64,000 nucleotides of DNA, taken from contig JBAZUF010000003.1 in the NCBI GenBank assembly GCA_041661505.1, forward strand, positions 74,772 through 138,771, read 5' to 3'. Each line of letters opens with the position of its first letter. Within the stretch, counting starts at the first letter, position 1. The notes under the pieces were generated by a model. It ran no database searches, had not been told where the DNA came from, and saw only the letters and a list, made by a program, of their open reading frames with translations. A program made the position numbers and the translations under genes. This stretch comes from Patescibacteria group bacterium (GTDB lineage Bacteria; Patescibacteriota; Patescibacteriia; Patescibacteriales; JBAZCA01). Positions 1 to 64,000 of the stretch are shown one piece after another.

Positions 1-243
1 TTTCAGGAATTTGAAATCGGAACCGGCCAAAGCCGCTCGATTCGAAAATTGGTTTTAATGATAAAAAAAATGACGGGCAATAATACTTCCCGGCTTAATT
101 GGGGGGCTCTGCCTTACAAAGAAGGGGAAGCGATGGATTCCAGGGCGCGGGTTTCCCGCAACAAGAAATTAAAGTGGCGGGCAGAGTACGATTTAAAAAA
201 TGGCCTTAAAAAAACGCTTGAGTATTATTTATCAAATAAATGA
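1..243 (+). CDS. NAD-dependent sugar epimerase/dehydratase (extended SDR), C-terminal fragment; gene starts upstream of window
   Basis: Frame 1 is open from base 1 to TGA 241-243. The tail EYDLKNGLKKTLEYYL resembles GalE/RmlB-like C-termini. The track start at 49 is an internal TTG. The stop overlaps the next ATG (ATGA). Confidence 0.45.
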   Translation, partial: FQEFEIGTGQSRSIRKLVLMIKKMTGNNTSRLNWGALPYKEGEAMDSRARVSRNKKLKWRAEYDLKNGLKKTLEYYLSNK

Positions 244-1652
244 ATACAGTTCTCATTAATCCTCCGCTCAATCTGGATTTGCGCCAAAATATTTTTTCCA
301 CCCAATATCCTCTGAATTTAGGCTATCTGGGAGCGGTTCTGGAAAAGAATGGTTTTTCAGTCAAGCTCTACGATTACGCGGTCGAAAATTTTAACGAGGA
401 AGAATTCCTGCGGCGGATAAAAGATGATGGTGTCCGATTGGCCGGCGTGACGGCTATGACCAACACTATCATATCCGCCGGACGGCTGATTCGAATTTTG
501 AAGAAAAATTTTCCGGAAGTAACAACGGTTTTAGGAGGAACTCATCCGACCGCATTGCCTGAAAGAACTTTCGAAGAAATTCCCGAGCTGGACTATATTA
601 TAATGGGGGAAGGAGAACTTACGCTCCTGGAGCTTTGCAAAACTCTGGAAAATTCCGGCAGTACGGGAAATATTCAAGGGTTGGCCTTCCGGGAAGAAGA
701 CGGAACAATCGTAAAGAATCCCCGCCGTCCGCTAATAGAGGATTTGGACGTCCTGCCTTTTCCCAGCCGCGATTTATCGCGCCCCGAACTATATTGCCGC
801 TCGCATACTTCCCGGGGGATTTCCAGGAAGTTTTTAAAAATCGCCGAACTGATGACTTCCCGAGGCTGCCCTAGCCAGTGTATTTTCTGCGCGGGACACA
901 TCAGTTATGGCTACCGGGTAAGGTTTAGGAGCGCCGAAAATGTTTTAGCCGAAGCCGAGGAGTGCGTTAGGAAATACGGCATCCAGCACTTCACCATACT
1001 AGACGACACTTTTACCCTGAAGCCGGAAAGGACTGCCGCTATTTGCGAAGGCTTGAAAAAAATGGGGGCTACCTTTGACTGCAATACCCGGGTGAACGCG
1101 GTAAGCCGGGAGTTGATAGTTAAAATGGCGGAAACCGGCTGCAAAAAAATTTCTTTCGGAATCGAATCCGGGAGCCAGAGGATGTTAAAACTGATAAAAA
1201 AAGGGACTACGGTAGAAGAGATAAAAAGAGCGGTGGGTTGGGCCCGCGAAGCCGGAATCCATATTGTTGAGGGGACTTTTATCCTGGGTTCGCACCCGGC
1301 AGAGACCCGAAGCGATATTGAAGAAACGCTTAAATTAATGAAAGAACTTGATTTAGATTTTATTTCTTACGGCATTATTGTTCCTTTTCCGGGAACCGAG
1401 GTTTATGAAATTATGCTTCTAAAAGGCCTCCTTTCCCCCAAAGTTTCCTGGGACAAGTTTGTTTTTGCCGGTGAGCCTCCCTGGCGGATTGAAAATTTTT
1501 CCGCTAGCGAGCTTTTAAAAATCCAAAAGCGAGTCTATCGGGAATTTTTTCTGCGTCCGGGTTACGTTTTAAAGCGGATCAAAAGGACAAATATTCGGGA
1601 ATTGAAATATTATTCTGGCGCTTTAGCTGATTTTATCAAAAACTTGATATGA
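240..1652 (+). CDS. B12-binding-domain radical SAM protein (class B rSAM, paralog 1 of 4)
   Basis: N-terminal B12-like Rossmann region (LGYLGAVLEKNGFSVKLYD, GVTAMT, VLGGTHPT, IIMGEGE), then Cys triad SRGCPSQCIFCAG (Cx3Cx2C). 470 aa. ATGA overlaps on both sides. Confidence 0.8.
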   Translation: MNTVLINPPLNLDLRQNIFSTQYPLNLGYLGAVLEKNGFSVKLYDYAVENFNEEEFLRRIKDDGVRLAGVTAMTNTIISAGRLIRILKKNFPEVTTVLGGTHPTALPERTFEEIPELDYIIMGEGELTLLELCKTLENSGSTGNIQGLAFREEDGTIVKNPRRPLIEDLDVLPFPSRDLSRPELYCRSHTSRGISRKFLKIAELMTSRGCPSQCIFCAGHISYGYRVRFRSAENVLAEAEECVRKYGIQHFTILDDTFTLKPERTAAICEGLKKMGATFDCNTRVNAVSRELIVKMAETGCKKISFGIESGSQRMLKLIKKGTTVEEIKRAVGWAREAGIHIVEGTFILGSHPAETRSDIEETLKLMKELDLDFISYGIIVPFPGTEVYEIMLLKGLLSPKVSWDKFVFAGEPPWRIENFSASELLKIQKRVYREFFLRPGYVLKRIKRTNIRELKYYSGALADFIKNLI

Positions 1653-2716
1653 AAAATTTTTATCGGGATAAAAAGATACTTATTACCGGCCATACCGGAT
1701 TCAAGGGAGCCTGGCTTACTCAAATTTTGTTAAACTGGGGCGCAGATATCGCCGGCCTTTCTCTTCTGCCGGAGACCGAACCCAGTCTTTTTGAGGTTTT
1801 GGGACTGCAAAAAAAAATTACTAATTATTTTTATGATATAAGAGATTACTCGCTGGTTAGAAAGGTTGTTTTAAAAGAAAGGCCGGAGATTGTTTTCCAT
1901 TTGGCCGCCCAAGCGCTGGTAAGGGAAAGTTATGACGATCCGATAAAAACTTTTGCCACCAACACTATGGGCACCGTCCATATTCTTCACGCTATCCGCG
2001 AAGCAGGATGCGTAAAATCAGCGGTAATTATTACAACTGACAAAGTTTATAAAAATGCCGGCCAAAACCGTCCCCAAAAAGAGGCGGATCCCCTGGGCGG
2101 GCATGATCCTTATAGCGCGAGCAAGGCCGCCGCGGAGATGGTGATTGAATCTTATGCCAAGTCTTTTTTTAATCCGGCGGACTTTAGAAAAAATCACAAC
2201 ACTTTAATCGCCAGCGCCCGCGCCGGAAATGTAATCGGGGGAGGCGATTGGGCCCGGGACCGGCTTATCCCGGATTTTATAAGATCGGCCTGCGAAAAGA
2301 AAAATAAATTAACAATCAGAAAGCCCAAAGCCATCCGGCCCTGGCAGTATGTTCTGGATCCGCTTTCCGGGTATTTAATTCTTGCCAAAAGGCTTCATGC
2401 CGGGGAAAAGAAATTGAGTTCAGCCTGGAATTTCGGCCCCCCAAAAAGAAGTTTTGTTTCGGTAGAGGAAATTATGAAGAAGCTCTCAATTATGCTAGGC
2501 GAGGCGGATTATAAGATAAGACCACAAAACGATAAGCCCGAAGCCGATGTATTAAAGCTTGATGCTAGTAAAGCCGAAAAACTATTGGGCTGGACGCCGA
2601 AATATAATCTGGATCAAAGCCTTGAGTGCGCGATGGAATGGTACAAAGGCTATTATTCTGATCCCGGCCACATCTTAAAATTGACCGATAATCAAATTAA
2701 GAGGTTTTTTAATTAG
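1649..2716 (+). CDS. rfbG: CDP-glucose 4,6-dehydratase
   Basis: N-terminus FYRDKKILITGHTGFKGAWL is the hallmark start of RfbG-type dehydratases. YSASKAAAE supplies the catalytic YxxxK. 355 aa. Confidence 0.8.
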   Translation: MKNFYRDKKILITGHTGFKGAWLTQILLNWGADIAGLSLLPETEPSLFEVLGLQKKITNYFYDIRDYSLVRKVVLKERPEIVFHLAAQALVRESYDDPIKTFATNTMGTVHILHAIREAGCVKSAVIITTDKVYKNAGQNRPQKEADPLGGHDPYSASKAAAEMVIESYAKSFFNPADFRKNHNTLIASARAGNVIGGGDWARDRLIPDFIRSACEKKNKLTIRKPKAIRPWQYVLDPLSGYLILAKRLHAGEKKLSSAWNFGPPKRSFVSVEEIMKKLSIMLGEADYKIRPQNDKPEADVLKLDASKAEKLLGWTPKYNLDQSLECAMEWYKGYYSDPGHILKLTDNQIKRFFN

Positions 2717-2780
2717 CTTTCCCCGCAAATGTCTATCAATATTAATGATTGCCTGATTGGCCTTTTTTGGGGCTGATTTT

Positions 2781-2809
2781 TTGCTTTTTACTGTAAAATA
2801 AGATATATT
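2781..2809 (+). promoter_or_regulatory. Candidate sigma70-like promoter TTGCTT-N17-TATATT upstream of 2851
   Basis: Hexamers read directly: -35 at 2781-2786 and -10 at 2804-2809, in a 134-nt gap. Confidence 0.3.
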
Positions 2810-2850
2810 TATGGATGAAAGAATATTATTATGGAAGTTAAAAACGGTTT

Positions 2851-5058
2851 ATGAATCAGACTGAAATGACTCCTGCCAGCCTATCTTCAAACGAGGGCCG
2901 CCGGACCGAGGTTCGGTCGGTATTTTTTGGAATAATCATGTCCTCTGTCCTGGCCTTTTTATACTGGCTTTCCCGTTATGGCCTGGATAATCCGGGTCTG
3001 GCGGTTTTAAACGTGCTTTCGATTGGCTACATTTTGCTTATTTTTCCCCACCTGTTAAGAAGATTTTTAAAGACAGAAAATTTATGGCTGAATTACTTCT
3101 TTCTTTCGATTTATACTTTGCTTTTTTTAACTTTTTTGGGGTATATTTCATCCTTTATTGGCATAAGCTTGCTTCTTAAAGCCCTATTTTACTTCGGATT
3201 TTTTCTCCTCTTTATTTTTCTTTATGACTATTTTTTCAATTTTTTCAAAAAAAGCGATGTTCTTTACGCCATGTTTTTTTTATTTTTTTCTTCATTCGTC
3301 GCTTTCGCCGTATGGGGCACCAAGCTCCACAGCCCTCTTTTTACGGAAAAAATTGTTTTAGGAAGCGCTAATGCCGATACGCTATCTTTTTCCGCCACCG
3401 CTAACCTGATAAAAACGTACGATATGCCCTCAACCGGCGTCGATGGCTTGCCTTATTTGCCGTATCATTGGGGAAGTAACGCAATTTTCGCTTTTTTTTC
3501 CTCGCTTTCCGGAGTAAGCGCTTTAACTTTTTATAACTTGGGCTTCCCGGTAATCTTCATTCCTTTTTATTTTATTAATCTTTTATCTTTGGTGTCGGCC
3601 GGAAGAAGGTATAAAAATTTCGGCCTCCGTTTTGGCTTGTCCCTCTACGTGCTATTGTCTATCATCTATATTGAAATTCTTCCTTCGGCGTGGAGGGAGG
3701 GGAGCGTCGGCTTACTGCCGCCCTTTTCAAGCGAAACCCATCTTATGGGGATGAGCTTTCTGTTTTTGATTTTAGGCTCCGTATTGGCATACTTTGAAAA
3801 AAGGAGAAAAGCCGAGAGCGCGAATTTTCATTTAAGCGACTATTTTTTTCTCTTTTTATTTTTACCGGCTCTTTTCGGCTTGCTTGGCATAATCAAAATT
3901 TTTTGGCTTCCTTTTTTGGCCGCCGTTTACGGCTATCTATTTTTCCGTCTGGGCTGGTGGAAAAGAATGGTTTTCTGGATCAACGGGGGGCTCTTGGCGC
4001 TTTTTTCCGCCGGAGCGGCCGGGCTGGTATTGAAAAATGAAGGGATGGCCCCGAGATTTCTTTCCTATATTAGAGATAGCGTCAGCCATGAAATGTACGC
4101 CATATTTTTCCTATATTATTTTATTTGGCTGGTTTTATTCATTTTTTTATTTTTTCTCCGCCACAAAGTCAAGGCAGGTGATTTAAGAAATTTCATTAAA
4201 GAAAAAAAGCATCTTGAGATTGAGCTGATTATTTTTATCGTAATTTTGGCCGTGCTTCCCGGAACGATTTTTTTTATTCCGCACGGCAATGCAATTTATT
4301 TTTTTGATTTTCAAAGATGGATGTGTCTGGTTTTAGCCCTAATTTACTGGCCGGCGGTTTACGGGAAGGCAAGAGAAGCGGGGCCGGTTTCCCTTCGGCG
4401 GATGAATCTGGGGATTATTACTGCCGGCTTTTTTTTCTTAGCCTTTTTTTCCTATAATTATTTTCATAACTATTTCAAGCAAGCCAAGCTTTTTTTTGGA
4501 AGAAATATTACGACTCGCAGCGCTGTTTTGAACTCAAAAGAAAATTTTAATTTGATAAGCGAGTCCTTAACCAGCCCCTGGCTGGGGATAAGCGGAATTA
4601 AGGCCGTTTGGTCGCTCGCCATGGAGCCTTACGGGGGAATGCTGAATAAGAACCCCCGGTATCAGTTTTTAAAAATTTTAGAAGAAATTGACAGAATGCC
4701 GATTAGCGGGAAAAAGGAAACCTGCATTTACATTCCCCGCAGTAATATGATATTTTGGAAAAGCTGGGAAACGGATTATAGCACAAAAAATGAAGGCAAA
4801 ATGTATTTAAAGATTCCGCTTATTGTTCCGTCGGTAAGCGGGCTGGCGATGATTAACGGCCTGCCCAAAGGATTAGATCCCGATGTATCGGTGCGCTGGT
4901 ACGGCTATGGCCTGTATAACCAAAAAGAGGCGGTGTTTGACCGGGATTTGACTGCTGAAGAGATTAAGGCGCTCGGAATAAAGAGAGGTTTTAAGAGAAT
5001 TATTGTAATCCGCCAGGCTGGCCCAGGGTTAAAAGTAGATAATATTGAAACCAAGTAA
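2851..5058 (+). CDS. Large polytopic membrane protein with C-terminal soluble domain (GT-C-like, polymerase- or ligase-like; family unresolved)
   Basis: 735 aa. More than 12 hydrophobic F/L/I-rich segments through about residue 540, then a roughly 190 aa hydrophilic tail. Sits inside the glycan operon. Confidence 0.4.
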   Translation: MNQTEMTPASLSSNEGRRTEVRSVFFGIIMSSVLAFLYWLSRYGLDNPGLAVLNVLSIGYILLIFPHLLRRFLKTENLWLNYFFLSIYTLLFLTFLGYISSFIGISLLLKALFYFGFFLLFIFLYDYFFNFFKKSDVLYAMFFLFFSSFVAFAVWGTKLHSPLFTEKIVLGSANADTLSFSATANLIKTYDMPSTGVDGLPYLPYHWGSNAIFAFFSSLSGVSALTFYNLGFPVIFIPFYFINLLSLVSAGRRYKNFGLRFGLSLYVLLSIIYIEILPSAWREGSVGLLPPFSSETHLMGMSFLFLILGSVLAYFEKRRKAESANFHLSDYFFLFLFLPALFGLLGIIKIFWLPFLAAVYGYLFFRLGWWKRMVFWINGGLLALFSAGAAGLVLKNEGMAPRFLSYIRDSVSHEMYAIFFLYYFIWLVLFIFLFFLRHKVKAGDLRNFIKEKKHLEIELIIFIVILAVLPGTIFFIPHGNAIYFFDFQRWMCLVLALIYWPAVYGKAREAGPVSLRRMNLGIITAGFFFLAFFSYNYFHNYFKQAKLFFGRNITTRSAVLNSKENFNLISESLTSPWLGISGIKAVWSLAMEPYGGMLNKNPRYQFLKILEEIDRMPISGKKETCIYIPRSNMIFWKSWETDYSTKNEGKMYLKIPLIVPSVSGLAMINGLPKGLDPDVSVRWYGYGLYNQKEAVFDRDLTAEEIKALGIKRGFKRIIVIRQAGPGLKVDNIETK

Positions 5059-5089
5059 AATACGCCTAATATTATAATCTAACTCCCTT

Positions 5090-5119
5090 GTCCCGCCTCG
5101 CAAAACGCGGGGCGGGGAC
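5090..5119 (+). other. GC-rich stem-loop ending 15 nt before ATG 5135
   Basis: GTCCCGCCTCGC-AAAA-CGCGGGGCGGGGAC, an imperfect stem of about 11 bp with one bulge. A TATAAT hexamer lies at 5073-5078 upstream. Confidence 0.5.
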
Positions 5120-5134
5120 CCGCTCGCGTTAATT

Positions 5135-5752
5135 ATGAAAAATACCTGGAACCAATTTTTTGAGGAGAAGTTAAAGAAAATTTTTGATGAAAAATCGAAC
5201 ATTATCGATATTGGCGGAGGATTGAGAGTAAAAAAGGGGAGCGGTAACCGGTATGACCCGAAGAACGCCTGGATTCTGCCCCGGATGGAAAAGGTCCGGT
5301 ATCAAATCCTTGATCCGGTGCCGGACTATAATCCGGATATTATCGGCGATATCCATCGCCTGCCTTTTTTAGACGAAAGCCAGGAAGCGATTTTATGCCT
5401 TGCCGTTTTGGAACATGTTGAAGATCCGAAAAAAGCCTGCCGGGAAATTTGGCGGTCGCTAAAAAAAGGCGGTTACGCGCTGGTTTACACGCCTTTTTTA
5501 TATTATTACCATGCCGAGCCCGGATATTATAAGGACTATTGGCGGTTTTCCGAAGATGCCCTTAATTTTTTATTTAAAGATTTTTCCAGCCGGGAAATGT
5601 GCCCGGTCCGCGGGGCAATATCGACCTGGATGCACCTTTCGCCTTTGGGGCGGGTGCCGTTAATTGCGGGCTTGGCTAATCTACTGGACAAGATTAGCGG
5701 AAAGTCGAAGAGTCGCCAGGTTAGCGGCCATTATATTTTTTTAGTAAAATAA
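5135..5752 (+). CDS. Class I SAM-dependent methyltransferase
   Basis: IIDIGGG (motif I), LAVLEHVEDP and LKKGGYALV are typical of Methyltransf_11-type enzymes. 205 aa. Confidence 0.7.
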   Translation: MKNTWNQFFEEKLKKIFDEKSNIIDIGGGLRVKKGSGNRYDPKNAWILPRMEKVRYQILDPVPDYNPDIIGDIHRLPFLDESQEAILCLAVLEHVEDPKKACREIWRSLKKGGYALVYTPFLYYYHAEPGYYKDYWRFSEDALNFLFKDFSSREMCPVRGAISTWMHLSPLGRVPLIAGLANLLDKISGKSKSRQVSGHYIFLVK

Positions 5753-5766
5753 GAGAAATTACGTAT

Positions 5767-7065
5767 ATGAAAATCGGTATTGTCGGAGGAGGGTTTCATG
5801 GATTAGTGCTCGGCCACCTTCTTTCTAAAGAGCACGAAGTTTCCATTTTTGAAAAAGACGTGACTCTCGGCGGACTTCTTCAAACCGCCGATTTTAAAGA
5901 CTTTAGGCTGGAAAAATATTACCACCACATTTTTTTGAGGGACAGCCATATTGTAGAATTATTCCGCGAATTGGGAATTGAAAACGAACTTGGCTGGCAC
6001 CAGTCTACTACTTCGGTTTTTGCCAAAGGAAAATTTTTCCCCTTCTTCAAGCCCATGGAGCTTTTAAGATTTCCTCACTTGGGGATTTTTTCAAAGCTAA
6101 GGCTGGGGCTCGCGACGCTATTTTTGCAGAATTTGAAAAAAGGGGAAAAATTAAACCATCTTAATGCCAAGGCCTGGATAAAAAAAGTTATGGGAAGCGA
6201 AGCTTGGGAGGTCTTGTGGCGGCCGCTTTTCGAAGGGAAATTCAGCCGCTATTCAGAGGAAATTTCTTTAAGCTGGTTTTGGTCAAGGATCTCCTATAAA
6301 AGAGGATCTAAAACCGGAAAGGACGAGGTGCTGGGCTACCCCAAGGAAAGTTTTCAAATTATTATCGACAAGCTGATTGGATCGATTGTTAAAAAGAATG
6401 GAAAAATTTTCTCCGGTAAGGAGACAGTAGAAATTGTAATTGATGGCGGCCGCGCCGCGGGAATAAAAACCAAGGAAGGAAATATTGATTTTGACTTAAT
6501 TATCAGTACTGTCGCTCCGCCCCTTTTTCTAAAGCTTATACCCGGCGCCCCAGATGCTTTTAAAGACGAATTGAAGAAAATCAGATATCTGGGCGCCATC
6601 ACCGCGATTTTAGTTTTAAAAGAAAAGCTCGCCCCCGCTTACTGGAATAATATTTTAGACGTCGAGATCCCTTTTAAAGCTGTTATTGAACAGACTAATT
6701 TAGACGGGAGCGCCCGTTATGGGGCAAAGCATCTGGCCTACACTTCGCATTATACTCCGGTTGACTCGGAATATTTTAAAGCAGATAATGCGCAACTGAT
6801 TAAAATGTATATGCCGCATTTGAAAAAAATAAACGGCCGCGCAGAGGAAAATCTGCTGGAATACAGGATTTACCGGGATTGCTTTTGCCAGCCGATAATA
6901 TCCGTTGACTATCCTCAAGCAATAATAGATTTCAAGACGCCGATTACTAATTTATATCAGTTCAGTATGGCGCAAATTTTTCCCGAAGACCGGGGCTTGA
7001 ATATAGCCGTCCGGGAGGCAAAAAAAATAGTCCTGGAAATAGCCGAGAAATTCGATAAACCTTAA
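5767..7065 (+). CDS. NAD(P)/FAD-dependent oxidoreductase (amine-oxidase/HemY/CrtI-like fold)
   Basis: N-terminal dinucleotide fold MKIGIVGGGFHGLVLGHLL..VSIFEKDVTLGGL. 432 aa. Confidence 0.6.
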   Translation: MKIGIVGGGFHGLVLGHLLSKEHEVSIFEKDVTLGGLLQTADFKDFRLEKYYHHIFLRDSHIVELFRELGIENELGWHQSTTSVFAKGKFFPFFKPMELLRFPHLGIFSKLRLGLATLFLQNLKKGEKLNHLNAKAWIKKVMGSEAWEVLWRPLFEGKFSRYSEEISLSWFWSRISYKRGSKTGKDEVLGYPKESFQIIIDKLIGSIVKKNGKIFSGKETVEIVIDGGRAAGIKTKEGNIDFDLIISTVAPPLFLKLIPGAPDAFKDELKKIRYLGAITAILVLKEKLAPAYWNNILDVEIPFKAVIEQTNLDGSARYGAKHLAYTSHYTPVDSEYFKADNAQLIKMYMPHLKKINGRAEENLLEYRIYRDCFCQPIISVDYPQAIIDFKTPITNLYQFSMAQIFPEDRGLNIAVREAKKIVLEIAEKFDKP

Positions 7066-7069
7066 TATC

Positions 7070-8197
7070 ATGAAGCTTGCCTATATATTTAACGTCCGCC
7101 TGCCAACCGAAAAAGCCCATGGCATCCAGGTAATGAAAATGTGCGAGGCCTTTTCCTTAAATGGCGCGAAGGTAAAACTCATCATCCCGGCCCGGTTTAA
7201 TAAAATTAGCGGCAGCCCTTTTGATTTTTATTCCGTAAAGAAAACTTTCTCCATAGTCCGGCTGGCCTGTCTGGATATTTTAGTATTTATTAACGGGCGA
7301 TTCGGATACCTTGTTGAAACTCTTACCTTTCTTATTTCCGCAAGAATCTATTTGTGGCTCTATCAATTAAAAAACGGAAAACCGGAAATCCTTTACTCCC
7401 GGGAAGAGCTGATCGGCCTTTTTTTTAAAAATTACTTTTTGGAAATCCACACGCTTCCGGCCAGGGCGGGCTTTATCCATAAGCTAAGCTGGCGCCGGGC
7501 GAAAAAGCTTATAGTCCTTACCAAAATGCTAAAGGAAGAGCTGGTTAAAATCGGGATTCCTGAAGGAAAAATTTTAGTGGCGCCTGACGGGGTTGATTTG
7601 GATATTTTTGGCATCGAAATTTCCAAGAAAGATGCCCGGGAGAAAATCGGCCTCCCGATTGATAAGAAACTTGCCCTTTATTGCGGAAGTTTTTATTTAT
7701 ACGGCTGGAAGGGAGTGGATGTCTTATTGTCAGCCATTAAATATTTTTCCCCCGATATTACGGCAGTGCTGATCGGCGGGCGGAAAGAAGACATAGAGGA
7801 AATCAAGAAAAACTATCCTCAAGAGAATTTAATCCTTTTCGAACACCAGCCTCACGGCCAAATTCCATACTTCTTAAAGGCGGCCGATGTTTTAATCCTG
7901 CCGAACAAAAAAGGCGACCCAATATCGGAAAAATATACTTCGCCCTTAAAACTTTTTGAATATATGGCCGCGAAAAGGCCAATTGTCGCTTCGGACTTGC
8001 CGTCGATAAGGGAAGTGCTGGACGAAAAAAATAGCTTTTTAGTCGAGGCGGGTGATCCAAAAAGTTTGGCCGAAGGGATAAAAGAAGTTGTCGGAGATCA
8101 AAATTTTGGTGAAAAAAAATCCAGCCAGGCCTATGACAGGGTTAAGGGGTATACTTGGAAAAAACGGGCGGAGAAAATCTTAGAGCCGCTCTTATAA
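7070..8197 (+). CDS. Glycosyltransferase, GT-B fold (GT4-like)
   Basis: C-terminal nucleotide-sugar binding half with LILPNKKGD..SPLKLFEYMAAKRPIVASD (E-x7-E-like region). 375 aa. Confidence 0.7.
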   Translation: MKLAYIFNVRLPTEKAHGIQVMKMCEAFSLNGAKVKLIIPARFNKISGSPFDFYSVKKTFSIVRLACLDILVFINGRFGYLVETLTFLISARIYLWLYQLKNGKPEILYSREELIGLFFKNYFLEIHTLPARAGFIHKLSWRRAKKLIVLTKMLKEELVKIGIPEGKILVAPDGVDLDIFGIEISKKDAREKIGLPIDKKLALYCGSFYLYGWKGVDVLLSAIKYFSPDITAVLIGGRKEDIEEIKKNYPQENLILFEHQPHGQIPYFLKAADVLILPNKKGDPISEKYTSPLKLFEYMAAKRPIVASDLPSIREVLDEKNSFLVEAGDPKSLAEGIKEVVGDQNFGEKKSSQAYDRVKGYTWKKRAEKILEPLL

Positions 8198-8237
8198 GCA
8201 GGCTCGGCCGGTAATTTCCAAAATTTATAATATTTTT

Positions 8238-9641
8238 ATGAAAGATTTTTTGGCGAAATATAAGCCGGAACTAATAATTTTTTTTATAGCCGTAATAGTG
8301 CGGGTTATATTTTTTTATATTGCCTTAAAAGAGGTTAATTTTCAGCCGGCTGATTTACGCGCCGACGGCTATTACGAAATCGCCGACAACCTTTTAAAAT
8401 TCGGTGTTTTTTCCCGGGATGTAAGCGGGCAACTGCTGCCTGACTCAATCCGTACGCCCGGACTGCCGGCCTTGATTTACTCTTCCTATCGTTTATTCAA
8501 CACAGCCCTGCCTTTTTTCTTTTTGCAGATTATCGCCTCCGGCCTAATTCCGGTTTTAGCGAGGAGACTGGCCCTAAAGTCAAAACTGCGGCCGGCGCTT
8601 GCGTCCCTCATCGCCTCTTTTTTAATTTTTGAACCGCTGGGATTAAGCCTAACCGCAAAAATGCTTTCGGAAATATTTTTTACCTTCTTTTTCCTCTTAT
8701 CCCTTTTATGGCTCCTGAATTTTTTACAAATTTTCTTCTCTGGAACCAATGAAAAAGGCCGGGAGTACTGGTTTTTGGCCGCTTCAGCGGTTTCAGCCGG
8801 TGTAGCCGCCTTAATCCGCCCCTCTATCTACTTACTGCCAGTTTTTCTCATAGCCGCTTGGCTAGGCGCCGGGGCGTTGAAAAAAAAGCTTTACCTTAAA
8901 CCGGCCTTGCTGTTTTTTTTCTTTTTTTATATTATTGTCCTGCCATGGTATGTTAGAAATTACCGGGTATTTGGCAATTTTTCTTTCACTTCGGTCCAGG
9001 ATCAGGTTCTATTCACCGCCTTGTCGCCCTCGTTAGTTTCCTTGCGAGATAACGTCGGCTACCCGGAAGGACAAAGAAGGTTCTTTCTTCAAAATGGCTT
9101 TGACTATTTCCCCGAAGTTTATCTTGATACTGCAGGCTGGTTCCGCGAACGTTCGGTTCCTTTTATCTTAGGTCATCCGAAAGAGCTCGTAAAAATGTCG
9201 GTAATCAGCGTAATAACATTTTTCACTCATGACGGGGTTTTGGAATTTCAAGGCAATATGGGCTGGGCTTCTTCTTTGCGAGGCATGCCGCACTTTCTAG
9301 ATTTATTATTTTCTCCCTGGAGCCAAAAAATTAATCTGATGATCGGTATTCTTAAATCACCGGCCTTGGCCATTGTATTTATGCGCGCAGTCTGGTCGGT
9401 TATTTTTTTAAGCCTGGTTTTTAGTTCAATATATTTAATCAAAAAAAAGCGGCTTAATCCGGAATTGGGGCTATTCCTTTTTATATGCATTTATTTTTCC
9501 CTGACAACCATCTCAAACGGCCTGGCCGTAAACAGCCGCTTTCGGTTTCCGATTAACAGCTTAATATTAATTATCGCTCTTAAGGGAGTCAGTAGCTGGA
9601 ACAGAGAAAGAGGGCGAAAGATCATAAAAGAAAAAATATGA
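8238..9641 (+). CDS. GT-C fold membrane glycosyltransferase (GT39/ArnT/PMT-like)
   Basis: Polytopic. First loop ADLRADGYYEIADNLL..RTPGLPALIYSSY resembles the acidic loop and R-x-PG-x-P motif of ArnT/PMT_2 proteins. Its stop overlaps the start of the downstream GT2. Confidence 0.5.
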   Translation: MKDFLAKYKPELIIFFIAVIVRVIFFYIALKEVNFQPADLRADGYYEIADNLLKFGVFSRDVSGQLLPDSIRTPGLPALIYSSYRLFNTALPFFFLQIIASGLIPVLARRLALKSKLRPALASLIASFLIFEPLGLSLTAKMLSEIFFTFFFLLSLLWLLNFLQIFFSGTNEKGREYWFLAASAVSAGVAALIRPSIYLLPVFLIAAWLGAGALKKKLYLKPALLFFFFFYIIVLPWYVRNYRVFGNFSFTSVQDQVLFTALSPSLVSLRDNVGYPEGQRRFFLQNGFDYFPEVYLDTAGWFRERSVPFILGHPKELVKMSVISVITFFTHDGVLEFQGNMGWASSLRGMPHFLDLLFSPWSQKINLMIGILKSPALAIVFMRAVWSVIFLSLVFSSIYLIKKKRLNPELGLFLFICIYFSLTTISNGLAVNSRFRFPINSLILIIALKGVSSWNRERGRKIIKEKI

Positions 9642-10582
9642 AACTTTCTATCATTATTCCGATTTATAACGAGGAGGAAAATATTAATGAGCTTTTTCGG
9701 GAAATAAGAAATGCCGTAGCCCCGCTTGGGTTGGCTTTCGAAGTGCTGGCCATTAACGATGGGTCAAGCGATAAAAGTCTGGAAGTTGCTCGGAACGCGT
9801 CCCGGGGTGAAAATAATTTTAAGATTATTGATTTCAAAAAAAACTACGGCCAAACCGCCGCTTTAAGCGCCGGTTTTGACGCGGCCCAGGGCGGAATAAT
9901 TATTGCTTTAGACGGCGACGGCCAAAACGATCCGGCCGACATTCCCCGGCTGATTGAGAAGATGGAAGAAGGCTATGATGTAGTTTCCGGATGGAGAAAA
10001 GACAGAAAAGACGCGCTGATTTTAAGAAAAATTCCTTCCTGGATAGCAAACTATCTAATCTCTTTGATAACCGAGGTTTATCTCCATGATTATGGCTGTA
10101 CTCTAAAAGCCTATAAAAAAGAGGTAGTAAAAGAATTGCATTTATACGGAGAAATGCATCGCTTTATCCCGGCTTACGCATATTGGGACGGGGCTAGGGT
10201 GGCGGAAATCATAGTAAATCACCGGCCAAGAAAATTCGGGAAAACCAAATACGGAATCGGCAGGACTCTGCGCGTTGTTTTAGATCTTCTAACCGTTAAA
10301 TTTCTTACTCGGTACACTACCCGTCCGATGCATTTTTTCGGCTGGGTCAGCTTTGTACTTATGAGCTTCGCGCTGGCCTCTTTTGTCCTGGCCATTTATC
10401 TTCGGCTGGCCGGCATCGCCACTTTAATCCAAACCCCCTTGCCGTTAATGGGCGCTTTCTTTTCCATGGCCAGCCTGCAGTTTGTTTTAATGGGACTGAT
10501 TGCCGAAATGATAATGCGGAACAGTTTTGAGGGTCAGAAAAAGACCGTCTACCAGATAAAAGAGAAAATTAATTTTAACTAA
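9638..10582 (+). CDS. GT2 polyprenyl-phosphate glycosyltransferase (ArnC/GtrB/DPM1-like)
   Basis: LSIIIPIYNEEENI, INDGSSD, DGDGQNDP (DxD), plus two C-terminal TM helices. This is the classic GtrB/ArnC layout. Confidence 0.75.
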   Translation: MKLSIIIPIYNEEENINELFREIRNAVAPLGLAFEVLAINDGSSDKSLEVARNASRGENNFKIIDFKKNYGQTAALSAGFDAAQGGIIIALDGDGQNDPADIPRLIEKMEEGYDVVSGWRKDRKDALILRKIPSWIANYLISLITEVYLHDYGCTLKAYKKEVVKELHLYGEMHRFIPAYAYWDGARVAEIIVNHRPRKFGKTKYGIGRTLRVVLDLLTVKFLTRYTTRPMHFFGWVSFVLMSFALASFVLAIYLRLAGIATLIQTPLPLMGAFFSMASLQFVLMGLIAEMIMRNSFEGQKKTVYQIKEKINFN

Positions 10583-10588
10583 GCGCTT

Positions 10589-12460
10589 ATGTGCGGAATC
10601 GCCGGATATTGGGGTGAAGGGAATCGAAAAATACTGGAAGACATGACCCGGTCCATTAGCTATCGCGGTCCGGATGATGAAGGTTTTTTTACGGATAATA
10701 ATGTTGGACTTGGCCATCGGCGCCTTTCTATCCTCGATTTAAGTCCGGCCGGGCATCAGCCGATGGCCAGCGAGGCCGGGGATGTGATTATCGTTTTTAA
10801 CGGAGAAATTTATAATTTTCGGGAACTGGGAGAAAAAATTAAAGTCCGGCACGATTTCAAAAGCCAAACCGACACCGAAGTAATACTCCATCTTTATGAA
10901 GAAATCGGAGAGAAAGTCTTTACTGAAATCCAGGGCATGTTCGCTTTGGCGATTTATGACCGGCGGAAAGGAAAAATTATACTGGCTCGGGACCGGATGG
11001 GAAAAAAGCCGCTTTACTGGTTTATAGCCGGACGATCTTTAATTTTCGGTTCAGAGATAAAAGCTTTGATGAAACACCCGCTTTTTAAAAAGGAATTGGA
11101 TTTAGCGTCTTTAAGCAAATACCTGACTTATGAATATGTACCAACACCGAAAACCATTTTTTCAAACACCCAGAAATTAAAACCCGGCCATTTTTTAAGC
11201 TGGAACGGGAAAGAGCTTAAGACGGAAAAGTTTTGGGAAGTTGAATTTGGGCGCGCGCCGGTTAAAGATTTTAAAGACGGCCTCATTAAGCTGGATCAAG
11301 CTCTTAACCAGGCGGTTTCGGCTCGAATGATTAGCGATGTCCCTTTGGGAGTATTTTTGTCCGGAGGAATTGATTCAAGCGCTATCGCTTATTACGCTCA
11401 AAAAAACAGTTCAAGCAAGATAAAAACTTTTACCATTAGCTTCAAAGAAGAGAGCTTTGGCGAGGCCCGATTCGCCCGCCAGGTAGCCAGGCATCTGGGA
11501 ACCGACCACCACGAAAAAGAATTTTCCCATAATGACTGCTTGGAGCTTTTGCCCCGAATAGCCCGCTTATTAGACGAGCCGTTGGCCGACCCGTCCATAC
11601 TGCCCACCTTTATTCTTTCCGGCTTTACCCGGGAGAGAGCCTCGGTAGCTTTAGGTGGAGACGGCGGAGATGAGCTTTTTTTAGGCTATGATACTTTTTT
11701 AGCCCACCAGGCTGAATATTGGTACGAAAGGCTTCCCGGTTTTTTCAGAAAAGGTATAATAGAGAGGGGAGCGGGGCTTCTCCCAACCTCTTTAAATAAT
11801 ATCAGCTGGGATTTCGCGGTGAAAAGCTTTGTCCGGGGTTTTGACGGCGAAAAAAAGTACCGATACCAAAGATGGCTAGCGGCGTTCCTTCCCAAGGATA
11901 AATCAGAGTTGTTTACTCCGGAGGTTTTTAATCAGCTGTCCGGCCAAAATGAATTTGAAGAGATTGATGTTTGGCAAAAAAACGTTGAGAGAGAAAACTA
12001 CTTTAACCAGCTAACTAACCTTTACTTGCGCACCTATTTGATGGATGATATTCTAACTAAGGTCGACCGGGCCGGTATGTATAATTCGCTCGAGGTGCGG
12101 TCGCCTTTCTTAGACGCCAGCGTAGTTGATTTGGCCAATAGTTTTCCGATTGGATGGAAATTAAAAGGCTTTAAGACGAAATACATTTTAAAAAAATTAA
12201 TGCAAGGCCGGCTGCCCGAAGAAATTATTTGGCGCAAGAAAAAAGGCTTTGGCATTCCGCTCGCCCGCTGGCTTGCCGGACCGTTAAAGGAATTAGTTTT
12301 GGACTATTTGAGCGCGGAAGCTTTAAGAAAACAAGGAATCTTTAATCCGCGGCAGGTGGAAAGATTACTAAACGAACATTTCTCGGGAAAAAAAGATAAT
12401 CGCAAACAAATTTGGACCCTTCTTATTTTTCAGATGTGGTCAAAAAATTATTTGGAATAA
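10589..12460 (+). CDS. asnB: Asparagine synthase (glutamine-hydrolysing)-like amidotransferase
   Basis: MCGIAG N-terminal nucleophile Cys2, GEIYNF, and SGGIDSS PP-loop. 623 aa. Confidence 0.85.
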   Translation: MCGIAGYWGEGNRKILEDMTRSISYRGPDDEGFFTDNNVGLGHRRLSILDLSPAGHQPMASEAGDVIIVFNGEIYNFRELGEKIKVRHDFKSQTDTEVILHLYEEIGEKVFTEIQGMFALAIYDRRKGKIILARDRMGKKPLYWFIAGRSLIFGSEIKALMKHPLFKKELDLASLSKYLTYEYVPTPKTIFSNTQKLKPGHFLSWNGKELKTEKFWEVEFGRAPVKDFKDGLIKLDQALNQAVSARMISDVPLGVFLSGGIDSSAIAYYAQKNSSSKIKTFTISFKEESFGEARFARQVARHLGTDHHEKEFSHNDCLELLPRIARLLDEPLADPSILPTFILSGFTRERASVALGGDGGDELFLGYDTFLAHQAEYWYERLPGFFRKGIIERGAGLLPTSLNNISWDFAVKSFVRGFDGEKKYRYQRWLAAFLPKDKSELFTPEVFNQLSGQNEFEEIDVWQKNVERENYFNQLTNLYLRTYLMDDILTKVDRAGMYNSLEVRSPFLDASVVDLANSFPIGWKLKGFKTKYILKKLMQGRLPEEIIWRKKKGFGIPLARWLAGPLKELVLDYLSAEALRKQGIFNPRQVERLLNEHFSGKKDNRKQIWTLLIFQMWSKNYLE

Positions 12461-12463
12461 ACT

Positions 12464-13228
12464 ATGGCTTCAGAAGAGCGCTTCGGCTACGAATGGAAAA
12501 AATATAAAAATATTGAAGCCCAGTACGAGCTTCAATTTAAAAATTGGGTTTCACCTCTCGGCCCGGCGGATTTTTCAGGTAAAAAAGTTTTAGACGCCGG
12601 TTGCGGTATGGGAAGAAACAGTTATTTCGCCTTAAAATGGGGAGCGGGCGGGCTTTCCGCCTTTGACTTAGACGAAAGATCGGTTGAGTCGGCCAAAGAG
12701 AATATTAAATCTTTTTCACAGGCGAAAGTATTTAAGAAAAGCATTTATGAAATAGATTGGAAAAATGAATTTGATATTGCTATCTCAATCGGCGTGATCC
12801 ATCATCTAAAGGATCCTGGGCTGGCTTTAAAAAAGATGTACGAAGCAATAAAACCTGGTGGAACGCTATTAATCTGGGTGTATAGCTACGAAGGCAATGA
12901 ATGGATTACCCGGCTGGTTGACCCGGTCAGGAAAAACATTACCTCAAAACTCCCGGTCTCCTTAGTCCACTTTTTAAGTTATTTTTGTTCTGTTCCGCTT
13001 TGGCTTTTTCTAAAGGCCTACCGGGGCGGCAATCAATATTTAAAACAGCTGGCCGGTTTTAAATTTTTTCATGTCCACAGCATTGTTTTCGACCAGTTAA
13101 TCCCCGAAGTGGCCAATTACTGGACTAAATATGAGGCTGAAAGTCTTTTGGCAAACGCTGGTTTGAAGGACATTAGAATTTTTCGTCCGCCTAATAACTG
13201 CGGCTGGACGGTAATCGGAATAAAATAA
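12464..13228 (+). CDS. Class I SAM-dependent methyltransferase
   Basis: VLDAGCGMGRNS motif I, IGVIHHLKDP, IKPGGTLLIWVY. Confidence 0.75.
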   Translation: MASEERFGYEWKKYKNIEAQYELQFKNWVSPLGPADFSGKKVLDAGCGMGRNSYFALKWGAGGLSAFDLDERSVESAKENIKSFSQAKVFKKSIYEIDWKNEFDIAISIGVIHHLKDPGLALKKMYEAIKPGGTLLIWVYSYEGNEWITRLVDPVRKNITSKLPVSLVHFLSYFCSVPLWLFLKAYRGGNQYLKQLAGFKFFHVHSIVFDQLIPEVANYWTKYEAESLLANAGLKDIRIFRPPNNCGWTVIGIK

Positions 13229-13229
13229 T

Positions 13230-14081
13230 ATGAATTTTGAAGATAAGTTAAATTGCCCCTCATGCCGCTCGGGTTTGCAAAAAGATAAGGACGGCTTTTT
13301 CTGTCCGGTTTGCAGAAAAAGCTTTCCAGTTTCGGGAGAATTCCTGGATTTTTTAGATTCTCAAGCTAAAGAAGATATTCGCGGCAAGGTTATGGAAGAG
13401 GGCGCTTCAATCAGGAATTTTTTCAAACGCTGGCCGGGTTTTTATTATTTTATCGCCAATTTTTTTGGTCCCCTCTGGTTTAGCGGGCTAAGCGCCGAAG
13501 CTTTTTTGAAAGAATATAAAACCGAAGGCCTTAGTTTAAACCTGGGCTCTGGCCCGAAAGTTTTTTCGCCAGCAGTAATAAATGTAGATGTTTTTCCTTT
13601 TTCCGGAGTTAAAGTGCTAGCTGATATATCTAAGCTGCCCTTATGTGATAATTCGGTTTCCAGTATTATCCTGGATAATGTTATTGAGCATCTTTTAAAT
13701 CCCGAAGCGGCGGCAGGAGAAGCGCGGCGAGTGCTGGAAAAGGGAGGTATGGTATATGTTTGCGCTCCTTTCTTATATCCTTTTCATTCCTCCCCGAGAG
13801 ACTTTCACCGCTGGACCAAAGAAGGATTAATTAGGCTTTTTGCTGATTTCGAAATCGTGGAAGCCGGAGTCCGCTCCGGGCCATTTTCAGCCTTAACCGC
13901 TTATCTTTGCTATTTTATGGCACTCACTTTCTCGCTAGGGAGTAAAAAAGCCTATTGGTTAATGGTTAATTTATTTATGTTTTTGTTTTTTCCCCTGAAA
14001 ATCTTCGATATTATCTACAGTCGGCTGCCTCAAGCCATCCATCTTTCGGCGATGATTTATTTGGTGGCTAGAAAAAGATAA
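13230..14081 (+). CDS. Methyltransferase with N-terminal Trm112-like zinc ribbon and C-terminal TM segment
   Basis: CPSCRS..x..CPVCRK ribbon, LNLGSG, DNVIEHL, LEKGGMVYV, and a hydrophobic tail YLCYFMALTF..LFMFLFFPL. Confidence 0.6.
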   Translation: MNFEDKLNCPSCRSGLQKDKDGFFCPVCRKSFPVSGEFLDFLDSQAKEDIRGKVMEEGASIRNFFKRWPGFYYFIANFFGPLWFSGLSAEAFLKEYKTEGLSLNLGSGPKVFSPAVINVDVFPFSGVKVLADISKLPLCDNSVSSIILDNVIEHLLNPEAAAGEARRVLEKGGMVYVCAPFLYPFHSSPRDFHRWTKEGLIRLFADFEIVEAGVRSGPFSALTAYLCYFMALTFSLGSKKAYWLMVNLFMFLFFPLKIFDIIYSRLPQAIHLSAMIYLVARKR

Positions 14082-14107
14082 TTTCACCAAAAAATAGCTA
14101 TATCTGA

Positions 14108-14116
14108 TGATATAAT
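14108..14116 (+). promoter_or_regulatory. Extended -10 element TGATATAAT
   Basis: TGnTATAAT read at 14108-14116 in the 91-nt gap before the rSAM gene at 14173. No good -35. Confidence 0.3.
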
Positions 14117-14127
14117 TTCATTCACTC

Positions 14128-14157
14128 GGAAATGGCAAATTAATATTTTCCATTTCC
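14128..14157 (+). other. Stem-loop ending 15 nt before ATG 14173
   Basis: GGAAATGG (14128-35) pairs perfectly with CCATTTCC (14150-57). An inner AAAT/ATTT pairing extends it to about 12 bp around a TAAT loop. Confidence 0.55.
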
Positions 14158-14172
14158 TCACTCATTTCAATT

Positions 14173-15588
14173 ATGAAAATTCTTTTTATTACCCCGCCTT
14201 ATGATCTTATGAAAAAAGGCTACGGAACCAAGCGCTCGATTCGGGCCGGTTTTTTTCCGCCGCTGGGGGTTGGCTATCTGGCCGCGATATTAATAAAAAA
14301 CGGCCACAATGTTAAAATTATTGATTGTCCGCCGTTAAATTATGGCAATGAAGAAGTGATTAATAGCGTAAAAGATTATCGGCCCGGCATAATCGGAATT
14401 TCTTCCTTAACCGCTTCGGCTGAAGAATCGTATTCGTTAGTCCGGGAACTAAAAAAAGAATTCCCGGCCATTCCGATTTTATACGGCGGGTCGCACGCAA
14501 ATTCTTTCCCTGACCATATTATTGAAAATATACCGATGATTGACTGCTTATCATACGGAGAAGGGGAAAGAACCATCCTGCCTATTGTTGATTCGTTTGA
14601 AAAGACGGGAAAAATTGCCGCTGACCTTCCCGGCACCTGGGGCAAAACCGCTGATGGCCGATTTATAAAGAATCCTCCGACCGAGCCGATAATTAAGATG
14701 GACGAATTACTGCCCCCGGCTTATGAGCTTTATGATTATAAAATCTATCAGCCTTTACCGCTCCAATATAAAAAGATGCCCAACGCCAATTTGGTTACTT
14801 CGCGCGGATGCCCCTGGGGAAAATGCACTTTTTGTTTTAATTCAGGACGGGCCAAACAAATTTACCGCCGCCACAGCCCCGCCCGGGTAGTAGCGGAAAT
14901 AAAATCCCTTTACGAGAACCAGGGAGTGAGGGAGATTACTTTCTGGGACGACAACTTTTTGATTAATGAGAGATGGATTATAGAGTTTTGTGATTTGCTT
15001 GATAAAAGCGGGATTAAAATTCCCTGGTCAGCTTGCGGGCGGGTTAATTCCGTAACTGAAAATATGCTTAAGCGGGCCAAGCAATCAGGGCTCTGGTGTA
15101 TTTTTTTCGGTTTTGAAACCGGCAATCAGGATCTTTTGGACCGGATAAAGAAAGGCGCCACGCTAGAACAGGCCCGGCGTGCGGTAAAATGGTGTGATGA
15201 GCTTGGGTTAGACATCCGCGCTTCTTTTATGCTGGGGCTTCCCGGAGAAACACCAGAAAAAGCCCGGAATACCATTAACTTTGCTAAGGAATTAAATACG
15301 AGCTTCGCTATGTTTTTAATTACTTACCCGGAATGGGGAACCGAGCTATATGATGACGCCATGAAAAGCGGTTATATCGTCCCTCTTTATAAAGGGCGGA
15401 CGACGCCGACCTATATTCCAAACGGCTATAAAAACGCTGAAGAGGTTAGAGAGATGCAGAAAAAGGCTTTTCGGGCTTATTATTTTCGCCCGGCTTTTTT
15501 TTGGAAGCACCTGAAACGGATTAAAAGCTGGGATATTATTAAGCAGTATTATTACGGGCTTAAACTGATTATCGGCATGAGCGAATAA
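14173..15588 (+). CDS. B12-binding-domain radical SAM protein (paralog 2 of 4)
   Basis: LGVGYLAAILIKNGHNVKIID, IGISSLT, LYGGSHAN, then TSRGCPWGKCTFCFN Cys triad. 471 aa. Confidence 0.8.
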   Translation: MKILFITPPYDLMKKGYGTKRSIRAGFFPPLGVGYLAAILIKNGHNVKIIDCPPLNYGNEEVINSVKDYRPGIIGISSLTASAEESYSLVRELKKEFPAIPILYGGSHANSFPDHIIENIPMIDCLSYGEGERTILPIVDSFEKTGKIAADLPGTWGKTADGRFIKNPPTEPIIKMDELLPPAYELYDYKIYQPLPLQYKKMPNANLVTSRGCPWGKCTFCFNSGRAKQIYRRHSPARVVAEIKSLYENQGVREITFWDDNFLINERWIIEFCDLLDKSGIKIPWSACGRVNSVTENMLKRAKQSGLWCIFFGFETGNQDLLDRIKKGATLEQARRAVKWCDELGLDIRASFMLGLPGETPEKARNTINFAKELNTSFAMFLITYPEWGTELYDDAMKSGYIVPLYKGRTTPTYIPNGYKNAEEVREMQKKAFRAYYFRPAFFWKHLKRIKSWDIIKQYYYGLKLIIGMSE

Positions 15589-15602
15589 TTAAATAAAGTA
15601 TC

Positions 15603-17408
15603 ATGAATAAGCTAGCCATCTTTATAAAAAGGCGCGCGGCTATCATTATTTTGGCCATTTTTATCGGATTAATCGCCAGTTTTTCACAATGGGCGGGAAT
15701 TTATAATCTGGAGAAAAACGGGTACGGCCTATCGATGCCCCTTTTCTATGTTAGCGGAGATGATTTGGTCTATTTGGCAATGACCGAAGAAGTGCTTGAC
15801 GGCCACGGCTGGGCAGGCTCGCCATATTATTACGAACATAAAAATATTAAGCCGTTGATTCCGCCGTCCGGGCAATATCTTTATGCCGGACTAGCTTATC
15901 TATTCGGCCTTAGCGCCCCATGGGCGTTGATTATTGGCAAGTTTTTATTTCCCGCCTTACTTTTTCTCCTTGCCCATTGTCTTTTTAAAAGCATTCTTAA
16001 GGAGAATGATTTTAAGGCCAAGTTAACTTCTATCGCCGGCGCGCTATTAGTAGTCTTCGGCTACCCTTTTGTTGATTTCACCGCCGTGCGGGATACTTTT
16101 TTTTCAAGCGATGTAGCCAGATTTAATATCTGGACCCGGCCGGTTAATCCCATCACCGGCGCCCTGTTTATTTTTTCCTTCTTAATCTTAATTTGGAAAA
16201 TTATCAATAAGGAAAGAGAAAAAAGATATGCTTTTTTTGCCGCGGGAATGTTCAGTTTGATGGTCTTGAGCTATTTTTTTAGCTGGGGGCTGGCATTGGC
16301 TATTAGCGGCACCCTAGCCCTTTTCCTTGTTCTAATTAAGGATTTCCAGGCGGTTAAATGGATTGCCTTATCAGTTATTACCGGAATTCTTATTACAGTT
16401 CCTTATTGGCTTGGACTCCAAAAAGATTTTAACCTGACTTCCAATCTCGAGGCAACCAGGAGGAATGGCCTGATTTTAACCCATGTGCCGATATTCAACA
16501 AGGTTTTACTGGCGTCTTTGCTGGTTTATTTAATATTGTCCGCTTTTCTTTTTATAAAAAAAGAGCTCAATTGGAAAAAAGATTATTGGTGGCTTTTTGG
16601 CCTCGCTTTAGTCCTCGGGGGCCTTGGGGCTTTTAATCAACAGATAATCACCGGACGGACGATTTGGCCTCATCATTTTGTTCAGTATACTATTTCTCTA
16701 AGCTATGCCGCTCTGATTTTAATTGTTTATTACGCTTTTAACCGGCGTTATCCAAGATTGTGGATAAATTTTTGCGCATTTATAATCATCTTTTGCTTAG
16801 GCTACGGCATCTTTAATGAGTACAAAATAACGAAAAATTTAATGCCTTATATTTATGCCGATCAAAAATATTCAGATGTTTTAAGCTGGGTAAAACAAAA
16901 ATTCAACAAAGACGATGTGATCTTGTCAGCAAATGATGCGCAGCTGAAATACTTAATTCCGGCGTTTACCAAGATGAACGTATATGAAATACCCTGGGCC
17001 TTTTACGGTACGCCGGATGAGCGCCGCAATTTTAATTTTTTGGTTTTGCTAACTTTAGAGGGCATTAATCCTGCCAGTGTGGAGGATTACCTTAAATCCA
17101 TGCCGGAAGAATTTAGAAGCTATTATTTTACCGATTTAAATCAGCTTTTAAACGACGGTCCCGACCACCCGAGCTGGAAAGAAAAATATACGCGCATAGA
17201 AAAAATTTCTGCCGATTATAAAGAATTCAGGAAAGCTCCCTTGGGCCAGCGGCTGAAAAAATACCGCCTGGACTACGTTGTGTCCAACGGAGAGCTTAAC
17301 GAATGGTTAAAAAAAGAATTACCAGAGGCAAGGCTTCTTGAAAAAAGAGAAGATTATTTCGTCTATTCATTCAAAGATAATAAAAAACCCGTTAATACGG
17401 GAAATTGA
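15603..17408 (+). CDS. Large polytopic membrane protein with C-terminal soluble domain (possible GT-C-like)
   Basis: 601 aa. Acidic first loop VSGDDLVYLAMTEEVLDGHGW, about 11-13 TM segments, and a roughly 190 aa hydrophilic C-terminus. Confidence 0.4.
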   Translation: MNKLAIFIKRRAAIIILAIFIGLIASFSQWAGIYNLEKNGYGLSMPLFYVSGDDLVYLAMTEEVLDGHGWAGSPYYYEHKNIKPLIPPSGQYLYAGLAYLFGLSAPWALIIGKFLFPALLFLLAHCLFKSILKENDFKAKLTSIAGALLVVFGYPFVDFTAVRDTFFSSDVARFNIWTRPVNPITGALFIFSFLILIWKIINKEREKRYAFFAAGMFSLMVLSYFFSWGLALAISGTLALFLVLIKDFQAVKWIALSVITGILITVPYWLGLQKDFNLTSNLEATRRNGLILTHVPIFNKVLLASLLVYLILSAFLFIKKELNWKKDYWWLFGLALVLGGLGAFNQQIITGRTIWPHHFVQYTISLSYAALILIVYYAFNRRYPRLWINFCAFIIIFCLGYGIFNEYKITKNLMPYIYADQKYSDVLSWVKQKFNKDDVILSANDAQLKYLIPAFTKMNVYEIPWAFYGTPDERRNFNFLVLLTLEGINPASVEDYLKSMPEEFRSYYFTDLNQLLNDGPDHPSWKEKYTRIEKISADYKEFRKAPLGQRLKKYRLDYVVSNGELNEWLKKELPEARLLEKREDYFVYSFKDNKKPVNTGN

Positions 17409-17432
17409 GGGTGTACTCTAGCATGGTTTAGT

Positions 17433-18551
17433 TTAAGCTTTCTTCTCCAGAGATTTTAAAATGGAGGACTTTTTTTGTTCAGAAATTAAAAAATCGACGA
17501 TTCTTTTAGCCGCTTTTCCGTCTCCAAAAACATTCGGCCAAGTTTTTTCGCATTTAAGCATTTCCAGAACACAGCTAAGTATTTTTTCCGGTAAAACACC
17601 AGCCAGCTGGTTGGCTCCGCATGTTATTGTTTCCGGCCTTTCGGTTTCATCCCGAACGGTGACGCAAGGTATTTTTAAGATGCAGGCTTCTTCCTGAACT
17701 CCGCCGGAATCAGTTATGGCTAGTTTAGCATTGGCTTCCAGCTGTAAAAATTCTAAAAAACCGACCGGTTCAATAAATCTTACTTTTTCTGGAATCGGAA
17801 GCTGAAACGCTTTTAGGTTATTTAATGTTCGGGGGTGGATAGGGAAGATGACCGGAATATCTATTTGCATGGCAACTTTAGCCAAGCCCTCAAGAATTCC
17901 CCTTAAGCGGCTTTCAATATCTACGTTCTCCGCCCGATGGGCGGTAACTAAGACATAATTTCCTTTTTGGAGCCCGAGTTTTTCCAGGATATTTGTTTTT
18001 TTCCGGCTGATTTCTAAGTTTTCAAAAACGGCGTCTACGATGGTATTCCCTGAATAAAAGATTTTACTTTTTTCTATTCCTTCTTCCAGTAGATTTTTTA
18101 GCGCATCTTCGGTCGGGGCAAAGAGATAATCGGAAATATGATCGGTTATTATCCGGTTATTTTCTTCAAGCATTTTCAAGTTATGGCTTCTTAAGCCGGC
18201 TTCGTGATGAGCGATTTTAATGCCTAATTTATTGGCGGCCTGGGCACCGGCCAAAACGCTGTTAGTGTCCCCCTGGACAATTACGACTGTCGGCTTTTCT
18301 TTTTTTAAAATCTCGGATATTTCCCTGATCATCATGCCTACTTGCTTTCGGTATTCCTGCCCCCCGACGTTAAGATTATATCTTGGCATCGGTAAATCTA
18401 AATCATCGAAAATTTTAGCATCCATCTCGTAGCTATAGTGCTGGCCGGTATGTAAAATAAAAAAATCTTCCCTTCGGATCGAAAGTTCCTTAATAATTGG
18501 GGACATTTTAATGATTTCCGGCCGGGTGCCTAAAATTATGCCTATTTTCAC
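17433..18551 (-). CDS. wecB: UDP-N-acetylglucosamine 2-epimerase (non-hydrolysing)
   Basis: (V->M)KIGIILGTRPEIIKMSPII, VQGDTNS, HHEAGLRS and TDSGGVQEE motifs. Start moved to GTG 18551: the track start is a TTG that is really a -35 box. Confidence 0.8.
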   Translation of the reverse strand: MKIGIILGTRPEIIKMSPIIKELSIRREDFFILHTGQHYSYEMDAKIFDDLDLPMPRYNLNVGGQEYRKQVGMMIREISEILKKEKPTVVIVQGDTNSVLAGAQAANKLGIKIAHHEAGLRSHNLKMLEENNRIITDHISDYLFAPTEDALKNLLEEGIEKSKIFYSGNTIVDAVFENLEISRKKTNILEKLGLQKGNYVLVTAHRAENVDIESRLRGILEGLAKVAMQIDIPVIFPIHPRTLNNLKAFQLPIPEKVRFIEPVGFLEFLQLEANAKLAITDSGGVQEEACILKIPCVTVRDETERPETITCGANQLAGVLPEKILSCVLEMLKCEKTWPNVFGDGKAAKRIVDFLISEQKKSSILKSLEKKA

Positions 18552-18594
18552 AAAAGATTGCTTTTTATTAAAGATTAGAGTTTTTGGTGTAAAA

Positions 18595-18623
18595 ACTATA
18601 CTTTTTTTACACTGAATCGTCAA
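18595..18623 (-). promoter_or_regulatory. Sigma70-like promoter TTGACG-N17-TATAGT for wecB
   Basis: On the minus strand, -35 is 18623-18618 and -10 is 18600-18595, with GTG start at 18551. The TTG of the -35 box is the ORF-track start codon. Confidence 0.5.
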
Positions 18624-18684
18624 TATTTACAACCAATGAGTAAGATGGTCAAATAGTTATGGAACGCAATTATAATTTTTCCAG

Positions 18685-19863
18685 TTAAGCCAGGACCTCT
18701 TTGAATACGTACAGAAGTTTTTCAGTCGTAGACTCGACTTGGAATTGAGATATAAAATCTTTATTTATCCGGATAATCATCTCGCCGGAGATAATTTTTT
18801 CCAAGGTTTTTTCCAGTGCTTCAATCTGATCATAGTGAAAGCTCGGACAGCCGAGTCCGGCTAAAAATTTCTCCGTCGGACTATCTTTTGGGGTTAAACC
18901 GATAATCGGCGTCCCGCTCCCGGCATAATCAATAGCTTTTGAGGGAAGGAACATGCTTCCGGGAATGTCGGCGTCAATTACAAAAAGGCAATTGGAAGCC
19001 GTCATCCGCCCTAAGCTTTCTAAATAGCTAACTTGGGGAATAATTTCCGCGACCGAATTTAAGTTATAACCATCCAGTAATCCGTTAAGTTTTTTACTGT
19101 CGTAGCCAGCGTAGGCATTGGTCGCGCCAACCAGTTCAATTTTAATTTTTTGCTTCAACTCCGGCCGGCGGGCGAAAATTTTTGAAAAGGCTTTTAAGAA
19201 TATTTCCGGATTCCTTTGGGGATAAAAAGCGCCAATATGGCTAAAAGTAAATTTTTTATTTTTCACCTCTGGTTTTACGGGGTAATCTTTTTTGTCAAAG
19301 CAATGGGGCACTATCCGGCATTTTTCCCGCCAGGAAGATGGGTGGTTTTTCATTGTATATTCTTCTAATACGTCATTTACAAAAACCACCCGGTCGCTGT
19401 TTTCGATTACGAATTTTTCCTGGCTATAGATTTTCCGGTTTTTCTTCGGGGAGAAATTTAAAAAAGGATGAAGATACCATGGGTCGCTAAAATGGGAAAC
19501 GAAAGGCAGGCCAGTTTTTTTCTTAAGCCTCGCGCCAAGAAGGTTGCTCGCCTGGGGATTGGAAAAAGAGAAAATTAGACTCGGTGAATGTTTTTTAATA
19601 ATACCTAAAATCAGTCGGAAAAGTTTTCTATAATACAAGTTTTCAAGCAAGCTTCCAATAATAGGCAGCTGGTAAAAACGGGGGCTGATTTTTGGCGTTG
19701 GTATTTTATATACTAAAGCGCCCGGGCGCCATTCCCCGCCGTCGTAAGTAATAATTATCGGCTCGGCTCCCTGGCGGATCCATTCAGGAATCATTTTTCC
19801 AATTAAAATAGCCTGCGGGCGGATTTGGGGCGGAGTGCGGAAGCTAAGACACAATATTTTCAT
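18685..19863 (-). CDS. Glycosyltransferase (GT-B-like, family uncertain)
   Basis: 392 aa with a two-Rossmann-half layout. C-terminal half has FSHIGAFYPQRNPE..VGAT..LFVIDAD..PSKAIDYAGSGTPIIGL. ATGA-type overlap with the upstream methyltransferase. Confidence 0.5.
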   Translation of the reverse strand: MKILCLSFRTPPQIRPQAILIGKMIPEWIRQGAEPIIITYDGGEWRPGALVYKIPTPKISPRFYQLPIIGSLLENLYYRKLFRLILGIIKKHSPSLIFSFSNPQASNLLGARLKKKTGLPFVSHFSDPWYLHPFLNFSPKKNRKIYSQEKFVIENSDRVVFVNDVLEEYTMKNHPSSWREKCRIVPHCFDKKDYPVKPEVKNKKFTFSHIGAFYPQRNPEIFLKAFSKIFARRPELKQKIKIELVGATNAYAGYDSKKLNGLLDGYNLNSVAEIIPQVSYLESLGRMTASNCLFVIDADIPGSMFLPSKAIDYAGSGTPIIGLTPKDSPTEKFLAGLGCPSFHYDQIEALEKTLEKIISGEMIIRINKDFISQFQVESTTEKLLYVFKEVLA

Positions 19864-20486
19864 ACGGATTTTTTTAGAAAAAAGGTAATACGATCCCTTT
19901 TTTTATAGCTGAAAATCGTTGTCAAACACCCGTTTTCTTTGACCATGGAAAGGAATTTTTTTTCGGTAATTTTATAGCTAGCCCGGTTTTTAATTAAAAT
20001 TCCCAAACGCTCCTTTAACCCGGCCGGTGGTTGAATATGAAAAACACAGAGGCCGTTATTATTCAGCGCCTCGGCAATTTTTTTCAAGCGGACAACGCTG
20101 TGCGGCAAGTAATTGCCGCTGACATTATCTAAAATGGCGTCGAATTTTTTTACGGCGTTATACTGATCAAAGGTAGAATTTATAAATTCTGACTTATAGG
20201 GCTTATTTAAGGCATTTAATTCGTTGGCCGTTGCGATCATCCTTTTTGAATAATCCAAACCAACTAATTCTTTTAAATTTTTTGCCAGCCGATAGTAGCC
20301 GGCCGTTCCGCACCCAATATCCAGGAGCCGATAATTATCAAGCAGGGTATCAGTGATCAGAAAAAAAAGATAGCCCAGCTTATAATCGAAATTGATTGGT
20401 TTTAAATGCGTGTCCTTATAGCCGGCAACGTATTCGGGCGTGCAATCAAGCCCGAATTTTGGTGCCAATCCTTTTAAATTGGTCAT
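19860..20486 (-). CDS. Class I SAM-dependent methyltransferase
   Basis: LLDIGCGTAGYY motif I, FDAILDNVSGNY, LNNNGLCVFHI. Confidence 0.7.
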   Translation of the reverse strand: MTNLKGLAPKFGLDCTPEYVAGYKDTHLKPINFDYKLGYLFFLITDTLLDNYRLLDIGCGTAGYYRLAKNLKELVGLDYSKRMIATANELNALNKPYKSEFINSTFDQYNAVKKFDAILDNVSGNYLPHSVVRLKKIAEALNNNGLCVFHIQPPAGLKERLGILIKNRASYKITEKKFLSMVKENGCLTTIFSYKKRDRITFFLKKSV

Positions 20487-20495
20487 AATATTATT

Positions 20496-23159
20496 TTAGA
20501 TGCCTTTTTTTGGCAATGTAAATAGTAAGAGGTCGGCAAAATATTTTGCCGCCCAGTTTAGAGCCTGGTAAGGTTGATAGGCGCCGGCTATGGGCCAGCT
20601 CCCAAAGATTGCTCCCAAGCCCCCGCCCAGATTTTCAAAACTTACGTTTTGGCGTTTTTTTAAATAATCTTTAGCCTTCATGGCGAAAGTTAAGTATTTT
20701 TCTTCACCCGCCTGGTCATATATTTTTAAAGCAGTAATTCCAGCTTGGGCGATACCGGTTAAACAAGCCCAGCTCACATCCGAGCTCCAATCGGCTTTTA
20801 GGCGGCCGGGGATAAATCCGTCGTCTCGCATGGCCGACAGAATTCCGTCCAAGCCTTTTTTCGCCGAAAGAAGAAAGCGTTCGTTATGGCATGAAATTCC
20901 TGCGTCCCATAGGCCGTCGATAGTATAGGCTAAAGTATGTAATAATAAATCCGGCCGGTCTTCAAAATCAGCTCCCATAAACCAGCCTTTTTCGTTTTGC
21001 ATCGAAATGGCATATTCGGCCGATCTTTTTGCGCATGAAATATATTCTTTGCGGCCAACCGCTTTGCCCAGCCGGGCAATTGGCGCAAGCGCATAAATAT
21101 TATAAGTGGTGGTTTTTTTATTGACGCAAGCCGCGTTATTTTCTACCCAGCGGCCGGTTTTATTATCCTCTCCCGCCAATAGCCAATCAGCGGATTTTTT
21201 CGCGGCCGATAAGTATTTTTCTTCGCCGCTTTCTTCGTAAATTGCCAAAAGGCCGCGGATTACCTGGCCGGTATCAAAAACTGCCGGCTGGATGTTTTTC
21301 GGACTTAAGTGGCCGCCCCGGACGGCGCCGGAAGGAAGCATAATTTTTAATTCCCAATCGGCCATAACGCGCGCCCTATCAATTAAGGTTTGGTCATTTA
21401 AAGTTTTCGCCGCATTAATGAATGTGGGGATGATATAGCCGGTAGTCTCCGGATAGGGAGGCTGCCAGCCCGCCTTTTTAAATTTTCGGTTCCAAGTTAG
21501 GCTAAAGCCCCGGCTAACTCCCGGCCAGGCGGCGTCATGGGCTTTCTTCAGCCAGTTTATGGTTTGGACAATATGGTACCGGTCACCTGCGGCCGGCAGG
21601 CTTTTTATCCGTTCCAGCTTTTTAATATTCGGCTGAATTCTAATTTTAGCAGAAAATTCTCTTAAAAGAGGAAGATAAAGTTTATATCGTTTTTTAAATC
21701 TTATTACCGAATTTTTTACTGTGCTTAAGCCATTTAGTAAAAAAAGAAAAAGTTTTGATGAAAGAAGGCCGGTGAAAAATTTTATTGTATCAAATATAAA
21801 ATTACGCCCTAATATTTTTTGCAGCTTTAAAAAAAAGAAAAGCTCTTTTTCATAGCGGATTAAATCCAACTCTGAAAGCTCGGAGAAATTGAGCATATAA
21901 TATTTGTGGATGCCTTCGCGCTTTTCCATTATTACGTAGAGCGACTCCAGGTATTTTTCTTCATCCCTAATTTTTCCCGAACGAAGCGCGTCGTAATAAA
22001 TTTTTGTTCCTGGCAGAGCGACTAAGTAAAAAAGTGAAATGGACTCTGGAGGGAGTCTAAGCGATAGAAGGTTGTTAATGGTTTCCTTGATAGTATCTTT
22101 ATTCTCTCCAGCGTAGCCCCAGATAAGGTAGATCATTAAATCCAAATGGTTATTTTTGGTGAGCTCAACCGCTCGAAAATTGTCTTTTACGGTTACGCCT
22201 TTTAGCATCCGGTCGAGAATTTTTTGGGAAAAAGATTCGATGCCATAATTAACAGCAATACAACCCATATCCTTTAGGCTGTGCAAGAGGTTATCGTTCA
22301 CCAGGTCAGTTCTCAAGCCGGTAATCCGAAACATAATACCCAGCCCGCTTTCTTTGATTTTTTCACGCAAAGCTCCAAACCATTCAGGATCAGAAGTGAA
22401 AAGCTCATCATCAATTCTGAAATAATGGATGCCGTACTTATTATATAGAAGCATTAAGTGTTCCCAGGCCCAATTTAGCGAACCCTGCCTAAAGCCCGGC
22501 AGATGGCGATAGCAAAAGCCGCAGAAGCCTACGCATCCGCGCGAAAACATAATTACTCCCAGTTTGTCGTCCGGACGGCTTACGGCCTGGTATTCTTTTG
22601 AGCGGCGGAAAAAAGCGTCCTGATTCGGATGAATAAGGTAGCGGTTGATATCGATTAAATCATAATCAGGGATTAGAAAGTCTTTCGCCTGGGCGCACGC
22701 CCGGTTTTTTATTACTTTACCTTCGGGATCAAGGTAGGCAATGCCGGGCGTCTCCGGTTGGTTTGAATTATTTAAGTTTTCTATCAAGGCCGGAAGCGCG
22801 GTTTCGCCTTCTCCCAAACAGACAAAATCCGCCTCGCAGTTTTTTAATAGGAGTTCGCAGGATACGGCAATGTGCCCGCCGATAATTATTTTTGTCCCCG
22901 GGGATATTTTTTTTACTTCTAAAGAGAATTTTTTTACCCAGCGGTAATGCGGGGCTAGAGCGCTAATTCCCAAAAGAGTGGAGGGCGAGTTTCTAAGGTC
23001 ATCTAAAACTTGTCCTTCCAATTCCGGACGATCGTGCAAATCCACAATCTTAACTTTATAACCTTTATTTTTTAAGGCCGTTCCTAAATAAAGAAGTCCC
23101 AAGGGGAATTCTTTTTTTTCGCAGGCATAAGGCCTTATGAGCAGTACTTCGTCAATCAC
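20496..23159 (-). CDS. Fusion: B12-binding-domain radical SAM (paralog 3 of 4) + C-terminal (alpha/alpha)6-barrel-like domain
   Basis: GTG start. The N-terminal roughly 430 aa carry LGLLYLGTALKNKGYKVKIVD, IGISALA, IIGGHIA, FSRGCVGFCGFCYRH. The C-terminal roughly 370 aa carry repeated helical-hairpin motifs (FDTGQVIRGLLAIYEESGEEKYLSAAKKSADWLL, MQNEKGWF, WACLTGIAQAGITALKIYDQAGEEKYL). Confidence 0.7.
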   Translation of the reverse strand: MIDEVLLIRPYACEKKEFPLGLLYLGTALKNKGYKVKIVDLHDRPELEGQVLDDLRNSPSTLLGISALAPHYRWVKKFSLEVKKISPGTKIIIGGHIAVSCELLLKNCEADFVCLGEGETALPALIENLNNSNQPETPGIAYLDPEGKVIKNRACAQAKDFLIPDYDLIDINRYLIHPNQDAFFRRSKEYQAVSRPDDKLGVIMFSRGCVGFCGFCYRHLPGFRQGSLNWAWEHLMLLYNKYGIHYFRIDDELFTSDPEWFGALREKIKESGLGIMFRITGLRTDLVNDNLLHSLKDMGCIAVNYGIESFSQKILDRMLKGVTVKDNFRAVELTKNNHLDLMIYLIWGYAGENKDTIKETINNLLSLRLPPESISLFYLVALPGTKIYYDALRSGKIRDEEKYLESLYVIMEKREGIHKYYMLNFSELSELDLIRYEKELFFFLKLQKILGRNFIFDTIKFFTGLLSSKLFLFLLNGLSTVKNSVIRFKKRYKLYLPLLREFSAKIRIQPNIKKLERIKSLPAAGDRYHIVQTINWLKKAHDAAWPGVSRGFSLTWNRKFKKAGWQPPYPETTGYIIPTFINAAKTLNDQTLIDRARVMADWELKIMLPSGAVRGGHLSPKNIQPAVFDTGQVIRGLLAIYEESGEEKYLSAAKKSADWLLAGEDNKTGRWVENNAACVNKKTTTYNIYALAPIARLGKAVGRKEYISCAKRSAEYAISMQNEKGWFMGADFEDRPDLLLHTLAYTIDGLWDAGISCHNERFLLSAKKGLDGILSAMRDDGFIPGRLKADWSSDVSWACLTGIAQAGITALKIYDQAGEEKYLTFAMKAKDYLKKRQNVSFENLGGGLGAIFGSWPIAGAYQPYQALNWAAKYFADLLLFTLPKKGI

Positions 23160-23163
23160 AAGA

Positions 23164-24306
23164 TTAAATTGATTTTAACTTAGCCAAAAATTTATCCAGA
23201 TTATCTTTTACCAGCCGGGCGGCAGCTGGAAGCGCAAGTGCGCCGTCATATGCTTTTTCCTTTCGTTGCAATAAATTTTCAATTGCCGGGTTTAATTCGG
23301 CCGCGTCTTTGATCGAATTAAAATCATAAGAAAGGTCCTTGGGGTAGCCGATTGAGTCGCAAAAATATTGATTTTTCGGATTATAGCCTAAAGATAAAAA
23401 AGGCAATCCCAGGAGGTAGGAAAAAATAATCCCATGAAGCCTCATGGAAATGACATATCGGCAACGGGACATTTCATCCATAGTTTTAAAGATATCGCCA
23501 TTAAAGCTATAAATACTCACGCGATCGGGAGCCTCGCAGGAGTTCTTTAGGCGAAGATTCAGTTCAACATCCGGGTATTCGCTTCCAATATATAGATTAA
23601 AGAGTCTGACGCGGAAACCTTCCTTTATTAATCGGTTTATCAAATAAATATATTTATCAAAATGAGAATGATCAAAAAATTCTTTTTCCCGCGCCTTATT
23701 TTTTATAAGCATGAGGCCGATCAGGTCTTCATCATTTTTCTTCGGCCGGCTGAAGTAATCGGTAAAAAGTTCAAAAAGGAGCAGGGAAGTGTCTAGAGAA
23801 GAGTGTATTTCGGGATTAGCGCTAATTTTTTTTGCCAGTTCGGCAGAATGTGCGTCCCTAAGAACCGCGATATCCAGGCTGTCAAGGAGCCGGGCGCACG
23901 CTTTTTTTTCGTCAGCGGTCGTTATGGGTCCGACTGAAATTCCCAAGCCGGCCACCAGGCTTTTTTTATTGAATTTTTTAATTTTTTTTATTACTTCATA
24001 TTTCCACTGGATGCTGTTTAAGGAATGGAGCACCGAACCGCCGCCGATTACTAGGGCATCGAATTTTCTTAGGCGGATATTATCAAGCAGCCGTCTAATT
24101 TTTTGGCTGGCTTTGAAGTTATATAAGCTTTTGATTTCTATTTCTTCTTGCCCCCGGTAAGCCGGCCGGCGTCCGTGCTGATAATAGGTGATCGCGTCTA
24201 TGCCGTTTTTTTTAAGGAAAGAGCGCAGGGCAAAGGCCATCGCTTCATCGCCAAAGTCGCCTTGTCCCACCCAGCCGATATTTAGAATGTTTGGTTTATT
24301 ATACAT
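23164..24306 (-). CDS. Polysaccharide pyruvyl transferase family protein (CsaB/WcaK-like)
   Basis: ILNIGWVGQGDFGDEAMAFAL, ALVIGGGSVLHS and ISMRLHGIIFSYLLGLPFLSLGYNPK match the PS_pyruv_trans pattern. Confidence 0.65.
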   Translation of the reverse strand: MYNKPNILNIGWVGQGDFGDEAMAFALRSFLKKNGIDAITYYQHGRRPAYRGQEEIEIKSLYNFKASQKIRRLLDNIRLRKFDALVIGGGSVLHSLNSIQWKYEVIKKIKKFNKKSLVAGLGISVGPITTADEKKACARLLDSLDIAVLRDAHSAELAKKISANPEIHSSLDTSLLLFELFTDYFSRPKKNDEDLIGLMLIKNKAREKEFFDHSHFDKYIYLINRLIKEGFRVRLFNLYIGSEYPDVELNLRLKNSCEAPDRVSIYSFNGDIFKTMDEMSRCRYVISMRLHGIIFSYLLGLPFLSLGYNPKNQYFCDSIGYPKDLSYDFNSIKDAAELNPAIENLLQRKEKAYDGALALPAAARLVKDNLDKFLAKLKSI

Positions 24307-24308
24307 GC

Positions 24309-25823
24309 TTATTTTAATAAGATTCTTTCAGCCTCTTTTTTAAAACATTCCCAAAGAGCTTCGATTTCTTCAATTTCTTTAGATCCGTATTTCCAGATAG
24401 TGTTATAGTTTAAACTCACTCCGGAGTCAAAGGCGGCGGCCACGTAATTTTCCAGCCGCCTTTCATATTCGGCGTCAAAATCCATGCCAAGTATTTCCTT
24501 GATTTTCGCGGAAAGAGTAGTAAAATCAGTATGCTTTCGGACGTTGGGAAGCATTAGGGTGGTTTCCAAGTTCCCTAATTGGATAACCGGCTTATTTAGA
24601 AATGCCGCTTCAGCAATCGAAGTCCCGCTCGGGCTGATAATTAAGCTGGCCTTTTTCAAGAAAATTTCATTGGGTATGCGGTAGTCGACAAATTTAACGT
24701 TAATTAACCGGGCAATTTTTTTTATATAAGAAGGAGAGCGCCGGCCGGCCATTCCCGGATGCTCTCGGACCACTAAAGCGTAGTCCGCCGGCAAAGACAT
24801 TGCCGCCAGCCGGGCGGTCTCTATTTGATTGCCGAAATAAGGAGCGATAACATCAATGGTCGCCTCGGGCTGGACCTGCAAGGGGAAATAGACAAATCGC
24901 CCAAGTTTTTCTAAAGGACAGAAAGGGAAACGGTCAAGAAAGCGTTTGTTGCGCAGGTGGCTGAAAAAATCCCGTAAGATAATTTTTGGCGGGCGGAAGT
25001 CGGGAGTTATGCCGGTGCTTTCCAATACATTGATTGGGCGTTTATAGTACCAGTAAAAAATCTGCCTGAAGGGAGAAAGAAATTGCCGGGTTTTTTTGTA
25101 TAAGCCGATGCGGGGCTTATTGATAAGATACTCGGGCGGCTTGAAATTGGCGCGGAATTCACTTATATATTTTCTGGCTTTTTCCCGGCTGGGGCTTTCT
25201 GTTTTTTTCTCATTTAAAAGATTAACTAATTCGTGAAAATAGCCGCCGCCGACATTGTAATTGTTGGCAAAAATTCTTACTCCGCTCACTTTGCTGTCGT
25301 ATAAGGCAATCATCTCCACGCCGCGTTTTTTGGCGTACAAATTTAGCATGATATGCGGAAGGGCGACGAAGTTTGGAGCGATAATCAGTTCGGGCTTGAA
25401 TTGAGTGAAAATAATTTTTAAATATTTATAAACGGCTTGGACGTATAAAAGGATTTCTTCTTCGGGCAAATTGGGGGAAAAGCCGTAATAATATTTTTCT
25501 TTATAAGAGCGGACGTGGTTTCTTAAAGAAAGAACGATTGGCCAAATAGAATTAACCCCGAGCTCGGAGCAAATTTCGCTTATTGAATAAGTTTCGCCGG
25601 AAAGGTAATCGGCTGGACGGCTCATTACATTGTCATTGTCGATTATCAATTGATAGGGAACTTCTTTTTGGCTTCTTGTAAATTCGGTAGTTGTCCGTTT
25701 TAAAGTCAATGCCGCCAGAAAACACCCTTCGTGATGAAGTTTTTTAGCGATTTCGTGTCCAATATAAACTCCCCAATGGCGCTGTTGAACCATTAATATC
25801 CTTTTTCCTTCAAGCTTATTCAT
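24309..25823 (-). CDS. Capsule-synthesis (KpsC/KpsS-like) family protein, candidate ulosonic-acid transferase
   Basis: FVYFPLQVQPEATID..LVVREHPGMAG..LIISPSGTSIAEAAFLNKPVIQLG resembles the Capsule_synth pattern (PLQV..D/E, K/R-x-HP, T-x-x-S/G-x-x-G-x-EA). Paralogous layout to 44601-46037. Confidence 0.45.
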   Translation of the reverse strand: MNKLEGKRILMVQQRHWGVYIGHEIAKKLHHEGCFLAALTLKRTTTEFTRSQKEVPYQLIIDNDNVMSRPADYLSGETYSISEICSELGVNSIWPIVLSLRNHVRSYKEKYYYGFSPNLPEEEILLYVQAVYKYLKIIFTQFKPELIIAPNFVALPHIMLNLYAKKRGVEMIALYDSKVSGVRIFANNYNVGGGYFHELVNLLNEKKTESPSREKARKYISEFRANFKPPEYLINKPRIGLYKKTRQFLSPFRQIFYWYYKRPINVLESTGITPDFRPPKIILRDFFSHLRNKRFLDRFPFCPLEKLGRFVYFPLQVQPEATIDVIAPYFGNQIETARLAAMSLPADYALVVREHPGMAGRRSPSYIKKIARLINVKFVDYRIPNEIFLKKASLIISPSGTSIAEAAFLNKPVIQLGNLETTLMLPNVRKHTDFTTLSAKIKEILGMDFDAEYERRLENYVAAAFDSGVSLNYNTIWKYGSKEIEEIEALWECFKKEAERILLK

Positions 25824-25863
25824 AAAGAAATTTTTTAGCCTTTAAACAAAAGCCGATAGTAAG

Positions 25864-25893
25864 ATTATAACAGTATAGATTTTTGACTGTCAA
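25864..25893 (-). promoter_or_regulatory. Promoter TTGACA-N18-TATAAT for the minus-strand operon
   Basis: Minus-strand -35 is rc of TGTCAA at 25888-25893. The -10 is rc of ATTATA at 25864-25869. ATG at 25823. Confidence 0.55.
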
Positions 25894-26038
25894 TTAAAAT
25901 CGCACTCTTTTACAGGGCGATTTTTATTTAAAATAAGCTTAATTTCGGTTTAGCATCTTCCATCTTTCTATGAAGCTTAAAGATGATGTTTTTAGCTAAG
26001 CTAAGATGAAATTTATCCTTCTCGCACAGCTTTTTTCT

Positions 26039-26067
26039 TTGACAATGATAGGCTCATTGACTATAAT
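26039..26067 (+). promoter_or_regulatory. Perfect consensus promoter TTGACA-N17-TATAAT for the 26126-55700 operon
   Basis: TTGACA at 26039-26044, 17-nt spacer, TATAAT at 26062-26067. ATG at 26126 gives a leader of about 50 nt. Confidence 0.7.
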
Positions 26068-26125
26068 AATATAGTAGTTTTAGCTCTAGTTGGGCTGTTT
26101 TTACAAAGCTATTTTCTTCTGAATT

Positions 26126-27241
26126 ATGGCGTATAATATAAAATATTTTGCTGACTTTAGCCAAAAAGGGTGGGACAAGGAAGTTCAAAGACTAAAAGAG
26201 GCAAGCTATTACCATTCTTGGCACTGGCTTTGCTATGCAAGCCGGATGTCGGGGGTAATAAGCCACAATTCATTCGCCCTATACGATGAGGGCGAACTTT
26301 TGGCCATCTGCCCGCTCGCAGCAACTGATAACGGATCGGGTGTACGGGCGCTTTCTTTCGGGTTCGGACCTTTGGGCGCTCCAGCCCTAACTAGCTCGCA
26401 CAGAAGCGAGCGGAGAAAGACGCTCGATTTTATTATCCAGATTTATTTGGAGGCTTTGGAAAAAAATAAGGCGGAAAAAATAATTTTTGCCCGCCATCCA
26501 TTAAACCAAGATATGCTGGATTGCGGCCGGCTGGATTTTAAATACTGTTTTGAATTACTGCGCTACCAATTTTTTTATCTTGTTGAAAATATTTTAGCCA
26601 TAGATTTAACCCGCGAAGAAGAGGATCTCGTAAAAGAGGTGGGGAAATACCATTACCGGCATATAAAAAGAACCCGGAAAAAGGGCGTCGCAGCCAAGGT
26701 TTTTAATTCTTCAGAAAATTCGAAAGAGCTAGACAAGAGATTTTCCGAATTTCGGCAAGCTCACTTCGCTGCTTCAGGCAAAAAAACCCGTCCGGATGAA
26801 ACTTGGGACATAATGCATCAATGCCTAAGAGAAAAAAAAGCCAGCCTATTCGCCGCTTTTTATGATAATGAGCCGATAAGTTTTTTATTTGCCGGGGAAT
26901 GGAATAAGATGGCTTTTGGCTGGTCCCAGGCCAATCTGCTTGAGCGTGAAAAAGAATTTTCACCTCGCCATATGCTTGAATGGGAAGCAATGCTTTATTA
27001 CAAAAAGCAAGGGTTTGAATTTTATGAATTGGGACGGATGCATTATGGCGCCCAGCCTTTTTACGTCTCCAGCCCCAAGGAAAAAAGCATCAGCGTTTTT
27101 AAAGAGCGCTACGGCGGAGTGCTTCTGCCGAAGATAACCTGGACTGGTTATAAGAATCCCAAACTTCAAAAATATGAGGTTGAAGCGTTAATCGGCAGAT
27201 ATTTAAAAGAAGACAATATTATTAAAATACCTCAATCTTAA
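26126..27241 (+). CDS. FemAB-like / GNAT-fold acyl- or aminoacyl-transferase
   Basis: HSWHWLCYA, HYRHIKRTRKKGVAAKV, SLFAAFYDNEPISFLFAG and MLEWEAMLYYKKQGFEFYELG resemble FemAB/Acetyltransf_6 proteins. Confidence 0.55.
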   Translation: MAYNIKYFADFSQKGWDKEVQRLKEASYYHSWHWLCYASRMSGVISHNSFALYDEGELLAICPLAATDNGSGVRALSFGFGPLGAPALTSSHRSERRKTLDFIIQIYLEALEKNKAEKIIFARHPLNQDMLDCGRLDFKYCFELLRYQFFYLVENILAIDLTREEEDLVKEVGKYHYRHIKRTRKKGVAAKVFNSSENSKELDKRFSEFRQAHFAASGKKTRPDETWDIMHQCLREKKASLFAAFYDNEPISFLFAGEWNKMAFGWSQANLLEREKEFSPRHMLEWEAMLYYKKQGFEFYELGRMHYGAQPFYVSSPKEKSISVFKERYGGVLLPKITWTGYKNPKLQKYEVEALIGRYLKEDNIIKIPQS

Positions 27242-27242
27242 T

Positions 27243-28247
27243 ATGCTAACCAGTTTTAATATCCAGGCCGAAAAAATTGAGAAGCTGAAAAGTTGCCGGC
27301 TGTCTGTTTTCGGGCGGCTGGAAAAGGATATCGTTTGTACTTTTTCCGGAAAAACCGCGCTTTCTTTAGTATTAAAATATTTCCGGCAGAATGGAACGCT
27401 TAGCGATAAAACCGGCGAGGTAATGGTTCCGTCTTGGCTTGGGGGGCCGGTTTATATGATAATGCATAAGTTTTGCTTTCCCACAGTTTTTTACAATAAA
27501 AAGGTAAAAGTCCTTATGGCCTACCATCAATGGGGATTTCCTCAAGATATTGATTATCTTAAGGATTTTTGCGAAGATAAAAAGCTCGTTATGATTGAAG
27601 ACTGCGCCCACGCTTTCCGAAGCTATTATAAAGGAAAAAGGCTCGGAACTTTTGGCCAGGCGGCCATCTTTAGCTTTGCCAAATTTTTTTCCTCCATAGC
27701 TGGCGGCGCAATTTATTCTGAAGATAAAAAATTAAAAAAATTTGCAGAAAGGGAGCTTTCCCAAGGCGAAGATAAACTTTCCCGAAAAGCTTTTTACCAT
27801 AATTTTAAGGTCGGCCGAAAACCGGATAAGAATAATTTGATTGAGCTTGAAAGGTATTACGCCGTGTATGACCGGCTGGGGAGATGCCCGGCCTATTCGC
27901 TAAACAAGGTAAAAAGCGAACTGGCGGGAGAAAATAATGCATTGGCCAGGAGGAAGAAGAATTTTTTTCTCCTCCGAGAAGCTTTTAAAAATTGCCGCCG
28001 CGCGGAACTTTTTTCTGCGGATGATATTCTTCCTTGGGCGCTTCCTTTGTTTACCCGCAAGGGCGCGGAAGAAAAAGTCGTCCATTCCCTAAAAAAAATA
28101 AATATTATTTCCGGCGTTTACCACTTTGACGTCAATAAAAATATGCTTAAGCCTAAATTTGAGAGATGTGTCGGGTTGCCGTGCCACCAGGGACTCGGAG
28201 AAAGGGAGCTTGAGGATATAATCAAGGCGGTTAAAGCTAATATTTAA
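27243..28247 (+). CDS. DegT/DnrJ/EryC1/StrS-like PLP enzyme (short form)
   Basis: LVMIEDCAHAFRSYYKGKRLGTFGQAAIFSFAKFFSSIAGGAIY matches the vieDcAha.G..G..G....SF...K...GG core, including a candidate PLP lysine. The N-terminal region is shorter than in typical members. Confidence 0.5.
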   Translation: MLTSFNIQAEKIEKLKSCRLSVFGRLEKDIVCTFSGKTALSLVLKYFRQNGTLSDKTGEVMVPSWLGGPVYMIMHKFCFPTVFYNKKVKVLMAYHQWGFPQDIDYLKDFCEDKKLVMIEDCAHAFRSYYKGKRLGTFGQAAIFSFAKFFSSIAGGAIYSEDKKLKKFAERELSQGEDKLSRKAFYHNFKVGRKPDKNNLIELERYYAVYDRLGRCPAYSLNKVKSELAGENNALARRKKNFFLLREAFKNCRRAELFSADDILPWALPLFTRKGAEEKVVHSLKKINIISGVYHFDVNKNMLKPKFERCVGLPCHQGLGERELEDIIKAVKANI

Positions 28248-28250
28248 TTT

Positions 28251-30050
28251 ATGCCAGTCATAGAAATTTTCAAAAAAATCGCGAGCCTTCTTCGGCTTTT
28301 TAGGCGCGCTTTCGGCCAATATAAAATGGCCATCTCAAGTTTGGTAATATTGAGTTTTTTTAACGGGATTTTTGAAGGCATTGGCATAACGACGATCATC
28401 CCGATTTTTTCCTTTGTCAGCAAAGGCCGGGTGGACAGCCTCGATATAGTTACCAAAACGATCGAAAAGGTCTTTCTTTTTTCAGGCGTACCTTTTACTT
28501 TAAAATATTTACTGATTTTGCTGATCATTCTATTCATTGCCAAGTCAGCCGTACTTTTTTTCGCCAGCTATATTTCTTCTTTAATAACCGCCAAATACGA
28601 AAGAGTAACCCGGGCCCATCTTTTTAAAATAACGCTGGAATCCGATTGGCCATATCTTTCAACCCAAAGACTGGGCTATTTGGATCAAGTAATAACGACC
28701 GACGTTAATACCAGTTCGGGGCTTTTTTTCAATCTAACTAGCTTTATCATCATCGTCACCAAGCTATTGGTTTATATAACTATCGCCATAAATCTTTCTA
28801 TTCCCATTACTCTCATGGCCTTGCTTCTTGGAGTACTAGTTATGTTTGTTTTTAAGCCTCTGTTTTTTAAAAGCAAGCAAATGTCCGAATTGACCGCCAT
28901 GACTTATAAGAAAATGGCCCACTTCATTAACGAAAATATTCTTGGGATGAAGACGGTAAAATCTTTATTGGCCGAGAAAAAAGTAGTCGAAAAAGGGACG
29001 AAATATTTTGATGAGGTAAAGCGGCTGAATATCAAAGCGGCGGTGGCAAAAAATATTACCAACGCCTTGATGCAGCCGATTGGACTGGTTTTTATTATGT
29101 CGCTTTTTGCCTTTTCTTATAAAACCCAGCTTTTTGATTTTGGAACTTTTGCCGTTATAGTCTACGCCATTAACCAAATATTTACCCTAATCCAGATGTT
29201 CCAGGCGCAATTGCACGGAATGGTTTCTGCCGCGCCTTATCTAAAAAGCATTCTAGACTATCAGGACATGACTAAAAATAGCAAAGAGGCGGATGCCGGC
29301 CAAGAGAGATTCAGATTTGATAAATCTTTCAGATTTAACAACGTCGGATTTAGCTATAACAAAGACAAAAAAGTTTTGGACGGGGTCGATTTTTCAATCA
29401 ATAAAGGAAAAATGATTGGCCTTATAGGCGCATCAGGGGCGGGAAAAACCACCATTGTTGATCTTTTACTAAGACTTCTAAGAGCTGAAAAAGGGAAAAT
29501 AACGGTTGATGGAATAGATATTGAGAAAATATCTATAAATGAATGGAGATCTAACGTGGGATATGTTTCGCAGGATATTTTTTTAATGAATGATACGATT
29601 GCCAACAATATCCGTTTTTATGAAGATAGTTTGGCAGAAAATGATATTATTGAAGGGGCTAAAACGGCGAACATCCATGATTTTATTGAAGGTTTGCCCG
29701 ATAAATACGATACGATTGTGGGAGAAAGGGGAATTTTACTTTCCAACGGACAAAGGCAAAGAATCGCCTTGGCCCGGGTTCTGGCTCGAAGGCAAAATTT
29801 GTTAATCCTTGACGAAGCAACAAGCGCCCTGGATAATGAATCGGAAATGCTTATCCAGGAAGCCATAGAAAGATTAAAAGGAAAAATTACAATTTTAGTC
29901 ATCGCCCATCGGCTTTCAACGGTTATGGCGACAGACAAGATTATTGTTTTAGAGAACGGGAAAATTATTGAGGAAGGGAAGCCGGACGATCTTCTAAAAG
30001 ATTGCAAGAGCTATTTTTACAAAGTTTATAACATTCGGGAGCTGGCCTAG
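28251..30050 (+). CDS. ABC exporter, fused permease + ATPase (MsbA/PglK-like)
   Basis: Six predicted TM helices, then Walker A GASGAGKTT, signature LSNGQRQR, Walker B LLILDEATSALD, and H-loop IAHRL. Confidence 0.85.
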   Translation: MPVIEIFKKIASLLRLFRRAFGQYKMAISSLVILSFFNGIFEGIGITTIIPIFSFVSKGRVDSLDIVTKTIEKVFLFSGVPFTLKYLLILLIILFIAKSAVLFFASYISSLITAKYERVTRAHLFKITLESDWPYLSTQRLGYLDQVITTDVNTSSGLFFNLTSFIIIVTKLLVYITIAINLSIPITLMALLLGVLVMFVFKPLFFKSKQMSELTAMTYKKMAHFINENILGMKTVKSLLAEKKVVEKGTKYFDEVKRLNIKAAVAKNITNALMQPIGLVFIMSLFAFSYKTQLFDFGTFAVIVYAINQIFTLIQMFQAQLHGMVSAAPYLKSILDYQDMTKNSKEADAGQERFRFDKSFRFNNVGFSYNKDKKVLDGVDFSINKGKMIGLIGASGAGKTTIVDLLLRLLRAEKGKITVDGIDIEKISINEWRSNVGYVSQDIFLMNDTIANNIRFYEDSLAENDIIEGAKTANIHDFIEGLPDKYDTIVGERGILLSNGQRQRIALARVLARRQNLLILDEATSALDNESEMLIQEAIERLKGKITILVIAHRLSTVMATDKIIVLENGKIIEEGKPDDLLKDCKSYFYKVYNIRELA

Positions 30051-30147
30051 AAATGATGCGGAAATTGCCCAGGCTGATGTTTAAAGAAATGGTGTGAAGG
30101 CAAGTCTGGCGATTAATTGAAGGCGGCTTTTTCGCCGGAAATTTTTT

Positions 30148-31584
30148 ATGTTTAATAAAAACAATAAAGTCTTATTTATAATCCACGATTTATACCAGGA
30201 TGACAACCGGTTTCCGTTAGGCCCGGCCTATTTAGCGGCGGTTTTAAATAAAAACGGCGCGACCGCGGAAGCTTACTGCATGGATGTTTTTCATTTTTCC
30301 AACGATGACCTGGCGCGGCACTTGGATAAAAACGAATATGATTTAATCGGCGTTGGATTTTTAGCCGCCCGCTTTGAAGAAACCGTCCGCGAACTCTGCC
30401 GGGTGATAAACGCCCATAAAAAAAACGCCTGGTTAATACTCGGCGGGCATGGCCCTTCGCCCATCCCGGAATATATTCTTCGGGAAACCGGAGCCGATAT
30501 GATAGCGATAGGAGAGGCAGAAAATACCATTATTGACCTGCTGTCCTGCAAGCTAAATAATGGCAGCCTGGCCGATGTGCCTGGCATAGCCTATCTGGAT
30601 AAAGGGGAGTACCGCTATACCGGTCCGGCCAAAATTGTTAAACAGCTAGATGATGTACCATTTCCTTTGTGGGAAATATTTCCCATGGAAAAATATACGG
30701 CCTGCTCCCAAATGTATAACCAGGGGCCGGAGGAAAAAAGCTTTTCAATAATCGCCGGCCGGGGCTGCATTAACCGCTGTAATTTCTGTTATCGCATGGA
30801 AAAGGGGATAAGGCTGCGGTCTGTTGCGAACATCATGGAAGAATTGAAGCTTCTTTATAGCCAATACGGCGTCAATTGTTTTTTCTTCGAAGACGAGCTA
30901 TTTGTTTTTTCAAAGGCCCGGCTAAAAGAATTTAATGAGGCGTTAAAAGAAGCGGGTTTGAAAATTAAATATTTAGCTAACGCCCGGGTGGACATAATTG
31001 ACGAAGAGTTGGTTGAACTATTGAAAGAAACCGGCTGCCAGTTCGTAAATATCGGCTTTGAATCTTCTAGCGACCGGGTACTGGAACTGATGAAAAAAAA
31101 CGCCACCAGCGACCAAAACATCCGGGCTATGGAAATAATCAATAAAGCCGGCGGAATCGGCATGGGGCTTAATTTTATCTGGAACAATTTAGGCGATACG
31201 GAAGAATCTTTAAAAGAAAACGTGCGTTTGATAAAAAAATATAATACTTATTACCAGTGCCGGACCATCCGCCCGGTTACGCCTTATCCCGGCGCTGACC
31301 TTTATTATACCCTGATTGAAATGGGAAGGATCGAGGGGCCCAAAGATTTCTTTTTGAAGTTTAAAAATTCGGATTTGATTTTTGAAAATGTCATGGATAT
31401 TCCTCTGGAGAAAGCCTATGATTGCCTTTTGGCCGCCAATACCGAGCTAATCCGCGACCATTACAGCCATAAAGGGGAAAACGTAGAGGAAGGCGAAGCG
31501 CTAATCCGCCAGCTAGACGGCCTTTATTCCGGAAAAATTACTACCTTCAGGGGAACGAGACATTACAATCGGGAGGAAAAATAG
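30148..31584 (+). CDS. B12-binding-domain radical SAM protein (paralog 4 of 4)
   Basis: LGPAYLAAVLNKNGATAEAY, IGVGFLA, ILGGHGPS, IAIGEAE, then AGRGCINRCNFCYR. 1-nt gap to the HisF-like gene. Confidence 0.8.
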   Translation: MFNKNNKVLFIIHDLYQDDNRFPLGPAYLAAVLNKNGATAEAYCMDVFHFSNDDLARHLDKNEYDLIGVGFLAARFEETVRELCRVINAHKKNAWLILGGHGPSPIPEYILRETGADMIAIGEAENTIIDLLSCKLNNGSLADVPGIAYLDKGEYRYTGPAKIVKQLDDVPFPLWEIFPMEKYTACSQMYNQGPEEKSFSIIAGRGCINRCNFCYRMEKGIRLRSVANIMEELKLLYSQYGVNCFFFEDELFVFSKARLKEFNEALKEAGLKIKYLANARVDIIDEELVELLKETGCQFVNIGFESSSDRVLELMKKNATSDQNIRAMEIINKAGGIGMGLNFIWNNLGDTEESLKENVRLIKKYNTYYQCRTIRPVTPYPGADLYYTLIEMGRIEGPKDFFLKFKNSDLIFENVMDIPLEKAYDCLLAANTELIRDHYSHKGENVEEGEALIRQLDGLYSGKITTFRGTRHYNREEK

Positions 31585-31585
31585 T

Positions 31586-32347
31586 ATGAAAAATATTCGC
31601 ATCATACCCAGGCTGGACATCAAGGGGCCGAATGTCGTTAAGCCGATTCAGACCGAGGCTTTGCGCGTTGTTGGCAACCCCAAAGAAATGGCCCGGCGCT
31701 ATTACGAGGAAGGGGCTGATGAAATACTCTACCTGGATATCGTAGCGAGCCTTTACCAAAGAAATATTGACTTTGATTTATTAAAATCCGTTACCGAGGA
31801 TATTTTTATTCCCGTAACGGTCGGCGGCGGGATAAGGAGCCTGAACGACATAAATTACGCCTTGAGAGCCGGCGCCGACAAAGTGGCGATCAATACTTAT
31901 CTGGTTAAAAATCCGGCTTTTATTTCTGAAGCAGTTCGCGAGTTCGGTTCGCAGTGTATTGTATTGTTCGTCGAAGCCAAAAAACAGCCGACCGGAATTT
32001 ACGAGGTCTATACCGACGGCGGGCGGGAGCATACCGGGTTAGAAGCAATTGAATGGATCCGCCGGGGAATTGAATTAGGCGCCGGGGAAATTTTAATTTC
32101 TTCCATCGATCGGGACGGAACCCGGCGAGGGTATGATCTTGAATTACTAAAAAAGGTTTCGGAAATTGCGCCAATACCCGTAATCGCCCATGGCGGGGCG
32201 GGAAGCCCCGAATCATTAATCCGGGCGGTGCGGGACGCCAGAGTCGACGCCTTAGCAGTATCTTCAATTTTTCATTATCAAGAATGTTCAATAAATGCCG
32301 TAAAAGAAAATTTAGCCGCGGAAGGAATTAATGTTCGAAAAATATGA
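31586..32347 (+). CDS. Imidazole glycerol phosphate synthase cyclase-subunit homolog (HisF-like, WbuZ-type)
   Basis: RIIPRLDIKG..VVK, GADEILYLDI, VGGGIRS and SIDRDGT are HisF barrel motifs. Located in a glycan operon next to a HisH-like gene and an amidotransferase. Confidence 0.8.
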   Translation: MKNIRIIPRLDIKGPNVVKPIQTEALRVVGNPKEMARRYYEEGADEILYLDIVASLYQRNIDFDLLKSVTEDIFIPVTVGGGIRSLNDINYALRAGADKVAINTYLVKNPAFISEAVREFGSQCIVLFVEAKKQPTGIYEVYTDGGREHTGLEAIEWIRRGIELGAGEILISSIDRDGTRRGYDLELLKKVSEIAPIPVIAHGGAGSPESLIRAVRDARVDALAVSSIFHYQECSINAVKENLAAEGINVRKI

Positions 32348-33000
32348 AGCCGGTAAAAATAGCCATAACCGATTACGGAGTGGGTAATCTTTACAGCCTG
32401 GTTCGGGCGCTGAAATTTTTTAATGCCAGCGCGGAGATTACCGAGGACGCCGATTCGCTTGACGGCTTTGACGGCATAATTCTGCCGGGCGTCGGATCTT
32501 TTGCGGCCGGCATGCGGGGATTAAAAATCAGGGGGCTTGCCGAAAAAATAAAGAAGCTGGCTGGCGAAGGAAAACCGATACTGGGCATATGCCTGGGCGC
32601 CCAGCTATTATTGACCGAAGGGCATGAGTTTGGTACTTTTAACGGATTAGATATTATTAAAGGAAAAGTGATTAAATTCCCTCCGCTGGAAAATAAGGAA
32701 AAAATTCCTCATATCGGCTGGAATAAGCTATCTCTTCCTAAAGGCGGAAGCTGGGGCAAAACTGTGCTGGATGGGATAAAAGAAGAAAGCGACGTCTATT
32801 TTGTCCATTCATATTATCTGGATCCGGAGTCGACCGGCGATGTGCTCGCACTGACTGATTACGGGGGCTTTGCCTTTTGCAGCGCGGTTAAAAAAGGCAA
32901 TGTTTATGGCTGCCAATTCCATCCGGAAAAAAGCGGAAAAGTTGGATTAAAAATAATCGACAATTTTTTAAAAATTTGCGGCGGACAGCTTTCTGTTTAG
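32344..33000 (+). CDS. Glutamine amidotransferase, HisH-like (WbuY-type)
   Basis: IAITDYGVGNL, ILPGVGSF, GICLGAQLL (catalytic Cys), CQFHPEKS (His/Glu). Confidence 0.8.
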   Translation: MKPVKIAITDYGVGNLYSLVRALKFFNASAEITEDADSLDGFDGIILPGVGSFAAGMRGLKIRGLAEKIKKLAGEGKPILGICLGAQLLLTEGHEFGTFNGLDIIKGKVIKFPPLENKEKIPHIGWNKLSLPKGGSWGKTVLDGIKEESDVYFVHSYYLDPESTGDVLALTDYGGFAFCSAVKKGNVYGCQFHPEKSGKVGLKIIDNFLKICGGQLSV

Positions 33001-33046
33001 CTGGAGGGCAATGTAAGGCAGTCTGGTTATAAAGAGAATAAAATAT

Positions 33047-34303
33047 ATGGAACAATTAGAAGCTAAATACGGTCTGCCGGCGGAAGTTAAATTCTGCAAA
33101 AGATGCGTGATTTCCAATCAGCGTCCGAACGCCACGGTTGAATACCAGCATACGGCCGATTCAAAGAAAAAAACCATCCATTTTGACGCGGAAGGGGTTT
33201 GCGACGCTTGCCGGGTGGCGGAAAAGAAAAAAAATGAAATTAACTGGGACGAGCGCGAAGCAGAATTAAAGGCGCTTTGCGACCGGTATCGGAAAAAGGA
33301 CGGCTCTTACGACTGCCTGGTTCCGGGCTCGGGCGGGAAAGACAGCTTCTATACCTCGCACATCCTAAAATATAAGTACGGCATGCATCCTTTGACCTGC
33401 ACTTGGGCGCCGCATATTTATACGCCCTGGGGCTGGAATAATTTTCAAAACTGGATTGGATCCGGCTTTGATAATTATCTTTTTACCCCTAATACCCGGG
33501 TCCATCGCCTTTTAACCCGTCTGGCCGTAGAAAATATCTTTCATCCTTTCCAGCCGTTTATTTTTGGACAAAAATCTTTAGCCCCGAAAATGGCCTTAAC
33601 TTATAATATCCCCTTGGTAATTTACGGCGAACACGAAGCCGAGTACGGCAATCCGATCGCGGACATGGAAAACGCCCGCCGCGACTGGTCGTACTTTACC
33701 GCTAAGGACAAGTCGAAGATATTTTTTGGCGGAGTTTCCGTTGAAGAATTAAAAACCAGGTATGGAATTGAAGAAAATGATTTAGCGCCTTATATGCCGG
33801 CCGATCCGGAGGAACTTACAAAAAACAAAGTTGAAGTGCATTATCTTGGATATTATTTAAAATGGCATCCCCAAGCCTGCTATTATTACGCGGCCGAGCA
33901 CGGCAATTTCCAGGCTTCGCCCGAACGGACGCCCGGCACTTACTCGAAATACAATAGCATTGACGATAGAATCGACGATTTTCATTATTTGACGACTTTC
34001 ATTAAGTTCGGCATCGGCCGGGCGACTTACGACGCTTCCCAGGAAATCCGCTCCGGCGATATCACCCGGGAAGAGGGAGTGGCTTTGGTAAAACGCTATG
34101 ACGGCGAGTTTCCGGAAAGGTTTAGCGAAGAGATTTTTAAGTATTTGAGCGTTTCCGAAAAAGAGTTTCCGGCGGCCTATAAGATGTTTAAAAATCCGGT
34201 TATGACGCGGGAACATTTTATGCAATTGGCCGATCAATTCCGCTCGCCCCATTTATGGAAAAAAGAGAATGGCGAATGGAAACTGCGCTACCAGGTAAAT
34301 TAG
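33047..34303 (+). CDS. N-acetyl sugar amidotransferase (PP-loop ATPase; WbuX/PseA-type)
   Basis: CKRCVISNQRPN..CDAC zinc ribbon, VPGSGGKDS PP-loop, 418 aa. Immediately downstream of the HisF/HisH-like pair. Confidence 0.8.
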   Translation: MEQLEAKYGLPAEVKFCKRCVISNQRPNATVEYQHTADSKKKTIHFDAEGVCDACRVAEKKKNEINWDEREAELKALCDRYRKKDGSYDCLVPGSGGKDSFYTSHILKYKYGMHPLTCTWAPHIYTPWGWNNFQNWIGSGFDNYLFTPNTRVHRLLTRLAVENIFHPFQPFIFGQKSLAPKMALTYNIPLVIYGEHEAEYGNPIADMENARRDWSYFTAKDKSKIFFGGVSVEELKTRYGIEENDLAPYMPADPEELTKNKVEVHYLGYYLKWHPQACYYYAAEHGNFQASPERTPGTYSKYNSIDDRIDDFHYLTTFIKFGIGRATYDASQEIRSGDITREEGVALVKRYDGEFPERFSEEIFKYLSVSEKEFPAAYKMFKNPVMTREHFMQLADQFRSPHLWKKENGEWKLRYQVN

Positions 34304-34338
34304 CAAAGAGTTGCCGGTATTGTTCTTTTTTCGCTGCG

Positions 34339-34396
34339 CCTGCCTGCCGGCAAGGCAGGGAACTCGCCCCGCCTTCAGGCGGGACTCAAATAGTCC
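34339..34396 (+). other. Three consecutive GC-rich hairpins in the 133-nt gap after the amidotransferase gene
   Basis: CCTGCCTG-CCGG-CA(A)GGCAGG (34339-59); CCCGCC-TTCA-GGCGGG (34368-83); GGACT-CAAAT-AGTCC (34382-96), which shares 2 nt with the previous stem. Confidence 0.5.
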
Positions 34397-34436
34397 TCGT
34401 TTCAAAAATAAAATATTTCCGCTAAGCTGATAAAAT

Positions 34437-35420
34437 ATGAGAAACATTTTAGAAGGATATAAAATTTTTAACATTGACCCTAAGCAATTGAGAAATAAGG
34501 ATTTTTTTCGCAATGTTTTGGAATACCGGAAGTTTGTTATGGATAAATTCCCGGACGCGGTAAGAAAAACGGAAGAATTTAAGTGCCTTTTATGCGGAAG
34601 TTCTAATGGGAAAGAGTTTTTAAAATATAAAAATTATCCTTTATTTGAGTGCCTGGATTGCGGTATGGTTTCTCCTAATGTGGATTTAAGCAAGGTGGAT
34701 GAAAAACTGGTTTATGATTCGGAAACCGCTTTGCAGGATGTAAAAAATGATGTGATCAATAATTATGATTACCGGAAAAAAACTTACGCGCCTGAACGGC
34801 TAAATTATATCCTGGAAAAAACCGGTTTAAAAAAAGAAGAGGTGAGGCTTTTGGATGTCGGCTGCGGCCCCGGATATCTCCTTGAGCACTTAAAAGAAAG
34901 CGGGGTTAACTACAAGGGCTTGGAATTGGCCGATTTTTTAGTGGAAATCTGCAAGGGAAGAGGATTGAACGTTGAAAAAAGCGACTTGGCCAATGAGCCG
35001 GACGGCGCCTATAATATCATTACCTTGTTTGATGTTTTGGAACACCTAAGGGTACCGATTGAGATGTTTAAAACGTTGAATAAAAAGCTGGAGGCCGGCG
35101 GCTATGTCCTGGCTTATACTCCCAACATCCACTCTATCGCTTTCCATCTAATGGGCGGTCTGCAAAACAATGTTTATCCCTATATACATTTGTGTTTTTT
35201 TGATCCCCGGTCGCTAGATTACCTGGCAAAAAAAACCGGCTTTGAGGTTCAATCCATCGATTATTACGGCTTGGATGTTATGGACTATTTAAGTTATAAA
35301 AACTACGAAGACGATTATGACTATTTAGGAAAATTAAAGGAATTTATCCCTGTCATGCAGGCGGTTATTGATAAGGGAAAAATAAGCAATCATCAAAGGA
35401 TTATTTTTAAGAAGATTTAA
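34437..35420 (+). CDS. Class I SAM-dependent methyltransferase with N-terminal zinc ribbon
   Basis: CLLCGS..x..CLDCGM ribbon, LLDVGCGPGYLL motif I, ITLFDVLEHL, LEAGGYVLAYTPN. Confidence 0.75.
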   Translation: MRNILEGYKIFNIDPKQLRNKDFFRNVLEYRKFVMDKFPDAVRKTEEFKCLLCGSSNGKEFLKYKNYPLFECLDCGMVSPNVDLSKVDEKLVYDSETALQDVKNDVINNYDYRKKTYAPERLNYILEKTGLKKEEVRLLDVGCGPGYLLEHLKESGVNYKGLELADFLVEICKGRGLNVEKSDLANEPDGAYNIITLFDVLEHLRVPIEMFKTLNKKLEAGGYVLAYTPNIHSIAFHLMGGLQNNVYPYIHLCFFDPRSLDYLAKKTGFEVQSIDYYGLDVMDYLSYKNYEDDYDYLGKLKEFIPVMQAVIDKGKISNHQRIIFKKI

Positions 35421-35459
35421 TTGGTCTTTTAAATAAGCATTTTACTTAGAGGAGAGGAA

Positions 35460-36410
35460 ATGAAAACAACAAATAAGGCTAAAAGAAATATTTGGGTATT
35501 CTGGGCTTTAGGTGAAGCGTCCATCAGCGCCGTCTCGGTATTTATCCTGAAACTGGCCGGACTGGAAATCGGAGTGATTGACCAAGCAATAGTCATGACC
35601 TTGGCCTTAAGCCTGTTCCAGGTAATTTTTAGCGCCTTTACGGTATTTTTCGGCCGGAAGTACCAAGTCAAAAGCAGGGAAATCGGGTGGATGGTCGCTT
35701 TCGGGTTTATTGGATTTTTTATGGATGTGATGGCCTTAACAGTCTTTCAGCTTGGCGGCAGTATAATCATTTTTTCCTTGATTTTCAGCCTGTCAATCAT
35801 ACCAGGAGCGGTTATTGACAGAGTTTGGTTCGGCATCCGTTTCAGCTGGCGACAAATAATAGGAATTATGGTTGGCGCCTTAGCGATTTATTCGATGTTC
35901 GGCTGGCCGTCCTTTGGCGGGAATTTTTCCGGCCAAATTCCTGTCTGGGTTTGGCTTTCGGTCCTGGTTTCCATTGCCGCCGCCCTTAACCAGGGGATAA
36001 GCGTTAAAGTCAGGAACTCCAATCCTCTGGTTATGAATATGGTCGGTGGCGCGGCTATGGTAATCCTGGCTATGGCCGCTTTGATGATTCGCGGCAACTT
36101 GGACCTTATCTATAAAAGCGAACAGCCTTTCCCGCTCTTATGGCAATTATCGTTTGTCCTCGGCCTTTTGGTCGTCGGCCAGTGGACATGCAATCTCTCG
36201 ACTTACCGGTACGGACAGGAGATAACCATCACTTTAAAAAAGTTGGTGGTAAGGAGCGGCTTTCTTTTACTTTCGGCCGGGTTGGGAGCGCTATTTTTTA
36301 GCGAGGCCTTTTCCATTCCCCAAATTGTCGGCATCGTCCTTTTTCTCGTTTCTTTCGCTCTTATTAAAGAAGAGGCTTGGCAGTTTCTTGCCAATAAAGT
36401 TAAGATTTAA
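35460..36410 (+). CDS. Polytopic membrane protein (about 10 TM; DMT/EamA-like transporter or flippase candidate)
   Basis: 316 aa, hydrophobic throughout with a two-halves organisation. One of the few genes with a clear Shine-Dalgarno (GAGGAGAGGAA-ATG). Confidence 0.35.
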   Translation: MKTTNKAKRNIWVFWALGEASISAVSVFILKLAGLEIGVIDQAIVMTLALSLFQVIFSAFTVFFGRKYQVKSREIGWMVAFGFIGFFMDVMALTVFQLGGSIIIFSLIFSLSIIPGAVIDRVWFGIRFSWRQIIGIMVGALAIYSMFGWPSFGGNFSGQIPVWVWLSVLVSIAAALNQGISVKVRNSNPLVMNMVGGAAMVILAMAALMIRGNLDLIYKSEQPFPLLWQLSFVLGLLVVGQWTCNLSTYRYGQEITITLKKLVVRSGFLLLSAGLGALFFSEAFSIPQIVGIVLFLVSFALIKEEAWQFLANKVKI

Positions 36411-36414
36411 AACG

Positions 36415-36443
36415 CCGCTATTAGGAGATAGCGGTTATTTTCT
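36415..36443 (+). terminator. Weak intrinsic-terminator-like hairpin after the membrane protein gene
   Basis: CCGCTA-TTAGGAGA-TAGCGG (6-bp stem) followed by TTATTTTCT. Confidence 0.3.
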
Positions 36444-36460
36444 AAAAATAATTTAAAATT

Positions 36461-37195
36461 ATGAAAATTTTAGCCTATATCCCGGCCCGGGCCGGATCAA
36501 AGCGGGTGCCGAATAAAAATATAAAGAATTTTTTGGGCAAGCCTTTGATCGCCTATACGGTTTTACAAGCTAAAGCCTGTTCCATAGTAGACCGGGTTGT
36601 CGTGGATACTGACTCGCCAAAGATCGCGCAGATAGCAAAAAAATACGGGGCCGAGGTTCCTTTTTTGCGGCCCGCTCACTTGGCCACTGATAAATCCCAA
36701 GTAGTTTTCAGCTTGCTAAACGTGTTGAATCGGCTGAAAGATGATGAGGGTTATGTTCCTGATTATGTATTATTACTGCAAACCACCTCGCCGCTCCGGG
36801 AGATGAAGGACATCATGGACGCCTGGAAAATGATTAAGTCAACCGATGCCACAACCGTGCTTACTGTGTGCCCAACCCATCCTAAGCTCTATTATTTGGG
36901 AAAAAATAACGAAACAATTTTGGTTAATGGCTCTGAAGGCAAATCAAATAATACCCAAACTTGGCCGCCGGCCTATCTCTTAAACGGCTGTTTTGTTTAT
37001 ATAATAAAAACGAGCGCGCTTCTAAAAGAAAAAAGGATTATCACCAAAAAAACCAAGGCCGTTGTTTGCCCCCGCTGGCGCTCGGTCGATATCGATACGC
37101 CCGAGGATTGGGTGATGGGCGAATTTTTGTATAAGAACAAAAAGGCGATCGAGAAGCGGATAAAATCCTTGGAAAAAAAAGCGCCCCGGCCATAA
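36461..37195 (+). CDS. neuA: Acylneuraminate (nonulosonate) cytidylyltransferase
   Basis: MKILAYIPARAGSKRVPNKNIKNFLGKPLIAYT is the hallmark CMP-NeuAc synthetase N-terminus. LLLQTTSPLR. Confidence 0.75.
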   Translation: MKILAYIPARAGSKRVPNKNIKNFLGKPLIAYTVLQAKACSIVDRVVVDTDSPKIAQIAKKYGAEVPFLRPAHLATDKSQVVFSLLNVLNRLKDDEGYVPDYVLLLQTTSPLREMKDIMDAWKMIKSTDATTVLTVCPTHPKLYYLGKNNETILVNGSEGKSNNTQTWPPAYLLNGCFVYIIKTSALLKEKRIITKKTKAVVCPRWRSVDIDTPEDWVMGEFLYKNKKAIEKRIKSLEKKAPRP

Positions 37196-37212
37196 AGACC
37201 GGGTTTTTCTTT
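37185..37212 (+). terminator. Terminator-like hairpin overlapping the neuA stop
   Basis: CCCGG-N9-CCGGG (5 GC pairs) followed by TTTTTCTTT. Confidence 0.35.
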
Positions 37213-37271
37213 AGGGGGCGAACACCGGGAAATCCATTGAAAGATGCATATATTAGTGCTAAACTGGATTT

Positions 37272-38225
37272 ATGTCAAAAGTAAAAAAACTGAAAATCGG
37301 CATCATCGGTTTTGGCTCAATCGGCCAAAGGCATTTTAATAATTTAGCCCAGTATAAGCCTGAAATAACGGTTTTTTCAAAGCACAAAGATGTTCTGGGC
37401 CAGGCGGTTAATAACTGGGGAGATTTTAAAAAATTCGGGCCTTTTGACGCGATTTTTGTTACCAATGAAACCCATAAGCATGTGCCGACGATTTTTAAGT
37501 GCCTGGAATTAAAACCCCGGGCAATTTTTGTCGAAAAGCCGATTTCCCATAGTTTGGACGGTTTGGCTAAAGTAATGGAGGAAGCAAAGAAGAAAAAGAT
37601 TAGCCTTTGGGTCGGCTACAATTTTCAGTTTTATAAGCCATTTTTGAAGATAAAAGAAATACTGAAATCGCGCGCGATTGGAAAAATTTATTACGCCCGG
37701 GTTTCAGCCGGGCAGGATCTGCGCGAATGGCGCAAAAGGGATTATAGGTTAAACTATGGAGCAAAAAAATTCCAAGGCGGAGGCGTGATGCTTGATTTGG
37801 TCCATGAGATAAACTACGCCGGCTGGATTTTAGGTGAAAAACTAATTCCCAAGACCGCGCTTGTCAGTAAAGTGTCGAACTTAGAAATTGACACAGAAGA
37901 CTGCGCAGAAAGCATATTTTCGACTAAAGACGGAACCGTGGTTAGCGTGCACCAGGATTATTTGCGCATCCCCGGAAAGCGCGGATTAGAATTAGTGGGA
38001 GAAAAAGGTACTCTCGCTTGGGATTCACAAGCTAATCAAATTTGCGTTTATGGAAGGAAGGGAGTTAAGCGTATTAATATTAATCAGGAAAGAAACGGAA
38101 TGTTTAAGGATGAATTGGAGTTTTTCCTTAACCAGTTAAAAAAGAATAAATTTTTTACCAATATTGAGGAAGCGATTCGGGATGTTAAAAATATTGTCTA
38201 TTTGAAAAAGCATGCGAAAAAATAA
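37272..38225 (+). CDS. Gfo/Idh/MocA family oxidoreductase
   Basis: KIGIIGFGSIGQRHFNNL Rossmann start and VEKPISHS motif. Paralog of 48247-49191. Confidence 0.7.
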   Translation: MSKVKKLKIGIIGFGSIGQRHFNNLAQYKPEITVFSKHKDVLGQAVNNWGDFKKFGPFDAIFVTNETHKHVPTIFKCLELKPRAIFVEKPISHSLDGLAKVMEEAKKKKISLWVGYNFQFYKPFLKIKEILKSRAIGKIYYARVSAGQDLREWRKRDYRLNYGAKKFQGGGVMLDLVHEINYAGWILGEKLIPKTALVSKVSNLEIDTEDCAESIFSTKDGTVVSVHQDYLRIPGKRGLELVGEKGTLAWDSQANQICVYGRKGVKRININQERNGMFKDELEFFLNQLKKNKFFTNIEEAIRDVKNIVYLKKHAKK

Positions 38226-39231
38226 ACTAAAAATTTTACAAATCGGCCTGGGATCGATGGGAAAGAGGCGGATCCGCAACCTGCTTTTTCACGAAATAAA
38301 AGAAAGCCAAATCATCGGTTTTGATCTTGCGGCGCCGAGACGAAAGGAAATGGAAAAATTATTCCCGGAGATAAAGACTTATGGCGATTTTAATTTAGCC
38401 ATGAAAAATGAATCGCCGAACGTTTTTATAATTTCCACTCCGCCAAATCTGCACCACGACTATTTTCTCTTTGCCGCCAAAAATAAAATCAATTTTTTTT
38501 GCGAAGTGCCAACTAATGATAAGGGCTATAAAGAATTGATGCCCAAGCTGTCTAATAAATTCGTCGCCGCCCCGTCCTGCACTTTCCGTTACGTTCCGGC
38601 CATAAAAAAAATAAAAGAGCTTTTGGGCAATGGAATAATTGGAAAGCCTTTGATATTTAATCACTATCTTGGGCAATACCTGCCTGACTGGCATCCGTAT
38701 GAAGATTACCGAAAAGTCTACTTTGCCAAAAAAGAAACCGGCGGGGCTAAAGAAATGCTCCCTTATGAATTAGTCTGGCTAAGCCATATTTTCAAATCCG
38801 AGCCGAAGAAAGCAACCGGCGCGTGCCGTAAAGTGTCGGACCTGGAAATGACGGCGGATGATGTTTATTCAGTGATTGTGCAATTTGAAAACGGCGTTTT
38901 GGGCAACATGATGATTGATTTATTAAATCGGGAAGCCGGCCGGACATTAAGGATTATCGGGACTCAAGGAACGCTGGACTGGGATTGGCTCGGGTATTCA
39001 ATAAGGATTAAGCAGGCAGGAGTTAAAACGGCCAAGCTGATAAATGTAAAAAAAGAAAAAAAATTCAAGCACTATAATACGACCGAAGACATTTATCGGG
39101 AAGAAATGAAAAAGTTTTTAGATGCAGTTTGCGGCAAAAAGAAATATCCTTACAGCTATAAAGAGGATTATCGGATTTTAAAAGTTTACGGCGCGGTAGA
39201 GAAGGGTAATAATTTAAAAGAGCTGGATTAG
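38212..39231 (+). CDS. Gfo/Idh/MocA family oxidoreductase
   Basis: LKILQIGLGSMGKRRIRNL, STPPNLHHDY, FFCEVP. 14-nt overlap with the upstream paralog. Confidence 0.65.
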   Translation: MRKNKLKILQIGLGSMGKRRIRNLLFHEIKESQIIGFDLAAPRRKEMEKLFPEIKTYGDFNLAMKNESPNVFIISTPPNLHHDYFLFAAKNKINFFCEVPTNDKGYKELMPKLSNKFVAAPSCTFRYVPAIKKIKELLGNGIIGKPLIFNHYLGQYLPDWHPYEDYRKVYFAKKETGGAKEMLPYELVWLSHIFKSEPKKATGACRKVSDLEMTADDVYSVIVQFENGVLGNMMIDLLNREAGRTLRIIGTQGTLDWDWLGYSIRIKQAGVKTAKLINVKKEKKFKHYNTTEDIYREEMKKFLDAVCGKKKYPYSYKEDYRILKVYGAVEKGNNLKELD

Positions 39232-39240
39232 GATTAGTAT

Positions 39241-40281
39241 ATGAACAACTTTATCCAAATTGGCAATAGAAAAATCGGAAAAGATTATCCGCCTTTTGTT
39301 ATCGCTGAAATTGGTATTAATCATGAAGGCGATTTTGACAAGGCCGTCCGGATGATTAATGACGCTAAAGGGGCCGGGGCCGACTGCGTGAAATTCCAGT
39401 GCCACGTAGTCGAGGATGAGATGGCGCCGGAAGCGAAGAAAATAATTCCCGCCCATGCGGGAGAGTCGATTTGGGATATAATGGTGCGCTGTGCTTTTCG
39501 AGAAGAAAAAGAGAGGGAGCTGAAAAAATTAGTGGAAGAGGCCGGGATGATTTATCTGTCCACGCCTTTTTCCCGGGCCGCGGCTGACCGATTGGAAAAG
39601 ATGGACGTTTTAGCCTATAAAATCGGGTCGGGGGAATGTAATAATTATCCGCTTTTAAAGCATATTGCCGGTTTTGGAAAACCGATTATTTTATCGACCG
39701 GGATGAATGATATTGAATCCATTAGAAAAAGCGCTGAAATTTTCCGCGACGCTAAATTGCCTTATGCATTATTACACTGCACTTCCATGTATCCCGCGCC
39801 TTATAACAAAGTGCGCCTGGGCGCCTTGGAAGAGATGAGCCGGGAATTTCCGGACGCGGTTATCGGCTTGTCAGATCACAGCTTGGGAATTTATACCTGC
39901 CTTGGCGCGGTTTCCTTGGGGGCCGCAATCCTGGAAAAACATTTTACTTCGGATAAAACTTGGCCCGGTCCGGATATTGCTTTGTCCATTGATCCGGCTG
40001 AATTAAAAGAAATGGTTATCGGCGCGCGGGCTATTTTTGAGGCTCTGGGAGGCAAAAAAGGAATTTTACCCGAAGAGCAGGGGATAATTGATTTTGCCTA
40101 CGCCTGCGTGGTGACAATTAAGGACATAAAAGCCGGAGAAAAATTTTCTCCGGAAAATATTTGGGTCAAGCGGCCGGGCACCGGGGAAATAAAAGCGGTT
40201 GATTATGAAAGTTTATTCGGCAGATCTGCTGCCCGTGATTTGCCGGCCGATGTTCAGGTGAAGAGAAGCGACGTGGTTTAA
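39241..40281 (+). CDS. neuB: N-acetylneuraminate/legionaminate synthase family (NeuB-type) with C-terminal SAF domain
   Basis: PPFVIAEIGINHEGDFDKAVRMI, DCVKFQ, KIGSGE, LSDHS, LEKHFT, and a C-terminal SAF-like region IKAGEKFSPENIWVKRPG. Confidence 0.8.
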   Translation: MNNFIQIGNRKIGKDYPPFVIAEIGINHEGDFDKAVRMINDAKGAGADCVKFQCHVVEDEMAPEAKKIIPAHAGESIWDIMVRCAFREEKERELKKLVEEAGMIYLSTPFSRAAADRLEKMDVLAYKIGSGECNNYPLLKHIAGFGKPIILSTGMNDIESIRKSAEIFRDAKLPYALLHCTSMYPAPYNKVRLGALEEMSREFPDAVIGLSDHSLGIYTCLGAVSLGAAILEKHFTSDKTWPGPDIALSIDPAELKEMVIGARAIFEALGGKKGILPEEQGIIDFAYACVVTIKDIKAGEKFSPENIWVKRPGTGEIKAVDYESLFGRSAARDLPADVQVKRSDVV

Positions 40282-40399
40282 AAAAGATGCAGTTTAAGGA
40301 AGCGGATTAAGCGGTTTGACACCGCTTCGCGGCAAGCCCCTTATGCCCGGTATGGGAGCGCGCATGGGCGTTTGACAACCATGGCAAAAATAAAGCGAT

Positions 40400-41557
40400 A
40401 TGAAAAATGAAAAAAGAAAAATATTATTCATAACCGAACGCCGGGCGGATTACAGCCGGCTAAAGCCGATCATGCAGGCGGTGCGAAAAAGCCGGAAACT
40501 GGAATTAAAGCTTTTAGTTACCGGCGCGCATTTATTAAAGGATTTCGGCGAAACCAGAAAAATAATAGAGAGCGATGGTTTTAGAGTGGACGCGGTTTTG
40601 CCGATTTTTACGCATCAAGATGATGACGAAGGAACGCACATGATAAAAGCCATGGGCAAGGCTTTAATCGGCATGGCCGATGTTTTTAACCGGCTCAAGC
40701 CTGATATAGTGTTCTGTGGCTTTGACTTAGGCGCGCATCTCGCCGCCGCCATAGCCGGAATGCATTTAAACATCCACGTCGTCCATATCCAGGGCGGGGA
40801 AGTATCCGGAACAATAGATGAAGTTTTGCGCCATGCCCTTACAAAATTTTCACATATTCATTTAGCGGCAACCTACAAAAGCGTGAAACGGATAATAAAA
40901 ATGGGAGAAGATCCGCGCTATGTTTTTAATGTAGGCTCGCCTACTATCGATACTATCCGGTCAATTAAATATCCTTCAAAAGAAACGATCTGCAAAAAAT
41001 ATGGCTTGGATGCAAAAAAGAAACTGATAATTTTTTCCCAGCATCCGGTAACCACCGAAGTAAAAGAAGTGGTTAATCAAATTAATGAGAGCATCAACGC
41101 CTTAAAATACGCAGCAAAAAAATACAACCTGGAAGTCCTGGCTATCTATTCCAATAATGACGCCGGAGGAAAGCGCATAATCTCGAGCCTGAAAAAATCC
41201 GGGATAAAGGTCTTGCCGCATATTGTTTATGAAGATTACTTGCGTCTTATGAAAGTGGCTGATGCTTTAGTCGGGAATTCTTCCGCTGGAATCCACGAAG
41301 CGCCGTCCTTCGGACTGCCGACCGTTAACATCGGTTCGCGCGAACAATACCGCGAGCGGGGAGTGAATGTTATTGACTCGCGATGCAGTAAAAGGGATAT
41401 AACAAAAGCAGTGGAGAAATGCCTGTTTGATAAAAAATTTATTGCCAAAGTAAGGCGCGGAAAAAATCCTTATGATAACGGGCTGACGGCTAAAAAGGTG
41501 GTGAAGATTTTGGAAACTATCAAATTACCGCCGATTCAGAAGGTAATCACTTATTAG
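40400..41557 (+). CDS. neuC: UDP-N-acetylglucosamine 2-epimerase (hydrolysing), NeuC/LegG-type
   Basis: KILFITERRADYSRLKPIM, HIQGGEVSGTIDEVLRHALTKFSHIH, GNSSAGIHEAPSFGLPTVNIG. Confidence 0.8.
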   Translation: MKNEKRKILFITERRADYSRLKPIMQAVRKSRKLELKLLVTGAHLLKDFGETRKIIESDGFRVDAVLPIFTHQDDDEGTHMIKAMGKALIGMADVFNRLKPDIVFCGFDLGAHLAAAIAGMHLNIHVVHIQGGEVSGTIDEVLRHALTKFSHIHLAATYKSVKRIIKMGEDPRYVFNVGSPTIDTIRSIKYPSKETICKKYGLDAKKKLIIFSQHPVTTEVKEVVNQINESINALKYAAKKYNLEVLAIYSNNDAGGKRIISSLKKSGIKVLPHIVYEDYLRLMKVADALVGNSSAGIHEAPSFGLPTVNIGSREQYRERGVNVIDSRCSKRDITKAVEKCLFDKKFIAKVRRGKNPYDNGLTAKKVVKILETIKLPPIQKVITY

Positions 41558-41631
41558 CCGCCCGGAAAATGAAGGATGGGCAAGCTCGCTTCTTGTATTT
41601 ATTTATAGATTTTCATCGTTACATAAGCATT

Positions 41632-42486
41632 ATGAAGGCTTTGTTATTAGGCGGGACCGGATTCATTGGAACAAGCCTGGCGCGGGAGCTTATTGGCGCC
41701 GGAGCCGAGGTAATTTTAGTTGGCCTTAATTCCTTGCCAGATAGCGGGAGCTATGGTAAATTATTAAGCCATCAGATTGATTTAACCCGGCCTTCGGAGG
41801 ATTTGAAAAAATTGGCTGATGATAGCGATATTATCGTTATTTTAACCCAGCCGGATAAGAAGATTATTGACAATTTAATAGAAATATTTCAAGAGCTGAA
41901 AGAAAGAAAAAAGATTATTTATCTTTCCTCAATGCTCATATACCGGGATGAGCTGAAACTGGCAGATGAAAAATCTCCAATCCAGCCGGTTTCCGAATAT
42001 GAAAAAGGCAAGATCTGGGAAGAAGAAAGGCTGGGCGGAATAAGCCAAACCCATTCGATAATTATCGCCCGGCTGGCGAATGTTTACGGCAACAATCTGA
42101 ACCGGGGAATAATAAAAAAAATATTCAGCTCTTGTTTAGAAGGGAAAGAGCTTACTATTAACGGCGGCGGCAATTCAGTGAGAGATTACATTTATATCAG
42201 CGACCTAACGGCCTTTCTTAAATTATTGATTTTTTCCGATGCCGGGAAGGGAAAAGAAATTTACAATATTTGTACGGGCGAAGGAACCTCGGTAAACCAA
42301 CTCGTTAAAATGATTGGAGGGATTTGCAATAAAGAGATTAAGGTAAGGCACGCCCCGAAGATTATTGAAAAAGAGAGAATTGTCGGAGCTAACGGAAAAA
42401 TTACTGATAAAGCGGGATACCGGGCTGAATACGATATTAAAAAAGGATTGGTTGCGACATACAAAAATTTTTTAGGAAGAAAATAA
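41632..42486 (+). CDS. NAD-dependent epimerase/dehydratase (SDR)
   Basis: MKALLLGGTGFIGTSL Rossmann start and YEKGKIWEE (YxxxK). Start moved from 41569 to ATG 41632 so the Gly-rich loop is N-terminal. Confidence 0.6.
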   Translation: MKALLLGGTGFIGTSLARELIGAGAEVILVGLNSLPDSGSYGKLLSHQIDLTRPSEDLKKLADDSDIIVILTQPDKKIIDNLIEIFQELKERKKIIYLSSMLIYRDELKLADEKSPIQPVSEYEKGKIWEEERLGGISQTHSIIIARLANVYGNNLNRGIIKKIFSSCLEGKELTINGGGNSVRDYIYISDLTAFLKLLIFSDAGKGKEIYNICTGEGTSVNQLVKMIGGICNKEIKVRHAPKIIEKERIVGANGKITDKAGYRAEYDIKKGLVATYKNFLGRK

Positions 42487-42488
42487 CT

Positions 42489-43430
42489 ATGGAATGCCGG
42501 CTTTGCCAGTCAAAAAAAATAAAAGTGCTTAAAAGGGAATTAAGATATAAGACCCGGCGAAATGTTTTAAGCTGCCAAGCTTGCGGATTTATTTTCCTTG
42601 CCCCCTCCCAAAGCCAAATAAATTATCAAAGCAAGGATTATCGGAAAAAGTTCGGTCCGAGTTTAAAAAGAACTTCGGCCAGCCGGGAGATTTTTAGCCT
42701 TTATTCAAAATTCCAGGAGCCGATATTGAAAAATTTAAGGCCGATACTGAATAAAAGAATGAAAGTGCTGGATATCGGCTGTTCGACCGGACATTTTCTT
42801 AGCTCTTTGAAGGGACTGGTTGGGGAAAGGGTGGGGTTGGAATTAAGCCGCGATGCAGTGAATTTCATCAGGCGCAATCTTGACTTTAAAGTTTATTCCA
42901 AGCCGCTGGGGAGCGAACCGATAAAAGAAGGGCCGTTTGATTTAATAACTTGCCTTCAGGTTTTAGAGCATATTGAAAATCCGGCATATTTCCTAAAGGA
43001 AGTTGAAAAAAATTTAAAGCCCGGCGGATGGCTTTACATTGAAGTGCCGAACGTCGAGGACGCGCTATTGAAGCTATTTGCAGTTAAGGGCTATTTTGAC
43101 TTCTATTTTCGCGAGGCCCATGTATCCTATTTTAGCCAAAGGACTTTAAAAATGCTCTTAGCTCAAGCCGGATTTAAAGGCAAAATTTTTACCGCGCAAT
43201 GCTATAACATCTTAAATCACATTAACTGGGTTTTAACCGGAAGCCCGCAGGATAATTTTCAAACCGGGAATAGCGCGCCAGGGCTGGCAGTAGAAAAAGG
43301 CGGCAATCTGAAGGCCAAGCGGGAAATAAACAAAATAGTAAGAAAAATGGATATTGAATATAAAAAGATACTGGAAAAAAACGGCTTGGGAGAAAACATT
43401 GTTTTCTTAGGAAAGAAAAACGTCCATTGA
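42489..43430 (+). CDS. Class I SAM-dependent methyltransferase with N-terminal zinc ribbon
   Basis: CRLCQS..x..CQACGF ribbon, VLDIGCSTGHFL, ITCLQVLEHI, LKPGGWLYIEVPN. Confidence 0.75.
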   Translation: MECRLCQSKKIKVLKRELRYKTRRNVLSCQACGFIFLAPSQSQINYQSKDYRKKFGPSLKRTSASREIFSLYSKFQEPILKNLRPILNKRMKVLDIGCSTGHFLSSLKGLVGERVGLELSRDAVNFIRRNLDFKVYSKPLGSEPIKEGPFDLITCLQVLEHIENPAYFLKEVEKNLKPGGWLYIEVPNVEDALLKLFAVKGYFDFYFREAHVSYFSQRTLKMLLAQAGFKGKIFTAQCYNILNHINWVLTGSPQDNFQTGNSAPGLAVEKGGNLKAKREINKIVRKMDIEYKKILEKNGLGENIVFLGKKNVH

Positions 43431-43444
43431 AGCTATCGATTTTT

Positions 43445-43462
43445 ATTGCAAAGCCGTGCAAT
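43445..43462 (+). other. Stem-loop ending 20 nt before ATG 43483
   Basis: ATTGCA-AAGCCG-TGCAAT, a perfect 6-bp stem. Confidence 0.4.
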
Positions 43463-43482
43463 CGGGCGCTCAATACTAAAGT

Positions 43483-44532
43483 ATGCAAAATGAATTTAAA
43501 AACAAAAAAATATTAGTAACTGGCGGAACCGGCTCGATTGGTTCGGTTATTGTAAAGAGCCTTTTAAAATTCGAACCGGCCCAGATCCGGGTTTTGTCTC
43601 GGGACGAATCCAAACAGCAGGCTCTCGCCCAGGAGCTCTCCGGCGATTTAAGGGTGAGGCTTTTAATCGGCGACATAAGAAACAAGGAAAGGGTGTTTAA
43701 GGCTATGGAAAACATTGATATTGTTTTCCACGCCGCCGCCATGAAGCACGTCTTATCCTGCGAAAATGACCCCTACGAGGCGGTAGAAACCAACGTCCGG
43801 GGGATGCAGAATATTATTGACTGCGCTATGGCCCACGACGTCGCGAAAGTAGTCGGCATTTCAACCGATAAAGCGACCGATCCGGTAAGCGTCATGGGCT
43901 GTACTAAGCTCTTGGCCGAAAAGGTGATGCTCGCCCATTACATGGGATCGCACCCGACTAAGTTTTGTTTTGTCCGCTTTGGCAATGTCCTAAATTCCCG
44001 CGGGTCGGTTTTACCGATATTTTACAAGCAAATCGCCAAAGGCGGGCCGGTAACCGTAACTGACAGGAATGTTGCCCGTTTTTTTATGTCCATAGAAGAA
44101 GCGGTGGAGCTGGTATTTAAAGCCTCCTCCTTAATGCAGGACCGCGAGATATTCGTTTTGAAAAATATGGCCATCGTCAGAATTTATGATTTAGCCAAAG
44201 CCATGATCGAGCTTTACGCCCCGCGCTTCGGCCATGATCCGAAAAAAATAAAAATTATAATTACCGGCTTAAAGCGGGGCGAGCGGATGCACGAAAAACT
44301 TTTAACCAAAGATGAATCCCGCTATGCTTTGGAAAATAAGGATATGGTTATCATCACTCCGGTAATCACTTACGGCCACAACGTTGAGCCAAAATACAAG
44401 GACGCGAAAAAATGCCGGGTTGGGGATTATGCCACCGAAGGAAAAAGATGCCTGCCGGTGGAGAAGATAAAGAAGCTTCTCATAAAGGATGAATATAAGC
44501 TGAACGGATCGATAAATAATTTTTATTTTTAA
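43483..44532 (+). CDS. Nucleotide-sugar 4,6-dehydratase, PseB/LegB/CapD-like (paralog A)
   Basis: KKILVTGGTGSIGSVIV, LIGDIRN, VFHAAAMKHV, STDKA, MGCTKLLAEK. Paralogous to 46118-47143. Confidence 0.7.
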   Translation: MQNEFKNKKILVTGGTGSIGSVIVKSLLKFEPAQIRVLSRDESKQQALAQELSGDLRVRLLIGDIRNKERVFKAMENIDIVFHAAAMKHVLSCENDPYEAVETNVRGMQNIIDCAMAHDVAKVVGISTDKATDPVSVMGCTKLLAEKVMLAHYMGSHPTKFCFVRFGNVLNSRGSVLPIFYKQIAKGGPVTVTDRNVARFFMSIEEAVELVFKASSLMQDREIFVLKNMAIVRIYDLAKAMIELYAPRFGHDPKKIKIIITGLKRGERMHEKLLTKDESRYALENKDMVIITPVITYGHNVEPKYKDAKKCRVGDYATEGKRCLPVEKIKKLLIKDEYKLNGSINNFYF

Positions 44533-44550
44533 TTGAAAAAGTGATATTTG

Positions 44551-44564
44551 TCCGGGATCCCGGA
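44551..44564. promoter_or_regulatory. Perfect 14-bp palindrome TCCGGGATCCCGGA (operator-like)
   Basis: Self-complementary as read. It occupies the -35 position of the extended -10 TGGTAAAAT at 44577-44585, upstream of the KpsC/S-like gene. Confidence 0.45.
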
Positions 44565-44576
44565 GAAAGATTATTT

Positions 44577-44585
44577 TGGTAAAAT
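44577..44585 (+). promoter_or_regulatory. Extended -10 element TGGTAAAAT
   Basis: TGnTAAAAT read directly. ATG 44601 lies 15 nt downstream. Confidence 0.35.
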
Positions 44586-44600
44586 TGGAACTAAAAGTTT

Positions 44601-46037
44601 ATGAAAATATTTTTAATCGGCTGGGACAATTCGGATGAAGCCTATGTCCGGACGGCGGAGAAATTAAAAAACAGCGGCATCGAAATCGTTTATTGGGTTG
44701 GCGGCGACAGGGAAGAAGGCTATGAAAATTGCCGGAAGATTTTCCCCGGTACAATTTTTCACCGGCGCCAGGACGCAATGCGGGGCAGGCGGCCCAAGGA
44801 GACGGGCGGGAAGAAATTTTTGCCGCCGGGGGAAGATATGATAAGCCGGTTTTATGAAACCGAATCGACGCTCCTCGCGATGAAGAATTTCGAAAAAACG
44901 CCCTTGCCGGGACTGGGAAAAAAAAGGCTGTTTCATGAATTTTTGGAATATTGGCATGGCGTCCTGGATGAATTTAGGCCGGATGCGGTAGTTTTCGGAG
45001 TTTGGCCTCATACCGGATATAATTACGTTGTCTACCAGATGGCGAAGTATTTAAAGATAAAAACCGTGATGTTTGAATACGCGCGGATTGGCGACCGGCT
45101 GCTGCTGATCAATGATTTTACCGAAGGCAGCCGGGAATTAAAAGCCAAGCTGGCCGAAGCGCAAAACCGGGAGATTAAACTCGAAGACTTAAGCGCCGAT
45201 GTCCGAGAATATTATTTAAACGAGACAAGGGACGGAAAATATGAGCTTCCCCCGGACATGCAGATTTTAAGCGGGAGATTCAGGGGATTGCGCTTAGCCC
45301 TTTTAAAAATACAGGCAGTACTTAGAAGCATCGCGGATTTTACCATTCTTAAGAAAATTTTGGAGGCCATAAAAAAGCGAAACAGCAATTTAAAAAAGGA
45401 ATATGAGAGCCTGCAGAAAGAGCCTGATTTCGAAAAAAAATACATTTACGCCGCTATTCATTATCAGCCCGAATGTTCAACCAGCCCTTTGGGCGGAGTT
45501 TTTGTCGATCAGATATTAATGATAAAGATACTGGCGGCGGCGATCCCGGAAAATTGGGAAATTTACGTAAAAGAGCATCCTTACCAGTGGCTCCCCAGCG
45601 GGCTGGCCTACTCGGCCTACCGCTATAAAGGGTATTATGAAGAGATGGCCAAAATCGATAAAGTGAGGCTGGTGCCTGCCAAAACAAACTCCAAGGAATT
45701 GATTAAAAAATCCCAGGCTGTCGCAACAGTTACCGGGACGGCCGGCTGGGAGGCTTTGATTAATTTAATCCCGGCTATAACTTTTGGCCACGCCTGGTAC
45801 CGGGACTGTCCGGGAAATTTTCGGGTAAAAAATGTGCAAACGGCTAGAGAAGCATTAGGCAAAATTAATGCCGGGCGCGGGCTTTCCAAAGGTGAAATTA
45901 TTAGATATTTATTTGCCCTGGATCGGTCAACTTTCCATGCTTACCTCGAAGATGTAGTTAAGCTTCAATCTAAGCTTACTTTGAATGAAAACGCAGAAAA
46001 TATTTCAAGTTCGTTATTAAAAGAATTGAAAACTTAA
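44601..46037 (+). CDS. Capsule-synthesis (KpsC/KpsS-like) family protein, candidate ulosonic-acid transferase
   Basis: YIYAAIHYQPECSTSP..IYVKEHPYQW..VATVTGTAGWEALINLIPAITFGHAWY resembles the Capsule_synth pattern. Second copy in the island. Confidence 0.45.
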   Translation: MKIFLIGWDNSDEAYVRTAEKLKNSGIEIVYWVGGDREEGYENCRKIFPGTIFHRRQDAMRGRRPKETGGKKFLPPGEDMISRFYETESTLLAMKNFEKTPLPGLGKKRLFHEFLEYWHGVLDEFRPDAVVFGVWPHTGYNYVVYQMAKYLKIKTVMFEYARIGDRLLLINDFTEGSRELKAKLAEAQNREIKLEDLSADVREYYLNETRDGKYELPPDMQILSGRFRGLRLALLKIQAVLRSIADFTILKKILEAIKKRNSNLKKEYESLQKEPDFEKKYIYAAIHYQPECSTSPLGGVFVDQILMIKILAAAIPENWEIYVKEHPYQWLPSGLAYSAYRYKGYYEEMAKIDKVRLVPAKTNSKELIKKSQAVATVTGTAGWEALINLIPAITFGHAWYRDCPGNFRVKNVQTAREALGKINAGRGLSKGEIIRYLFALDRSTFHAYLEDVVKLQSKLTLNENAENISSSLLKELKT

Positions 46038-46081
46038 AATATAAATTAAAAATGTCTGATAATACAAATTTTATTCGCTCT

Positions 46082-46102
46082 CCGCACACTGCTAGTGTGC
46101 GG
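46082..46102 (+). other. Perfect 9-bp stem-loop ending 15 nt before ATG 46118 (pseB)
   Basis: CCGCACACT-GCT-AGTGTGCGG. Confidence 0.55.
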
Positions 46103-46117
46103 ATCGTTCAATCATTT

Positions 46118-47143
46118 ATGAATACCGAAATTTTGAAAGATAAAGTGATTTTAATTACCGGCGGAACCGGGTCGTTTGGCCGGGGTTTTGTAGAATTTTT
46201 ACTCAAGAATTCGGAAGCCAGAAAAATAATTATCTTCAGCCGCGACGAATTGAAGCAGTTTCATATGGAAAACGAATTGCGCGAATATAGCGACCGGCTA
46301 AGATTTTTTTTGGGAGACATCCGGGACAAGGACCGGCTCCAGCGCGCTTTCCGGGGGGTGAATATCGTCATCCATGCCGCGGCCTTAAAGCAGGTGCCTA
46401 CTTTAGAATATAACCCCTTTGAAGCGGTAAAAACCAATATCATCGGCTCGCAAAACGTAATTGAAGCCGCCATTGACCAGGGCGTGGACAAAGCAGTGTT
46501 TATTTCTACCGACAAGGCGGCCCAGCCGGCCAATCTTTACGGCTCAACCAAGCACTGCGCGGAAAAACTTTTCGTTAACGCCGGCTCTTACTCCGGCGGG
46601 CGTACGACTTTTTCTTCCGTCCGTTACGGCAATGTGATTGGGAGCCGGGGAAGCATAGTCGAAGTATTGATGAAGAACCGGAATTTGGAAAGAGTGAGGG
46701 TTACCCACGCAGAAATGACCCGGTTTTGGATTACCCTGGATCAGAGTTTCGGGCTGGTCCTTTTTGCCCTGGAACATATGCGCGGCGGGGAAATTTTTAT
46801 TCCCAAAATTCCCAGCATGAAATTGATTGATCTTTTTGAGGCATTAGCGCCAAACGCAGTAAAAGAAATAGTCGGCATCCGGCCAGGAGAAAAACTCCAT
46901 GAAGCGCTAATCACCGCCGAGGAGTCCCGCCATACATTAGAACTCGATAATCATTTTGTGATTCTTCCCGAGTTTAAAAAGACCCCCCATACTGACAGGG
47001 TAATCGGTGAGCGCTACGGCCATTTTTTTGAAAAGGGAAAAAAATTGCCTGAAGACTATTGCTACTTAAGTAATAATAATCCCCATGTGCTCACCCCGGA
47101 GGAGTTCCGGCAAATCGTTAATGACTTATTCTCAAGCCTATAA
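46118..47143 (+). CDS. pseB: UDP-N-acetylglucosamine 4,6-dehydratase (inverting), PseB-like
   Basis: MNTEILKDKVILITGGTGSFG, FLGDIRD, VIHAAALKQVP, STDKAA, YGSTKHCAEK, followed directly by pseC. Start moved from 46052 to ATG 46118: the skipped 66 nt contain a perfect 9-bp hairpin. Confidence 0.75.
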   Translation: MNTEILKDKVILITGGTGSFGRGFVEFLLKNSEARKIIIFSRDELKQFHMENELREYSDRLRFFLGDIRDKDRLQRAFRGVNIVIHAAALKQVPTLEYNPFEAVKTNIIGSQNVIEAAIDQGVDKAVFISTDKAAQPANLYGSTKHCAEKLFVNAGSYSGGRTTFSSVRYGNVIGSRGSIVEVLMKNRNLERVRVTHAEMTRFWITLDQSFGLVLFALEHMRGGEIFIPKIPSMKLIDLFEALAPNAVKEIVGIRPGEKLHEALITAEESRHTLELDNHFVILPEFKKTPHTDRVIGERYGHFFEKGKKLPEDYCYLSNNNPHVLTPEEFRQIVNDLFSSL

Positions 47144-47144
47144 T

Positions 47145-48260
47145 ATGATTCCTTACGGCCGCCAGTCAATCGATAAAAAGGACATAGAGGCAGTGCTTAG
47201 CGTATTAAAATCGGCTTGGCTCACCCAAGGGCCGAAGGTTTTGGAGTTTGAAAAAGCTTTAGCCGAATACTGCGGGGCTAAATTCGCGGTCGCGGTTTCA
47301 AACGGAACTTCCGCCCTGCATCTGGCCTATCTGGCCGCCGGCATAAAAAAAGGCGACGAGGTAATTACTACCCCAAACACTTTTGCCGCCACCTCGAATA
47401 TGATTTTAGCAGTTGGCGCCAAACCGATTTTTTCCGACATCCGCCTGGATACTTATAATATTGACGAAAAAAAAATCGAGAAAGCAGTGAAAAAAAACAC
47501 CAAGGCGATTGTTCCGGTGCATTTTGCCGGCCAGGCCTGTGAAATGGAAGTGATTAATAAACTGGCTAAAAAGAAAAAGCTAATGGTTATTGAGGATGCC
47601 TGCCACGCCCTTGGAGCCAAATATAAAAATAGTAAAATCGGCCGTTGCAAGTTTTCCGATATGGCGGTTTTTAGCTTCCACCCGGTTAAAAATATAACTA
47701 CCGGCGAAGGCGGAGCGATAATGACCAACAGCGAGGCATTATATAAAAAGCTTGTTTCCCTGCGAAGCCATGGCATTTATAAAGACTCTAAAGGGAAAAA
47801 CGTTATGGTAGAGCTCGGGTATAACTACCGCATTACCGATTTCCAATGCGCGCTAGGCCTTTCCCAACTAAAGAGGCTGGACCGGATGGTGCGGGAAAGA
47901 AGAAAGATTGTTGGATGGTATAAAAAAGAAATGGCCGGAATAGAAGAAATTATATTGCCCAAGGAATTGGCCGGTAATTATTCCGCTTGGCACATTTACG
48001 TGATTAGAGTAAAAAATGCCCGGCTGCGGGACAAACTGTCGACCCATCTGAAAAGAAAGGGGATTGGAGCGAATTTTCATTATCCGGCGGTTTATTCGCA
48101 TCCATATTATAAAAAACTCGGATATAAGAAAAAAGGAATGGCGAATGAAGAAGTTTACCAGAATTCCTGCATTACTCTGCCGTGTTTTGTCGGTTTAACT
48201 AGAAAAGATGCGGGTTATGTCGCAAAGACCATTAAAGAATTTCTCCATGAAAAACACTAA
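47145..48260 (+). CDS. pseC: UDP-4-amino-4,6-dideoxy-N-acetyl-beta-L-altrosamine transaminase, PseC-like
   Basis: MIPYGRQSIDKKDIEAV..LTQGPKV is the characteristic PseC start. EDACHALGA, SFHPVKNITTGEGG (PLP Lys). The ATG lies 1 nt after the pseB stop. Confidence 0.8.
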   Translation: MIPYGRQSIDKKDIEAVLSVLKSAWLTQGPKVLEFEKALAEYCGAKFAVAVSNGTSALHLAYLAAGIKKGDEVITTPNTFAATSNMILAVGAKPIFSDIRLDTYNIDEKKIEKAVKKNTKAIVPVHFAGQACEMEVINKLAKKKKLMVIEDACHALGAKYKNSKIGRCKFSDMAVFSFHPVKNITTGEGGAIMTNSEALYKKLVSLRSHGIYKDSKGKNVMVELGYNYRITDFQCALGLSQLKRLDRMVRERRKIVGWYKKEMAGIEEIILPKELAGNYSAWHIYVIRVKNARLRDKLSTHLKRKGIGANFHYPAVYSHPYYKKLGYKKKGMANEEVYQNSCITLPCFVGLTRKDAGYVAKTIKEFLHEKH

Positions 48261-49191
48261 TATAATTATTGCCGGCTTCGGCTCAATCGGCCAAAGGCAC
48301 TACAAAAATTTAAAAACCCTGGGCTATAAAAACCTTTGGGTTTATGATCCATACATAAGCCAGCCAGGCAGAGAGGTGAAGCTGTTAAAAAAGTTAGATG
48401 AGAAAGAGCTAAAAAGCTTTGATATCGCTTTTATATGCAACCCCAACCAGCTTCATGTTGAAGCGGCATTAGCCTGCGCTAAAGCCGGGTGCCATTTATT
48501 TATTGAAAAGCCGTTATCACATAAACTGGAGAATGTAGAAAAATTGGCTAAAATTTGCCAAAAAAACAAATTAGTAAATATGGTTGCCTGCAATATGCGT
48601 TTTCATCCGGCCCTGAAATTTATAAAAAAATACCTGGAAGATGGTAAAATCGGCAAAATTCATAGCCTGCAGCTACAGACCGGCTATTTTCTTCCTTTCT
48701 GGCGCCCAAATTCCGATTACCGAAAAAATTATGCCGCCAAGAAAAAGACCGGCGGCGGCATAATTTTAGACGGGATTCATAATTTTGATTTATTATTCTG
48801 GCTAAACGATTTTAATAGGGTAAAAAAATCCAGTTTAGTGTACGACCGGGTAGGGAGCTTGGAAATTGAGACTGAAGATAATTTTGTGGCCGGTTTTGTA
48901 TTTCAAAATAAAGTTATGGGGTCCGTAATCGGCGACTATTTGCAGAAGGCTTATTCCTGGACAGCAAAAGTAGTCGGGGAGAAGGGAAACCTCGCTTGGG
49001 ATTTTAAAGAAAATATAGTCTGGCTCGCTGACGAAAAAGGAAAAAATAAATTATGGTCAATAAAAAATTACGACCCAAACAAGATGTACGCGGAAGAAAC
49101 AAAATATTTTCTAGACTGCGTTAGATCCAGGAAAAAAACTTTTAATGATATTACACGGGCGGCTGACGTATTAAAATATTGCCTAAAGTGA
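48247..49191 (+). CDS. Gfo/Idh/MocA family oxidoreductase
   Basis: NIIIAGFGSIGQRHYKNL, IEKPLSH. Paralog of 37272-38225. Start moved to ATG 48247 (14-nt overlap with pseC). Confidence 0.65.
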   Translation: MKNTNIIIAGFGSIGQRHYKNLKTLGYKNLWVYDPYISQPGREVKLLKKLDEKELKSFDIAFICNPNQLHVEAALACAKAGCHLFIEKPLSHKLENVEKLAKICQKNKLVNMVACNMRFHPALKFIKKYLEDGKIGKIHSLQLQTGYFLPFWRPNSDYRKNYAAKKKTGGGIILDGIHNFDLLFWLNDFNRVKKSSLVYDRVGSLEIETEDNFVAGFVFQNKVMGSVIGDYLQKAYSWTAKVVGEKGNLAWDFKENIVWLADEKGKNKLWSIKNYDPNKMYAEETKYFLDCVRSRKKTFNDITRAADVLKYCLK

Positions 49192-49269
49192 GTTGTATAA
49201 AAAATGTGTACAGACAGTTAGATGGAATTCTCATTTGTTTTTCATCGCGCTGTGCCCGTTTACTACGTT

Positions 49270-50040
49270 ATGAAAGATAAAGTGCTATGCATAATCCAGG
49301 CAAGGATGGGGTCAAGCCGCTTGCCGGGAAAGGTGCTTTTGGACCTGGCCGGCGAGCCGGTTTTGGCCCGAATTATTGAAAGGGTGAAAAAGTCCAAGTT
49401 AATCGATAAAATAATAATTGCCACGAGCGGAAAAAAAGACGATGATGAAATCGACCGCCTGGGAACAAAGCTCGGCATAGATGTCTTTCGGGGAAGCGAG
49501 AACGACGTGCTGGACAGGTATTATCAGGTGGCGAAACATTACGGTTATGGGCACATCGTCCGCGTAACCGGCGACTGCCCATTAATTGATCCGGGAATAA
49601 TTGACGAAGTTATCAGCTTATACCGCCTGGAAGACGTAGATTACGCGACTAATGTCATACCGCCGACTTACCCGGATGGCTTGGACGCAGAAATTTTTTC
49701 TTTCGCGGCTTTGGAAAAGGCCTGGAGGGAGGCCAAGCTCAATTCCGGCCGGGAGCACGTTACGGTTTATATGTGGCAGAACCCCGGCAAATTCAAGCAA
49801 GCGCATCTAAATAATAGCGTTGATTTATCGGCCAAGCGCTGGGTCCTCGACAATCCGGAAGATTACGAGGTAATGAAAAGTGTGTATGAAAAATTGTATG
49901 CTAATAACCCCGAGTTTAGAATGAAAGATTTGCTTATGTGGTTTGGCCTGCATCCGGAGATTGAAGATTTAAACAAAAAAATCGGACGGAACGAAGGCCT
50001 GGCCAAGTCATTAAAAGAGGATAAAATTATAGATAACTAA
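49270..50040 (+). CDS. Cytidylyltransferase, SpsF/FlmC/PseF-like (CTP_transf_3 superfamily)
   Basis: MKDKVLCIIQARMGSSRLPGKVL is the SpsF-type signature. VRVTGDCPLIDP. Start moved from 49222 to ATG 49270. Confidence 0.7.
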   Translation: MKDKVLCIIQARMGSSRLPGKVLLDLAGEPVLARIIERVKKSKLIDKIIIATSGKKDDDEIDRLGTKLGIDVFRGSENDVLDRYYQVAKHYGYGHIVRVTGDCPLIDPGIIDEVISLYRLEDVDYATNVIPPTYPDGLDAEIFSFAALEKAWREAKLNSGREHVTVYMWQNPGKFKQAHLNNSVDLSAKRWVLDNPEDYEVMKSVYEKLYANNPEFRMKDLLMWFGLHPEIEDLNKKIGRNEGLAKSLKEDKIIDN

Positions 50041-50052
50041 TAATAACCGAAT

Positions 50053-51342
50053 ATGAATTTCACGCGCTCAAACCAATTATTAAAAAAGGCGAAAAAATTA
50101 ATCCCCAACGCCACCCAAACCCTTTCTAAGGGCTATAAGATGTTTACCGAAGGCGAGTTTCCCTTGTTCGTTTCCAAAGCCAAAGGATGCTATATTTGGG
50201 ACGCTGACGGCAACAAATATATCGACTATACCTGCGCGCTCGCGCCGATAATCCTCGGCTACAGCGTTAACGAGATAAATTCTGCCATCAAAAAACAGCT
50301 GGAAAATGGGATTACTTATTCGCTTCCGCATAAGCTGGAAGTAGAATTGGCCGAAAAGCTTATAGAAATTATTCCTTGCGCCGATATGGTGCGTTTCGTG
50401 AAGAACGGCGTTGACGCGACTTCGGCGGCGGTGCGCATTGCCCGGGCTTATACCGGAAAAGAAATAGTCTTGCGCGGCGGCTACCACGGCGCCCAAGACT
50501 GGTATTTGGCTTCGCAGCCGCCCCAGGATTTAGGCGTGCCGAAAACGATGAAGAAGTTAATCGACATTTTTAAATATAATGACATTAAGGATTTTAAAGC
50601 GAAAATAAATAAGCACAAAGGAAAAATTGCCGCCGTCATAATGGAGCCGGTGCCGATGGCTGATCCAAAACCAGGTTATTTGGAAGAAATAAGAAGGATA
50701 ACCAAAAAAGAGGGAATAGTATTAATTTTTGACGAAATCGTAACCGGCTTCAGAATGTCTTTGGGCGGCGCCCAGGAATACTACGGAGTCATTCCGGATT
50801 TGGCTTGTTTTGGCAAAGCCATGGCTAACGGCATGCCCATCTCTTGCGTCGTGGGGAGCCGAAAAATCATGGAAAAAACCGAAGAGGTTTTTGTTTCCAC
50901 TACCTTTGGCGGCGAAACTTTGTCCATGGCCGCCAGCCTGGCCACCATTGATTTCATTATAAAAAATAAGGTAATAAAACACACCTGGAAGGTCGGCGGA
51001 ATACTATACCGCGGCCTGGAAGCCCTAATAAAAAAATACGGGATCAAAGCCCATTTAATCGGCCAGGAATTTAAATTCAAATTGATCTTTGACAATCCGG
51101 ACAAAACAGAATCAACTGCCAAGAAATTATATTTTCTCCAGCAGTCGGCCTACCGCGGCGTGTTCTGGGGCACAGTAATTACTTTTAACTTTAGCCATAA
51201 AGAAAAAGACATAAAATTTACTCTGAAAGCAGCCGAGGAAGTGTTTAGGAAAATGAGGGCGTTAAATGATGACGAAAACGAGATAAAAAAATTGGTTAAA
51301 GGAAAAATTCCGGTTAACAAATTTTTAAGAGACCAAAGATGA
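50053..51342 (+). CDS. Class III aminotransferase (glutamate-1-semialdehyde aminomutase-like)
   Basis: DADGNKYIDY, VKNGVDATSAAVRIAR, FDEIVTGFR, FGKAMANG (PLP Lys). Confidence 0.75.
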   Translation: MNFTRSNQLLKKAKKLIPNATQTLSKGYKMFTEGEFPLFVSKAKGCYIWDADGNKYIDYTCALAPIILGYSVNEINSAIKKQLENGITYSLPHKLEVELAEKLIEIIPCADMVRFVKNGVDATSAAVRIARAYTGKEIVLRGGYHGAQDWYLASQPPQDLGVPKTMKKLIDIFKYNDIKDFKAKINKHKGKIAAVIMEPVPMADPKPGYLEEIRRITKKEGIVLIFDEIVTGFRMSLGGAQEYYGVIPDLACFGKAMANGMPISCVVGSRKIMEKTEEVFVSTTFGGETLSMAASLATIDFIIKNKVIKHTWKVGGILYRGLEALIKKYGIKAHLIGQEFKFKLIFDNPDKTESTAKKLYFLQQSAYRGVFWGTVITFNFSHKEKDIKFTLKAAEEVFRKMRALNDDENEIKKLVKGKIPVNKFLRDQR

Positions 51343-52034
51343 AAGTATCCATATTCCAGCCAACTTATCTGCCCTGGCTCGGATTTTTTAAGGTGATTGA
51401 TTGGGCCGAAACGTATGTCATTTTAGACCACGTCCAGTTTGAGCATCACTCCTGGCAGCACCGCAATCGGATAAAAGGCCAAAACGGGGCGCTAACTCTA
51501 ACCGTCCCGATCGTGAGAGAATTCGGACAAAACATAAATAAAGTAAAAATTTGCTATGATAAAAATTGGATAAAAAAGCATTTAGATTCAGTACGGATGA
51601 ATTATTCCAAGGTACCGTATTTTCAAGATTTTTATCCGCTTTTGGAGAGTTATTATGCCAATCCGCCGGAAAAGCTCATCGACTTGAATCTGCGGATAAT
51701 AAAAGGGCTGTGCGAATATTTAGGCATTAATACTGAATTTGTCCTTTCATCCGGACTTGGCGCAGGAGATTTAAGAAAAAATGAATTATTAATCGACATT
51801 TTAAAAAAAACTCGCGCAGCCGAGTATCTCTATGCGGCCGGAGCGGCCGAGTATATGAACGAGGCGAAGGCCCTATATGAGGCCGCCGGCATAAAGCTCA
51901 TTCCGCTAGAGTTTGAACATCCGGTCTATAATCAGCCGCACGGCGGGTTTATTTCCCATCTTTCGATAATTGATATAATATTTAATTTGGGGAAAGAAAA
52001 AACTATCGAAATAATTAAGGAAATAAAATTATAA
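51339..52034 (+). CDS. WbqC family protein (function unknown)
   Basis: MKVSIFQPTYLPWLGFFKVIDWAETYVILDHVQF..WQHRNRI matches the WbqC-like signature. ATGA overlap. Confidence 0.7.
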   Translation: MKVSIFQPTYLPWLGFFKVIDWAETYVILDHVQFEHHSWQHRNRIKGQNGALTLTVPIVREFGQNINKVKICYDKNWIKKHLDSVRMNYSKVPYFQDFYPLLESYYANPPEKLIDLNLRIIKGLCEYLGINTEFVLSSGLGAGDLRKNELLIDILKKTRAAEYLYAAGAAEYMNEAKALYEAAGIKLIPLEFEHPVYNQPHGGFISHLSIIDIIFNLGKEKTIEIIKEIKL

Positions 52035-52049
52035 TATAAAAAATCATAT

Positions 52050-53192
52050 ATGGAAATACAAAAATCCCAAGAAGATAATAATGAGGCCAAGAGAAAATTG
52101 AATTACTTAAGTTTTATTTATAATGCCACCCACCCCAACCCGGCCGCGGCCAGCCCGCCGCACCAGGTTTATATTGAAATGACCAATGTCTGCAACTTGC
52201 GCTGCCTGCATTGCCCGCAAAGCACTATGCGCAGAAGGCCGCAATATATGGATATGGGGCTTTTCGAAAAAGTAGTAAAAGATTTAGCGCCGGGCTTGCC
52301 CTTTGTTGACTTGTATATGCAAGGAGAATCACTTCTTCATCCGAAAATTGTTGAAGCCGTAAAGATTTGTGCCGAAAACGGATTAAAGCCCCGGATTACG
52401 ACCAACGCCACTTTGTTAACCAAAGAGCTGTCAAAAAAATTGATCGGAGCCGGACTAAATAAAATCGAGTTTTCTTTGAGCGGGGTAACCAAAAAGACTT
52501 ATGAAGAAATGCACCGGGGGGCGATTTATGAAAAAACTTTAAACAACATTTTGGATTTTTTGGAGTTAAACGCCGAAGCCGGCTTTCCGGTTCATACCCG
52601 GCCGGTTTTTGTTGAAGAGGAAAAAACCAAGGCCGATAAAGAGCGATATTTATATTTATTTTCTAAGCTGCCTTTAGATGATGTTTACGTGAGCCCTCTA
52701 ATTAATATGTTTGGCTGGAACAAAGAGATAAATTTAAACCCTTTTAAATCAAAGCCGAGGGAAGAATGGCCGGTCTGCAAATGCCCTTGGCGGCAATTCG
52801 GCATAAACGCCGATGGCAGCGTCCGGGCCTGCATTTTTGATTACGATTCGCGCTATCTAATCGGCGACGCCAACGAATCGAATGTCTTAGAACTGTGGAA
52901 CGGCGAGGCTATGCAGAAATTCAGAAAAACCGTTATCGACCGGCGTTATGAGGATTTTGACAAGCCGGGATTGCCTTTATGCACCGAATGTTCGCAAATT
53001 TGGCCAACCGGCGACGATTCGCGGGATACGACCCAGTGGCCGAAAGATTTTGTGAAAGAAATGGAGCACTTTTTTTCGAGCCACGAGCCCCTAATGAAAG
53101 CCAAATACGCCAAAACCGGAGAGAAAGAAAAAAAATGGGGATATTTGAAGAATCATCGGGCCCAATGGATGGACGAAGCGCTGGGGAATTGA
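52050..53192 (+). CDS. Radical SAM protein with C-terminal SPASM-like Cys cluster
   Basis: YIEMTNVCNLRCLHCPQ (Cx3Cx2C). C-terminal CKCPW..GSVRACIFD..LCTECSQ cysteine cluster. Confidence 0.75.
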   Translation: MEIQKSQEDNNEAKRKLNYLSFIYNATHPNPAAASPPHQVYIEMTNVCNLRCLHCPQSTMRRRPQYMDMGLFEKVVKDLAPGLPFVDLYMQGESLLHPKIVEAVKICAENGLKPRITTNATLLTKELSKKLIGAGLNKIEFSLSGVTKKTYEEMHRGAIYEKTLNNILDFLELNAEAGFPVHTRPVFVEEEKTKADKERYLYLFSKLPLDDVYVSPLINMFGWNKEINLNPFKSKPREEWPVCKCPWRQFGINADGSVRACIFDYDSRYLIGDANESNVLELWNGEAMQKFRKTVIDRRYEDFDKPGLPLCTECSQIWPTGDDSRDTTQWPKDFVKEMEHFFSSHEPLMKAKYAKTGEKEKKWGYLKNHRAQWMDEALGN

Positions 53193-53261
53193 TGTGCGGG
53201 AAATCCGATGCCAACGATAATAACGCGTAGAGTTATGCAGGCCGGATTGGCCAGTAAGATT

Positions 53262-54323
53262 ATGAAAAACCTAGTAATTAAAACGCCAAGAGGAGAAAGG
53301 ATTATCGGCCCGGGCCAACGCGTCTTTATTATTGCCGAAATGTCGGGGAACCATAACCAGTCAATCGATCGCGCTTATGAAATTATTGACGCGGCGGCCG
53401 AAGCCGGGGTGGACGCGATAAAACTGCAGACTTATACCGCGGATACCATTACCATCAATTGCGATAATGAATATTTCCGGATTAAAGAAAGCGAACTTTG
53501 GTCCGGCCAAACCTTATATGAGCTTTACCAAAAAGCCTATACGCCTTGGGATTGGCAGCCCAAGCTGAAAGATTACGCGGAAAAAAAAGGTTTAATATTT
53601 TTTTCTACGCCTTTTGACGAAACCAGCGTGGATTTTTTGGAAAAGATGAATGTCGGACTATATAAAATTGCGTCGCTGGAAATCGTTGACATTCCGCTTT
53701 TAAAGAGGGTGGCTAAAACCGGCAAACCGGTGATAATGTCCAGGGGAGCGTCAACTATAGCGGATATTGAACTGGCTTTGAAAACCTTGAAAGAAAACGG
53801 ATCCGGGCCGGTTGCGGTTTTGCATTGCTTAAGCTCTTATCCGGCCGAATCCGAAACCATGAATTTAAAAACCATCAAAGATATCATGGAGAAGTTTGAT
53901 GTCGTGAGCGGTTTATCCGATCATTCTTTGGATAGGGAAGTTGATATCGCCTCAATCGCTTTGGGCGCCTCTATAATCGAAAAACATTTTACTCTTTCGC
54001 GCGAGGAAGGAGTAGACGCATCCTTCTCGCTTCTGCCGAAAGAAATGAAGGAATTGGTGAAAGCAATTAGAAAAACCGAGGATGCCTTAGGAGAACCATT
54101 TTACGGAACAGCAAAAGGCGAAGAAGAAAGCGTTCTTTTCAGAAAATCGCTTTTTGTTGTTTTAGATATTAAGAAGGGGGAGAAGTTTACCAAAGATAAT
54201 ATCCGTTCTATCCGGCCGGGGCAAGGCCTCCATCCTAAATATTATGAAGATATTCTGGGAAAGGCCGCCAAAAATAATTTGGTTAAGGGAACGCCATTAT
54301 CCTGGGAATTAGTTGAAAAATAA
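53262..54323 (+). CDS. pseI: Pseudaminic acid synthase, PseI-like (NeuB family)
   Basis: VFIIAEMSGNHNQS, DAIKLQTYTADTIT, LYELYQKAYTPWDW, KIASLE, LSDHS, IEKHFT, IRSIRPGQGLHPKYYEDILGK. Alternative starts at 53208 and 53235 cannot be excluded. Confidence 0.85.
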   Translation: MKNLVIKTPRGERIIGPGQRVFIIAEMSGNHNQSIDRAYEIIDAAAEAGVDAIKLQTYTADTITINCDNEYFRIKESELWSGQTLYELYQKAYTPWDWQPKLKDYAEKKGLIFFSTPFDETSVDFLEKMNVGLYKIASLEIVDIPLLKRVAKTGKPVIMSRGASTIADIELALKTLKENGSGPVAVLHCLSSYPAESETMNLKTIKDIMEKFDVVSGLSDHSLDREVDIASIALGASIIEKHFTLSREEGVDASFSLLPKEMKELVKAIRKTEDALGEPFYGTAKGEEESVLFRKSLFVVLDIKKGEKFTKDNIRSIRPGQGLHPKYYEDILGKAAKNNLVKGTPLSWELVEK

Positions 54324-54324
54324 T

Positions 54325-54942
54325 ATGAGGGTACTCTTATTCGCTCTAACCGGTTTTGGCAATAAAGTGATTGACGCGTTATTAGCCGAAGACTGTGAAC
54401 TAAAATATTTGTATACCCGTCCTGAAGCCGGGCCTTTTCCTTTTTATGAAGAAAAAAATATTTCCCAATACGCCGAAGAGTTAGGTATAAAGGCCGTTGA
54501 TGATTTTAACTGGGAAGACGTAAAAAAAGTGATTAGCGGCTACTCGCCTGAACTTTTGCTGGTTGCGTCTTTTCACCGGGTGATTCCGGAAGAAATTATC
54601 AAGCTAGTGCCTTTTTGCGTTAATTTTCACCCTTCTCTTCTTCCTAAATACCGAGGCCCGACGCCGATTGACTGGGTAATTTTCAATAAAGAAAAAAAAA
54701 CCGGAATAACCGCCCACTGGCTTACTAAAGGGCTGGACGAGGGAGATATCTTAATACAAAACGAGCTTTTAATAGAGGAAGGCGAGACCAAGAATGGCTT
54801 ATTCGAAAAATTAGCGATTTTAGCGGCCAAAACCAGCCGGCAGACTGTAAGAAAATTAAAAAGCGGGAATACGAGCGCTACGCCCCAAGACGCGTCCCAG
54901 GCTACGTATCAGCCTCGTTTTGACGCTAATCAAATAAAATGA
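54325..54942 (+). CDS. Formyltransferase (Fmt/PurN-like N-terminal domain only)
   Basis: MRVLLFALTGFGN, FHPSLLPKYRGPTPIDW, GITAHWLTKGLDEGDIL. The track start 54313 is a TTG inside pseI, so ATG 54325 is used. Confidence 0.7.
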   Translation: MRVLLFALTGFGNKVIDALLAEDCELKYLYTRPEAGPFPFYEEKNISQYAEELGIKAVDDFNWEDVKKVISGYSPELLLVASFHRVIPEEIIKLVPFCVNFHPSLLPKYRGPTPIDWVIFNKEKKTGITAHWLTKGLDEGDILIQNELLIEEGETKNGLFEKLAILAAKTSRQTVRKLKSGNTSATPQDASQATYQPRFDANQIK

Positions 54943-55700
54943 TCAAACGCGGTTTAAAACTTTGGACAACTAACCAGGGAGAAGTAATATCCGAAGCCAA
55001 GGAGTTATTAGACCTTGGCAGGGTTGATTTTTTAGAATTATATTACCATCCCGATTCAAAAGATTGGTCGAGATTTAAAATTTTCCGGGGAAAAATGGTT
55101 ACAATCCATGCCACCCATTACGACCACGGGTTTGATTTAATGTCGTTAAACGAGGGAATGCTGGAGATCTATAAGGATAAGATTTTGCCCTTGGCCGATT
55201 ATTTCGAGTCGCCCTATATCATCCTTCACCCAGGCGTGCGCGGCAATAAGGAGAAATTTTCAGCTAACCTGGATAGGCTATACGACCAAAGGCTGATAAT
55301 TGAGAATATGCCGAAAGTTTCTCTGGACGGGCAGAATTTTTTCGGCTATTCCTTGGATGAGTTAAAGTGGATAAAGGAAGAAAAAGAGATAAATTTTTGC
55401 CTGGATATCCCCCACGCGATTGTAAGCGCCAACCGCCAGAATATTGATTATAAGAAATTCATTGATGACTTGGCGCTGGAATTAAAGCCCGCGTATTTTC
55501 ATATCAGCGGCGTCAATATTAAATCAAAAAAGGACGAGCATTTAAATCTTTGGGAAGCCGATTTTGATTTAGCCTGGGTAAAATCAACCCTGGAAAAAGA
55601 GGCGGAAAATAAAGAAGTCTTTTTAGTATTCGAAGTGCCCAAAGTCGGAGCCAGCCTTAAAAATGATTTAAAGAATATTGAGTATTTTAGAGATATTTAG
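54939..55700 (+). CDS. Xylose-isomerase-like TIM-barrel protein (sugar-phosphate isomerase/epimerase-like)
   Basis: 253 aa. Alternating beta-alpha pattern with His/Glu/Asp at strand ends (FLELYYH, IHATH, IILHPG, IIENM, LDIPH, FHISG). Last gene of the + strand block. Confidence 0.45.
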   Translation: MIKRGLKLWTTNQGEVISEAKELLDLGRVDFLELYYHPDSKDWSRFKIFRGKMVTIHATHYDHGFDLMSLNEGMLEIYKDKILPLADYFESPYIILHPGVRGNKEKFSANLDRLYDQRLIIENMPKVSLDGQNFFGYSLDELKWIKEEKEINFCLDIPHAIVSANRQNIDYKKFIDDLALELKPAYFHISGVNIKSKKDEHLNLWEADFDLAWVKSTLEKEAENKEVFLVFEVPKVGASLKNDLKNIEYFRDI

Positions 55701-55772
55701 GGCAAAAAAATTATAAAAAAACTTTATTGCGGCAGAAATGTTTAACCCGCGGCCTAGATAGGTCCCGAGCCA

Positions 55773-57125
55773 TTACCGCCCGCCGCGGGATAAGACCGTA
55801 GCGATGGTTTTTAGAAGAATGGACAGGTCCAAATAGATGGACTTGTTTTTTATATAGAAGAGATCATATTGGAGTTTTTTTAAGCTATCCTCGTAAGAAG
55901 GCGAATGGTATTCGCCGGAAATCTGGTCCCAGCCGGTAACCCCGGGCTTAACCAGCATCCGTTCCCGGTAAAAAGGAATCTTTTTTTCGAGCTCCGAAAT
56001 TAATTCCGGCCGTTCGGGGCGGGGGCCGACAAAACTCATCTCGCCCCAAAGGATGTTAATCGCCTGGGGAATTTCGTCAATCCGAGTTTTTCGCATGAAC
56101 CTTCCGAACCGGGTCACCCGCGGGTCGTCAGCTTTGGTAGGCGAGCGGTCATTGCCTTCTTCGATCATGGAACGGAATTTAAGCATTCGGAATTCTTTAC
56201 CGTTTTTTCCGGCTCTGGGCATCCGGATAAAAACCGGCCCCCGGCTTTCTAGTTTGATGATTATGGCGATTAAAAGCCAAAAAGGAAGAGTGGCGATTAA
56301 GATGGCAAGCGCCAGAAGCATGTCATAAGCCCTTTTTTGCCAGTCAAACCAATTTTTTCTGCCTTCGCTTAAATTTTCTAAAAACCACATTTGGCTGATT
56401 TCCTCCAGCGGGACTTTGCCGGTAAGCTGTTCGTAAAAATTAGCAAGGCTTACGTATTTAATATTTAAGGGCAGGCAGTCAAAAAGCGCCGCCCGCAGGC
56501 CATCGGACTCATAAGGATTGGATGCAAAAATCAAAGTGGAAATTTTGTAATCCAGCGCCGCGCTTTTCAGCTGGGTGATGTCTTTTAAAGAGGGGATGCC
56601 GGGCTGTCCCGCGCCTCCGTCGACAATAAATTTTATTTCAAAGCCAAGTTGCGGCCGGGCGGAAAACAGTCCGATTAATTCCTTGGCCTGATTTGATAAG
56701 CCGATTAAAGCCAGATTATTTTTCGGCAATTGGGATTTTAAAAGCCAATTATAAATCCGGCGCCAAAGAATAAAGACCAGGACATAGATAACGATAAAAA
56801 GAAGGAGATTTCTTTTGGGAGAAATTCCGACGGCCGGCATGGCATAAAAGAATCCGACAGAGAGGAGGGAAGCAATTCCAAGGCTCTGGAACATTTTCCG
56901 GTAAAGCTGGGCGCTGTTCACGGCGGCGTATAAGTCATAAAGTCCGGAGATGTAAAAAATCAGCACCCAGCCAAAAAACATAAAGCTAAAAGGGGCGAAG
57001 TGGGCTTGCCAGATGTTCTCGGTCGGGAGCGCCAAATACCGCAGACCCAAGGCTAGATACAGGGCCAGATAAAGAAACAGGATGTCGCCGAAAAGGAGGA
57101 CAAATTTTTTAAAACGAGTATTCAT
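55773..57125 (-). CDS. Polyprenyl-phosphate glycosyl-1-phosphate transferase (WbaP/PglC-type bacterial sugar transferase)
   Basis: Four N-terminal TM helices, a central Rossmann-like linker, and the C-terminal catalytic domain LKFRSM, DEIPQAINILWGEMSFVGPRPERP, KPGVTGWDQI. Confidence 0.8.
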   Translation of the reverse strand: MNTRFKKFVLLFGDILFLYLALYLALGLRYLALPTENIWQAHFAPFSFMFFGWVLIFYISGLYDLYAAVNSAQLYRKMFQSLGIASLLSVGFFYAMPAVGISPKRNLLLFIVIYVLVFILWRRIYNWLLKSQLPKNNLALIGLSNQAKELIGLFSARPQLGFEIKFIVDGGAGQPGIPSLKDITQLKSAALDYKISTLIFASNPYESDGLRAALFDCLPLNIKYVSLANFYEQLTGKVPLEEISQMWFLENLSEGRKNWFDWQKRAYDMLLALAILIATLPFWLLIAIIIKLESRGPVFIRMPRAGKNGKEFRMLKFRSMIEEGNDRSPTKADDPRVTRFGRFMRKTRIDEIPQAINILWGEMSFVGPRPERPELISELEKKIPFYRERMLVKPGVTGWDQISGEYHSPSYEDSLKKLQYDLFYIKNKSIYLDLSILLKTIATVLSRGGR

Positions 57126-57131
57126 GCCCTT

Positions 57132-57160
57132 AAATTACCATGTTTTTGGCTAAAAATCAA
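57132..57160 (-). promoter_or_regulatory. Promoter TTGATT-N17-TAATTT placed 6 nt before ATG 57125 (leaderless geometry)
   Basis: Minus-strand reading: TTGATT (57160-57155), 17-nt spacer, TAATTT (57137-57132), AAGGGC, ATG. Confidence 0.5.
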
Positions 57161-57208
57161 GGATATTTGGCGCCTGCCAGCCAGGGCTAAAAAGGCGGTC
57201 TTTAGCTC

Positions 57209-57237
57209 TTGACTTATTTCTTAAAATATTTTAAAGT
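57209..57237 (+). promoter_or_regulatory. Additional promoter-like element TTGACT-N17-TAAAGT in the divergent spacer
   Basis: Hexamers read at 57209-14 and 57232-37. It would give a leader of about 120 nt for holB, or an unannotated short transcript. Confidence 0.3.
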
Positions 57238-57331
57238 AGAGTGTTTATATCCCAAGAGACTGGGGTGTAATGTGTTCGCTTAAAAAAAGCAAAAATTTAA
57301 GGCAAAACCTTTTAGTCCTGCTAAAAATGAA

Positions 57332-57360
57332 TTGAAAAACGGCGGGTCGGATGCTACACT
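57332..57360 (+). promoter_or_regulatory. Promoter TTGAAA-N17-(TGc)TACACT placed 6 nt before ATG 57367 (leaderless geometry)
   Basis: -35 at 57332-37, TG extension at 57352-53, -10 at 57355-60, then GAATTT and the ATG of holB. Confidence 0.55.
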
Positions 57361-57366
57361 GAATTT

Positions 57367-58476
57367 ATGCCAAAAACAAAAGACGCAACAAATTGGCCCC
57401 TGGTGGGCAATGAAAAGGTCGGAAATTTTCTTTTAAAAAGCCTCCTAAAAGGAAGCCTTTCCGGCGCTTATATCTTTTCCGGCCCGGGCGATTTAGGGAA
57501 AACCACGGCCGCCAAATTTTTCGCCAAAGTTTTACTTTGCGAAAATGTTTCCAAACCGAATGCCAAACTGCCCTGCGAGATTTGCCCGTCCTGCAAAAAA
57601 ATGGATATCACCCCCCGCTCCGAGGGCAGGGGAAAATCCGGGCAAGACGGGAGGAAGGGCGAAGTCCGGGAAAAAGAGAAAATCGACCTGTCCGGCCGGC
57701 ACGGAGATTTGCTTATTATAAAAAAAGATCCGGAGAAAAAGAATATCTCCATCGGGCAAATCCGGGAGTTTATAAGAAGGATGAGCCTTGGGTCATTTTT
57801 AGGCAACTACAAAGTAGGAATAATAAAGGACGCGGATTATTTGAGCCAGGAAGCTTCAAACGCCCTTTTGAAAATTTTGGAAGAGCCGAAGAAAAAAGTC
57901 GTAATTATTCTTACGGCGGCGGATCTGGATAAAATTTTGCCGACCATAATCTCCCGATGCCAGGTTCTTAATTTTTCTCCGGTGAAAGCCAGCCTGATTC
58001 ATGACTACCTGATCAAAGAGCGGGGCATCGGAAGAAGCCAGGCGAAAAATCTTTCCCGGCTGTCCTTAGGCCGTCCGGCCTTGGCCTTAAAATTCCTTGA
58101 AGGAAAAAATTTTCAGGATGAATATTTGAAAGTCGCCGGTTCGTTTTTAAGAATCTTGCCGGCCGATTTAAACGAACGCCTCCGGGAAGTTGACGGCTGC
58201 TTTAAAAAGAAAGAAACCGGCCAAGATTTGGTTAAGTCTGCCGAACGGATTCTCGATATCTGGCAGGGCCTGGCGCGCGATTTGATTTTAGAGGAGCGCG
58301 GCTTAAGCGACTTAATCCAGCACGAAGCCTTAATCGACGAAATCCGGGCGGCGAGAAAGCATTTAGACTTATTAAAATTAACAAAACTTCTGGCCCAGAT
58401 AAAAAGAGGGCGGGAATATATAAACGCTAACGTTAATCCAAAGCTTGTCCTGGAAGAAATCGTTATCAATATTTAA
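57367..58476 (+). CDS. holB: DNA polymerase III delta-prime subunit with a charged insertion
   Basis: YIFSGPGDLGKTTAAKFFAKVLLC, CEICPSCKK zinc module, H-G-D, ILEEP, TIISRCQVLNF. Roughly 25-30 extra G/R/K/E-rich residues sit between the zinc module and HGD. Confidence 0.7.
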   Translation: MPKTKDATNWPLVGNEKVGNFLLKSLLKGSLSGAYIFSGPGDLGKTTAAKFFAKVLLCENVSKPNAKLPCEICPSCKKMDITPRSEGRGKSGQDGRKGEVREKEKIDLSGRHGDLLIIKKDPEKKNISIGQIREFIRRMSLGSFLGNYKVGIIKDADYLSQEASNALLKILEEPKKKVVIILTAADLDKILPTIISRCQVLNFSPVKASLIHDYLIKERGIGRSQAKNLSRLSLGRPALALKFLEGKNFQDEYLKVAGSFLRILPADLNERLREVDGCFKKKETGQDLVKSAERILDIWQGLARDLILEERGLSDLIQHEALIDEIRAARKHLDLLKLTKLLAQIKRGREYINANVNPKLVLEEIVINI

Positions 58477-58477
58477 T

Positions 58478-59569
58478 ATGAAATTGGAAGCGAGAAAATA
58501 CAATACAATAATAAAAAGAGGGGCTATGCTTTTGGTATTATCGGGAATGGCAATGTCTCTTTCCGGCTGTTCCGTTGTTTATAATGCCCAAGGGCTTACG
58601 CCTGATAATGACGGCGGAGTTTTTAAATCGGCCAACAAAGGCAATACCTGGGCCCAAAAGACCCTTTTTGCCAGCTTAGCCGGCAAAGCCTTAAACATCC
58701 GGGGACTTGACGTCAATACCTTGGAAATGGATCCCAGCGACCCTTTGACCCTTTACCTCGGCAGTTTGGAAAACGGCCTTTATTATACTTATGACCAGGG
58801 CGAAACTTGGCAGGCTTCAGGCCGGCTAGGTAAAATTAAGGTTAATTCATTAGCCGTTGATCCAAACTCTAAGTGCGTCCTTTACGCCGCCACTCAAAAT
58901 CAGCTATATAAATCCACTGACTGCGGCCGTTTTTGGGATCAGGCCTATTTTGATAATGACCCGAGCATCCAGGTGAGCTCGGTAGCGGTAAATCCCGGCC
59001 AAAGCGCCCAGATTTTTATCGCAACCAGCCGCGGAGAGGTAATTAAGAGTGCTGACGCGGGAAAAACCTGGCGGACCGCCGGCCGGCTGGAAAAGAATAT
59101 TTTAAAAATCGTTATCAGCCCCCAGAGCCCGAATATTATTTTTGCCGGTACAGCCAGCAACGGCCTTTTCCGGTCAAAGGACTATGGTGAAAGCTGGGAA
59201 AACTTAAACAGCCGGTTAAAGGAATTCCAGGACAATAATCAGTTTAGGGACTTGTCTTTTAGCCGTTCCGACTCCGGTACAGTGTTTTTGGCCAATCATT
59301 ACGGCCTGTTAAAATCAACCGACAATGGCGATAACTGGACTAATATAAAACTGATTACGCCGAAGGAGGCCGCTACCATTAACGCCATCGCCGTTAATCC
59401 GGCGAAATCAAGCGAATTATATTACGTCACTAATACTACTTTCTACCACTCGACTGACGGCGGCGAAAACTGGTCTTCAAAAAAACTGCCTGGAAGCCGC
59501 ATGGGCTGGAAGCTCGTAATTGATCCTGATAATCCGAACACCGTCTATCTGGGAATGAAAAAGAAGTAA
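58478..59569 (+). CDS. Lipoprotein with seven BNR/Asp-box repeats (beta-propeller, Ycf48/sortilin-like)
   Basis: Signal peptide plus lipobox LVLSGMAMSLSGC. Repeats: KSANKGNTW, YTYDQGETW, KSTDCGRFW, KSADAGKTW, RSKDYGESW, KSTDNGDNW, HSTDGGENW. The track start is a TTG inside holB, so ATG 58478 is used. Confidence 0.65.
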   Translation: MKLEARKYNTIIKRGAMLLVLSGMAMSLSGCSVVYNAQGLTPDNDGGVFKSANKGNTWAQKTLFASLAGKALNIRGLDVNTLEMDPSDPLTLYLGSLENGLYYTYDQGETWQASGRLGKIKVNSLAVDPNSKCVLYAATQNQLYKSTDCGRFWDQAYFDNDPSIQVSSVAVNPGQSAQIFIATSRGEVIKSADAGKTWRTAGRLEKNILKIVISPQSPNIIFAGTASNGLFRSKDYGESWENLNSRLKEFQDNNQFRDLSFSRSDSGTVFLANHYGLLKSTDNGDNWTNIKLITPKEAATINAIAVNPAKSSELYYVTNTTFYHSTDGGENWSSKKLPGSRMGWKLVIDPDNPNTVYLGMKKK

Positions 59570-59610
59570 TGGTATAATGTTAATGGTCGGTTAATAATTA
59601 ATTATTATGA

Positions 59611-59628
59611 TTATATCCCGGGATATAA
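59611..59628. promoter_or_regulatory. Perfect 18-bp palindrome TTATATCCCGGGATATAA overlapping a TATAAT hexamer
   Basis: Self-complementary as read. TATAAT at 59624-59629 lies upstream of frr. A second TATAAT is at 59573-59578. Confidence 0.45.
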
Positions 59629-59641
59629 TCTCATTCGCTTG

Positions 59642-59657
59642 CCCCGCGAAGACGGGG
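59642..59657 (+). other. Stem-loop ending 16 nt before ATG 59674 (frr)
   Basis: CCCCG-CGAAGA-CGGGG. Confidence 0.4.
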
Positions 59658-59673
59658 TTCGCCCATATCAATT

Positions 59674-60228
59674 ATGAACAACCATATCCAGGCCAAGCAA
59701 GGCGATCTAAAGAGCGCTATCGAATTTTTCAAAAAGGACATTTCCAACTTAAGGACCGGACGGGCCAACCCCTCAATTTTTGACGCGGTGGTGGTTGAGG
59801 CTTACGGGGTAAAAACTCCGATTGCCGGGCTGGCAAGCATTACAATTTCTGACGCTAAAAGCTTGGTCGTTTCCCCTTGGGACAAAAATGTTTTAAAAGA
59901 TCTGGAGAAAGCCATCGTCGAAGCCAGCCTCGGCGTCGGCGTGGTCAATGAAGGCGACAAAATCCGGGTCAGCATTCCTTTAATGACTGAAGAGAACCGC
60001 AAAGACCTGGTTAAGAAATTAAATGAAAAGCAGGAAAAAGCCCGCATCGCCTTAAAAAAAGTCCGGGAAGAAATAAAAGATTCTATTGAAGGGGCGCTGG
60101 GTAAAAAGGAAATCTCCGAAGACGAACGCTTTAAATTCGTGGCCGAACTGGATGAGATTGTCCGCGATTATAACGAAGAGATAAAAAAGATTCGGGAAGA
60201 AAAAGAAAAAGACATCATGACCATATAA
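59674..60228 (+). CDS. frr: Ribosome recycling factor
   Basis: 184 aa. LRTGRANPSIFD, ITISDAKSLVVSPWDK, PLMTEENRKDLVK. Confidence 0.9.
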   Translation: MNNHIQAKQGDLKSAIEFFKKDISNLRTGRANPSIFDAVVVEAYGVKTPIAGLASITISDAKSLVVSPWDKNVLKDLEKAIVEASLGVGVVNEGDKIRVSIPLMTEENRKDLVKKLNEKQEKARIALKKVREEIKDSIEGALGKKEISEDERFKFVAELDEIVRDYNEEIKKIREEKEKDIMTI

Positions 60229-60256
60229 GCCTGCCGCGCCGTTTTTCGCCGGACCG

Positions 60257-60303
60257 GGCGAGGATCAGCCAATCGCCGCCCTTAGCTAAATAACCCGGCG
60301 ATT
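60257..60303 (+). other. Two mutually exclusive hairpins sharing the TCGCC segment; the distal one ends 17 nt before ATG 60321
   Basis: GGCGA (60257-61) pairs with TCGCC (60273-77). Alternatively AATCGCCG (60271-78) pairs with CGGCGATT (60296-303). Confidence 0.4.
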
Positions 60304-60320
60304 TAATAATCAAAATAAAT

Positions 60321-61523
60321 ATGCTATTTACGATAATTATTTTCATTTTAGTATTGAGCGTTCTGGTTTTTGTCCATGAGTTCGGGCACTTTATCGTCGC
60401 CCGCCGCTTCGGGGTTAAAGCTGAAGAATTCGGCTTCGGCTTTCCGCCGCGGGGCTGGGGAATCTATAAATCGAAAAGCGGCAAATGGAAACAGGTTTTT
60501 GGCAATAAGCCGGTAACCGACGCGGTGGATACGGTTTATTCTTTAAACTGGATTCCCTTGGGAGGCTTCGTAAAAATTAAAGGCGAACTCGGGCCTTCGG
60601 ACGGTTCGGTTCTAGGGGAAGTCCCGGAATTGGATGGCGGCGAAGACAGTTTTTGGAGCAAAAAAATCTGGCAACGGGTGCTAATCATCTCGGCCGGAGT
60701 GATCATGAACGTCATTCTAGCCGCCGTGCTTCTTTCTATCGGTTACGGGATCGGCTTACCCCAGGTTTTGGGAGAAAAATTAAGCTCGGGCGCCGTTGTT
60801 ACCGGCGAAAAAATCCAGATTGTGGAAATCATGCCCAAGACTCCGGCCGAAGAAGCGGCGCTGCAAGTCGGCGATATTATTTTATCGGTTGAAGGGAATA
60901 AATTTACCGTTTACGAAGATTTGCAGGCCTTTGTTAATGAACGGCTGGGAAAACCGCTGAATTACAAAATCCAGCGCGGCGGAGAAATTTTTGACCGGCG
61001 GGTTACCCCAAAAATTCTAGGGGAAACCGGAAAGCCGGGTATCGGCGTCGGCATTGCCGAAACCGGTATCGTCAGCTACCCCTGGTACGAAGCGATTTAT
61101 CAGGGAGCCAGAAGCGCTATCGAATTGATCGGCGTCATCATCATCGCTTTCTACGGCCTGATAAAATCGCTTTTGATGCATGAAGCGGTTTCGGGAAATG
61201 TCGCCGGTCCGGTGGGAATCGCGGTATTAACCGGGCAAGTCGCCCGGATGGGATTTGTTTACCTATTGCAGTTTACGGCCCTGCTTTCAATTAATCTGGC
61301 GGTCATTAACTTTTTGCCCATTCCAGCTTTGGACGGCGGCCGGGTGCTTTTCCTTATTATTGAGAAAATAAAAGGCAAGCCGGTCAAGAGGGAATTGGAA
61401 GCTATAATCCACAATATTGGTTTTGTAATATTGATGCTTTTTGTCCTCTTTATCACTTTCCAGGATGTAGCCGGTTTTAAAGACCAATTTATCCATCTTT
61501 GGCAAAGGGTAACGGGACTATAA
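60321..61523 (+). CDS. rseP: RIP metalloprotease RseP (site-2 protease)
   Basis: HEFGHFIVAR (HExxH), PDZ-like GDIILSVEG, NFLPIPALDGG. Confidence 0.85.
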   Translation: MLFTIIIFILVLSVLVFVHEFGHFIVARRFGVKAEEFGFGFPPRGWGIYKSKSGKWKQVFGNKPVTDAVDTVYSLNWIPLGGFVKIKGELGPSDGSVLGEVPELDGGEDSFWSKKIWQRVLIISAGVIMNVILAAVLLSIGYGIGLPQVLGEKLSSGAVVTGEKIQIVEIMPKTPAEEAALQVGDIILSVEGNKFTVYEDLQAFVNERLGKPLNYKIQRGGEIFDRRVTPKILGETGKPGIGVGIAETGIVSYPWYEAIYQGARSAIELIGVIIIAFYGLIKSLLMHEAVSGNVAGPVGIAVLTGQVARMGFVYLLQFTALLSINLAVINFLPIPALDGGRVLFLIIEKIKGKPVKRELEAIIHNIGFVILMLFVLFITFQDVAGFKDQFIHLWQRVTGL

Positions 61524-61550
61524 TTTTAAGCTTACTTTAGTCAGAAATGA

Positions 61551-61579
61551 TTGATTTGCGGGTAAGAATGATATAGAAT
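61551..61579 (+). promoter_or_regulatory. Promoter TTGATT-N17-TAGAAT placed 6 nt before ATG 61586 (leaderless geometry)
   Basis: -35 at 61551-56, -10 at 61574-79, then GTATAT and the ATG. Confidence 0.55.
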
Positions 61580-61585
61580 GTATAT

Positions 61586-63274
61586 ATGCGGACTATTTAT
61601 CTACAATTCAGGGAGATAGCCGGGAAATTCAAACGCCGGCCGGTTGTGCATTGGGCTTTGTCCGGAAAAAGCGAAAAAAAAAGGCATTGGCGCACCCTGA
61701 ATTACTTAAGCTTCCTAAACCGGGTTGACCGGCTGTCAGAAGGGTTAAGGCAGCTTGGGGTTAAGCCGGGCGATCGGGTTGCCCTAATGTGCGAAAACGG
61801 ACCCGACTGGCTCGCCTCTGATTTAGCTCTAAACCGCCTTGGCGCCGTCAGCGTACCTATTCATACGACTTCAAATAAGCCGCTCATCGAGTATATTTTA
61901 AAAGACTCCGGGAGCGGTTTTTTAATTGCTTCCAATACTTGCATAAAAAAGAATTTTGAAGCGATAAAAGAAGCCGCCGAAAAATTGAAAGTGATTGTTG
62001 TAAGCCGGGAAGAGGGCTGGAGGGAAGAATTGGGAAAGGAGTTCGCCTATTTTGACGATTTATTAAAAGACGAGGCTCAAGGGGAAATTGCCCGGGAAGA
62101 GCTGGCGAGTATCATCTATACTTCCGGCACTACCGGCGAGCCCAAAGGGGTGATGCTTACCAACGAGAATTTGCTTTCCAATATTGAGGCGGCTTTGGAA
62201 AAAATAAAAATATTTTCTTCAGACGTATTTTTGTCGATACTGCCGGTTTCGCATGTTTTGGAACGGATGGCCGGAAATTACGTTCCGGTTTTAACCGGCG
62301 CGTCGATCGCTTATGCTCCGAGCATCAAAGAGCTGGCGGGGAGCCTGGCCGAGTCTAAACCGACGGTAATAATCGGAGTGCCGAAGATATTTGAAAATAG
62401 CTATGAGAAGATAGTTTCCGAAATAGAGAAAAAAAACAAATTTATAAAAAAGTTTTTTTACCGCTCCTTAAAGCGCGATCAGCCGAACTGGGTGAAAATA
62501 ATCGCCGATAAGCTGATGTACTCAAAAATAAGAAAAAAATTCGGCGGCCGGCTGCGTTTTTCGATTTCCGGCGGGGCGGCTATAAACGAAAGGATAATTA
62601 AGTTTTTCGGGAGAATCGGAATTAAGATAATCGAAGGCTACGGGTTGACCGAAACCTCGCCGATAATCGCCATGAATACAGTAAATGATATCCGGGTCGG
62701 AACGGTCGGCCGTCCGGCAAGCGGAGTAGAGGTAAAAATCGCCCCGGACAAGGAGATTCTGGTCAAAGGAAAAAACGTGATGAAAGGGTACTGGAATAAA
62801 AAAGAATTGACGGACGAAGTGCTTAGCGCCGAAGGCTGGTTTAGAACCGGCGATTTAGGCTTTTTGGACCGCGATAATTTTTTAACAATCATCGGGAGGA
62901 AAAAAGAAATCCTCGTAACTTCCAACGGAAAAAATATTTCGCCTGAAAAAGTGGAAGCGATAATAAATCTAAGCCCGATAATTTCCCAGAGCCTGGTAAT
63001 CGGGCACAAAAAACCTTACCTTGCCTGCTTGGTGGTGGCGGACAAGAAACAGCTTTGTGAAAAATACGGAGAAGGCTGTGATGTTAAAGCGGTGATGGAG
63101 AAGGAAATTGACCATATTAACCACCAGCTCATGTCCCACGAAAGGATTAGGAAAATCGAGATGATCGAAAAGCCTTTTACGATTGAAGAAGAGGAATTAA
63201 CTCCGACCCTTAAGGTGCGCCGAAGCATTATTGAGCATAAATATCATAGATTGATAGAAAGAATTTACAGCTGA
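61586..63274 (+). CDS. AMP-dependent synthetase/ligase (long-chain-fatty-acid--CoA ligase-like)
   Basis: IIYTSGTTGEPKGVMLTNENL, EGYGLTETSP, TGDLG, LTPTLKVRR. Confidence 0.8.
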   Translation: MRTIYLQFREIAGKFKRRPVVHWALSGKSEKKRHWRTLNYLSFLNRVDRLSEGLRQLGVKPGDRVALMCENGPDWLASDLALNRLGAVSVPIHTTSNKPLIEYILKDSGSGFLIASNTCIKKNFEAIKEAAEKLKVIVVSREEGWREELGKEFAYFDDLLKDEAQGEIAREELASIIYTSGTTGEPKGVMLTNENLLSNIEAALEKIKIFSSDVFLSILPVSHVLERMAGNYVPVLTGASIAYAPSIKELAGSLAESKPTVIIGVPKIFENSYEKIVSEIEKKNKFIKKFFYRSLKRDQPNWVKIIADKLMYSKIRKKFGGRLRFSISGGAAINERIIKFFGRIGIKIIEGYGLTETSPIIAMNTVNDIRVGTVGRPASGVEVKIAPDKEILVKGKNVMKGYWNKKELTDEVLSAEGWFRTGDLGFLDRDNFLTIIGRKKEILVTSNGKNISPEKVEAIINLSPIISQSLVIGHKKPYLACLVVADKKQLCEKYGEGCDVKAVMEKEIDHINHQLMSHERIRKIEMIEKPFTIEEEELTPTLKVRRSIIEHKYHRLIERIYS

Positions 63275-63299
63275 TTTTCCAGTTAGGACAAAAAGTTCA

Positions 63300-63331
63300 G
63301 GGTCTGTCAATTTTGACCAGACTCTTTTTTT
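63300..63331 (+). terminator. Rho-independent terminator after the acyl-CoA-ligase-like gene
   Basis: Stem of about 10 bp, GGGTCTGTCA/TGAC(C)AGACTC, with one bulge and a 4-nt loop, followed by T7 (63325-63331). Confidence 0.65.
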
Positions 63332-63345
63332 GACCTATGATACTA

Positions 63346-63375
63346 TTACATTAAGAATAGTTTTTTCTTTATAAA
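63346..63375 (+). promoter_or_regulatory. Candidate promoter TTACAT-N18-TATAAA placed 5 nt before ATG 63381
   Basis: Hexamers read at 63346-51 and 63370-75. Geometry is near-leaderless. Confidence 0.35.
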
Positions 63376-63380
63376 AAATA

Positions 63381-63785
63381 ATGAAACTAATCATAAAAAA
63401 GAGCCAACTTTCGCTAAATCCTGAACAGTTTTTAAGGCGGGCGGGGTATGGGTTCATTGAAGACCGGAGGCGCGGCCAGCAAAGCTTTGTCCGGCGGTTA
63501 GGCAGCGGGTTCTATCCCCGGCTTCACATGTACGTTGAGAGGGAAGGCGACAGTGTGTCCTTTAACCTGCACCTGGACCAAAAGCAGGCCAGCTATTCTG
63601 GTTCGCATATGCATAATGCCGAATATGGCGGAGCAATTGTGGCGGGCGAAATGGAACGGATTAAAGGCCTTTTGAGGCAAGAAATGACCGGCGCTCCGGA
63701 TACAGCCTCGCGATCTGGAACGGAAAATAAAAAAATCGCGTATGATAAGAAGGAAGAGGGGTGGTGGAGGAAAATATTTAATTGA
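63381..63785 (+). CDS. Hypothetical protein (His-rich conserved-looking core)
   Basis: 134 aa with clean codon structure. Core YPRLHMYVE..FNLHLDQKQASYSGSHMHNAEYGG. No family recognised. Confidence 0.5.
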   Translation: MKLIIKKSQLSLNPEQFLRRAGYGFIEDRRRGQQSFVRRLGSGFYPRLHMYVEREGDSVSFNLHLDQKQASYSGSHMHNAEYGGAIVAGEMERIKGLLRQEMTGAPDTASRSGTENKKIAYDKKEEGWWRKIFN

Positions 63786-63829
63786 GCATCCATGAGTCCT
63801 GGTAAAATGCCGTGGCCTAAACATGATTT

Positions 63830-64000
63830 ATGCAGCCGTCAGATGAAATAAAAGCCAAACTCGATATCGTGGACGTCATCCGCGAATACATCCAGCTTCG
63901 TCCGGCCGGGATGAATTTTCGCGCCAATTGCCCGTTTCATAACGAAAAGACGCCTTCCTTTATGGTTTCCTCGGAAAAGCAGATTTGGCATTGCTTCGGG
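63830..64000 (+). CDS. dnaG: DNA primase, N-terminal fragment (runs off right edge)
   Basis: [47 protein letters not shown] is the CHC2 zinc finger of DnaG. Not in the ORF track because it is truncated. Confidence 0.8.

What the first reader, a model, noticed from the sequence alone, without database searches (positions are those of the whole stretch)
240..53192. Four paralogous cobalamin-domain radical SAM enzymes plus a SPASM radical SAM inside one glycan locus
Seen: ORFs 240-1652, 14173-15588, 20496-23159 (N-terminal half) and 30148-31584 share an N-terminal B12-binding-like Rossmann region followed by a Cys triad (CPSQCIFC, CPWGKCTFC, CVGFCGFC, CINRCNFC). ORF 52050-53192 has CNLRCLHC plus a C-terminal Cys cluster (SPASM-like).

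Each is tightly coupled to sugar enzymes. Its neighbours are RfbG, the AsnB/methyltransferase block, the pyruvyl transferase, the HisF-like gene and PseI.

Established: class B rSAMs need cobalamin and catalyse methylation or rearrangement at unactivated centres.

Inference: there are several radical tailoring steps on sugars. No cobalamin synthesis or uptake gene is visible here, so the cofactor would have to come from elsewhere. That is notable if the host is a reduced-genome symbiont.
Basis: partly seen in the sequence, partly recalled or inferred. Interest (0 to 1): 0.7.

Follow-up and report, generated by a model that had tools for sequence, protein, structure and literature searches.

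The report
Radical SAM enzymes in glycan island
A very large cell-surface sugar gene island from an uncultured, small-genome (Patescibacteria-labelled) bacterium carries four vitamin-B12-type radical enzymes and one BtrN-like radical enzyme, each sitting inside a different sugar-building pathway, which points to unusual and so far uncharacterised sugar chemistry that probably needs scavenged B12.

Summary
ORFs 240-1652, 14173-15588, 20496-23159 (N-terminal half) and 30148-31584 all pass Pfam B12-binding plus Radical_SAM. ORF 52050-53192 is Radical_SAM plus SPASM.

Corrections and additions:
- The four are old paralogues (27-31% identity). Each has closer orthologues (44-68%) in other organisms.
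- Enzyme B carries a non-canonical CX4CX2C motif that is conserved in its clade.
- The "SPASM" domain keeps only four conserved auxiliary Cys (Twitch-like), and its closest structure is BtrN.
- Two more B12-type rSAMs lie within 10 kb upstream, so the island (at least 67 kb) has at least six.

None reaches any curated family cut-off (HpnJ, BchE, AprD4 and others).

Conserved gene context and domain fusions tie them to glycan synthesis:
- A sits in a CDP-6-deoxyhexose operon.
- C sits in a CPR-conserved cassette and is fused elsewhere to GT4, a polysaccharide deacetylase or a six-hairpin domain.
- D and the Twitch enzyme sit in nonulosonic-acid clusters.

NCBI labels the source a Patescibacteria MAG.

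Cobalamin binding is likely: the fold and the GGxH/GEGE motifs are shared with solved binders. It is not proven. The chemistry is unknown; I consider C-methylation the most likely.

These are uncharacterised variants of a known enzyme class. Interest is moderate to high.

The parts
240..1652 (+). rSAM_A: B12-binding-type Rossmann domain plus radical SAM core (CPSQCIFC). It overlaps by 4 nt both the upstream SDR and the downstream CDP-glucose 4,6-dehydratase.
   Evidence: Pfam. AF2 model pLDDT 92.5. Foldseek best matches MgmA, AprD4, TsrM, OxsB, CysS, TokK. Orthologues at 40-62% identity in Nealsonbacteria, Omnitrophota, Geobacter and DPANN, next to DegT, methyltransferase and 4,6-dehydratase genes.
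1649..2716 (+). CDP-glucose 4,6-dehydratase (RfbG). The Glc-1-P cytidylyltransferase and a 299-aa SDR lie just upstream of the window.
   Evidence: TIGR02622 451.7 bits (cut-off 278). Upstream gene TIGR02623 310.9 bits (cut-off 300). Gene order.
10589..14081 (+). AsnB-type amidotransferase plus two class I SAM methyltransferases, preceding rSAM_B.
   Evidence: Pfam.
14173..15588 (+). rSAM_B: B12-binding-type rSAM with a clade-conserved non-canonical CX4CX2C motif (CPWGKCTFC).
   Evidence: Pfam. Motif statistics. 8,606 50%-cluster representatives at E<=1e-30; closest 60%, then 36-44%.
15603..17408 (+). 9-TM membrane protein without a Pfam match, 14 nt downstream of rSAM_B. Candidate GT-C or polymerase. 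A homologue follows the rSAM_A orthologue in Nealsonbacteria.
   Evidence: L002.
17433..20486 (-). UDP-GlcNAc 2-epimerase, GT4 glycosyltransferase and methyltransferase, downstream of rSAM_C in the same operon.
   Evidence: Pfam. Homologues in the same positions in L108 and L109.
20496..23159 (-). rSAM_C: B12-binding-type rSAM (residues 1 to about 470, CVGFCGFC) fused to a C-terminal six-hairpin (alpha/alpha)6-like carbohydrate-active domain (residues about 506-887).
   Evidence: Pfam: Pec_lyase 29.9 bits (GA 22), GH127 26.3 (GA 24.9). Clade at 45-58% identity, named members mostly CPR, either stand-alone or fused to GT4, PF01522 deacetylase or a six-hairpin domain.
23164..25823 (-). Polysaccharide pyruvyl transferase and a 504-aa distant KpsS/KpsC-like (PF05159-related) protein. 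The latter is paired with rSAM_C in all 5 contexts examined.
28251..30050 (+). Fused TMD-NBD ABC exporter, conserved beside the rSAM_C cassette and the rSAM_D orthologues. Probably a glycan or lipid-linked-oligosaccharide exporter; it is the fused TMD-NBD exporter architecture rather than a binding-protein-dependent importer.
   Evidence: Pfam. Synteny.
30148..31584 (+). rSAM_D: B12-binding-type rSAM (CINRCNFC; GEAE instead of GEGE), 1 nt upstream of HisF.
   Evidence: Pfam. 20 orthologous metagenome loci at 44-68% identity. NeuB and/or a CMP-NulO cytidylyltransferase homologue nearby in 9 of them; WbuX with HisF and/or HisH adjacent in 4. Motifs.
31586..34303 (+). HisF-like cyclase, HisH-like glutaminase and WbuX N-acetyl-sugar amidotransferase (acetamidino-forming module).
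   Evidence: Pfam. TIGR03573 398.9 bits (cut-off 203).
36461..41557 (+). Neu/Leg-like nonulosonic-acid module: cytidylyltransferase, two GFO oxidoreductases, NeuB-like synthase and NeuC hydrolysing 2-epimerase.
   Evidence: Pfam. NeuC TIGR03568 385 bits (cut-off 236). NeuB TIGR03569 375 bits (below the cut-off of 400).
46052..52034 (+). Pseudaminic-acid module, first part: PseB, PseC, GFO oxidoreductase, cytidylyltransferase, class III (GSA-aminomutase-like) aminotransferase and WbqC.
   Evidence: PseB 434.7 bits (cut-off 408) and PseC 465.6 bits (cut-off 424). Pfam.
52050..53192 (+). Twitch/SPASM-type radical SAM enzyme (CNLRCLHC plus four conserved auxiliary Cys), BtrN-like.
   Evidence: Pfam. 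Invariant Cys. PDB sequence best hits BtrN, DesII, BlsE. AF2 pLDDT 84.9. Foldseek top hit BtrN, 1.1e-12. Small family (about 20 cluster representatives at 46-80% identity) found beside NulO/aminosugar genes in every context examined, with NeuB in 3 of the 4 other genomes.
53208..55700 (+). PseI (pseudaminic acid synthase), formyltransferase and AP_endonuc_2 TIM-barrel protein.
   Evidence: PseI 461.6 bits (cut-off 340)..
55773..57125 (-). Polyprenyl-phosphate glycosylphosphotransferase (priming enzyme). It marks the downstream end of the island; housekeeping genes follow.
   Evidence: TIGR03025 355.6 bits (cut-off 295.6). Downstream holB, frr, rseP, dnaG, rpoD.

Best explanation
The window is most of a surface-glycan biosynthesis island of at least 67 kb, from an uncultured bacterium that NCBI labels Patescibacteria (CPR).

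It holds four (six in the whole island) anciently diverged class-B-type radical SAM enzymes and one Twitch-type radical SAM enzyme. Each is built into a different sugar sub-pathway, and I propose that each performs one radical tailoring step on a nucleotide-sugar or lipid-linked glycan intermediate.

Proposed mechanism for each B12-type enzyme (inferred, not shown):
- The [4Fe-4S] cluster cleaves SAM to a 5'-deoxyadenosyl radical.
- The radical abstracts an H atom from an unactivated sugar or N-acyl carbon.
- A base-off cobalamin held in the N-terminal Rossmann domain then delivers a methyl group. This is my first choice of chemistry, at about 0.4-0.5. Alternatively it supports a rearrangement.

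Placement of each enzyme:
- A acts on a CDP-6-deoxyhexose intermediate (operon RfbF - SDR - A - RfbG).
- B acts in the AsnB/methyltransferase block.
- C acts together with a KpsS-like transferase and a pyruvyl transferase. It may act on the growing glycan, since its clade is fused to GT4, deacetylase or six-hairpin domains.
- D acts on an acetamidino nonulosonic acid.
- The Twitch enzyme acts in the pseudaminic-acid branch. It may be a BtrN-like dehydrogenase whose keto product a neighbouring aminotransferase could aminate.

Cobamide would have to be scavenged.
For: Shown:
- Domain content is confirmed.
- No protein belongs to any curated non-glycan family.
- A sits between an SDR and CDP-glucose 4,6-dehydratase with 4-nt overlaps, and Glc-1-P cytidylyltransferase lies upstream.
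- A orthologues lie beside DegT, methyltransferase, dehydratase, GT2 and AsnB genes.
- The C cassette (504-aa protein, pyruvyl transferase, C, GT4 or 2-epimerase, ABC exporter) is syntenic at 43-58% identity in Uhrbacteria and other contigs.
- The C clade is fused to GT4, PF01522 or a six-hairpin domain.
- D orthologues lie in NeuB/cytidylyltransferase/WbuX-HisFH clusters.
- The Twitch family lies beside NulO or aminosugar genes in the window and in all four other genomes examined, with NeuB in three of the four; a B12-rSAM is within two genes in three of them.
- The A model has the class I B12-rSAM fold.
- The A Rossmann domain aligns with OxsB, CysS, TsrM, TokK and MgmA, sharing GGxH and GEGE. 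AprD4's N-domain does not align.
- These motifs are present in A, B, C, E and F. D has GEAE.
- The Twitch enzyme has BtrN as best hit by sequence and by fold, and four conserved auxiliary Cys.
- The island has a priming phosphoglycosyltransferase, GTs, GT-C-like membrane proteins and an exporter.

Inferred: the substrates, the chemistry and cobalamin use.
Against: - No biochemical data exist for any of these clades.
- Fold search ranks AprD4, a cobalamin-independent diol dehydratase, as high as the true binders. The B12-type fold therefore does not prove cobalamin use.
- The closest curated HMMs are HpnJ and BchE, which are not methyltransferases.
- The island already has at least 9 ordinary SAM methyltransferases.
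- In the profile alignment, the position matching TokK's hydrophobic lower-axial Trp76 is a small or polar residue in the A family. In the review's scheme this leans away from radical methylation. That alignment is in a loop and is weak evidence.
- B's CX4CX2C spacing is unusual.
- The Patescibacteria label rests on NCBI naming only.
- An aminotransferase near the Twitch enzyme is weak evidence, because all NulO clusters contain aminotransferases.
Confidence: 0.6

Rival explanations
1. Some or all of the B12-type enzymes are cobalamin-independent, like AprD4. In particular, rSAM_A together with the adjacent 299-aa SDR would carry out an AprD4/AprD3-style radical dehydration plus reduction, that is, a deoxygenation of a CDP-hexose. 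This would replace the missing E1/E3 (RfbH/RfbI) pair of the classical CDP-3,6-dideoxyhexose pathway.
For: - AprD4 is the best sequence hit in the PDB for A (5.4e-26; profile 2.8e-37).
- AprD4 ties for the best structural match (TM 0.75).
- The operon has RfbF, an SDR, A and RfbG. No E1/E3-type gene appears among the annotated genes of the window or the 10 kb upstream.
- The review notes that AprD4 and ArsL sit in the same similarity network without binding cobalamin.
Against: - The similarity to AprD4 is confined to the rSAM core (positions 165-400). AprD4's N-domain scores -2.9 bits against the A-family profile.
- OxsB, CysS, TsrM, TokK and MgmA align through the Rossmann domain with conserved GGxH and GEGE.
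- NCBIfam AprD4 scores 104.6 bits against a cut-off of 500.
- Pfam B12-binding scores 85 bits for A.
Confidence: 0.15
2. The enzymes bind cobalamin but do not methylate. They would catalyse radical rearrangements of sugars, such as ring contraction to a carbocycle (HpnJ-like or OxsB-like), cyclisation or C-C bond formation. Ordinary methylations would be left to the many class I methyltransferases in the island.
For: - The best curated HMM matches are HpnJ for A and B (222 and 210 bits) and BchE for C and D (113 and 118 bits). Both are non-methylating.
- From my own knowledge, not checked here: HpnJ is reported to contract a hexosamine ring in hopanoid cyclitol ether synthesis.
- OxsB is among the structural matches.
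- A small or polar residue sits at the TokK Trp76-equivalent position.
- At least 9 class I methyltransferases are present.
Against: - All these scores are far below the family cut-offs, so they reflect superfamily similarity only.
- C-methyltransferases are the largest characterised group of B12-rSAMs.
- MgmA/QCMT, a methylase of similar size, is the top structural hit.
- Class I methyltransferases cannot methylate unactivated sp3 carbons, so their presence does not make a radical methylase redundant.
Confidence: 0.2
3. The radical SAM enzymes do not act on sugars. They would modify a lipid anchor, a peptide (RiPP-like) or a cofactor, and would be merely co-located with glycan genes.
For: Weak NCBIfam similarity to RiPP and lipid B12-rSAMs: ApyD 165 bits, rSAM_ocin_1 126 bits, ladderane-type 110 bits. 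Arrays of B12-rSAM paralogues in Bathyarchaeota loci often lack recognisable sugar genes.
Against: - Start and stop codons overlap with sugar-nucleotide enzymes.
- Orthologues keep their sugar-gene neighbours across phyla.
- The C clade is covalently fused to GT4, polysaccharide-deacetylase and six-hairpin domains.
- The Twitch enzyme's best sequence hits in the PDB are three rSAMs acting on sugar or aminocyclitol substrates (BtrN, DesII, BlsE), and BtrN and DesII also lead the fold search, where peptide-modifying rSAMs (SuiB, anSME) rank close behind.
Confidence: 0.05

Closest known systems
Class I cobalamin-dependent radical SAM enzymes with solved structures (MgmA/QCMT 9CCB, TsrM 6WTE, OxsB 5UL4, TokK 7KDY, CysS 9N1B)
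   Same: N-terminal five-stranded Rossmann domain followed by a radical SAM partial TIM barrel. The A model matches at Foldseek E 4e-27 to 6e-20 and TM 0.67-0.75. The GGxH and GEGE motifs in the Rossmann domain are shared.
   Different: Sequence identity is only 17-22%. These enzymes lack the extra C-terminal domains of TokK, CysS and TsrM. The substrates of the solved enzymes are a protein, Trp, a nucleotide, a carbapenem and a polyketide-type intermediate; none is a surface-glycan precursor. C is fused to a six-hairpin domain, and B uses CX4CX2C.
AprD4 (radical SAM 1,2-diol dehydratase of apramycin biosynthesis, PDB 6FD2) with its reductase AprD3
   Same: Best PDB sequence hit for A and an equal-best structural match. 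It acts on an aminoglycoside sugar (6FD2 is solved with its substrate paromamine). An SDR sits next to A, as AprD3 partners AprD4 (the AprD3 role is from my own knowledge).
   Different: AprD4 does not bind cobalamin. Its N-domain is not recognised by the A-family profile. The NCBIfam AprD4 model scores 104.6 bits against a cut-off of 500.
HpnJ (TIGR03471) and BchE (TIGR02026)
   Same: These are the highest-scoring curated families for A and B (HpnJ) and for C and D (BchE). They have a similar length (about 470-500 aa) and the same two-domain plan.
   Different: Scores are 2.5- to 4-fold below the equivalog cut-offs. No hopanoid or bacteriochlorophyll genes are nearby.
GenK / GenD1 (cobalamin-dependent rSAM C-methyltransferases acting on gentamicin sugars)
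   Same: They set the precedent that B12-rSAMs methylate unactivated carbons of aminosugars. They are listed among the carbohydrate-acting members in PMC12931638.
   Different: They belong to secondary-metabolite (antibiotic) pathways in actinomycetes and act on pseudo-oligosaccharides, not on nucleotide-sugar or nonulosonate pathways. I made no direct sequence comparison here.
BtrN (2-deoxy-scyllo-inosamine dehydrogenase, Twitch-domain rSAM, PDB 4M7T)
   Same: Top hit for 52050-53192 by sequence (1.3e-8) and by fold (1.1e-12, TMt 0.70). Four conserved auxiliary Cys suggest a single auxiliary cluster, as in the Twitch domain of BtrN (from my own knowledge). Aminotransferases lie nearby, as in BtrN's oxidise-then-transaminate pairing with an aminotransferase (from my own knowledge).
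   Different: Identity is only about 19%. The protein is 130 residues longer, with N- and C-terminal helical extensions. It sits in a pseudaminic-acid cluster, not a 2-deoxystreptamine pathway. DesII, anSME, SuiB and BlsE score within 2-3 orders of magnitude.

Membership tests
Class B (cobalamin-type) radical SAM enzymes | N-terminal B12-binding-type Rossmann domain (PF02310) followed by a Radical_SAM core (PF04055) | tested here: met
   All four proteins are above the Pfam gathering scores for both domains. The two upstream paralogues also carry both domains.
Class B (cobalamin-type) radical SAM enzymes | Canonical CX3CX2C cluster motif | tested here: inconclusive
   A, C, D, E and F have CX3CX2C. 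B has CX4CX2C, conserved in 11 of its 12 closest cluster representatives. Three Cys are present, but with non-canonical spacing.
Class B (cobalamin-type) radical SAM enzymes | Three-dimensional architecture of class I B12-rSAMs (Rossmann domain packed against a partial TIM barrel) | tested here: met
   Tested for A only: AF2 pLDDT 92.5. Best matches MgmA, TsrM, OxsB, CysS and TokK at TM 0.67-0.75. AprD4, a non-binder, matches equally well.
Class B (cobalamin-type) radical SAM enzymes | Actual binding of cobalamin (base-off) and cobalamin-dependent turnover | not testable with these tools
   No diagnostic sequence motif exists: B12-rSAMs have no DxHxxG. Indirect support comes from the GGxH and GEGE motifs shared with solved binders and absent from the AprD4 alignment.
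HpnJ (TIGR03471) / BchE (TIGR02026) / ladderane-type lipid rSAM (TIGR04072) / HpnR (TIGR04367) | Score at or above the curated equivalog cut-off | tested here: not met
   Best scores against cut-offs: HpnJ 222 against 577.6; BchE 194 against 481; TIGR04072 110 against 360; HpnR 100 against 650.
AprD4 family radical SAM diol dehydratase (NF033070) | Score at or above the curated cut-off (500 bits) with a full-length match | tested here: not met
   104.6 bits for A, covering residues 163-398 only. The PDB alignment is restricted to the core.
SPASM-domain radical SAM enzymes | Seven-Cys SPASM motif binding two auxiliary [4Fe-4S] clusters | tested here: not met
   The Pfam SPASM domain matches (52 bits). 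Only four auxiliary Cys are invariant across 14 family members, and only a CX2C follows the hairpin. This fits an abbreviated, Twitch-like domain. NF033640 (twitch) scores 52 bits, below its cut-off of 170.
BtrN-like Twitch rSAM dehydrogenases | rSAM core plus a single auxiliary cluster domain, and a BtrN-like fold | tested here: inconclusive
   BtrN is the top hit by sequence and by fold, and four auxiliary Cys are conserved. Identity is about 19%, and other SPASM/Twitch enzymes score close behind. Dehydrogenase activity is not testable here.
Pseudaminic acid biosynthesis cluster (context of the Twitch rSAM) | PseB, PseC and PseI above the equivalog cut-offs | tested here: met
   PseB 434.7 against 407.75; PseC 465.6 against 423.5; PseI 461.6 against 340.25. 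I found no clear PseG or PseH.
CDP-6-deoxyhexose pathway (context of rSAM_A) | Glucose-1-phosphate cytidylyltransferase and CDP-glucose 4,6-dehydratase above the equivalog cut-offs | tested here: met
   TIGR02623 310.9 against 300.25 (upstream gene, L106 8218-9027). TIGR02622 451.7 against 278.45 (window 1649-2716).

The most novel reading that the evidence does not exclude
A candidate-phyla-radiation bacterium with a minimal genome spends at least 67 kb on a surface glycan whose building blocks are remodelled by seven radical SAM enzymes. The building blocks include a CDP-6-deoxyhexose, a pyruvylated ManNAc-type unit and two nonulosonic acids.

This reading would mean three things:
- It would yield sugar structures not yet described, for example C-methylated or ring-rearranged nonulosonic acids, or a further-aminated pseudaminic acid made by a BtrN-like oxidation followed by transamination.
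- It would include the first radical SAM enzymes that work fused to glycosyltransferase, deacetylase or six-hairpin domains on a growing polymer.
- It would make the cell's outer surface dependent on cobamide scavenged from its host or community.
Probability: 0.3. Interest if true: 0.75.

Novelty: new variant of a known kind. Interest (0 to 1): 0.55.

Why it matters
Cobalamin-type radical SAM enzymes form a very large and mostly uncharacterised group. One paralogue alone has 8,606 50%-identity cluster representatives at E<=1e-30. The sugar-acting members the review names are from antibiotic pathways, for example gentamicin. I found no paper in the searchable library that links radical SAM enzymes to nonulosonic-acid biosynthesis or to CPR surface glycans.

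This work defines four to five distinct clades with conserved glycan contexts. One has Rosetta-stone fusions to glycan enzymes. These give concrete, testable entry points:
- CDP-sugar assays for A.
- CMP- or UDP-nonulosonate assays for D and the Twitch enzyme.

If the CPR origin holds, the finding also links the surface chemistry of an obligate small-genome organism to an externally supplied cofactor. That bears on how such cells depend on partners.

Tried and rejected
1. Filing the enzymes under curated families. NCBIfam scans put all five far below every equivalog cut-off, so no family name is justified.

2. Using the fold to decide cobalamin binding. Foldseek ranks AprD4 (a non-binder) with the true binders, so the fold alone does not decide it. 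I fell back on motif and profile alignment.

3. Identifying the C-terminal domain of C by PDB sequence search. There were no significant hits; the best E-value was 0.009. Only marginal Pfam six-hairpin matches were found.

4. Looking for cobalamin riboswitches or other RNAs. There are no Rfam hits and no tRNAs in the window.

5. Literature searches. Ten searches combining radical SAM or cobalamin with Patescibacteria, CPR, nonulosonic, pseudaminic or polysaccharide terms found no study of such enzymes. The only related item is an annotation-level mention of phase-variable SPASM-type rSAMs in a Campylobacter fetus region that also lists methyltransferase, SDR and formyltransferase-domain genes.

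6. Recent in-locus duplication as the origin of the paralogues. Rejected: identity among them is 27-31%, against 44-68% to orthologues elsewhere.

7. The ABC transporter or the EamA protein as a B12 importer. Rejected: the ABC protein is a fused TMD-NBD exporter type and is syntenic with the glycan cassette in other genomes.

8. Whole-genome search for cob, cbi or btu genes.

9. Independent verification of the taxonomy. Not achieved: only NCBI labels and CPR-rich orthologue lists are available.

Full report
**1. Observation**

The five ORFs are present as described, and the quoted cysteine strings are in their translations.

Pfam places a B12-binding domain (PF02310) and a Radical_SAM core (PF04055) in four of them. 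I call these A (240-1652), B (14173-15588), C (the N-terminal half of 20496-23159) and D (30148-31584). All scores are above the gathering cut-offs. ORF 52050-53192 has Radical_SAM plus SPASM.

- CDP-glucose 4,6-dehydratase, TIGR02622, 452 bits against a cut-off of 278.
- AsnB and two methyltransferases.
- A polysaccharide pyruvyl transferase and HisF.
- PseI, 462 bits against a cut-off of 340.

Spacing to the neighbours ranges from 4-nt overlaps to 97 nt.

**2. Corrections**

- The four B12-type proteins share only 27-31% identity. Each has much closer relatives elsewhere: A up to 62%, B 60%, C 45-58% and D 44-68%. They are ancient paralogues brought together in one island, not local duplicates.
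- B's motif CPWGKCTFC is CX4CX2C. That spacing is kept in 11 of its 12 nearest cluster representatives. It occurs in only 1 of 180 other homologues that I had fetched. It is therefore a clade signature.
- In the SPASM-type protein only four auxiliary cysteines are invariant across 14 family members: C243, C261, C311 and C314. This fits a single-cluster, Twitch-like domain rather than a full seven-Cys SPASM.
- The island continues upstream of the window. On a contig identical to the window over 11,652 nt there are two more B12-type rSAMs of 498 and 495 aa (motifs CPHQCTFC and CPYNCQFC). They sit among GT4, GT2 and GT1 glycosyltransferases and methyltransferases, together with Glc-1-P cytidylyltransferase and an SDR.
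- The island ends downstream at the priming phosphoglycosyltransferase (55773-57125). Housekeeping genes follow: holB, frr, rseP, dnaG and rpoD.

**3. Source**

The window is part of a 247-kb metagenomic contig, ENA ERZ27249449. NCBI names all the proteins I looked up 'MAG... [Patescibacteria group bacterium]'.

Two observations fit this label. The named members of the C clade are Uhrbacteria, Falkowbacteria, Kuenenbacteria and unclassified Patescibacteria. The best species-representative hit for A is a Nealsonbacteria MAG.

I could not verify the placement independently. I also could not search the rest of the genome for cobalamin genes. The window has no cobalamin synthesis or uptake gene and no cobalamin riboswitch.

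**4. Not a known non-glycan family**

No protein reaches any NCBIfam equivalog cut-off. The best scores are HpnJ 222 against 578 and BchE 194 against 481. AprD4, HpnR, the ladderane-type lipid enzyme, PhpK and the MCR glutamine methylase are all far below threshold.

**5. Cobalamin domain**

The AF2 model of A, built from 28 homologues, has pLDDT 92.5. Its best PDB matches are MgmA/QCMT, AprD4, TsrM, OxsB, CysS and TokK, with E-values from 4e-27 to 6e-20 and TM 0.67-0.75.

A recent review (PMC12931638) makes three relevant points:
- B12-rSAMs bind cobalamin base-off, with no protein ligand to cobalt (unlike DxHxxG His-on enzymes).
- Class I members share a five-stranded Rossmann domain.
- AprD4 and ArsL lie in the same similarity network without binding cobalamin.

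The fold therefore cannot settle the question. The A-family profile does help. It aligns through the Rossmann domain with OxsB, CysS, TsrM, TokK and MgmA, with shared GGxH and GEGE motifs. AprD4 aligns only over the radical SAM core, and its N-domain scores -2.9 bits. The motifs are present in A, B, C, E and F, while D and most of its orthologues have GEAE.

I take cobalamin binding as likely, roughly 0.65-0.7, but unproven.

**6. Link to glycan synthesis, enzyme by enzyme**

*Enzyme A.* The operon order is Glc-1-P cytidylyltransferase, a 299-aa SDR, A, then CDP-glucose 4,6-dehydratase, with overlapping start and stop codons. This is a self-contained CDP-6-deoxyhexose pathway, and no E1/E3 (RfbH/RfbI) gene was recognised in the window or the 10 kb upstream. 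Orthologues at 40-48% identity sit next to other sugar genes:
- DegT plus a methyltransferase, in Geobacter and Nitrospirae.
- An RfbG-like dehydratase, in an archaeon.
- GT2 plus AsnB, in Omnitrophota.
- SDRs and GT2s, in Nealsonbacteria.

*Enzyme B.* It follows AsnB and two methyltransferases. A Pfam-less 9-TM protein follows it.

*Enzyme C.* The block is a 504-aa protein, a pyruvyl transferase, C, a methyltransferase, GT4 and UDP-GlcNAc 2-epimerase. It is transcribed divergently from a GNAT, a short DegT-like protein and an ABC exporter.
- The same block recurs at 43-58% protein identity in an Uhrbacteria genome and in other contigs.
- The pairing of C with the 504-aa protein holds in all 5 contexts examined. 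That protein is a distant PF05159 KpsS/KpsC-type relative.
- Within this tight clade the rSAM is either stand-alone (about 490 aa) or fused at its C-terminus to one of three domains: a GT4 glycosyltransferase, a PF01522 polysaccharide deacetylase, or a six-hairpin (alpha/alpha)6 domain as in the window.
- Such alternative fusions are strong evidence that the enzyme works in the same process as these carbohydrate-active domains.

*Enzyme D.* Twenty orthologous metagenome loci were recovered. NeuB and/or a CMP-nonulosonate cytidylyltransferase homologue is nearby in nine. WbuX with HisF and/or HisH, the acetamidino-forming amidotransferase, is adjacent in four, as it is in the window.

*Twitch enzyme.* It belongs to a small family of about 20 cluster representatives at 46-80% identity.
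- In the window it lies among PseB, PseC, a cytidylyltransferase, a class III aminotransferase and WbqC upstream, and PseI, a formyltransferase and an AP_endonuc_2 protein downstream.
- In four other genomes it again lies beside NulO or aminosugar genes. NeuB is nearby in three of them and CTP_transf_3 in three. The class III aminotransferase is present in two, once fused to the cytidylyltransferase. The fourth (L112) shows DegT, ATP-grasp and PseG-like genes but no NeuB within 8 kb.
- A B12-rSAM lies within two genes in three of the four.

**7. How general the pattern is**

Among 79 species-representative loci fetched around A homologues, 45 carry at least two B12-type rSAM ORFs within +/-8 kb and nine carry at least four. 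Forty contain homologues of the window's sugar enzymes.

Clusters of several B12-rSAMs beside sugar genes are therefore a recurrent feature of uncultured bacteria and archaea. As far as I could find, the feature is uncharacterised.

**8. Mechanism (inferred)**

Each enzyme should cleave SAM reductively at its [4Fe-4S] cluster. The resulting 5'-deoxyadenosyl radical would abstract a hydrogen from an unactivated carbon of its sugar substrate.

For the B12-type enzymes my first choice is methyl transfer from methylcobalamin. C-methyltransferases are the largest characterised group, and the review names gentamicin among the substrates of the C-methyltransferase group. MgmA, a methylase of the same size, is the top structural match.

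I put this at only about 0.4-0.5, for three reasons:
- The nearest curated HMMs are the non-methylating HpnJ and BchE.
- The residue aligned with TokK's lower-axial Trp76 is small or polar in the A family. That alignment is weak.
- For A, an AprD4/AprD3-style deoxygenation using the adjacent SDR is a real alternative, given the missing E1/E3 genes.

For the Twitch enzyme, BtrN is the best match by sequence and by fold, and the count of auxiliary Cys agrees. This suggests oxidation of a secondary alcohol to a ketone. A neighbouring aminotransferase could then aminate the ketone. DesII-like or BlsE-like chemistry, or epimerisation, is not excluded.

**9. Novelty and verdict**

The enzyme class is known. 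The clades, their placement in CDP-hexose and nonulosonic-acid pathways, the fusions of C to glycan enzymes and the CX4CX2C clade are not described in anything I could find.

The open points are cobalamin binding, the actual reactions, the host's taxonomy and its source of B12. I rate this a new variant of a known kind, with interest 0.55.

Noticed in passing
L106 227-1723 and 4764-6251 (about 9.5 and 5 kb upstream of window position 1): Two further B12-binding-type radical SAM genes (498 aa with CPHQCTFC; 495 aa with CPYNCQFC). They are 34% identical to each other and 22-34% identical to A-D, and sit among GT4, GT2 and GT1 glycosyltransferases and methyltransferases. The island therefore starts outside the window.
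   Followed up: partly
window 14173-15588 (residues about 212-220): A non-canonical CX4CX2C radical SAM motif. It is conserved in 11 of the 12 nearest 50%-cluster representatives and is nearly absent from other B12-rSAM homologues.
   Followed up: yes
window 36461-41557 and 46052-55700: One island holds two separate nonulosonic-acid pathways. One is Neu/Leg-like: NeuC above its cut-off, NeuB just below. The other is a Pse pathway: PseB, PseC and PseI above their cut-offs. I found no clear PseG or PseH. A formyltransferase and an AP_endonuc_2 TIM-barrel gene follow PseI, and the same formyltransferase and AP_endonuc_2 genes recur in L103.
   Followed up: partly
window 24309-25823 (- strand) and 44601-46037 (+ strand): Two distant paralogues (20% identity, E 2e-9). 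The second hits PF05159 (KpsS/KpsC capsule synthesis). The first has no Pfam hit in the window, but its homologue in L113 has a faint PF05159 hit. They are candidate Kdo/NulO-type transferases. The first always accompanies rSAM_C.
   Followed up: partly
window 2851-5058, 8238-9641 and 15603-17408: Large membrane proteins with 12, 8 and 9 hydrophobic segments. Two have no Pfam match and one has a weak PMT (GT-C) hit. They are candidate polymerases, ligases or GT-C transferases. A homologue of the 601-aa protein follows the rSAM_A orthologue in Nealsonbacteria.
   Followed up: partly
window 27243-28247: A 334-aa protein that matches only positions 111-308 of the 360-position DegT profile. A 334-aa homologue (43% identity) in L109 has a weak PF27889 PLP_IMCC1989 hit. 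It is probably a distinct short PLP-enzyme family rather than a truncated gene.
   Followed up: no
window 5135-5752, 12464-14081, 19860-20486, 34437-35420, 42489-43430 (plus two upstream in L106): An unusually high number of class I SAM-dependent methyltransferases in one glycan island: six in the window and at least two just upstream.
   Followed up: no
proteins P0303, P0333, P0336, P0370, P0392 (hits of rSAM_B): Giant proteins of 1,800-2,300 aa with two to six separate matches to the B12-rSAM query. They appear to be tandem multi-module B12-type radical SAM proteins.
   Followed up: no
window 47085-48260 against 46052-47143, and 48208-49191 against 47085-48260: Mechanical ORF calls overlap by 59 and 53 nt. 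The PseC profile match starts at residue 21, so the true starts are probably at later ATG codons.
   Followed up: no
window 58445-59569 and 61586-63274: A BNR/Ycf48-like 'F510_1955 family glycosylhydrolase'-type protein (133 bits, below the cut-off of 175) and a FadD-like AMP-dependent ligase sit among housekeeping genes. The ligase is slightly unexpected for a genome labelled as CPR.
   Followed up: no
L113 (Logan SRR6484324 contig 6521): A second Patescibacteria-labelled genome from the same sample carries a stand-alone rSAM_C orthologue. Its neighbours are a KpsS-like 514-aa protein upstream and Methyltransf_21, GT2, a priming transferase and a Wzy_C protein downstream, followed directly by chemotaxis genes (MCP, CheW, CheA).
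   Followed up: no

Follow-up and report, generated by a model that had tools for sequence, protein, structure and literature searches.

Acetamidino triads are known from several microbes, as WbuX/WbuY/WbuZ in Escherichia coli O145, LfnA/WbpG with HisH2/HisF2 in Pseudomonas aeruginosa, and AglX/AglY/AglZ in Methanococcus maripaludis; their substrates are sugars of the FucNAc or ManNAc(3NAc)A type. In Campylobacter jejuni, the PtmG/PseA amidotransferases (Cj1324, Cj1316c) and the PtmH methyltransferase (Cj1325/6) give rise to Leg5Am7Ac and Leg5AmNMe7Ac. We know of no radical SAM (rSAM) enzyme in the Campylobacter legionaminic acid pathway. The N-acetyl sugar amidotransferase of Legionella pneumophila, LpNASAT (PDB 8WEX), and its HisH/HisF homologues are encoded in the O-antigen locus responsible for poly-5-acetamidino-legionaminic acid. 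Legionella loci contain HisF/HisH homologues and NeuA/B/C-type neighbor genes, and the text of the paper describing them makes no mention of a radical SAM gene (PMC3694923). A search of the accessible literature likewise returned no paper that pairs the Legionella LPS locus with a radical SAM enzyme.

Here we analyzed a 64-kb window from the metagenome-assembled genome of a Patescibacteria group bacterium (GCA_041661505.1, contig JBAZUF010000003.1), a member of the candidate phyla radiation (CPR). The window contains the same three protein families in a saccharide locus, but its gene context and its similarity to Legionella point to a nonulosonic acid (NulO) rather than a FucNAc or ManNAc(3NAc)A-type sugar. 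It shares the HisF/HisH homologues and NeuA/B/C-type neighbors of the Legionella loci. Compared with Legionella, it adds a B12-binding rSAM, a Zn-ribbon methyltransferase and an EamA-like membrane protein, and the host is a CPR bacterium. As in C. jejuni, an amidotransferase is followed by a SAM-dependent methyltransferase, although NulO loci lacking WbuX also carry members of the window's methyltransferase family.

Organization of the locus

Positions 30148-35420 hold five co-directional forward-strand genes encoding a B12-binding rSAM, a HisF-like protein, a HisH-like protein, a WbuX-type amidotransferase and a Zn-ribbon class I methyltransferase. An initial annotation had proposed this module, and its open reading frames agree exactly with ours. 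The junctions it listed, a 1-nt gap between the rSAM and HisF-like genes, an ATGA overlap between the HisF-like and HisH-like genes and a 133-nt gap before the methyltransferase, are all present, and the amidotransferase motifs CKRCV..CDAC and SGGKDS can be read directly in the translations.

The five genes probably make up the first half of a single long operon, co-directional throughout, that serves a legionaminic-acid-type NulO through amidination and a separate rSAM tailoring step. Its order would be ABC exporter, rSAM, HisF-like, HisH-like, WbuX, methyltransferase, CMP-transferase, two oxidoreductases, NeuB-like and NeuC, with a dehydratase further downstream. All of these features lie on the forward strand. 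The ABC exporter (28251-30050) is MsbA/PglK/HepA-like (358 bits on the HepA family and 323 on MsbA, with every score under its equivalog cutoff) and probably exports a glycan or lipid-linked sugar. It is a conserved neighbor directly 5' of the rSAM in L001, L003 and L087. The 97-nt spacer between exporter and rSAM contains a weakly indicated terminator-like hairpin with a T-run (30122-30136); terminator-like sites in the region are no more numerous than in shuffled sequence, and the spacer is only 11 nt in L087. In this 88%-identical relative, the genes from the ABC exporter through NeuB follow one another at junctions of 4-11 nt or across short spacers.

Downstream of the methyltransferase is a polytopic membrane protein (35460-36410) with multiple hydrophobic segments and a weak EamA/DMT resemblance (EamA, 27.7 bits; cutoff 28.2). 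It appears as a variable insert before the CMP-transferase, with a 52% orthologue in L003 and none in L087. The NulO cytidylyltransferase (36461-37195) is LegF/NeuA/PseF-like, scoring 166 bits on the PseF model, below cutoff. Profile searches identified two Gfo/Idh/MocA oxidoreductases at 37272-39231 (37272-38225 and 38212-39231), which are kept 3' of the CMP-transferase in L086 and L087. The NeuB-family synthase (39241-40281) is LegI/NeuB-like, with 374.7 bits on TIGR03569 (cutoff 399.65) and 235 on PseI, and the hydrolyzing UDP-GlcNAc 2-epimerase (40400-41557) is of NeuC/LegG type, with 385 bits on TIGR03568, above the 236 cutoff. Further profile matches were an SDR epimerase/reductase (41569-42486), a second class I methyltransferase (42489-43430) and a PseB/FnlA/LegB-like 4,6-dehydratase (43483-44532). 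The candidate aminotransferase (27243-28247) has a divergent sequence, and we saw no clear LegH acetyltransferase. Similarity to the Legionella enzyme and the neighboring genes are the basis for putatively assigning the sugar as Leg and not as Neu or epi-Leg.

The amidination genes

The N-acetyl sugar amidotransferase (WbuX/NASAT; 33047-34303, 418 aa) lies directly upstream of the CMP-transferase, NeuB-like and NeuC genes. It scores 399 bits on TIGR03573 (cutoff 203) and aligns to the Legionella enzyme 8WEX with 74.5% identity over 416 ungapped residues (774 bits). Its FCKRCV, VCDACR and PGSGGKDS motifs correspond to the family-defining CxxC...GxCxxC Zn tetracysteine site and SGGKDS PP-loop of an ATP pyrophosphatase, both of which are shared with LpNASAT. 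The HisH-like (WbuY-type) class I glutaminase (32344-33000, 218 aa) matches PF00117 and scores 206 bits on TIGR01855. It keeps the Cys/His/Glu catalytic triad, with the nucleophile Cys in GICLG and the His and Glu in FHPE.

The HisF-like (WbuZ-type) barrel (31586-32347, 253 aa) is a proposed ammonia conduit to WbuX. Its ATG at 31586 follows the rSAM stop codon TAG (31582-84) by one nucleotide, and its end overlaps the HisH-like gene at 32344-32347. An alternative reading is that the HisF/HisH pair serves histidine biosynthesis and sits beside the glycan genes by chance. The HisF-like protein just reaches the HisF equivalog cutoff (295.4 bits on TIGR00735; cutoff 294.55) and misses those of WbuZ (270.1 bits on TIGR03572; cutoff 299.7) and AglZ, it shows up to 258 bits of similarity to solved HisF proteins, and PGAP names the gene HisF. 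The AglZ/HisF2 and WbuZ models also match it strongly. However, it has Glu (E130) at the catalytic Asp130 position, where solved HisF proteins have an AIDAK/R motif and homologues linked to WbuX carry E, V or Q. The gene is also translationally coupled inside a glycan operon, right before WbuX, and NulO loci from many phyla contain this triad as well. Profile annotation found no other his genes in the 64-kb window, and CPR bacteria generally lack amino acid biosynthesis. Together these observations make a histidine role very improbable.

The earlier proposal that the triad forms an acetamidino sugar is thus well supported by the WbuX score and motifs, the 74.5% identity to the Legionella enzyme, the HisH triad and the NulO neighbors. 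By sequence, the three genes form a WbuZ/WbuY/WbuX-type acetamidino system for a legionaminic-acid-type sugar, and this N-acetyl to acetamidino system is itself of an ordinary, already known kind.

The methyltransferase and the 133-nt gap

The class I SAM methyltransferase (34437-35420, 327 aa) scores 91 bits on Methyltransf_23 and has an N-terminal CLLC...CLDC motif, consistent with a CxxC...CxxC Zn-ribbon. The family occurs mostly in CPR bacteria. Homologues abut WbuX in L003, L086 and L087 and are also found in NulO loci with no WbuX within the fetched DNA (L083, L084). What accompanies them constantly is a NeuB of the subtype seen in the window, and not WbuX. The protein is a NulO-locus methyltransferase. 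Because it occurs also without WbuX, an N-methyl-acetamidino product is possible but unproven.

The initial annotation called the gap before this gene structured, which our tests did not uphold. The GC-rich spacer (34304-34436) has short hairpins, but its minimum free energy of -34.1 kcal/mol is close to the shuffle mean of -33.4 (z = -0.20). A scan found no terminator inside it, and there was no Rfam match at E<=1. The spacer is missing from the syntenic relatives L003 and L087, where just ~10 nt separate WbuX from the methyltransferase. The gap is a lineage-specific insertion that shows no sign of function in the fold, terminator or Rfam tests.

The radical SAM protein and its genomic context

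The first gene of the module (30148-31584, 478 aa) encodes a B12-binding-domain rSAM protein of class B architecture, with PF02310 (52 bits) and PF04055 (76 bits) domains and the cluster motif CINRCNFC (CxxxCxxC). The class B enzymes AprD4 (6FD2), OxsB (5UL2-4), TsrM (6WTE), MgmA (9CCB) and CysS (9N1B-D) have the same N-terminal Rossmann B12-type domain and, after it, a partial TIM barrel with CxxxCxxC. Foldseek placed the protein in this fold with TM scores of 0.6-0.75 to these five. AprD4 was the top match both by fold (TM 0.71/0.75) and by sequence (E 3e-21). HMM matches to the group reach E 1e-20. Identity to the five is just 15-22%, and the NulO-operon niche is unlike that of any characterized class B member. 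No NCBIfam cutoff was reached, the best match being BchE (118 bits against 481); the top matches are mostly C- or P-methyltransferases. Residues invariant in the family are found at the C-terminal ends of the predicted Rossmann strands, and the ligand face of this domain is invariant.

The rSAM family is large (55-88% identity), with 409 confirmed matches among 185,579 species-representative genomes. No curated family model, informative database name or paper in the searchable literature ties it to nonulosonic acids, and to that extent the earlier description of the radical step as undescribed is borne out. We sampled 80 rSAM loci from the species-representative genomes using two peptide patterns, so percentages describe this sample, and defined well-flanked loci as those in which each flank extended for 7 kb or more (24 close-tier, 22 distant-tier). 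NeuB or a CMP-transferase was present in 23/24 close-tier and 21/22 distant-tier well-flanked loci (~95%), the CMP-transferase being the commonest neighbor of the family. WbuX was present in 11/24 (46%) and 5/22 (23%), respectively. More than one B12-rSAM was found in 16 of the 80 loci, and the window itself has three others, among ordinary glycosyltransferase genes.

A survey of B12-rSAM genes beside or fused to wbuZ-like genes had been suggested. Adjacency was found, with a triad gene directly next to the rSAM in 10/80 loci and within the fetched flanks in 22/80, but fusion was not, in any of the 80. The rSAM-HisF-HisH order is shared by L002, L003, L016, L048, L078 and L087, and the rSAM-HisF junction recurs across lineages, at 1 nt here and 12-81 nt in the first five of these loci. 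A sister rSAM family turns up at different places within canonical LegB-LegC-LegH-LegI-LegG-PtmE-LegF operons and is frequently the one gene added to them. The earlier view, in which close linkage to HisF binds the rSAM to amidination, therefore needs revising. Because NeuB or the CMP-transferase is near-constant, the triad is a minority neighbor and the sister family is often the only addition to Leg operons, we infer that the rSAM is a NulO tailoring enzyme rather than an amidination accessory.

Alternative roles of the radical SAM protein

Coupling to WbuXYZ would mean that the rSAM modifies the acetamidino group or needs an amidinated sugar, for example by C-methylating the amidine methyl. 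The 1-nt gap, the shared gene order and the convergent rSAM/WbuX adjacency in archaeal L008, L015, L020 and L039 all fit such a role, and a functional link to the amidine keeps some probability because the rSAM-HisF junction recurs and WbuX is commoner near the close tier. It is nevertheless unlikely, since 58/80 loci have no triad gene in the fetched flanks, and 13/24 well-flanked close-tier loci have no WbuX, against 23/24 with NeuB or a CMP-transferase. To our knowledge, the characterized WbuX systems (E. coli O145, P. aeruginosa, C. jejuni, Legionella and M. maripaludis) work without any rSAM. Still less probable is a substrate other than the NulO, for instance a different sugar in the glycan, a lipid carrier or a protein, with co-localization arising from the clustering of glycan genes. 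The additional B12-rSAMs in the window and in other loci would agree with this, but the specific partners of the family are NeuB and the CMP-transferase, often immediately adjacent, and the sister-family gene sits between core Leg genes.

For a NulO-tailoring rSAM, the chemistry could also be non-methylating and AprD4-type, that is, dehydration/deoxygenation, oxidation or epimerization of a NulO intermediate, with the N-terminal domain a cofactor-less relic. AprD4, a sugar 1,2-diol dehydratase that is not known to use cobalamin, is the top match and also acts on an amino sugar, and possible partner SDR or Gfo-type reductases lie near many loci (FabG-like c8 near 33% of the close tier; two Gfo in the window). 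Only the rSAM core aligns to AprD4, however, whereas the N-terminal domain aligns in sequence with the cobalamin enzymes OxsB and CysS. The AprD4 family model gives 75 bits against a cutoff of 500, the Rossmann ligand face is invariant, several sister-family Leg operons have no extra reductase, and legionaminic acid has no vicinal diol. We consider AprD4-type chemistry possible but doubtful, and favor cobalamin-dependent C-methylation. GenK, GenD1 and MoeK5 are class B rSAM sugar C-methylases. Counting against C-methylation, no natural NulO known to us carries a C-methyl branch.

Proposed pathway

In the well-supported part of the pathway, glutamine would be hydrolyzed by HisH, and the HisF-like barrel, no longer serving histidine synthesis, would relay ammonia to WbuX. 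WbuX with ATP (PP-loop) would then activate the 5-N-acetyl carbonyl of the sugar to give the 5-acetamidino group, as in Legionella Leg5Am7Ac. More tentatively, the Zn-ribbon methyltransferase may place an N- or O-methyl on the same sugar, N-methyl-acetamidino being one option. The rSAM would carry out a tailoring step of its own in the NulO pathway, independent of amidination, most likely working by itself on the NulO or its nucleotide-sugar precursor. As its chemistry we prefer a cobalamin-dependent transfer of methyl to an unactivated carbon, which would belong to the sugar skeleton or to an N-acyl methyl. The rSAM is a member of a large unnamed family in the sialic-acid-like sugar operons of hundreds of microbes.

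Organization of the five-gene module

The module comprises five open reading frames on the plus strand, which Pfam and NCBIfam assign to a radical SAM protein with a B12-binding domain (rSAM; 30148-31584, 478 aa), a HisF-like protein (31586-32347, 253 aa), a HisH-like protein (32344-33000, 218 aa), a WbuX-type amidotransferase (33047-34303, 418 aa), and a class I methyltransferase (34437-35420, 327 aa). Our ORF calls reproduce the coordinates of the initial annotation exactly, along with its junctions: 1 nt separates the rSAM stop from the HisF-like start, the HisF-like and HisH-like genes overlap at ATGA, and a 133-nt spacer precedes the methyltransferase. A spacer of 46 nt lies between the HisH-like and WbuX genes. 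The motifs it had named (CKRCV, CDAC, and SGGKDS, as well as the N-terminal CxxC...CxxC ribbon of the methyltransferase) are all found in the translations. The HisF-HisH-WbuX order recurs in L003, L086, and L087, three homologous loci fetched from elsewhere. In L087, the closest relative at 88% identity, the genes for the ABC exporter, rSAM, HisF, HisH, WbuX, methyltransferase, CMP-transferase, two Gfo proteins, and NeuB form a single tight operon in that order.

The GC-rich 133-nt spacer (34304-34436) had been described as structured, which our analysis does not support. Shuffled versions of the sequence fold just as well (z = -0.20), a terminator scan found nothing inside it, and it has no match in Rfam. 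The window contains no second copy of its main hairpin. In L003 and L087, the WbuX and methyltransferase genes are only ~10 nt apart and the spacer is missing. On these results, we rejected a regulatory RNA at this position. The EamA-like membrane-protein gene at 35460-36410 is missing in L087, where the methyltransferase and CMP-transferase genes overlap by 4 nt, and L003 has the EamA-like gene without the spacer. Both the spacer and the EamA-like gene are recent, lineage-specific insertions into the operon.

The amidination triad

The acetamidino function proposed for the triad is supported. WbuX scores 398.9 bits on the NCBIfam model TIGR03573, about twice the cutoff of 203.2, and shares 74.5% identity, in a gap-free alignment, with the crystallised N-acetyl sugar amidotransferase of Legionella pneumophila (NASAT; 8WEX). 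The PP-loop SGGxDS is present in the translation as PGSGGKDS, and the tetracysteine zinc motif CXXCXn[GN]XCXXC is present as FCKRCV ... EGVCDAC, matching 8WEX column for column. These two motifs are given as the signatures of the NASAT family, and ATP-dependent conversion of N-acetyl to acetamidino groups has not been directly demonstrated even for the 8WEX enzyme (PMC10607449). As a further member of the well-known WbuXYZ, NASAT, and AglXYZ system, the triad would by itself be a matter of routine annotation, and the public annotation already gives WbuX its correct name.

The gapless similarity of WbuX to the Legionella enzyme is far above what would be expected from housekeeping genes, which are much more divergent between the two phyla, and this reads as a clear sign of cross-phylum transfer of tailoring genes for nonulosonic acids (NulOs). 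In L. pneumophila, the O-antigen polymer is built from 5-acetamidino-legionaminic acid, or from the epimer in non-serogroup-1 strains. Based on this polymer and on the WbuX similarity, the substrate in the window is likely a sugar of the legionaminic acid type, produced by the genes further downstream.

The HisH-like protein scores 205.9 bits on TIGR01855 (cutoff 105.4) and has an intact Cys-His-Glu triad (GICLG and FHPE). The HisF-like protein barely reaches the cutoff of the NCBIfam HisF model (295.4 vs 294.55) and falls under both amidation-barrel cutoffs, with 270.1 against 299.7 for WbuZ (TIGR03572) and 206.3 against 310 for AglZ/HisF2 (NF038364). However, at the site of the catalytic Asp130, where solved HisF proteins read AIDAK/R, the window protein has Glu (FVEAKK), and other HisF homologues linked to WbuX have E, V, or Q at this position. 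There are no other his genes within the 64-kb window. Genomic context and E130 led us to reject histidine biosynthesis for this pair; given this residue, the gene order, the translational coupling, and a host from the candidate phyla radiation (CPR), such a role is very unlikely.

An unnamed radical SAM family in nonulosonic acid loci

In a protein search, homologues of the rSAM at E<1e-10 number more than 1,800; the best 120 are all ~475 aa long, 55-88% identical, and carry generic names only. The rSAM reaches no curated NCBIfam cutoff. We then scanned one genome per prokaryotic species, obtaining 409 confirmed matches, and fetched 80 loci. The close tier (46 loci, 45-68% identity to the rSAM) comes from CPR bacteria, DPANN and methanogenic archaea, Desulfobacterota, Planctomycetota, Omnitrophota, and Dehalococcoidia. 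The distant tier (34 loci, 37-41% identity to the window rSAM) represents a sister family, whose hosts include cultured Desulfobacter, Geomonas, Wukongibacter, and Frackibacter, as well as Prochlorococcus and Pelagibacteraceae (SAR11) single-cell genomes. At E<1e-60, this sister family comprises more than 4,200 proteins, most of them exactly 462 aa long, with 67-73% identity across phyla and no name anywhere. The matches listed for it are unnamed proteins from MAGs and a few isolates (Desulfobacter, Iocasia) lacking a known glycan structure, with no cultured carrier of a solved NulO structure among them. Neither curated models nor informative database names were found to tie the rSAM family to NulOs, nor was any paper in a searchable literature set that lacks most subscription-journal articles.

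Neighboring genes were determined by unbiased ORF clustering and counted in those loci for which each flank spans 7 kb or more (24 close, 22 distant). A NeuB-type synthase or CMP-transferase lies near the rSAM in 23 of the 24 close-tier loci and 21 of the 22 distant-tier loci, and WbuX in 11 and 5, respectively. The initial annotation had read the rSAM as an extra tailoring step and had suggested surveying its fusion or adjacency to wbuZ-like genes. The coupling we observed is to the NulO pathway rather than to WbuZ: an orthologue of WbuX, HisH, or HisF occurs in the fetched flanks of only 22/80 loci and abuts the rSAM in 10/80, in three different arrangements, and no fusion to a WbuZ-like gene was seen among the 120 homologues listed or in the 80 loci. 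We conclude that the rSAM is a predicted tailoring enzyme of the NulO pathway. Its tight coupling to the HisF-like gene in the window comes from the way the operon is packed, or at most from a combination that occurs often, not from dependence on amidination.

The sister-family rSAM is found at varying positions in otherwise canonical legionaminic acid (Leg) operons (LegB, LegC, LegH-like, LegI, LegG, PtmE-like, LegF), and is often the sole extra gene, as in loci L050, L051, L056, L060, L063, L070, and L073 (at ~10001-11380 in most of these; 1498-2889 in L073). We also considered whether it stands in for a missing core Leg enzyme and rejected this, as LegB-like and LegC-like genes are each present in 73% of well-flanked sister-family loci, beside other core Leg genes. 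Compared with known legionaminic-type pathways, the operon in the window has an additional, uncharacterised class B radical SAM enzyme.

A recurrent cassette surrounds the rSAM in five loci from Syntrophorhabdus, Deltaproteobacteria, and Nitrospirae MAGs (L019, L022, L025, L026, and L030, at ~6000-16000). It runs from a CMP-transferase through a HemL-like class III aminotransferase, a VOC/glyoxalase-fold protein, the rSAM, and a small methyltransferase-like protein to one or two FabG-like SDRs. The HemL-like gene is also present in the pseudaminic acid (Pse) cluster of the window (50053-51342) and in Legionella non-serogroup-1 loci (PMC3694923).

Predicted chemistry of the radical SAM enzyme

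The cluster motif CxxxCxxC (C207-x3-C211-x2-C214) is invariant in the rSAM family, and the radical SAM domain scores 76 bits on PF04055. An N-terminal Rossmann domain of the B12-binding type is also present (PF02310, 52.1 bits vs a cutoff of 32.1). In searches against the PDB, the radical SAM core is closest by sequence to AprD4, and two cobalamin enzymes, OxsB and CysS, align over a region that takes in the N-terminal domain. The AlphaFold model (pLDDT 80) gives TM scores of 0.6-0.75 against AprD4, OxsB, TsrM, MgmA, and CysS. Family-invariant residues in this predicted model cluster at the C-terminal ends of the Rossmann strands, the usual cofactor face, which argues for a bound ligand. AprD4 has the class B architecture yet is not known to use cobalamin, so the architecture alone is no proof of cobalamin use.

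Several sister-family operons encode no additional reductase or other partner. This favors a self-sufficient reaction, such as cobalamin-dependent C-methylation, for which GenK, GenD1, and MoeK5 are precedents on sugars, and disfavors a two-enzyme deoxygenation of the AprD4/AprD3 type. By inference, we give methylation slightly less than even odds. AprD4-like or other non-methylating radical chemistry would be in line with AprD4, a sugar 1,2-diol dehydratase, being the nearest sequence match of the core. However, the rSAM scores only 75.5 bits on the AprD4 family model NF033070 (cutoff 500), with only residues 189-406 aligning, and legionaminic acid has no vicinal diol. We judge this chemistry rather unlikely, and leave what remains to some other reaction. 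For the families as a whole, we tentatively propose, at somewhat less than even confidence, that the rSAM and its 462-aa sister family are dedicated NulO tailoring enzymes that make a carbon-centred modification not previously reported in sialic-acid-like sugars. Such a modification could be, for example, a C-methyl group on the sugar skeleton or an extension of the N-acyl chain.

The zinc-ribbon methyltransferase

The methyltransferase (34437-35420) has ~160 homologues at E<1e-20, mostly in CPR bacteria, and a metagenome scan yielded two short contigs only. From the protein search and contig look-ups, the gene was always located in NulO loci in the contexts examined. It is directly 3' of WbuX in the window, L003, L086, and L087, and 3' of a different B12-rSAM in L085. 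In L083 and L084 it occurs with NeuB, NeuC, and CMP-transferase genes, with no WbuX within ~7 kb. Campylobacter jejuni PtmH (Cj1325/6) N-methylates acetimidoyl-legionaminic acid; obligate co-occurrence of methyltransferase and amidotransferase, as a PtmH-type reading would have it, does not hold in these two loci, and the window protein itself shows the generic class I methyltransferase fold. The gene that most consistently accompanies the methyltransferase encodes a NeuB of the same subtype as in the window (56-69% identity), not WbuX. An N-methyl-acetamidino product is therefore possible, but the data fit equally well with O- or N-methylation that does not involve the amidine.

In L084 (1-3541), a 30-kb metagenomic contig, the methyltransferase homologue is in a NulO cluster beside two Maf-type (MptE-like) flagellin glycosyltransferase genes; an identical homologue is also recorded on a 3.1-Mb contig. 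Based on this proximity, the same methylated NulO is probably attached to flagellin in some lineages.

The wider glycan locus

Exact protein matches place the window in a Patescibacteria (CPR) MAG, on a 247-kb contig. A single glycan locus fills nearly all of the window up to ~57 kb, with housekeeping genes starting at 57367. It holds glycosyltransferases, an asparagine-synthase-like protein, a pyruvyl transferase, an ABC exporter, a priming phosphotransferase, and at least seven class I methyltransferases. The Leg/Neu-type NulO set (36461-44532) consists of a CMP-transferase, two Gfo/Idh/MocA oxidoreductases, a NeuB-like protein, NeuC, an SDR, a methyltransferase, and a PseB/LegB-like dehydratase. 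At 46052-55700 lies another complete NulO pathway, of the Pse type, in which PseB, PseC, and PseI each exceed the respective cutoff. Further genes of this set encode a formyltransferase, a HemL-like aminotransferase, a WbqC-like protein, a SPASM rSAM, and a xylose-isomerase-like TIM-barrel protein, a content that suggests Pse modified by formyl or by some other unusual N-acyl group.

The window encodes four rSAMs with B12 domains, at 240-1652 (+), 14173-15588 (+), 20496-23159 (-), and 30148-31584 (+), which share 27-31% identity with one another, and a fifth radical SAM protein of the SPASM/twitch type at 52050-53192 (+). In this one locus of a small-genome CPR bacterium, the load of radical and methyl chemistry is unusually heavy for a surface glycan. 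The 887-aa product of 20496-23159 joins a B12-binding radical SAM module at its N-terminus to a C-terminal domain of ~400 aa, which weakly matches (alpha/alpha)6-barrel carbohydrate enzymes (GH127, GH88, pectate lyase, and glucuronyl C5-epimerase); the protein may thus combine radical chemistry with a sugar-binding domain of its own. Three large ORFs of 735, 601, and 504 aa (2851-5058, 15603-17408, and 24309-25823 (-), respectively) have no Pfam match at E<=0.01; membrane proteins of the polymerase, flippase, or ligase type are possible identities for these, as are novel enzymes.

Implications

Flagella, S-layers, capsules, and LPS all carry nonulosonic acids (sialic, legionaminic, and pseudaminic), and host mimicry, phage recognition, and contact between cells are governed by these sugars. 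The diversity known so far consists of N-acyl, O-acyl, and N/O-methyl variation. A conserved rSAM in the NulO operons of hundreds of species implies a sugar modification that mass-spectrometric surveys may see but not assign, and it would give class B radical SAM enzymology a new substrate class. Thousands of sequences from the rSAM and sister families are spread across CPR, DPANN, methanogens, Desulfobacterota, Planctomycetota, Omnitrophota, Prochlorococcus, and SAR11; if our proposal is true, they would mark a new, widespread class of NulOs in uncultivated microbes. The CPR host here, presumably dependent on attachment to other cells, devotes ~55 kb to making surface glycans, with a Legionella-like amidotransferase obtained from another phylum among the genes, and this investment points to the importance of surface sugar chemistry for an episymbiotic lifestyle. 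With the rSAM family there is a well-defined target, present in many lineages, whose study could uncover a new modification of sialic-acid-like sugars.

Follow-up and report, generated by a model that had tools for sequence, protein, structure and literature searches.

An endonuclease IV-like TIM barrel as the most likely replacement of PseG in a variant pseudaminic acid module of a Patescibacteria group bacterium

A twelve-gene module found in a Patescibacteria MAG probably yields a CMP-activated derivative of pseudaminic acid (Pse) through a variant route, in which the step of the UDP-sugar hydrolase PseG would be carried out by a TIM barrel protein related to endonuclease IV (Endo IV). We infer each enzymatic step of this route from family assignments, conservation, synteny and gene fusions. 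The contig is 247 kb long, and the window, that is the whole stretch of DNA analysed, covers 64 kb of it; statements on genes absent from this organism refer to the window. All twelve open reading frames (ORFs) of the module are present on the forward strand, and translation and family searches confirmed the gene order, the coordinates and the sequence motifs reported in the initial annotation. The module and the gene that flanks it are as follows:

43483..44532, + strand, PseB-like / Pen-like UDP-GlcNAc 4,6-dehydratase paralogue (paralog A); Polysacc_synt_2, 337 bits
44601..46037, + strand, KpsC/KpsS-like protein; Capsule_synth, weak, 41 bits, residues 307-401
46052..47143, + strand, PseB, inverting UDP-GlcNAc 4,6-dehydratase; TIGR03589, 434.7 bits (cut-off 407.75)
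47145..48260, + strand, PseC aminotransferase; TIGR03588, 465.6 bits (cut-off 423.5)
48247..49191, + strand, Gfo/Idh/MocA sugar oxidoreductase; Pfam GFO_IDH_MocA N- and C-terminal domains
49222..50040, + strand, SpsF-type cytidylyltransferase; CTP_transf_3, 118 bits; PseF model 40.8 bits, below cut-off
50053..51342, + strand, class III (GSA-aminomutase-like) aminotransferase; Aminotran_3, 204 bits; PRK06209, 366 bits, below 486
51339..52034, + strand, WbqC-family protein; PF08889, 231 bits
52050..53192, + strand, radical SAM / SPASM enzyme; Radical_SAM and SPASM, CX3CX2C in the translation
53208..54323, + strand, PseI, pseudaminic acid synthase; TIGR03586, 461.6 bits (cut-off 340.25); NeuB model 314, below 399.65
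54313..54942, + strand, single-domain N-formyltransferase (Fmt-like); Formyl_trans_N only, 94 bits
54939..55700, + strand, Endo IV-like TIM barrel, 253 aa; AP_endonuc_2, 33 bits
55773..57125, - strand, polyprenyl-phosphate glycosylphosphotransferase (Bac_transf), flanking the module; TIGR03025, 355.6 bits (cut-off 295.55)

PseB, PseC (starting with MIPYGRQ in the gene call of locus L001) and PseI all pass their NCBIfam equivalog cut-offs. PseI exceeds the pseudaminate synthase cut-off and stays below that of the NeuB model; it thus sorts with the pseudaminate synthases and not with the legionaminate synthases, a grouping that would have spoken against the reading of the initial annotation. These three enzymes are orthologous to those of the canonical CMP-Pse pathway of C. 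jejuni and H. pylori (PseB-PseC-PseH-PseG-PseI-PseF), and the module follows the same overall order of chemistry: dehydration, amination, N-acylation, UDP removal, PEP condensation and CMP activation. However, the window has neither a GT-B PseG nor a GNAT PseH, the cytidylyltransferase is SpsF-type instead of PseF-type, and six more genes are present, encoding the paralogue, the KpsS-like protein, the Gfo oxidoreductase, the class III aminotransferase, the WbqC-family protein and the radical SAM enzyme.

The lack of PseG and PseH, already proposed from the initial reading, held in all searches of the 64 kb. The NCBIfam scan took in 42 ORFs of the window, with about a dozen others lying outside it, and the models TIGR03590 (PseG) and TIGR03585 (PseH) had no match among these 42. 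The whole window was compared by tblastn with reference PseG and PseH sequences encoded on a plasmid of Bacillus cereus and with a PseG-PseH fusion of Parabacteroides, and no match was better than E = 0.3. A custom PseG HMM of 102 sequences (100 homologues and the two references) recovered both controls with 540 and 247 bits and matched no window ORF of at least 60 aa; eight PseH-like GNAT seeds, and the HMM built from them, likewise found no match in the window.

The genomic neighbourhood of the TIM barrel points to a role next to PseI. A scan of a genome collection for its gene returned 59 loci, including 49 with close homologues. In 46 of these 49 a NeuB-family gene lies at 10 kb or less from the TIM gene; 45 of these neighbours are PseI-type and 27 lie within 1 kb. 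PseC is present in 36 and PseB-like genes in 31 of the 59 loci, and PseG is absent from all 59 as well as from loci L001-L011. The operon of Methanohalophilus profundi has the order PseB-PseC-PseF-PseH-PseI-TIM, with scores of 521 for PseB, 465 for PseC, 170 for PseH (cut-off 93) and 513 for PseI, a PseF-like gene, and no PseG in the 20 kb of the locus; the same gene order is found in Methanosarcina Ant1 and in a Methanolobus MAG. A Nomurabacteria locus consists of a six-gene cluster, PseB-PseC-PseF-PseI-Fmt-TIM. Moreover, about a quarter of the top 150 TIM cluster representatives (35) are fused to a GNAT domain, 15 as GNAT-TIM and 20 as TIM-GNAT, and among the fusions scanned with NCBIfam PseH is often the best match of this domain; these fusions in both orders mirror the known PseG-PseH fusions. 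One representative is fused to Fmt, and canonical PseG has the same two fusion partners, GNAT/PseH and Formyl_trans_N. In a survey of 50 sequences (the window and the 49 loci), 21 had neither a detectable GNAT nor Fmt.

Structural modelling of 54939-55700 and 51339-52034 had been suggested in the initial annotation. For the TIM barrel (54939-55700), the AF2 model (pLDDT 97) gives an Endo IV fold: the best Foldseek matches are Endo IV structures of four species, with E values of 1e-10 to 6e-8. They rank above sugar epimerases and isomerases, among which tagatose 3-epimerase and xylose isomerase also match significantly. Complexes of the MNIO oxidase MbnB are also among the top matches. At the sequence level, the family profile matches MJ1311 and Endo IV in the PDB and no MNIOs. 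The sole NCBIfam match of the window protein is a very weak one to the MNIO ApyH (19.9 bits); the nfo model has no match in it, and the M. profundi orthologue scores 23.5 against a cut-off of 129.65. Residues E33, H57, H97, E122, C154, D156, H188, H201 and E232 are invariant across 99 homologues. In an hhalign comparison with E. coli Nfo, H97, E122, D156 and H159 correspond to H109, E145, D179 and H182, and H188, D199, H201 and E232 to H216, D229, H231 and E261, so that 7-8 Nfo ligands from H109 to E261 are matched; H57, equivalent to Nfo H69, aligns to the HAP motif of a Bacillus-type Endo IV. Of the nine metal ligands of Nfo, the family as a whole conserves eight; most members have Lys at the position of Endo IV His182, where the window protein has H159, which completes its set of nine. 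The same trinuclear ligand set is also found in MNIO oxidases such as MbnB. The protein shares its TIM-barrel fold with Endo IV (Nfo) and CbiR of the AP_endonuc_2 superfamily, but the sequence identity is 16-18%, the protein has ∼30 residues fewer than Nfo of E. coli (253 versus 285 aa), and its genomic context is one of sugar biosynthesis instead of DNA repair. Relatives fused to other domains weakly match CbiR, a small-molecule phosphodiesterase of this superfamily.

PseG itself is a GT28-like GT-B enzyme (UDP-2,4-diacetamido-2,4,6-trideoxy-beta-L-altropyranose hydrolase) that needs no metal and breaks the C1-O bond. The TIM barrel occupies the same place in the operon, beside PseI and PseH, and shares the fusion partners of PseG; its net reaction would be identical. 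In contrast, the two folds are unrelated (GT-B versus TIM), a multinuclear metal site is predicted in the TIM barrel, and tblastn and the PseG HMM detected no sequence similarity. Taken together, the synteny with PseI in 45 of the 49 loci, the lack of PseG in every one of them, the GNAT and Fmt fusions and the Endo IV-type metal site make the TIM barrel by far the best candidate for the PseG step, and most likely a non-orthologous replacement of this enzyme, as the initial annotation had guessed.

We consider it unlikely that the pathway is instead canonical, with PseG and PseH encoded elsewhere in the genome, the formyltransferase acting on another amine, and the TIM barrel serving as a xylose isomerase-like epimerase, isomerase or dehydratase that tailors a hexose or nonulosonate. 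Pfam describes AP_endonuc_2 as 'xylose isomerase-like', the model has significant epimerase and isomerase matches, and the search was confined to the 64-kb window. Pse genes can be dispersed, since L004 has no local PseB. However, PseG is missing throughout the 59 TIM loci and L001-L011 although PseB, PseC and PseI are present, and in the operons of isolate methanogens PseG is the one canonical gene missing, and TIM comes last. Epimerases of the xylose isomerase-like superfamily use a four-residue Glu-Asp-His-Glu metal set, unlike the eight-to-nine-residue Endo IV pattern seen here, and the repeated fusion to PseH-like GNAT domains mirrors PseG-PseH. There is a low probability that the TIM barrel acts as a pyrophosphatase releasing UMP and a sugar-1-phosphate, with a separate phosphatase freeing the sugar or the phosphorylated intermediate being used. 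Endo IV and CbiR, the latter weakly matched by the fused TIM relatives, both cut phosphodiesters at the phosphorus atom, and one related locus (L010) encodes an HAD hydrolase; against this, the clusters have no conserved phosphatase, and PseI-type synthases act on the free reducing sugar. Very improbable is an MNIO-like multinuclear iron oxidase modifying the sugar, UDP being freed by WbqC, the KpsS-like protein or another cluster protein: the MbnB and ApyH matches would fit, but the sequence profiles match no MNIOs, O2-dependent chemistry is unlikely in a family common in strict anaerobes (methanogens, Methanoperedens, Patescibacteria), and the minimal operons L051, L059 and L026 are without WbqC and KpsS-like genes (L026 is also listed with a KpsC/KpsS-like homologue beside TIM).

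The N-acylation step most likely falls to the Fmt-like protein, which would stand in for PseH in the role of PseJ and yield 7-N-formyl Pse. Its Asn-His-Asp triad is intact (VNFHPSLLPKYRG ... DEGD), and its gene overlaps both neighbours (54313/54323 with PseI, 54939/54942 with the TIM barrel gene), which suggests translational coupling. PseJ is the precedent for an N-formyltransferase forming Pse5Ac7Fo (PDB 6CI2, 6CI4). Both are Formyl_trans_N proteins with an Asn-His-Asp triad encoded in a Pse cluster without PseH; however, the window protein matches PseJ with only 39 bits and the N-terminal domains of Fmt and ArnA with 82-84 bits, and its recruitment was thus probably independent. In L004 and L013 Fmt and a PseH-like GNAT occur together, so Fmt may formylate a different amine in some loci. 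L004 lacks PseB within its 20 kb as well. Of the earlier proposal for N-7, formylation instead of acetylation remains plausible given the triad, the missing PseH, the PseJ precedent and the Nomurabacteria cluster, whereas a more complex acyl group built by the aminotransferase, WbqC and radical SAM enzyme is not supported: these three are no conserved unit.

The SpsF-type cytidylyltransferase (49222..50040) is the probable CMP-Pse synthetase; it matches, with E = 1e-24, a cytidylyltransferase-like 'spore coat protein' from within the pse operon of B. cereus. The KpsC/KpsS-like protein is a putative CMP-Pse-dependent glycosyltransferase. Its sole PDB sequence match is KpsC (E = 6e-4), homologues adjoin the TIM gene in L004, L013, L014 and L026, and KpsS1 is already known as a Pse transferase (PMC11040635). 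Paralog A, counted in the initial annotation as part of the Pse module, is an uncertain member and is not conserved alongside it in related loci. It reaches 283 bits with the PseB model, short of the cut-off of 408, shares 43% identity with the SDR that comes first in the Pse cluster of B. cereus, and may serve the neighbouring NeuB/NeuC module.

Roles for the remaining genes are assigned by analogy only. The WbqC-family protein (51339-52034) has a confident AF2 model (pLDDT 96) and no significant fold match in the PDB. It occurs independently of the aminotransferase, often beside a methyltransferase, an arrangement resembling ptmG-ptmH. PtmG (Cj1324) of C. jejuni, which we take to be a member of PF08889, makes together with PtmH acetamidino and N-methylacetamidino legionaminic acid, in a Leg and not a Pse context. 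PtmG has been linked to acetamidino formation (bioRxiv 10.64898/2026.04.20.719630), and by analogy the WbqC-family protein of this nonulosonate cluster would probably convert the 5-acetamido group into acetamidino. The aminotransferase gene keeps together with those of the SpsF-type cytidylyltransferase and of an oxidoreductase, also in clusters without WbqC or radical SAM enzyme; Gfo, aminotransferase and cytidylyltransferase occur together in 13 related loci, and an aldo-keto reductase replaces Gfo in others. Among the relatives of the aminotransferase in the PDB are GSAM, aminopentol aminotransferase and aminoglycoside C-6' aminotransferases. The Gfo/aminotransferase pair would probably turn a hydroxyl (C8 or C4) into an amine ahead of CMP activation, as in Shewanella Kdo8N biosynthesis, where the oxidase KdnB and the aminotransferase KdnA precede CMP activation (PMC5125639). 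This parallel is pure analogy: both systems combine an oxidoreductase and an aminotransferase with a cytidylyltransferase of the CTP_transf_3 family that serves an ulosonic acid, but the families differ (Fe-ADH there; Gfo or aldo-keto reductase and a class III GSA-like aminotransferase here), and since Pse has no primary alcohol, the target would be a secondary hydroxyl. The radical SAM gene is sporadic among related loci; its closest solved relatives, BtrN, DesII and BlsE, all act on sugars or cyclitols, and it probably modifies a sugar.

In the route that we propose, PseB and PseC would convert UDP-GlcNAc to UDP-4-amino-4,6-dideoxy-beta-L-AltNAc, and the formyltransferase (54313-54942) would formylate the 4-amino group in place of PseH or PseJ. 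The TIM barrel would then free 2-acetamido-4-formamido-2,4,6-trideoxy-L-altrose from UDP, probably by metal-activated attack on phosphorus, as opposed to the C1-O cleavage of PseG. PseI would condense the sugar with PEP, the SpsF-type enzyme would form the CMP-sugar, and the KpsS-like protein would move its sugar to an acceptor. The exchange of PseG for an unrelated Endo IV-like metalloenzyme, which seems not to have been described before, would recur in many uncultured bacteria and methanogenic archaea.

Pseudaminic acid (Pse) biosynthesis is commonly treated as a fixed six-enzyme pathway, and PseG, the UDP-sugar hydrolase, is used as a marker in genome surveys. In the window, which belongs to a metagenome contig of 247 kb (ENA ERZ27249449, k141_1443700), PseG appears to have been displaced non-orthologously within this known pathway, all the evidence being computational. 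The twelve genes proposed in the initial annotation indeed all lie on the + strand at 43483-55700, and the motifs quoted for them were seen in the translations. Three of these genes are equivalog-level matches to core Pse families.

Core Pse genes of the window, with the scores of the family models
46052-47143, + strand, PseB: TIGR03589, 434.7 bits, above the cut-off of 407.75
47145-48260, + strand, PseC: TIGR03588, 465.6 bits, above the cut-off of 423.5
53208-54323, + strand, PseI: TIGR03586, 461.6 bits, above the cut-off of 340.25; NeuB model, 314.4 bits, below the cut-off of 399.65

On these scores PseI groups, as the initial annotation had supposed, with the pseudaminate-type synthases and not with the NeuB/legionaminate type. 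The longest ORFs of PseB (46052-47143) and PseC (47085-48260) share 59 nt; since the PseB model match begins at residue 28 and the true PseC start is at 47145 (MIPYGRQ), mechanical ORF starts overstate both genes. The cytidylyltransferase at 49222-50040 fails the PseF equivalog (TIGR03584, 40.8 bits, below 205.7) and is an SpsF-type CTP_transf_3 protein, resembling a protein within the B. cereus pse operon. Profile searches assigned the remaining families as Gfo/Idh/MocA (48247-49191), a GSA-aminomutase-like class III aminotransferase (50053-51342), WbqC (51339-52034), radical SAM/SPASM (rSAM, 52050-53192), a Formyl_trans_N domain on its own (Fmt, 54313-54942) and, with a weak score, an AP_endonuc_2 TIM barrel (TIM, 54939-55700). 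PseI, Fmt and TIM run into one another at 54313/54323 and 54939/54942, an overlap of gene ends that makes their translational coupling probable.

The reported lack of PseG and PseH was borne out across the 64 kb by NCBIfam models, tblastn and custom HMMs. An NCBIfam scan of 42 window ORFs, all but about a dozen, gave no match to TIGR03590 (PseG) or TIGR03585 (PseH). Annotated plasmids supplied pseG and pseH of B. cereus and a PseG-PseH fusion of Parabacteroides as references, and tblastn with these proteins against the whole window returned nothing below E = 0.3. A 102-sequence PseG HMM, which recovered both controls (540 and 247 bits), found no match among the stop-to-stop ORFs of the window, nor did eight PseH-like GNAT seeds, or the HMM made from them, match anywhere in it.

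The genomic context of TIM was then assessed with 20 closer TIM sequences as the query and one genome per GTDB species, which returned 59 loci. They are found in Patescibacteria (Parcu-, Sacchari-, Magasanik-, Nomura-, Uhr-, Nealson- and Jacksonbacteria), DPANN archaea, Bathyarchaeia, Methanoperedens, Desulfobulbaceae, Desulfotomaculaceae and Firestonebacteria, and in the cultured methanogens Methanohalophilus profundi, Methanolobus vulcani and Methanosarcina sp. Ant1. In 46 of the 49 loci with a close homologue (100 bits or more), a NeuB-family gene lies ≤10 kb from TIM, being of the PseI type in 45 and within 1 kb in 27; in the other three, TIM is at the end of its contig or the contig is very short. 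Of the 59 loci, 36 have PseC and 31 have PseB-like genes, and none was matched by the PseG HMM. The operon of M. profundi (L051) illustrates this arrangement.

Gene order of the M. profundi pse operon, with model scores where available
Gene 1, PseB: 521 bits, cut-off 408
Gene 2, cupin
Gene 3, PseC: 465 bits, cut-off 423
Gene 4, PseF-like: 172 bits, cut-off 206
Gene 5, Fmt-like (subfamily of L051:7039-7737)
Gene 6, PIG-L deacetylase
Gene 7, PseH: 170 bits, cut-off 93
Gene 8, PseI: 513 bits, cut-off 340
Gene 9 (last), TIM (L051:9992-10741)

The order PseB-PseC-PseF-PseH-PseI-TIM recurs in Methanosarcina Ant1 and one Methanolobus MAG, and a Nomurabacteria locus (L026) reads PseB-PseC-PseF-PseI-Fmt-TIM, the solution of the window in six genes. 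Searched for by tblastn in 72,556 plasmids, 159 of which have PseI homologues, the TIM protein had no match. No PseI lies near the distant TIM paralogues (<92 bits; L061 and L063-L069, mostly from CPR bacteria and DPANN archaea), which thus form a second, functionally distinct branch.

Domain fusions point to the same pathway. Among the top 150 TIM cluster representatives, 35 are fusions with a GNAT domain, roughly 400 aa long, in the order GNAT-TIM (15) or TIM-GNAT (20), and the occurrence of both orders suggests independent fusion events; one further representative is a TIM-Fmt fusion. When five fusions were scanned with NCBIfam, the GNAT domain was best matched by PseH in three, with a weaker PseH match in a fourth, and in a local search with GNAT seeds several fusions best matched the PseH domain of the Parabacteroides fusion. 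Canonical PseG has exactly the same fusion partners (GNAT/PseH and Formyl_trans_N). Because PseH and PseG catalyse consecutive steps, these shared partners are strong guilt-by-association evidence.

About 105 TIM homologues were found by a word-indexed search, and an exhaustive search gave 1215, 636 and 333 cluster representatives at E ≤ 1e-3, 1e-10 and 1e-30, respectively. Residues E33, H57, H97, E122, C154, D156, H188, H201 and E232 are invariant in 99 aligned members, and D199 is kept in at least 90% of them. Against PDB sequences the family profile matched MJ1311 (1e-11) and several endonuclease IV entries, and Foldseek with the AlphaFold model (pLDDT 97.2) gave as best matches the endonuclease IV of Thermus, Mycobacterium, Thermotoga and E. 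coli, with MbnB-type MNIO enzymes alongside and tagatose epimerases and xylose isomerases lower. By profile comparison with E. coli Nfo, TIM H97, E122, D156, H159, H188, D199, H201 and E232 correspond to H109, E145, D179, H182, H216, D229, H231 and E261, which we take to be the zinc ligands, and H57 pairs with the HAP motif of Bacillus-type endonuclease IV. By these two correspondences TIM keeps the nine-ligand trinuclear, phosphoester-cleaving type of site, H159 being present in the window protein, whereas sugar epimerases have a four-ligand metal site. Fused TIM relatives also give weak matches to CbiR, a phosphodiesterase that acts on small molecules and comes from the same superfamily.

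The structural match to MbnB could also point to an MNIO-like enzyme with an oxidative role. However, this is unlikely in these anaerobes. The likeness to MNIO (DUF692) oxidases is structural only, and the window protein fails the MNIO family model (ApyH, 19.9 bits, below 400). The sugar-operon context and the fusion to PseH-like GNAT domains argue against a DNA-repair function. TIM fails the nfo family models, the window protein having no match in the NCBIfam scan (TIGR00587 / PRK01060) and the M. profundi orthologue scoring below the cut-offs (23.5 against 129.65 and 39 against 333). The KpsS-like protein (44601-46037), considered as a divergent PseG because both are GT-B-like, was rejected: minimal operons lack it, and it is similar to a known Pse transferase class.

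The metal site, the synteny, the fusions and the absence of PseG from the window and the 59 loci together make TIM the best candidate for the non-orthologous enzyme that takes the place of PseG, in agreement with the proposal of the initial annotation, and its hydrolytic mechanism is a computational prediction. We found no paper among the open-access papers searched that ties the TIM family, endonuclease IV or MJ1311 to pseudaminic acid or PseG; NCBIfam has no model for the family, which PGAP names 'TIM barrel protein'.

The initial annotation also held that N-7 is probably formylated, or carries a more complex acyl group, instead of being acetylated, and of these only formylation was found plausible. 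Fmt matches Formyl_trans_N (PF00551, 94 bits), and alignment with its relatives shows that the catalytic Asn-His-Asp triad is kept (VNFHPSLLPKYRG ... DEGD). Its solved relatives are Fmt and ArnA (82-84 bits) and sugar N-formyltransferases including PseJ, which scores lower (39 bits); the window protein appears not to be a close orthologue of PseJ, the published enzyme behind Pse5Ac7Fo, a sugar that PseF tolerates (PMC11040635). As the window has no PseH, N-7 formylation is the simplest reading. Only from this absence and the six-gene Nomurabacteria cluster, we infer that the Fmt substrate would be UDP-4-amino-4,6-dideoxy-L-AltNAc. At two loci (L004 and L013), an Fmt homologue occurs together with a PseH-like GNAT.

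Two fusions of canonical PseG with a Formyl_trans_N-like domain (P0268 and P0300) were considered as a direct precedent for formyl-Pse and rejected: the catalytic Asn of Asn-x-His is Val in both, so that they support the domain pairing only and not the chemistry. Their Fmt-like subfamily adjoins the PIG-L deacetylase in the M. profundi operon (L051:7039-7737), and such a domain may be an acyltransferase that uses another donor. A Saccharibacteria MAG locus of 7.5 kb (L018) reads PseB-PseC-methyltransferase-PseI-CTP3-TIM-WbqC, CTP3 being a CTP_transf_3 cytidylyltransferase, with neither GNAT nor Fmt; here the N-7 amine would be either left free or modified by WbqC, which is the sole candidate N-modifying enzyme in nine loci. 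Another Pse cluster has an Antibiotic_NAT gene (aminoglycoside 3-N-acetyltransferase family) followed by a DUF4910/DUF2172/M28 protein (L017:6165-8212); this may be one more substitute for PseH.

The complex acyl group had been attributed to the aminotransferase, WbqC and rSAM acting as a unit, and co-occurrence ruled this out. The class III aminotransferase is present in 22 related loci and, where there is enough contig, adjoins a high-scoring SpsF-type cytidylyltransferase and a Gfo/Idh/MocA or aldo-keto reductase, WbqC and rSAM being variably present. The same oxidoreductase, aminotransferase and SpsF gene types adjoin canonical PseG in the O-antigen cluster of Legionella pneumophila serogroup 6 (PMC3694923). 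Clusters without this trio keep all core steps, which makes the trio an add-on. Solved relatives of the aminotransferase include aminoglycoside C-6' aminotransferases, and the architecture of the trio resembles that of Kdo8N biosynthesis; for these reasons we tentatively favour a conversion of a hydroxyl into an amine by Gfo and the aminotransferase before CMP activation. In Uhrbacteria (L010), genes for a HAD hydrolase and an APH-type kinase lie in between those of the Gfo/aminotransferase/CTP3 set, and an ATP-citrate-lyase- or succinyl-CoA-synthetase-like gene set precedes a GNAT-TIM fusion.

WbqC (PF08889, 231 bits, residues 7-222) has a confident structure model with no solved structural relative, and C. 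jejuni PtmG/Cj1324 is presumably a member of the same family. PtmG/Cj1324 has been credited with acetamidino formation on legionaminic acid (bioRxiv 10.64898/2026.04.20.719630). In related loci WbqC stands beside a methyltransferase, as in ptmG-ptmH of C. jejuni. The closest solved relatives of rSAM, which occurs in few loci only, are the sugar/cyclitol enzymes BtrN, DesII and BlsE. The KpsS-like protein matches positions 176-267 of 310 of the Capsule_synth profile (41 bits) and KpsC in the PDB (E = 6e-4), and is most likely a Pse transferase. The accessory chemistry of the module is likewise deduced computationally. A speculative and rather improbable final product would be a 7-N-formyl, 5-N-acetimidoyl Pse with a third amino group at C8 or C4, introduced by Gfo and the aminotransferase before CMP activation ('Pse8N', Kdo8N-like), and with further modification by rSAM/SPASM, an undescribed type of nonulosonic acid.

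Outside the module, other parts of the window were noted as well.

Other features of the window
36461-43430, directly upstream of the Pse module, second nonulosonate module: NeuA/PseF-like cytidylyltransferase (PseF model, 166 bits), two Gfo/Idh/MocA proteins, NeuB (375 bits, just below the cut-off), NeuC (385 bits), SDR epimerase, methyltransferase
31586-34303, trio of HisF-like, HisH-like and WbuX (399 bits) proteins, besides WbqC
26126-28247, FemAB-like protein (TIGR04421, 61 bits) adjoining a short DegT-like protein
240-1652, 14173-15588, 20496-23159 and 30148-31584, four B12-binding radical SAM proteins, one of 887 aa, in a glycan island with many SAM methyltransferases as well

With the second nonulosonate module, the organism probably produces two distinct nonulosonic acids. 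Paralog A (PseB-like, 43483-44532) is not conserved with the Pse module and may belong to the adjacent NeuB/NeuC module. HisF/HisH-like proteins with WbuX form the classical N-acetyl-sugar amidotransferase system by which acetamidino groups are made. The B12-binding radical SAM proteins suggest unusual C-methylation or other radical sugar chemistry in a Patescibacterium. The short DegT-like protein matches the DegT model over the C-terminal two-thirds only, and its pair with the FemAB-like protein matches 'IMCC1989' hypothetical-equivalog families.

If TIM carries out the PseG step, surveys that use PseG as a marker under-call Pse in candidate-phyla bacteria, DPANN archaea and methanogens. A new class of enzyme would then be at hand as well, that of metal-dependent nucleotide-sugar hydrolases in the AP-endonuclease-2 superfamily, with a use in making Pse derivatives chemoenzymatically. 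Sugars of the type proposed for the oxidoreductase-aminotransferase-SpsF trio, if real, would be widespread, as the trio is conserved in lineages from Patescibacteria to Methanoperedens and Legionella serogroup 6. Finally, if TIM acts as proposed, episymbionts with tiny genomes would be devoting >12 kb to an elaborate surface sugar of a sialic-acid-like kind, with consequences for host attachment and recognition.
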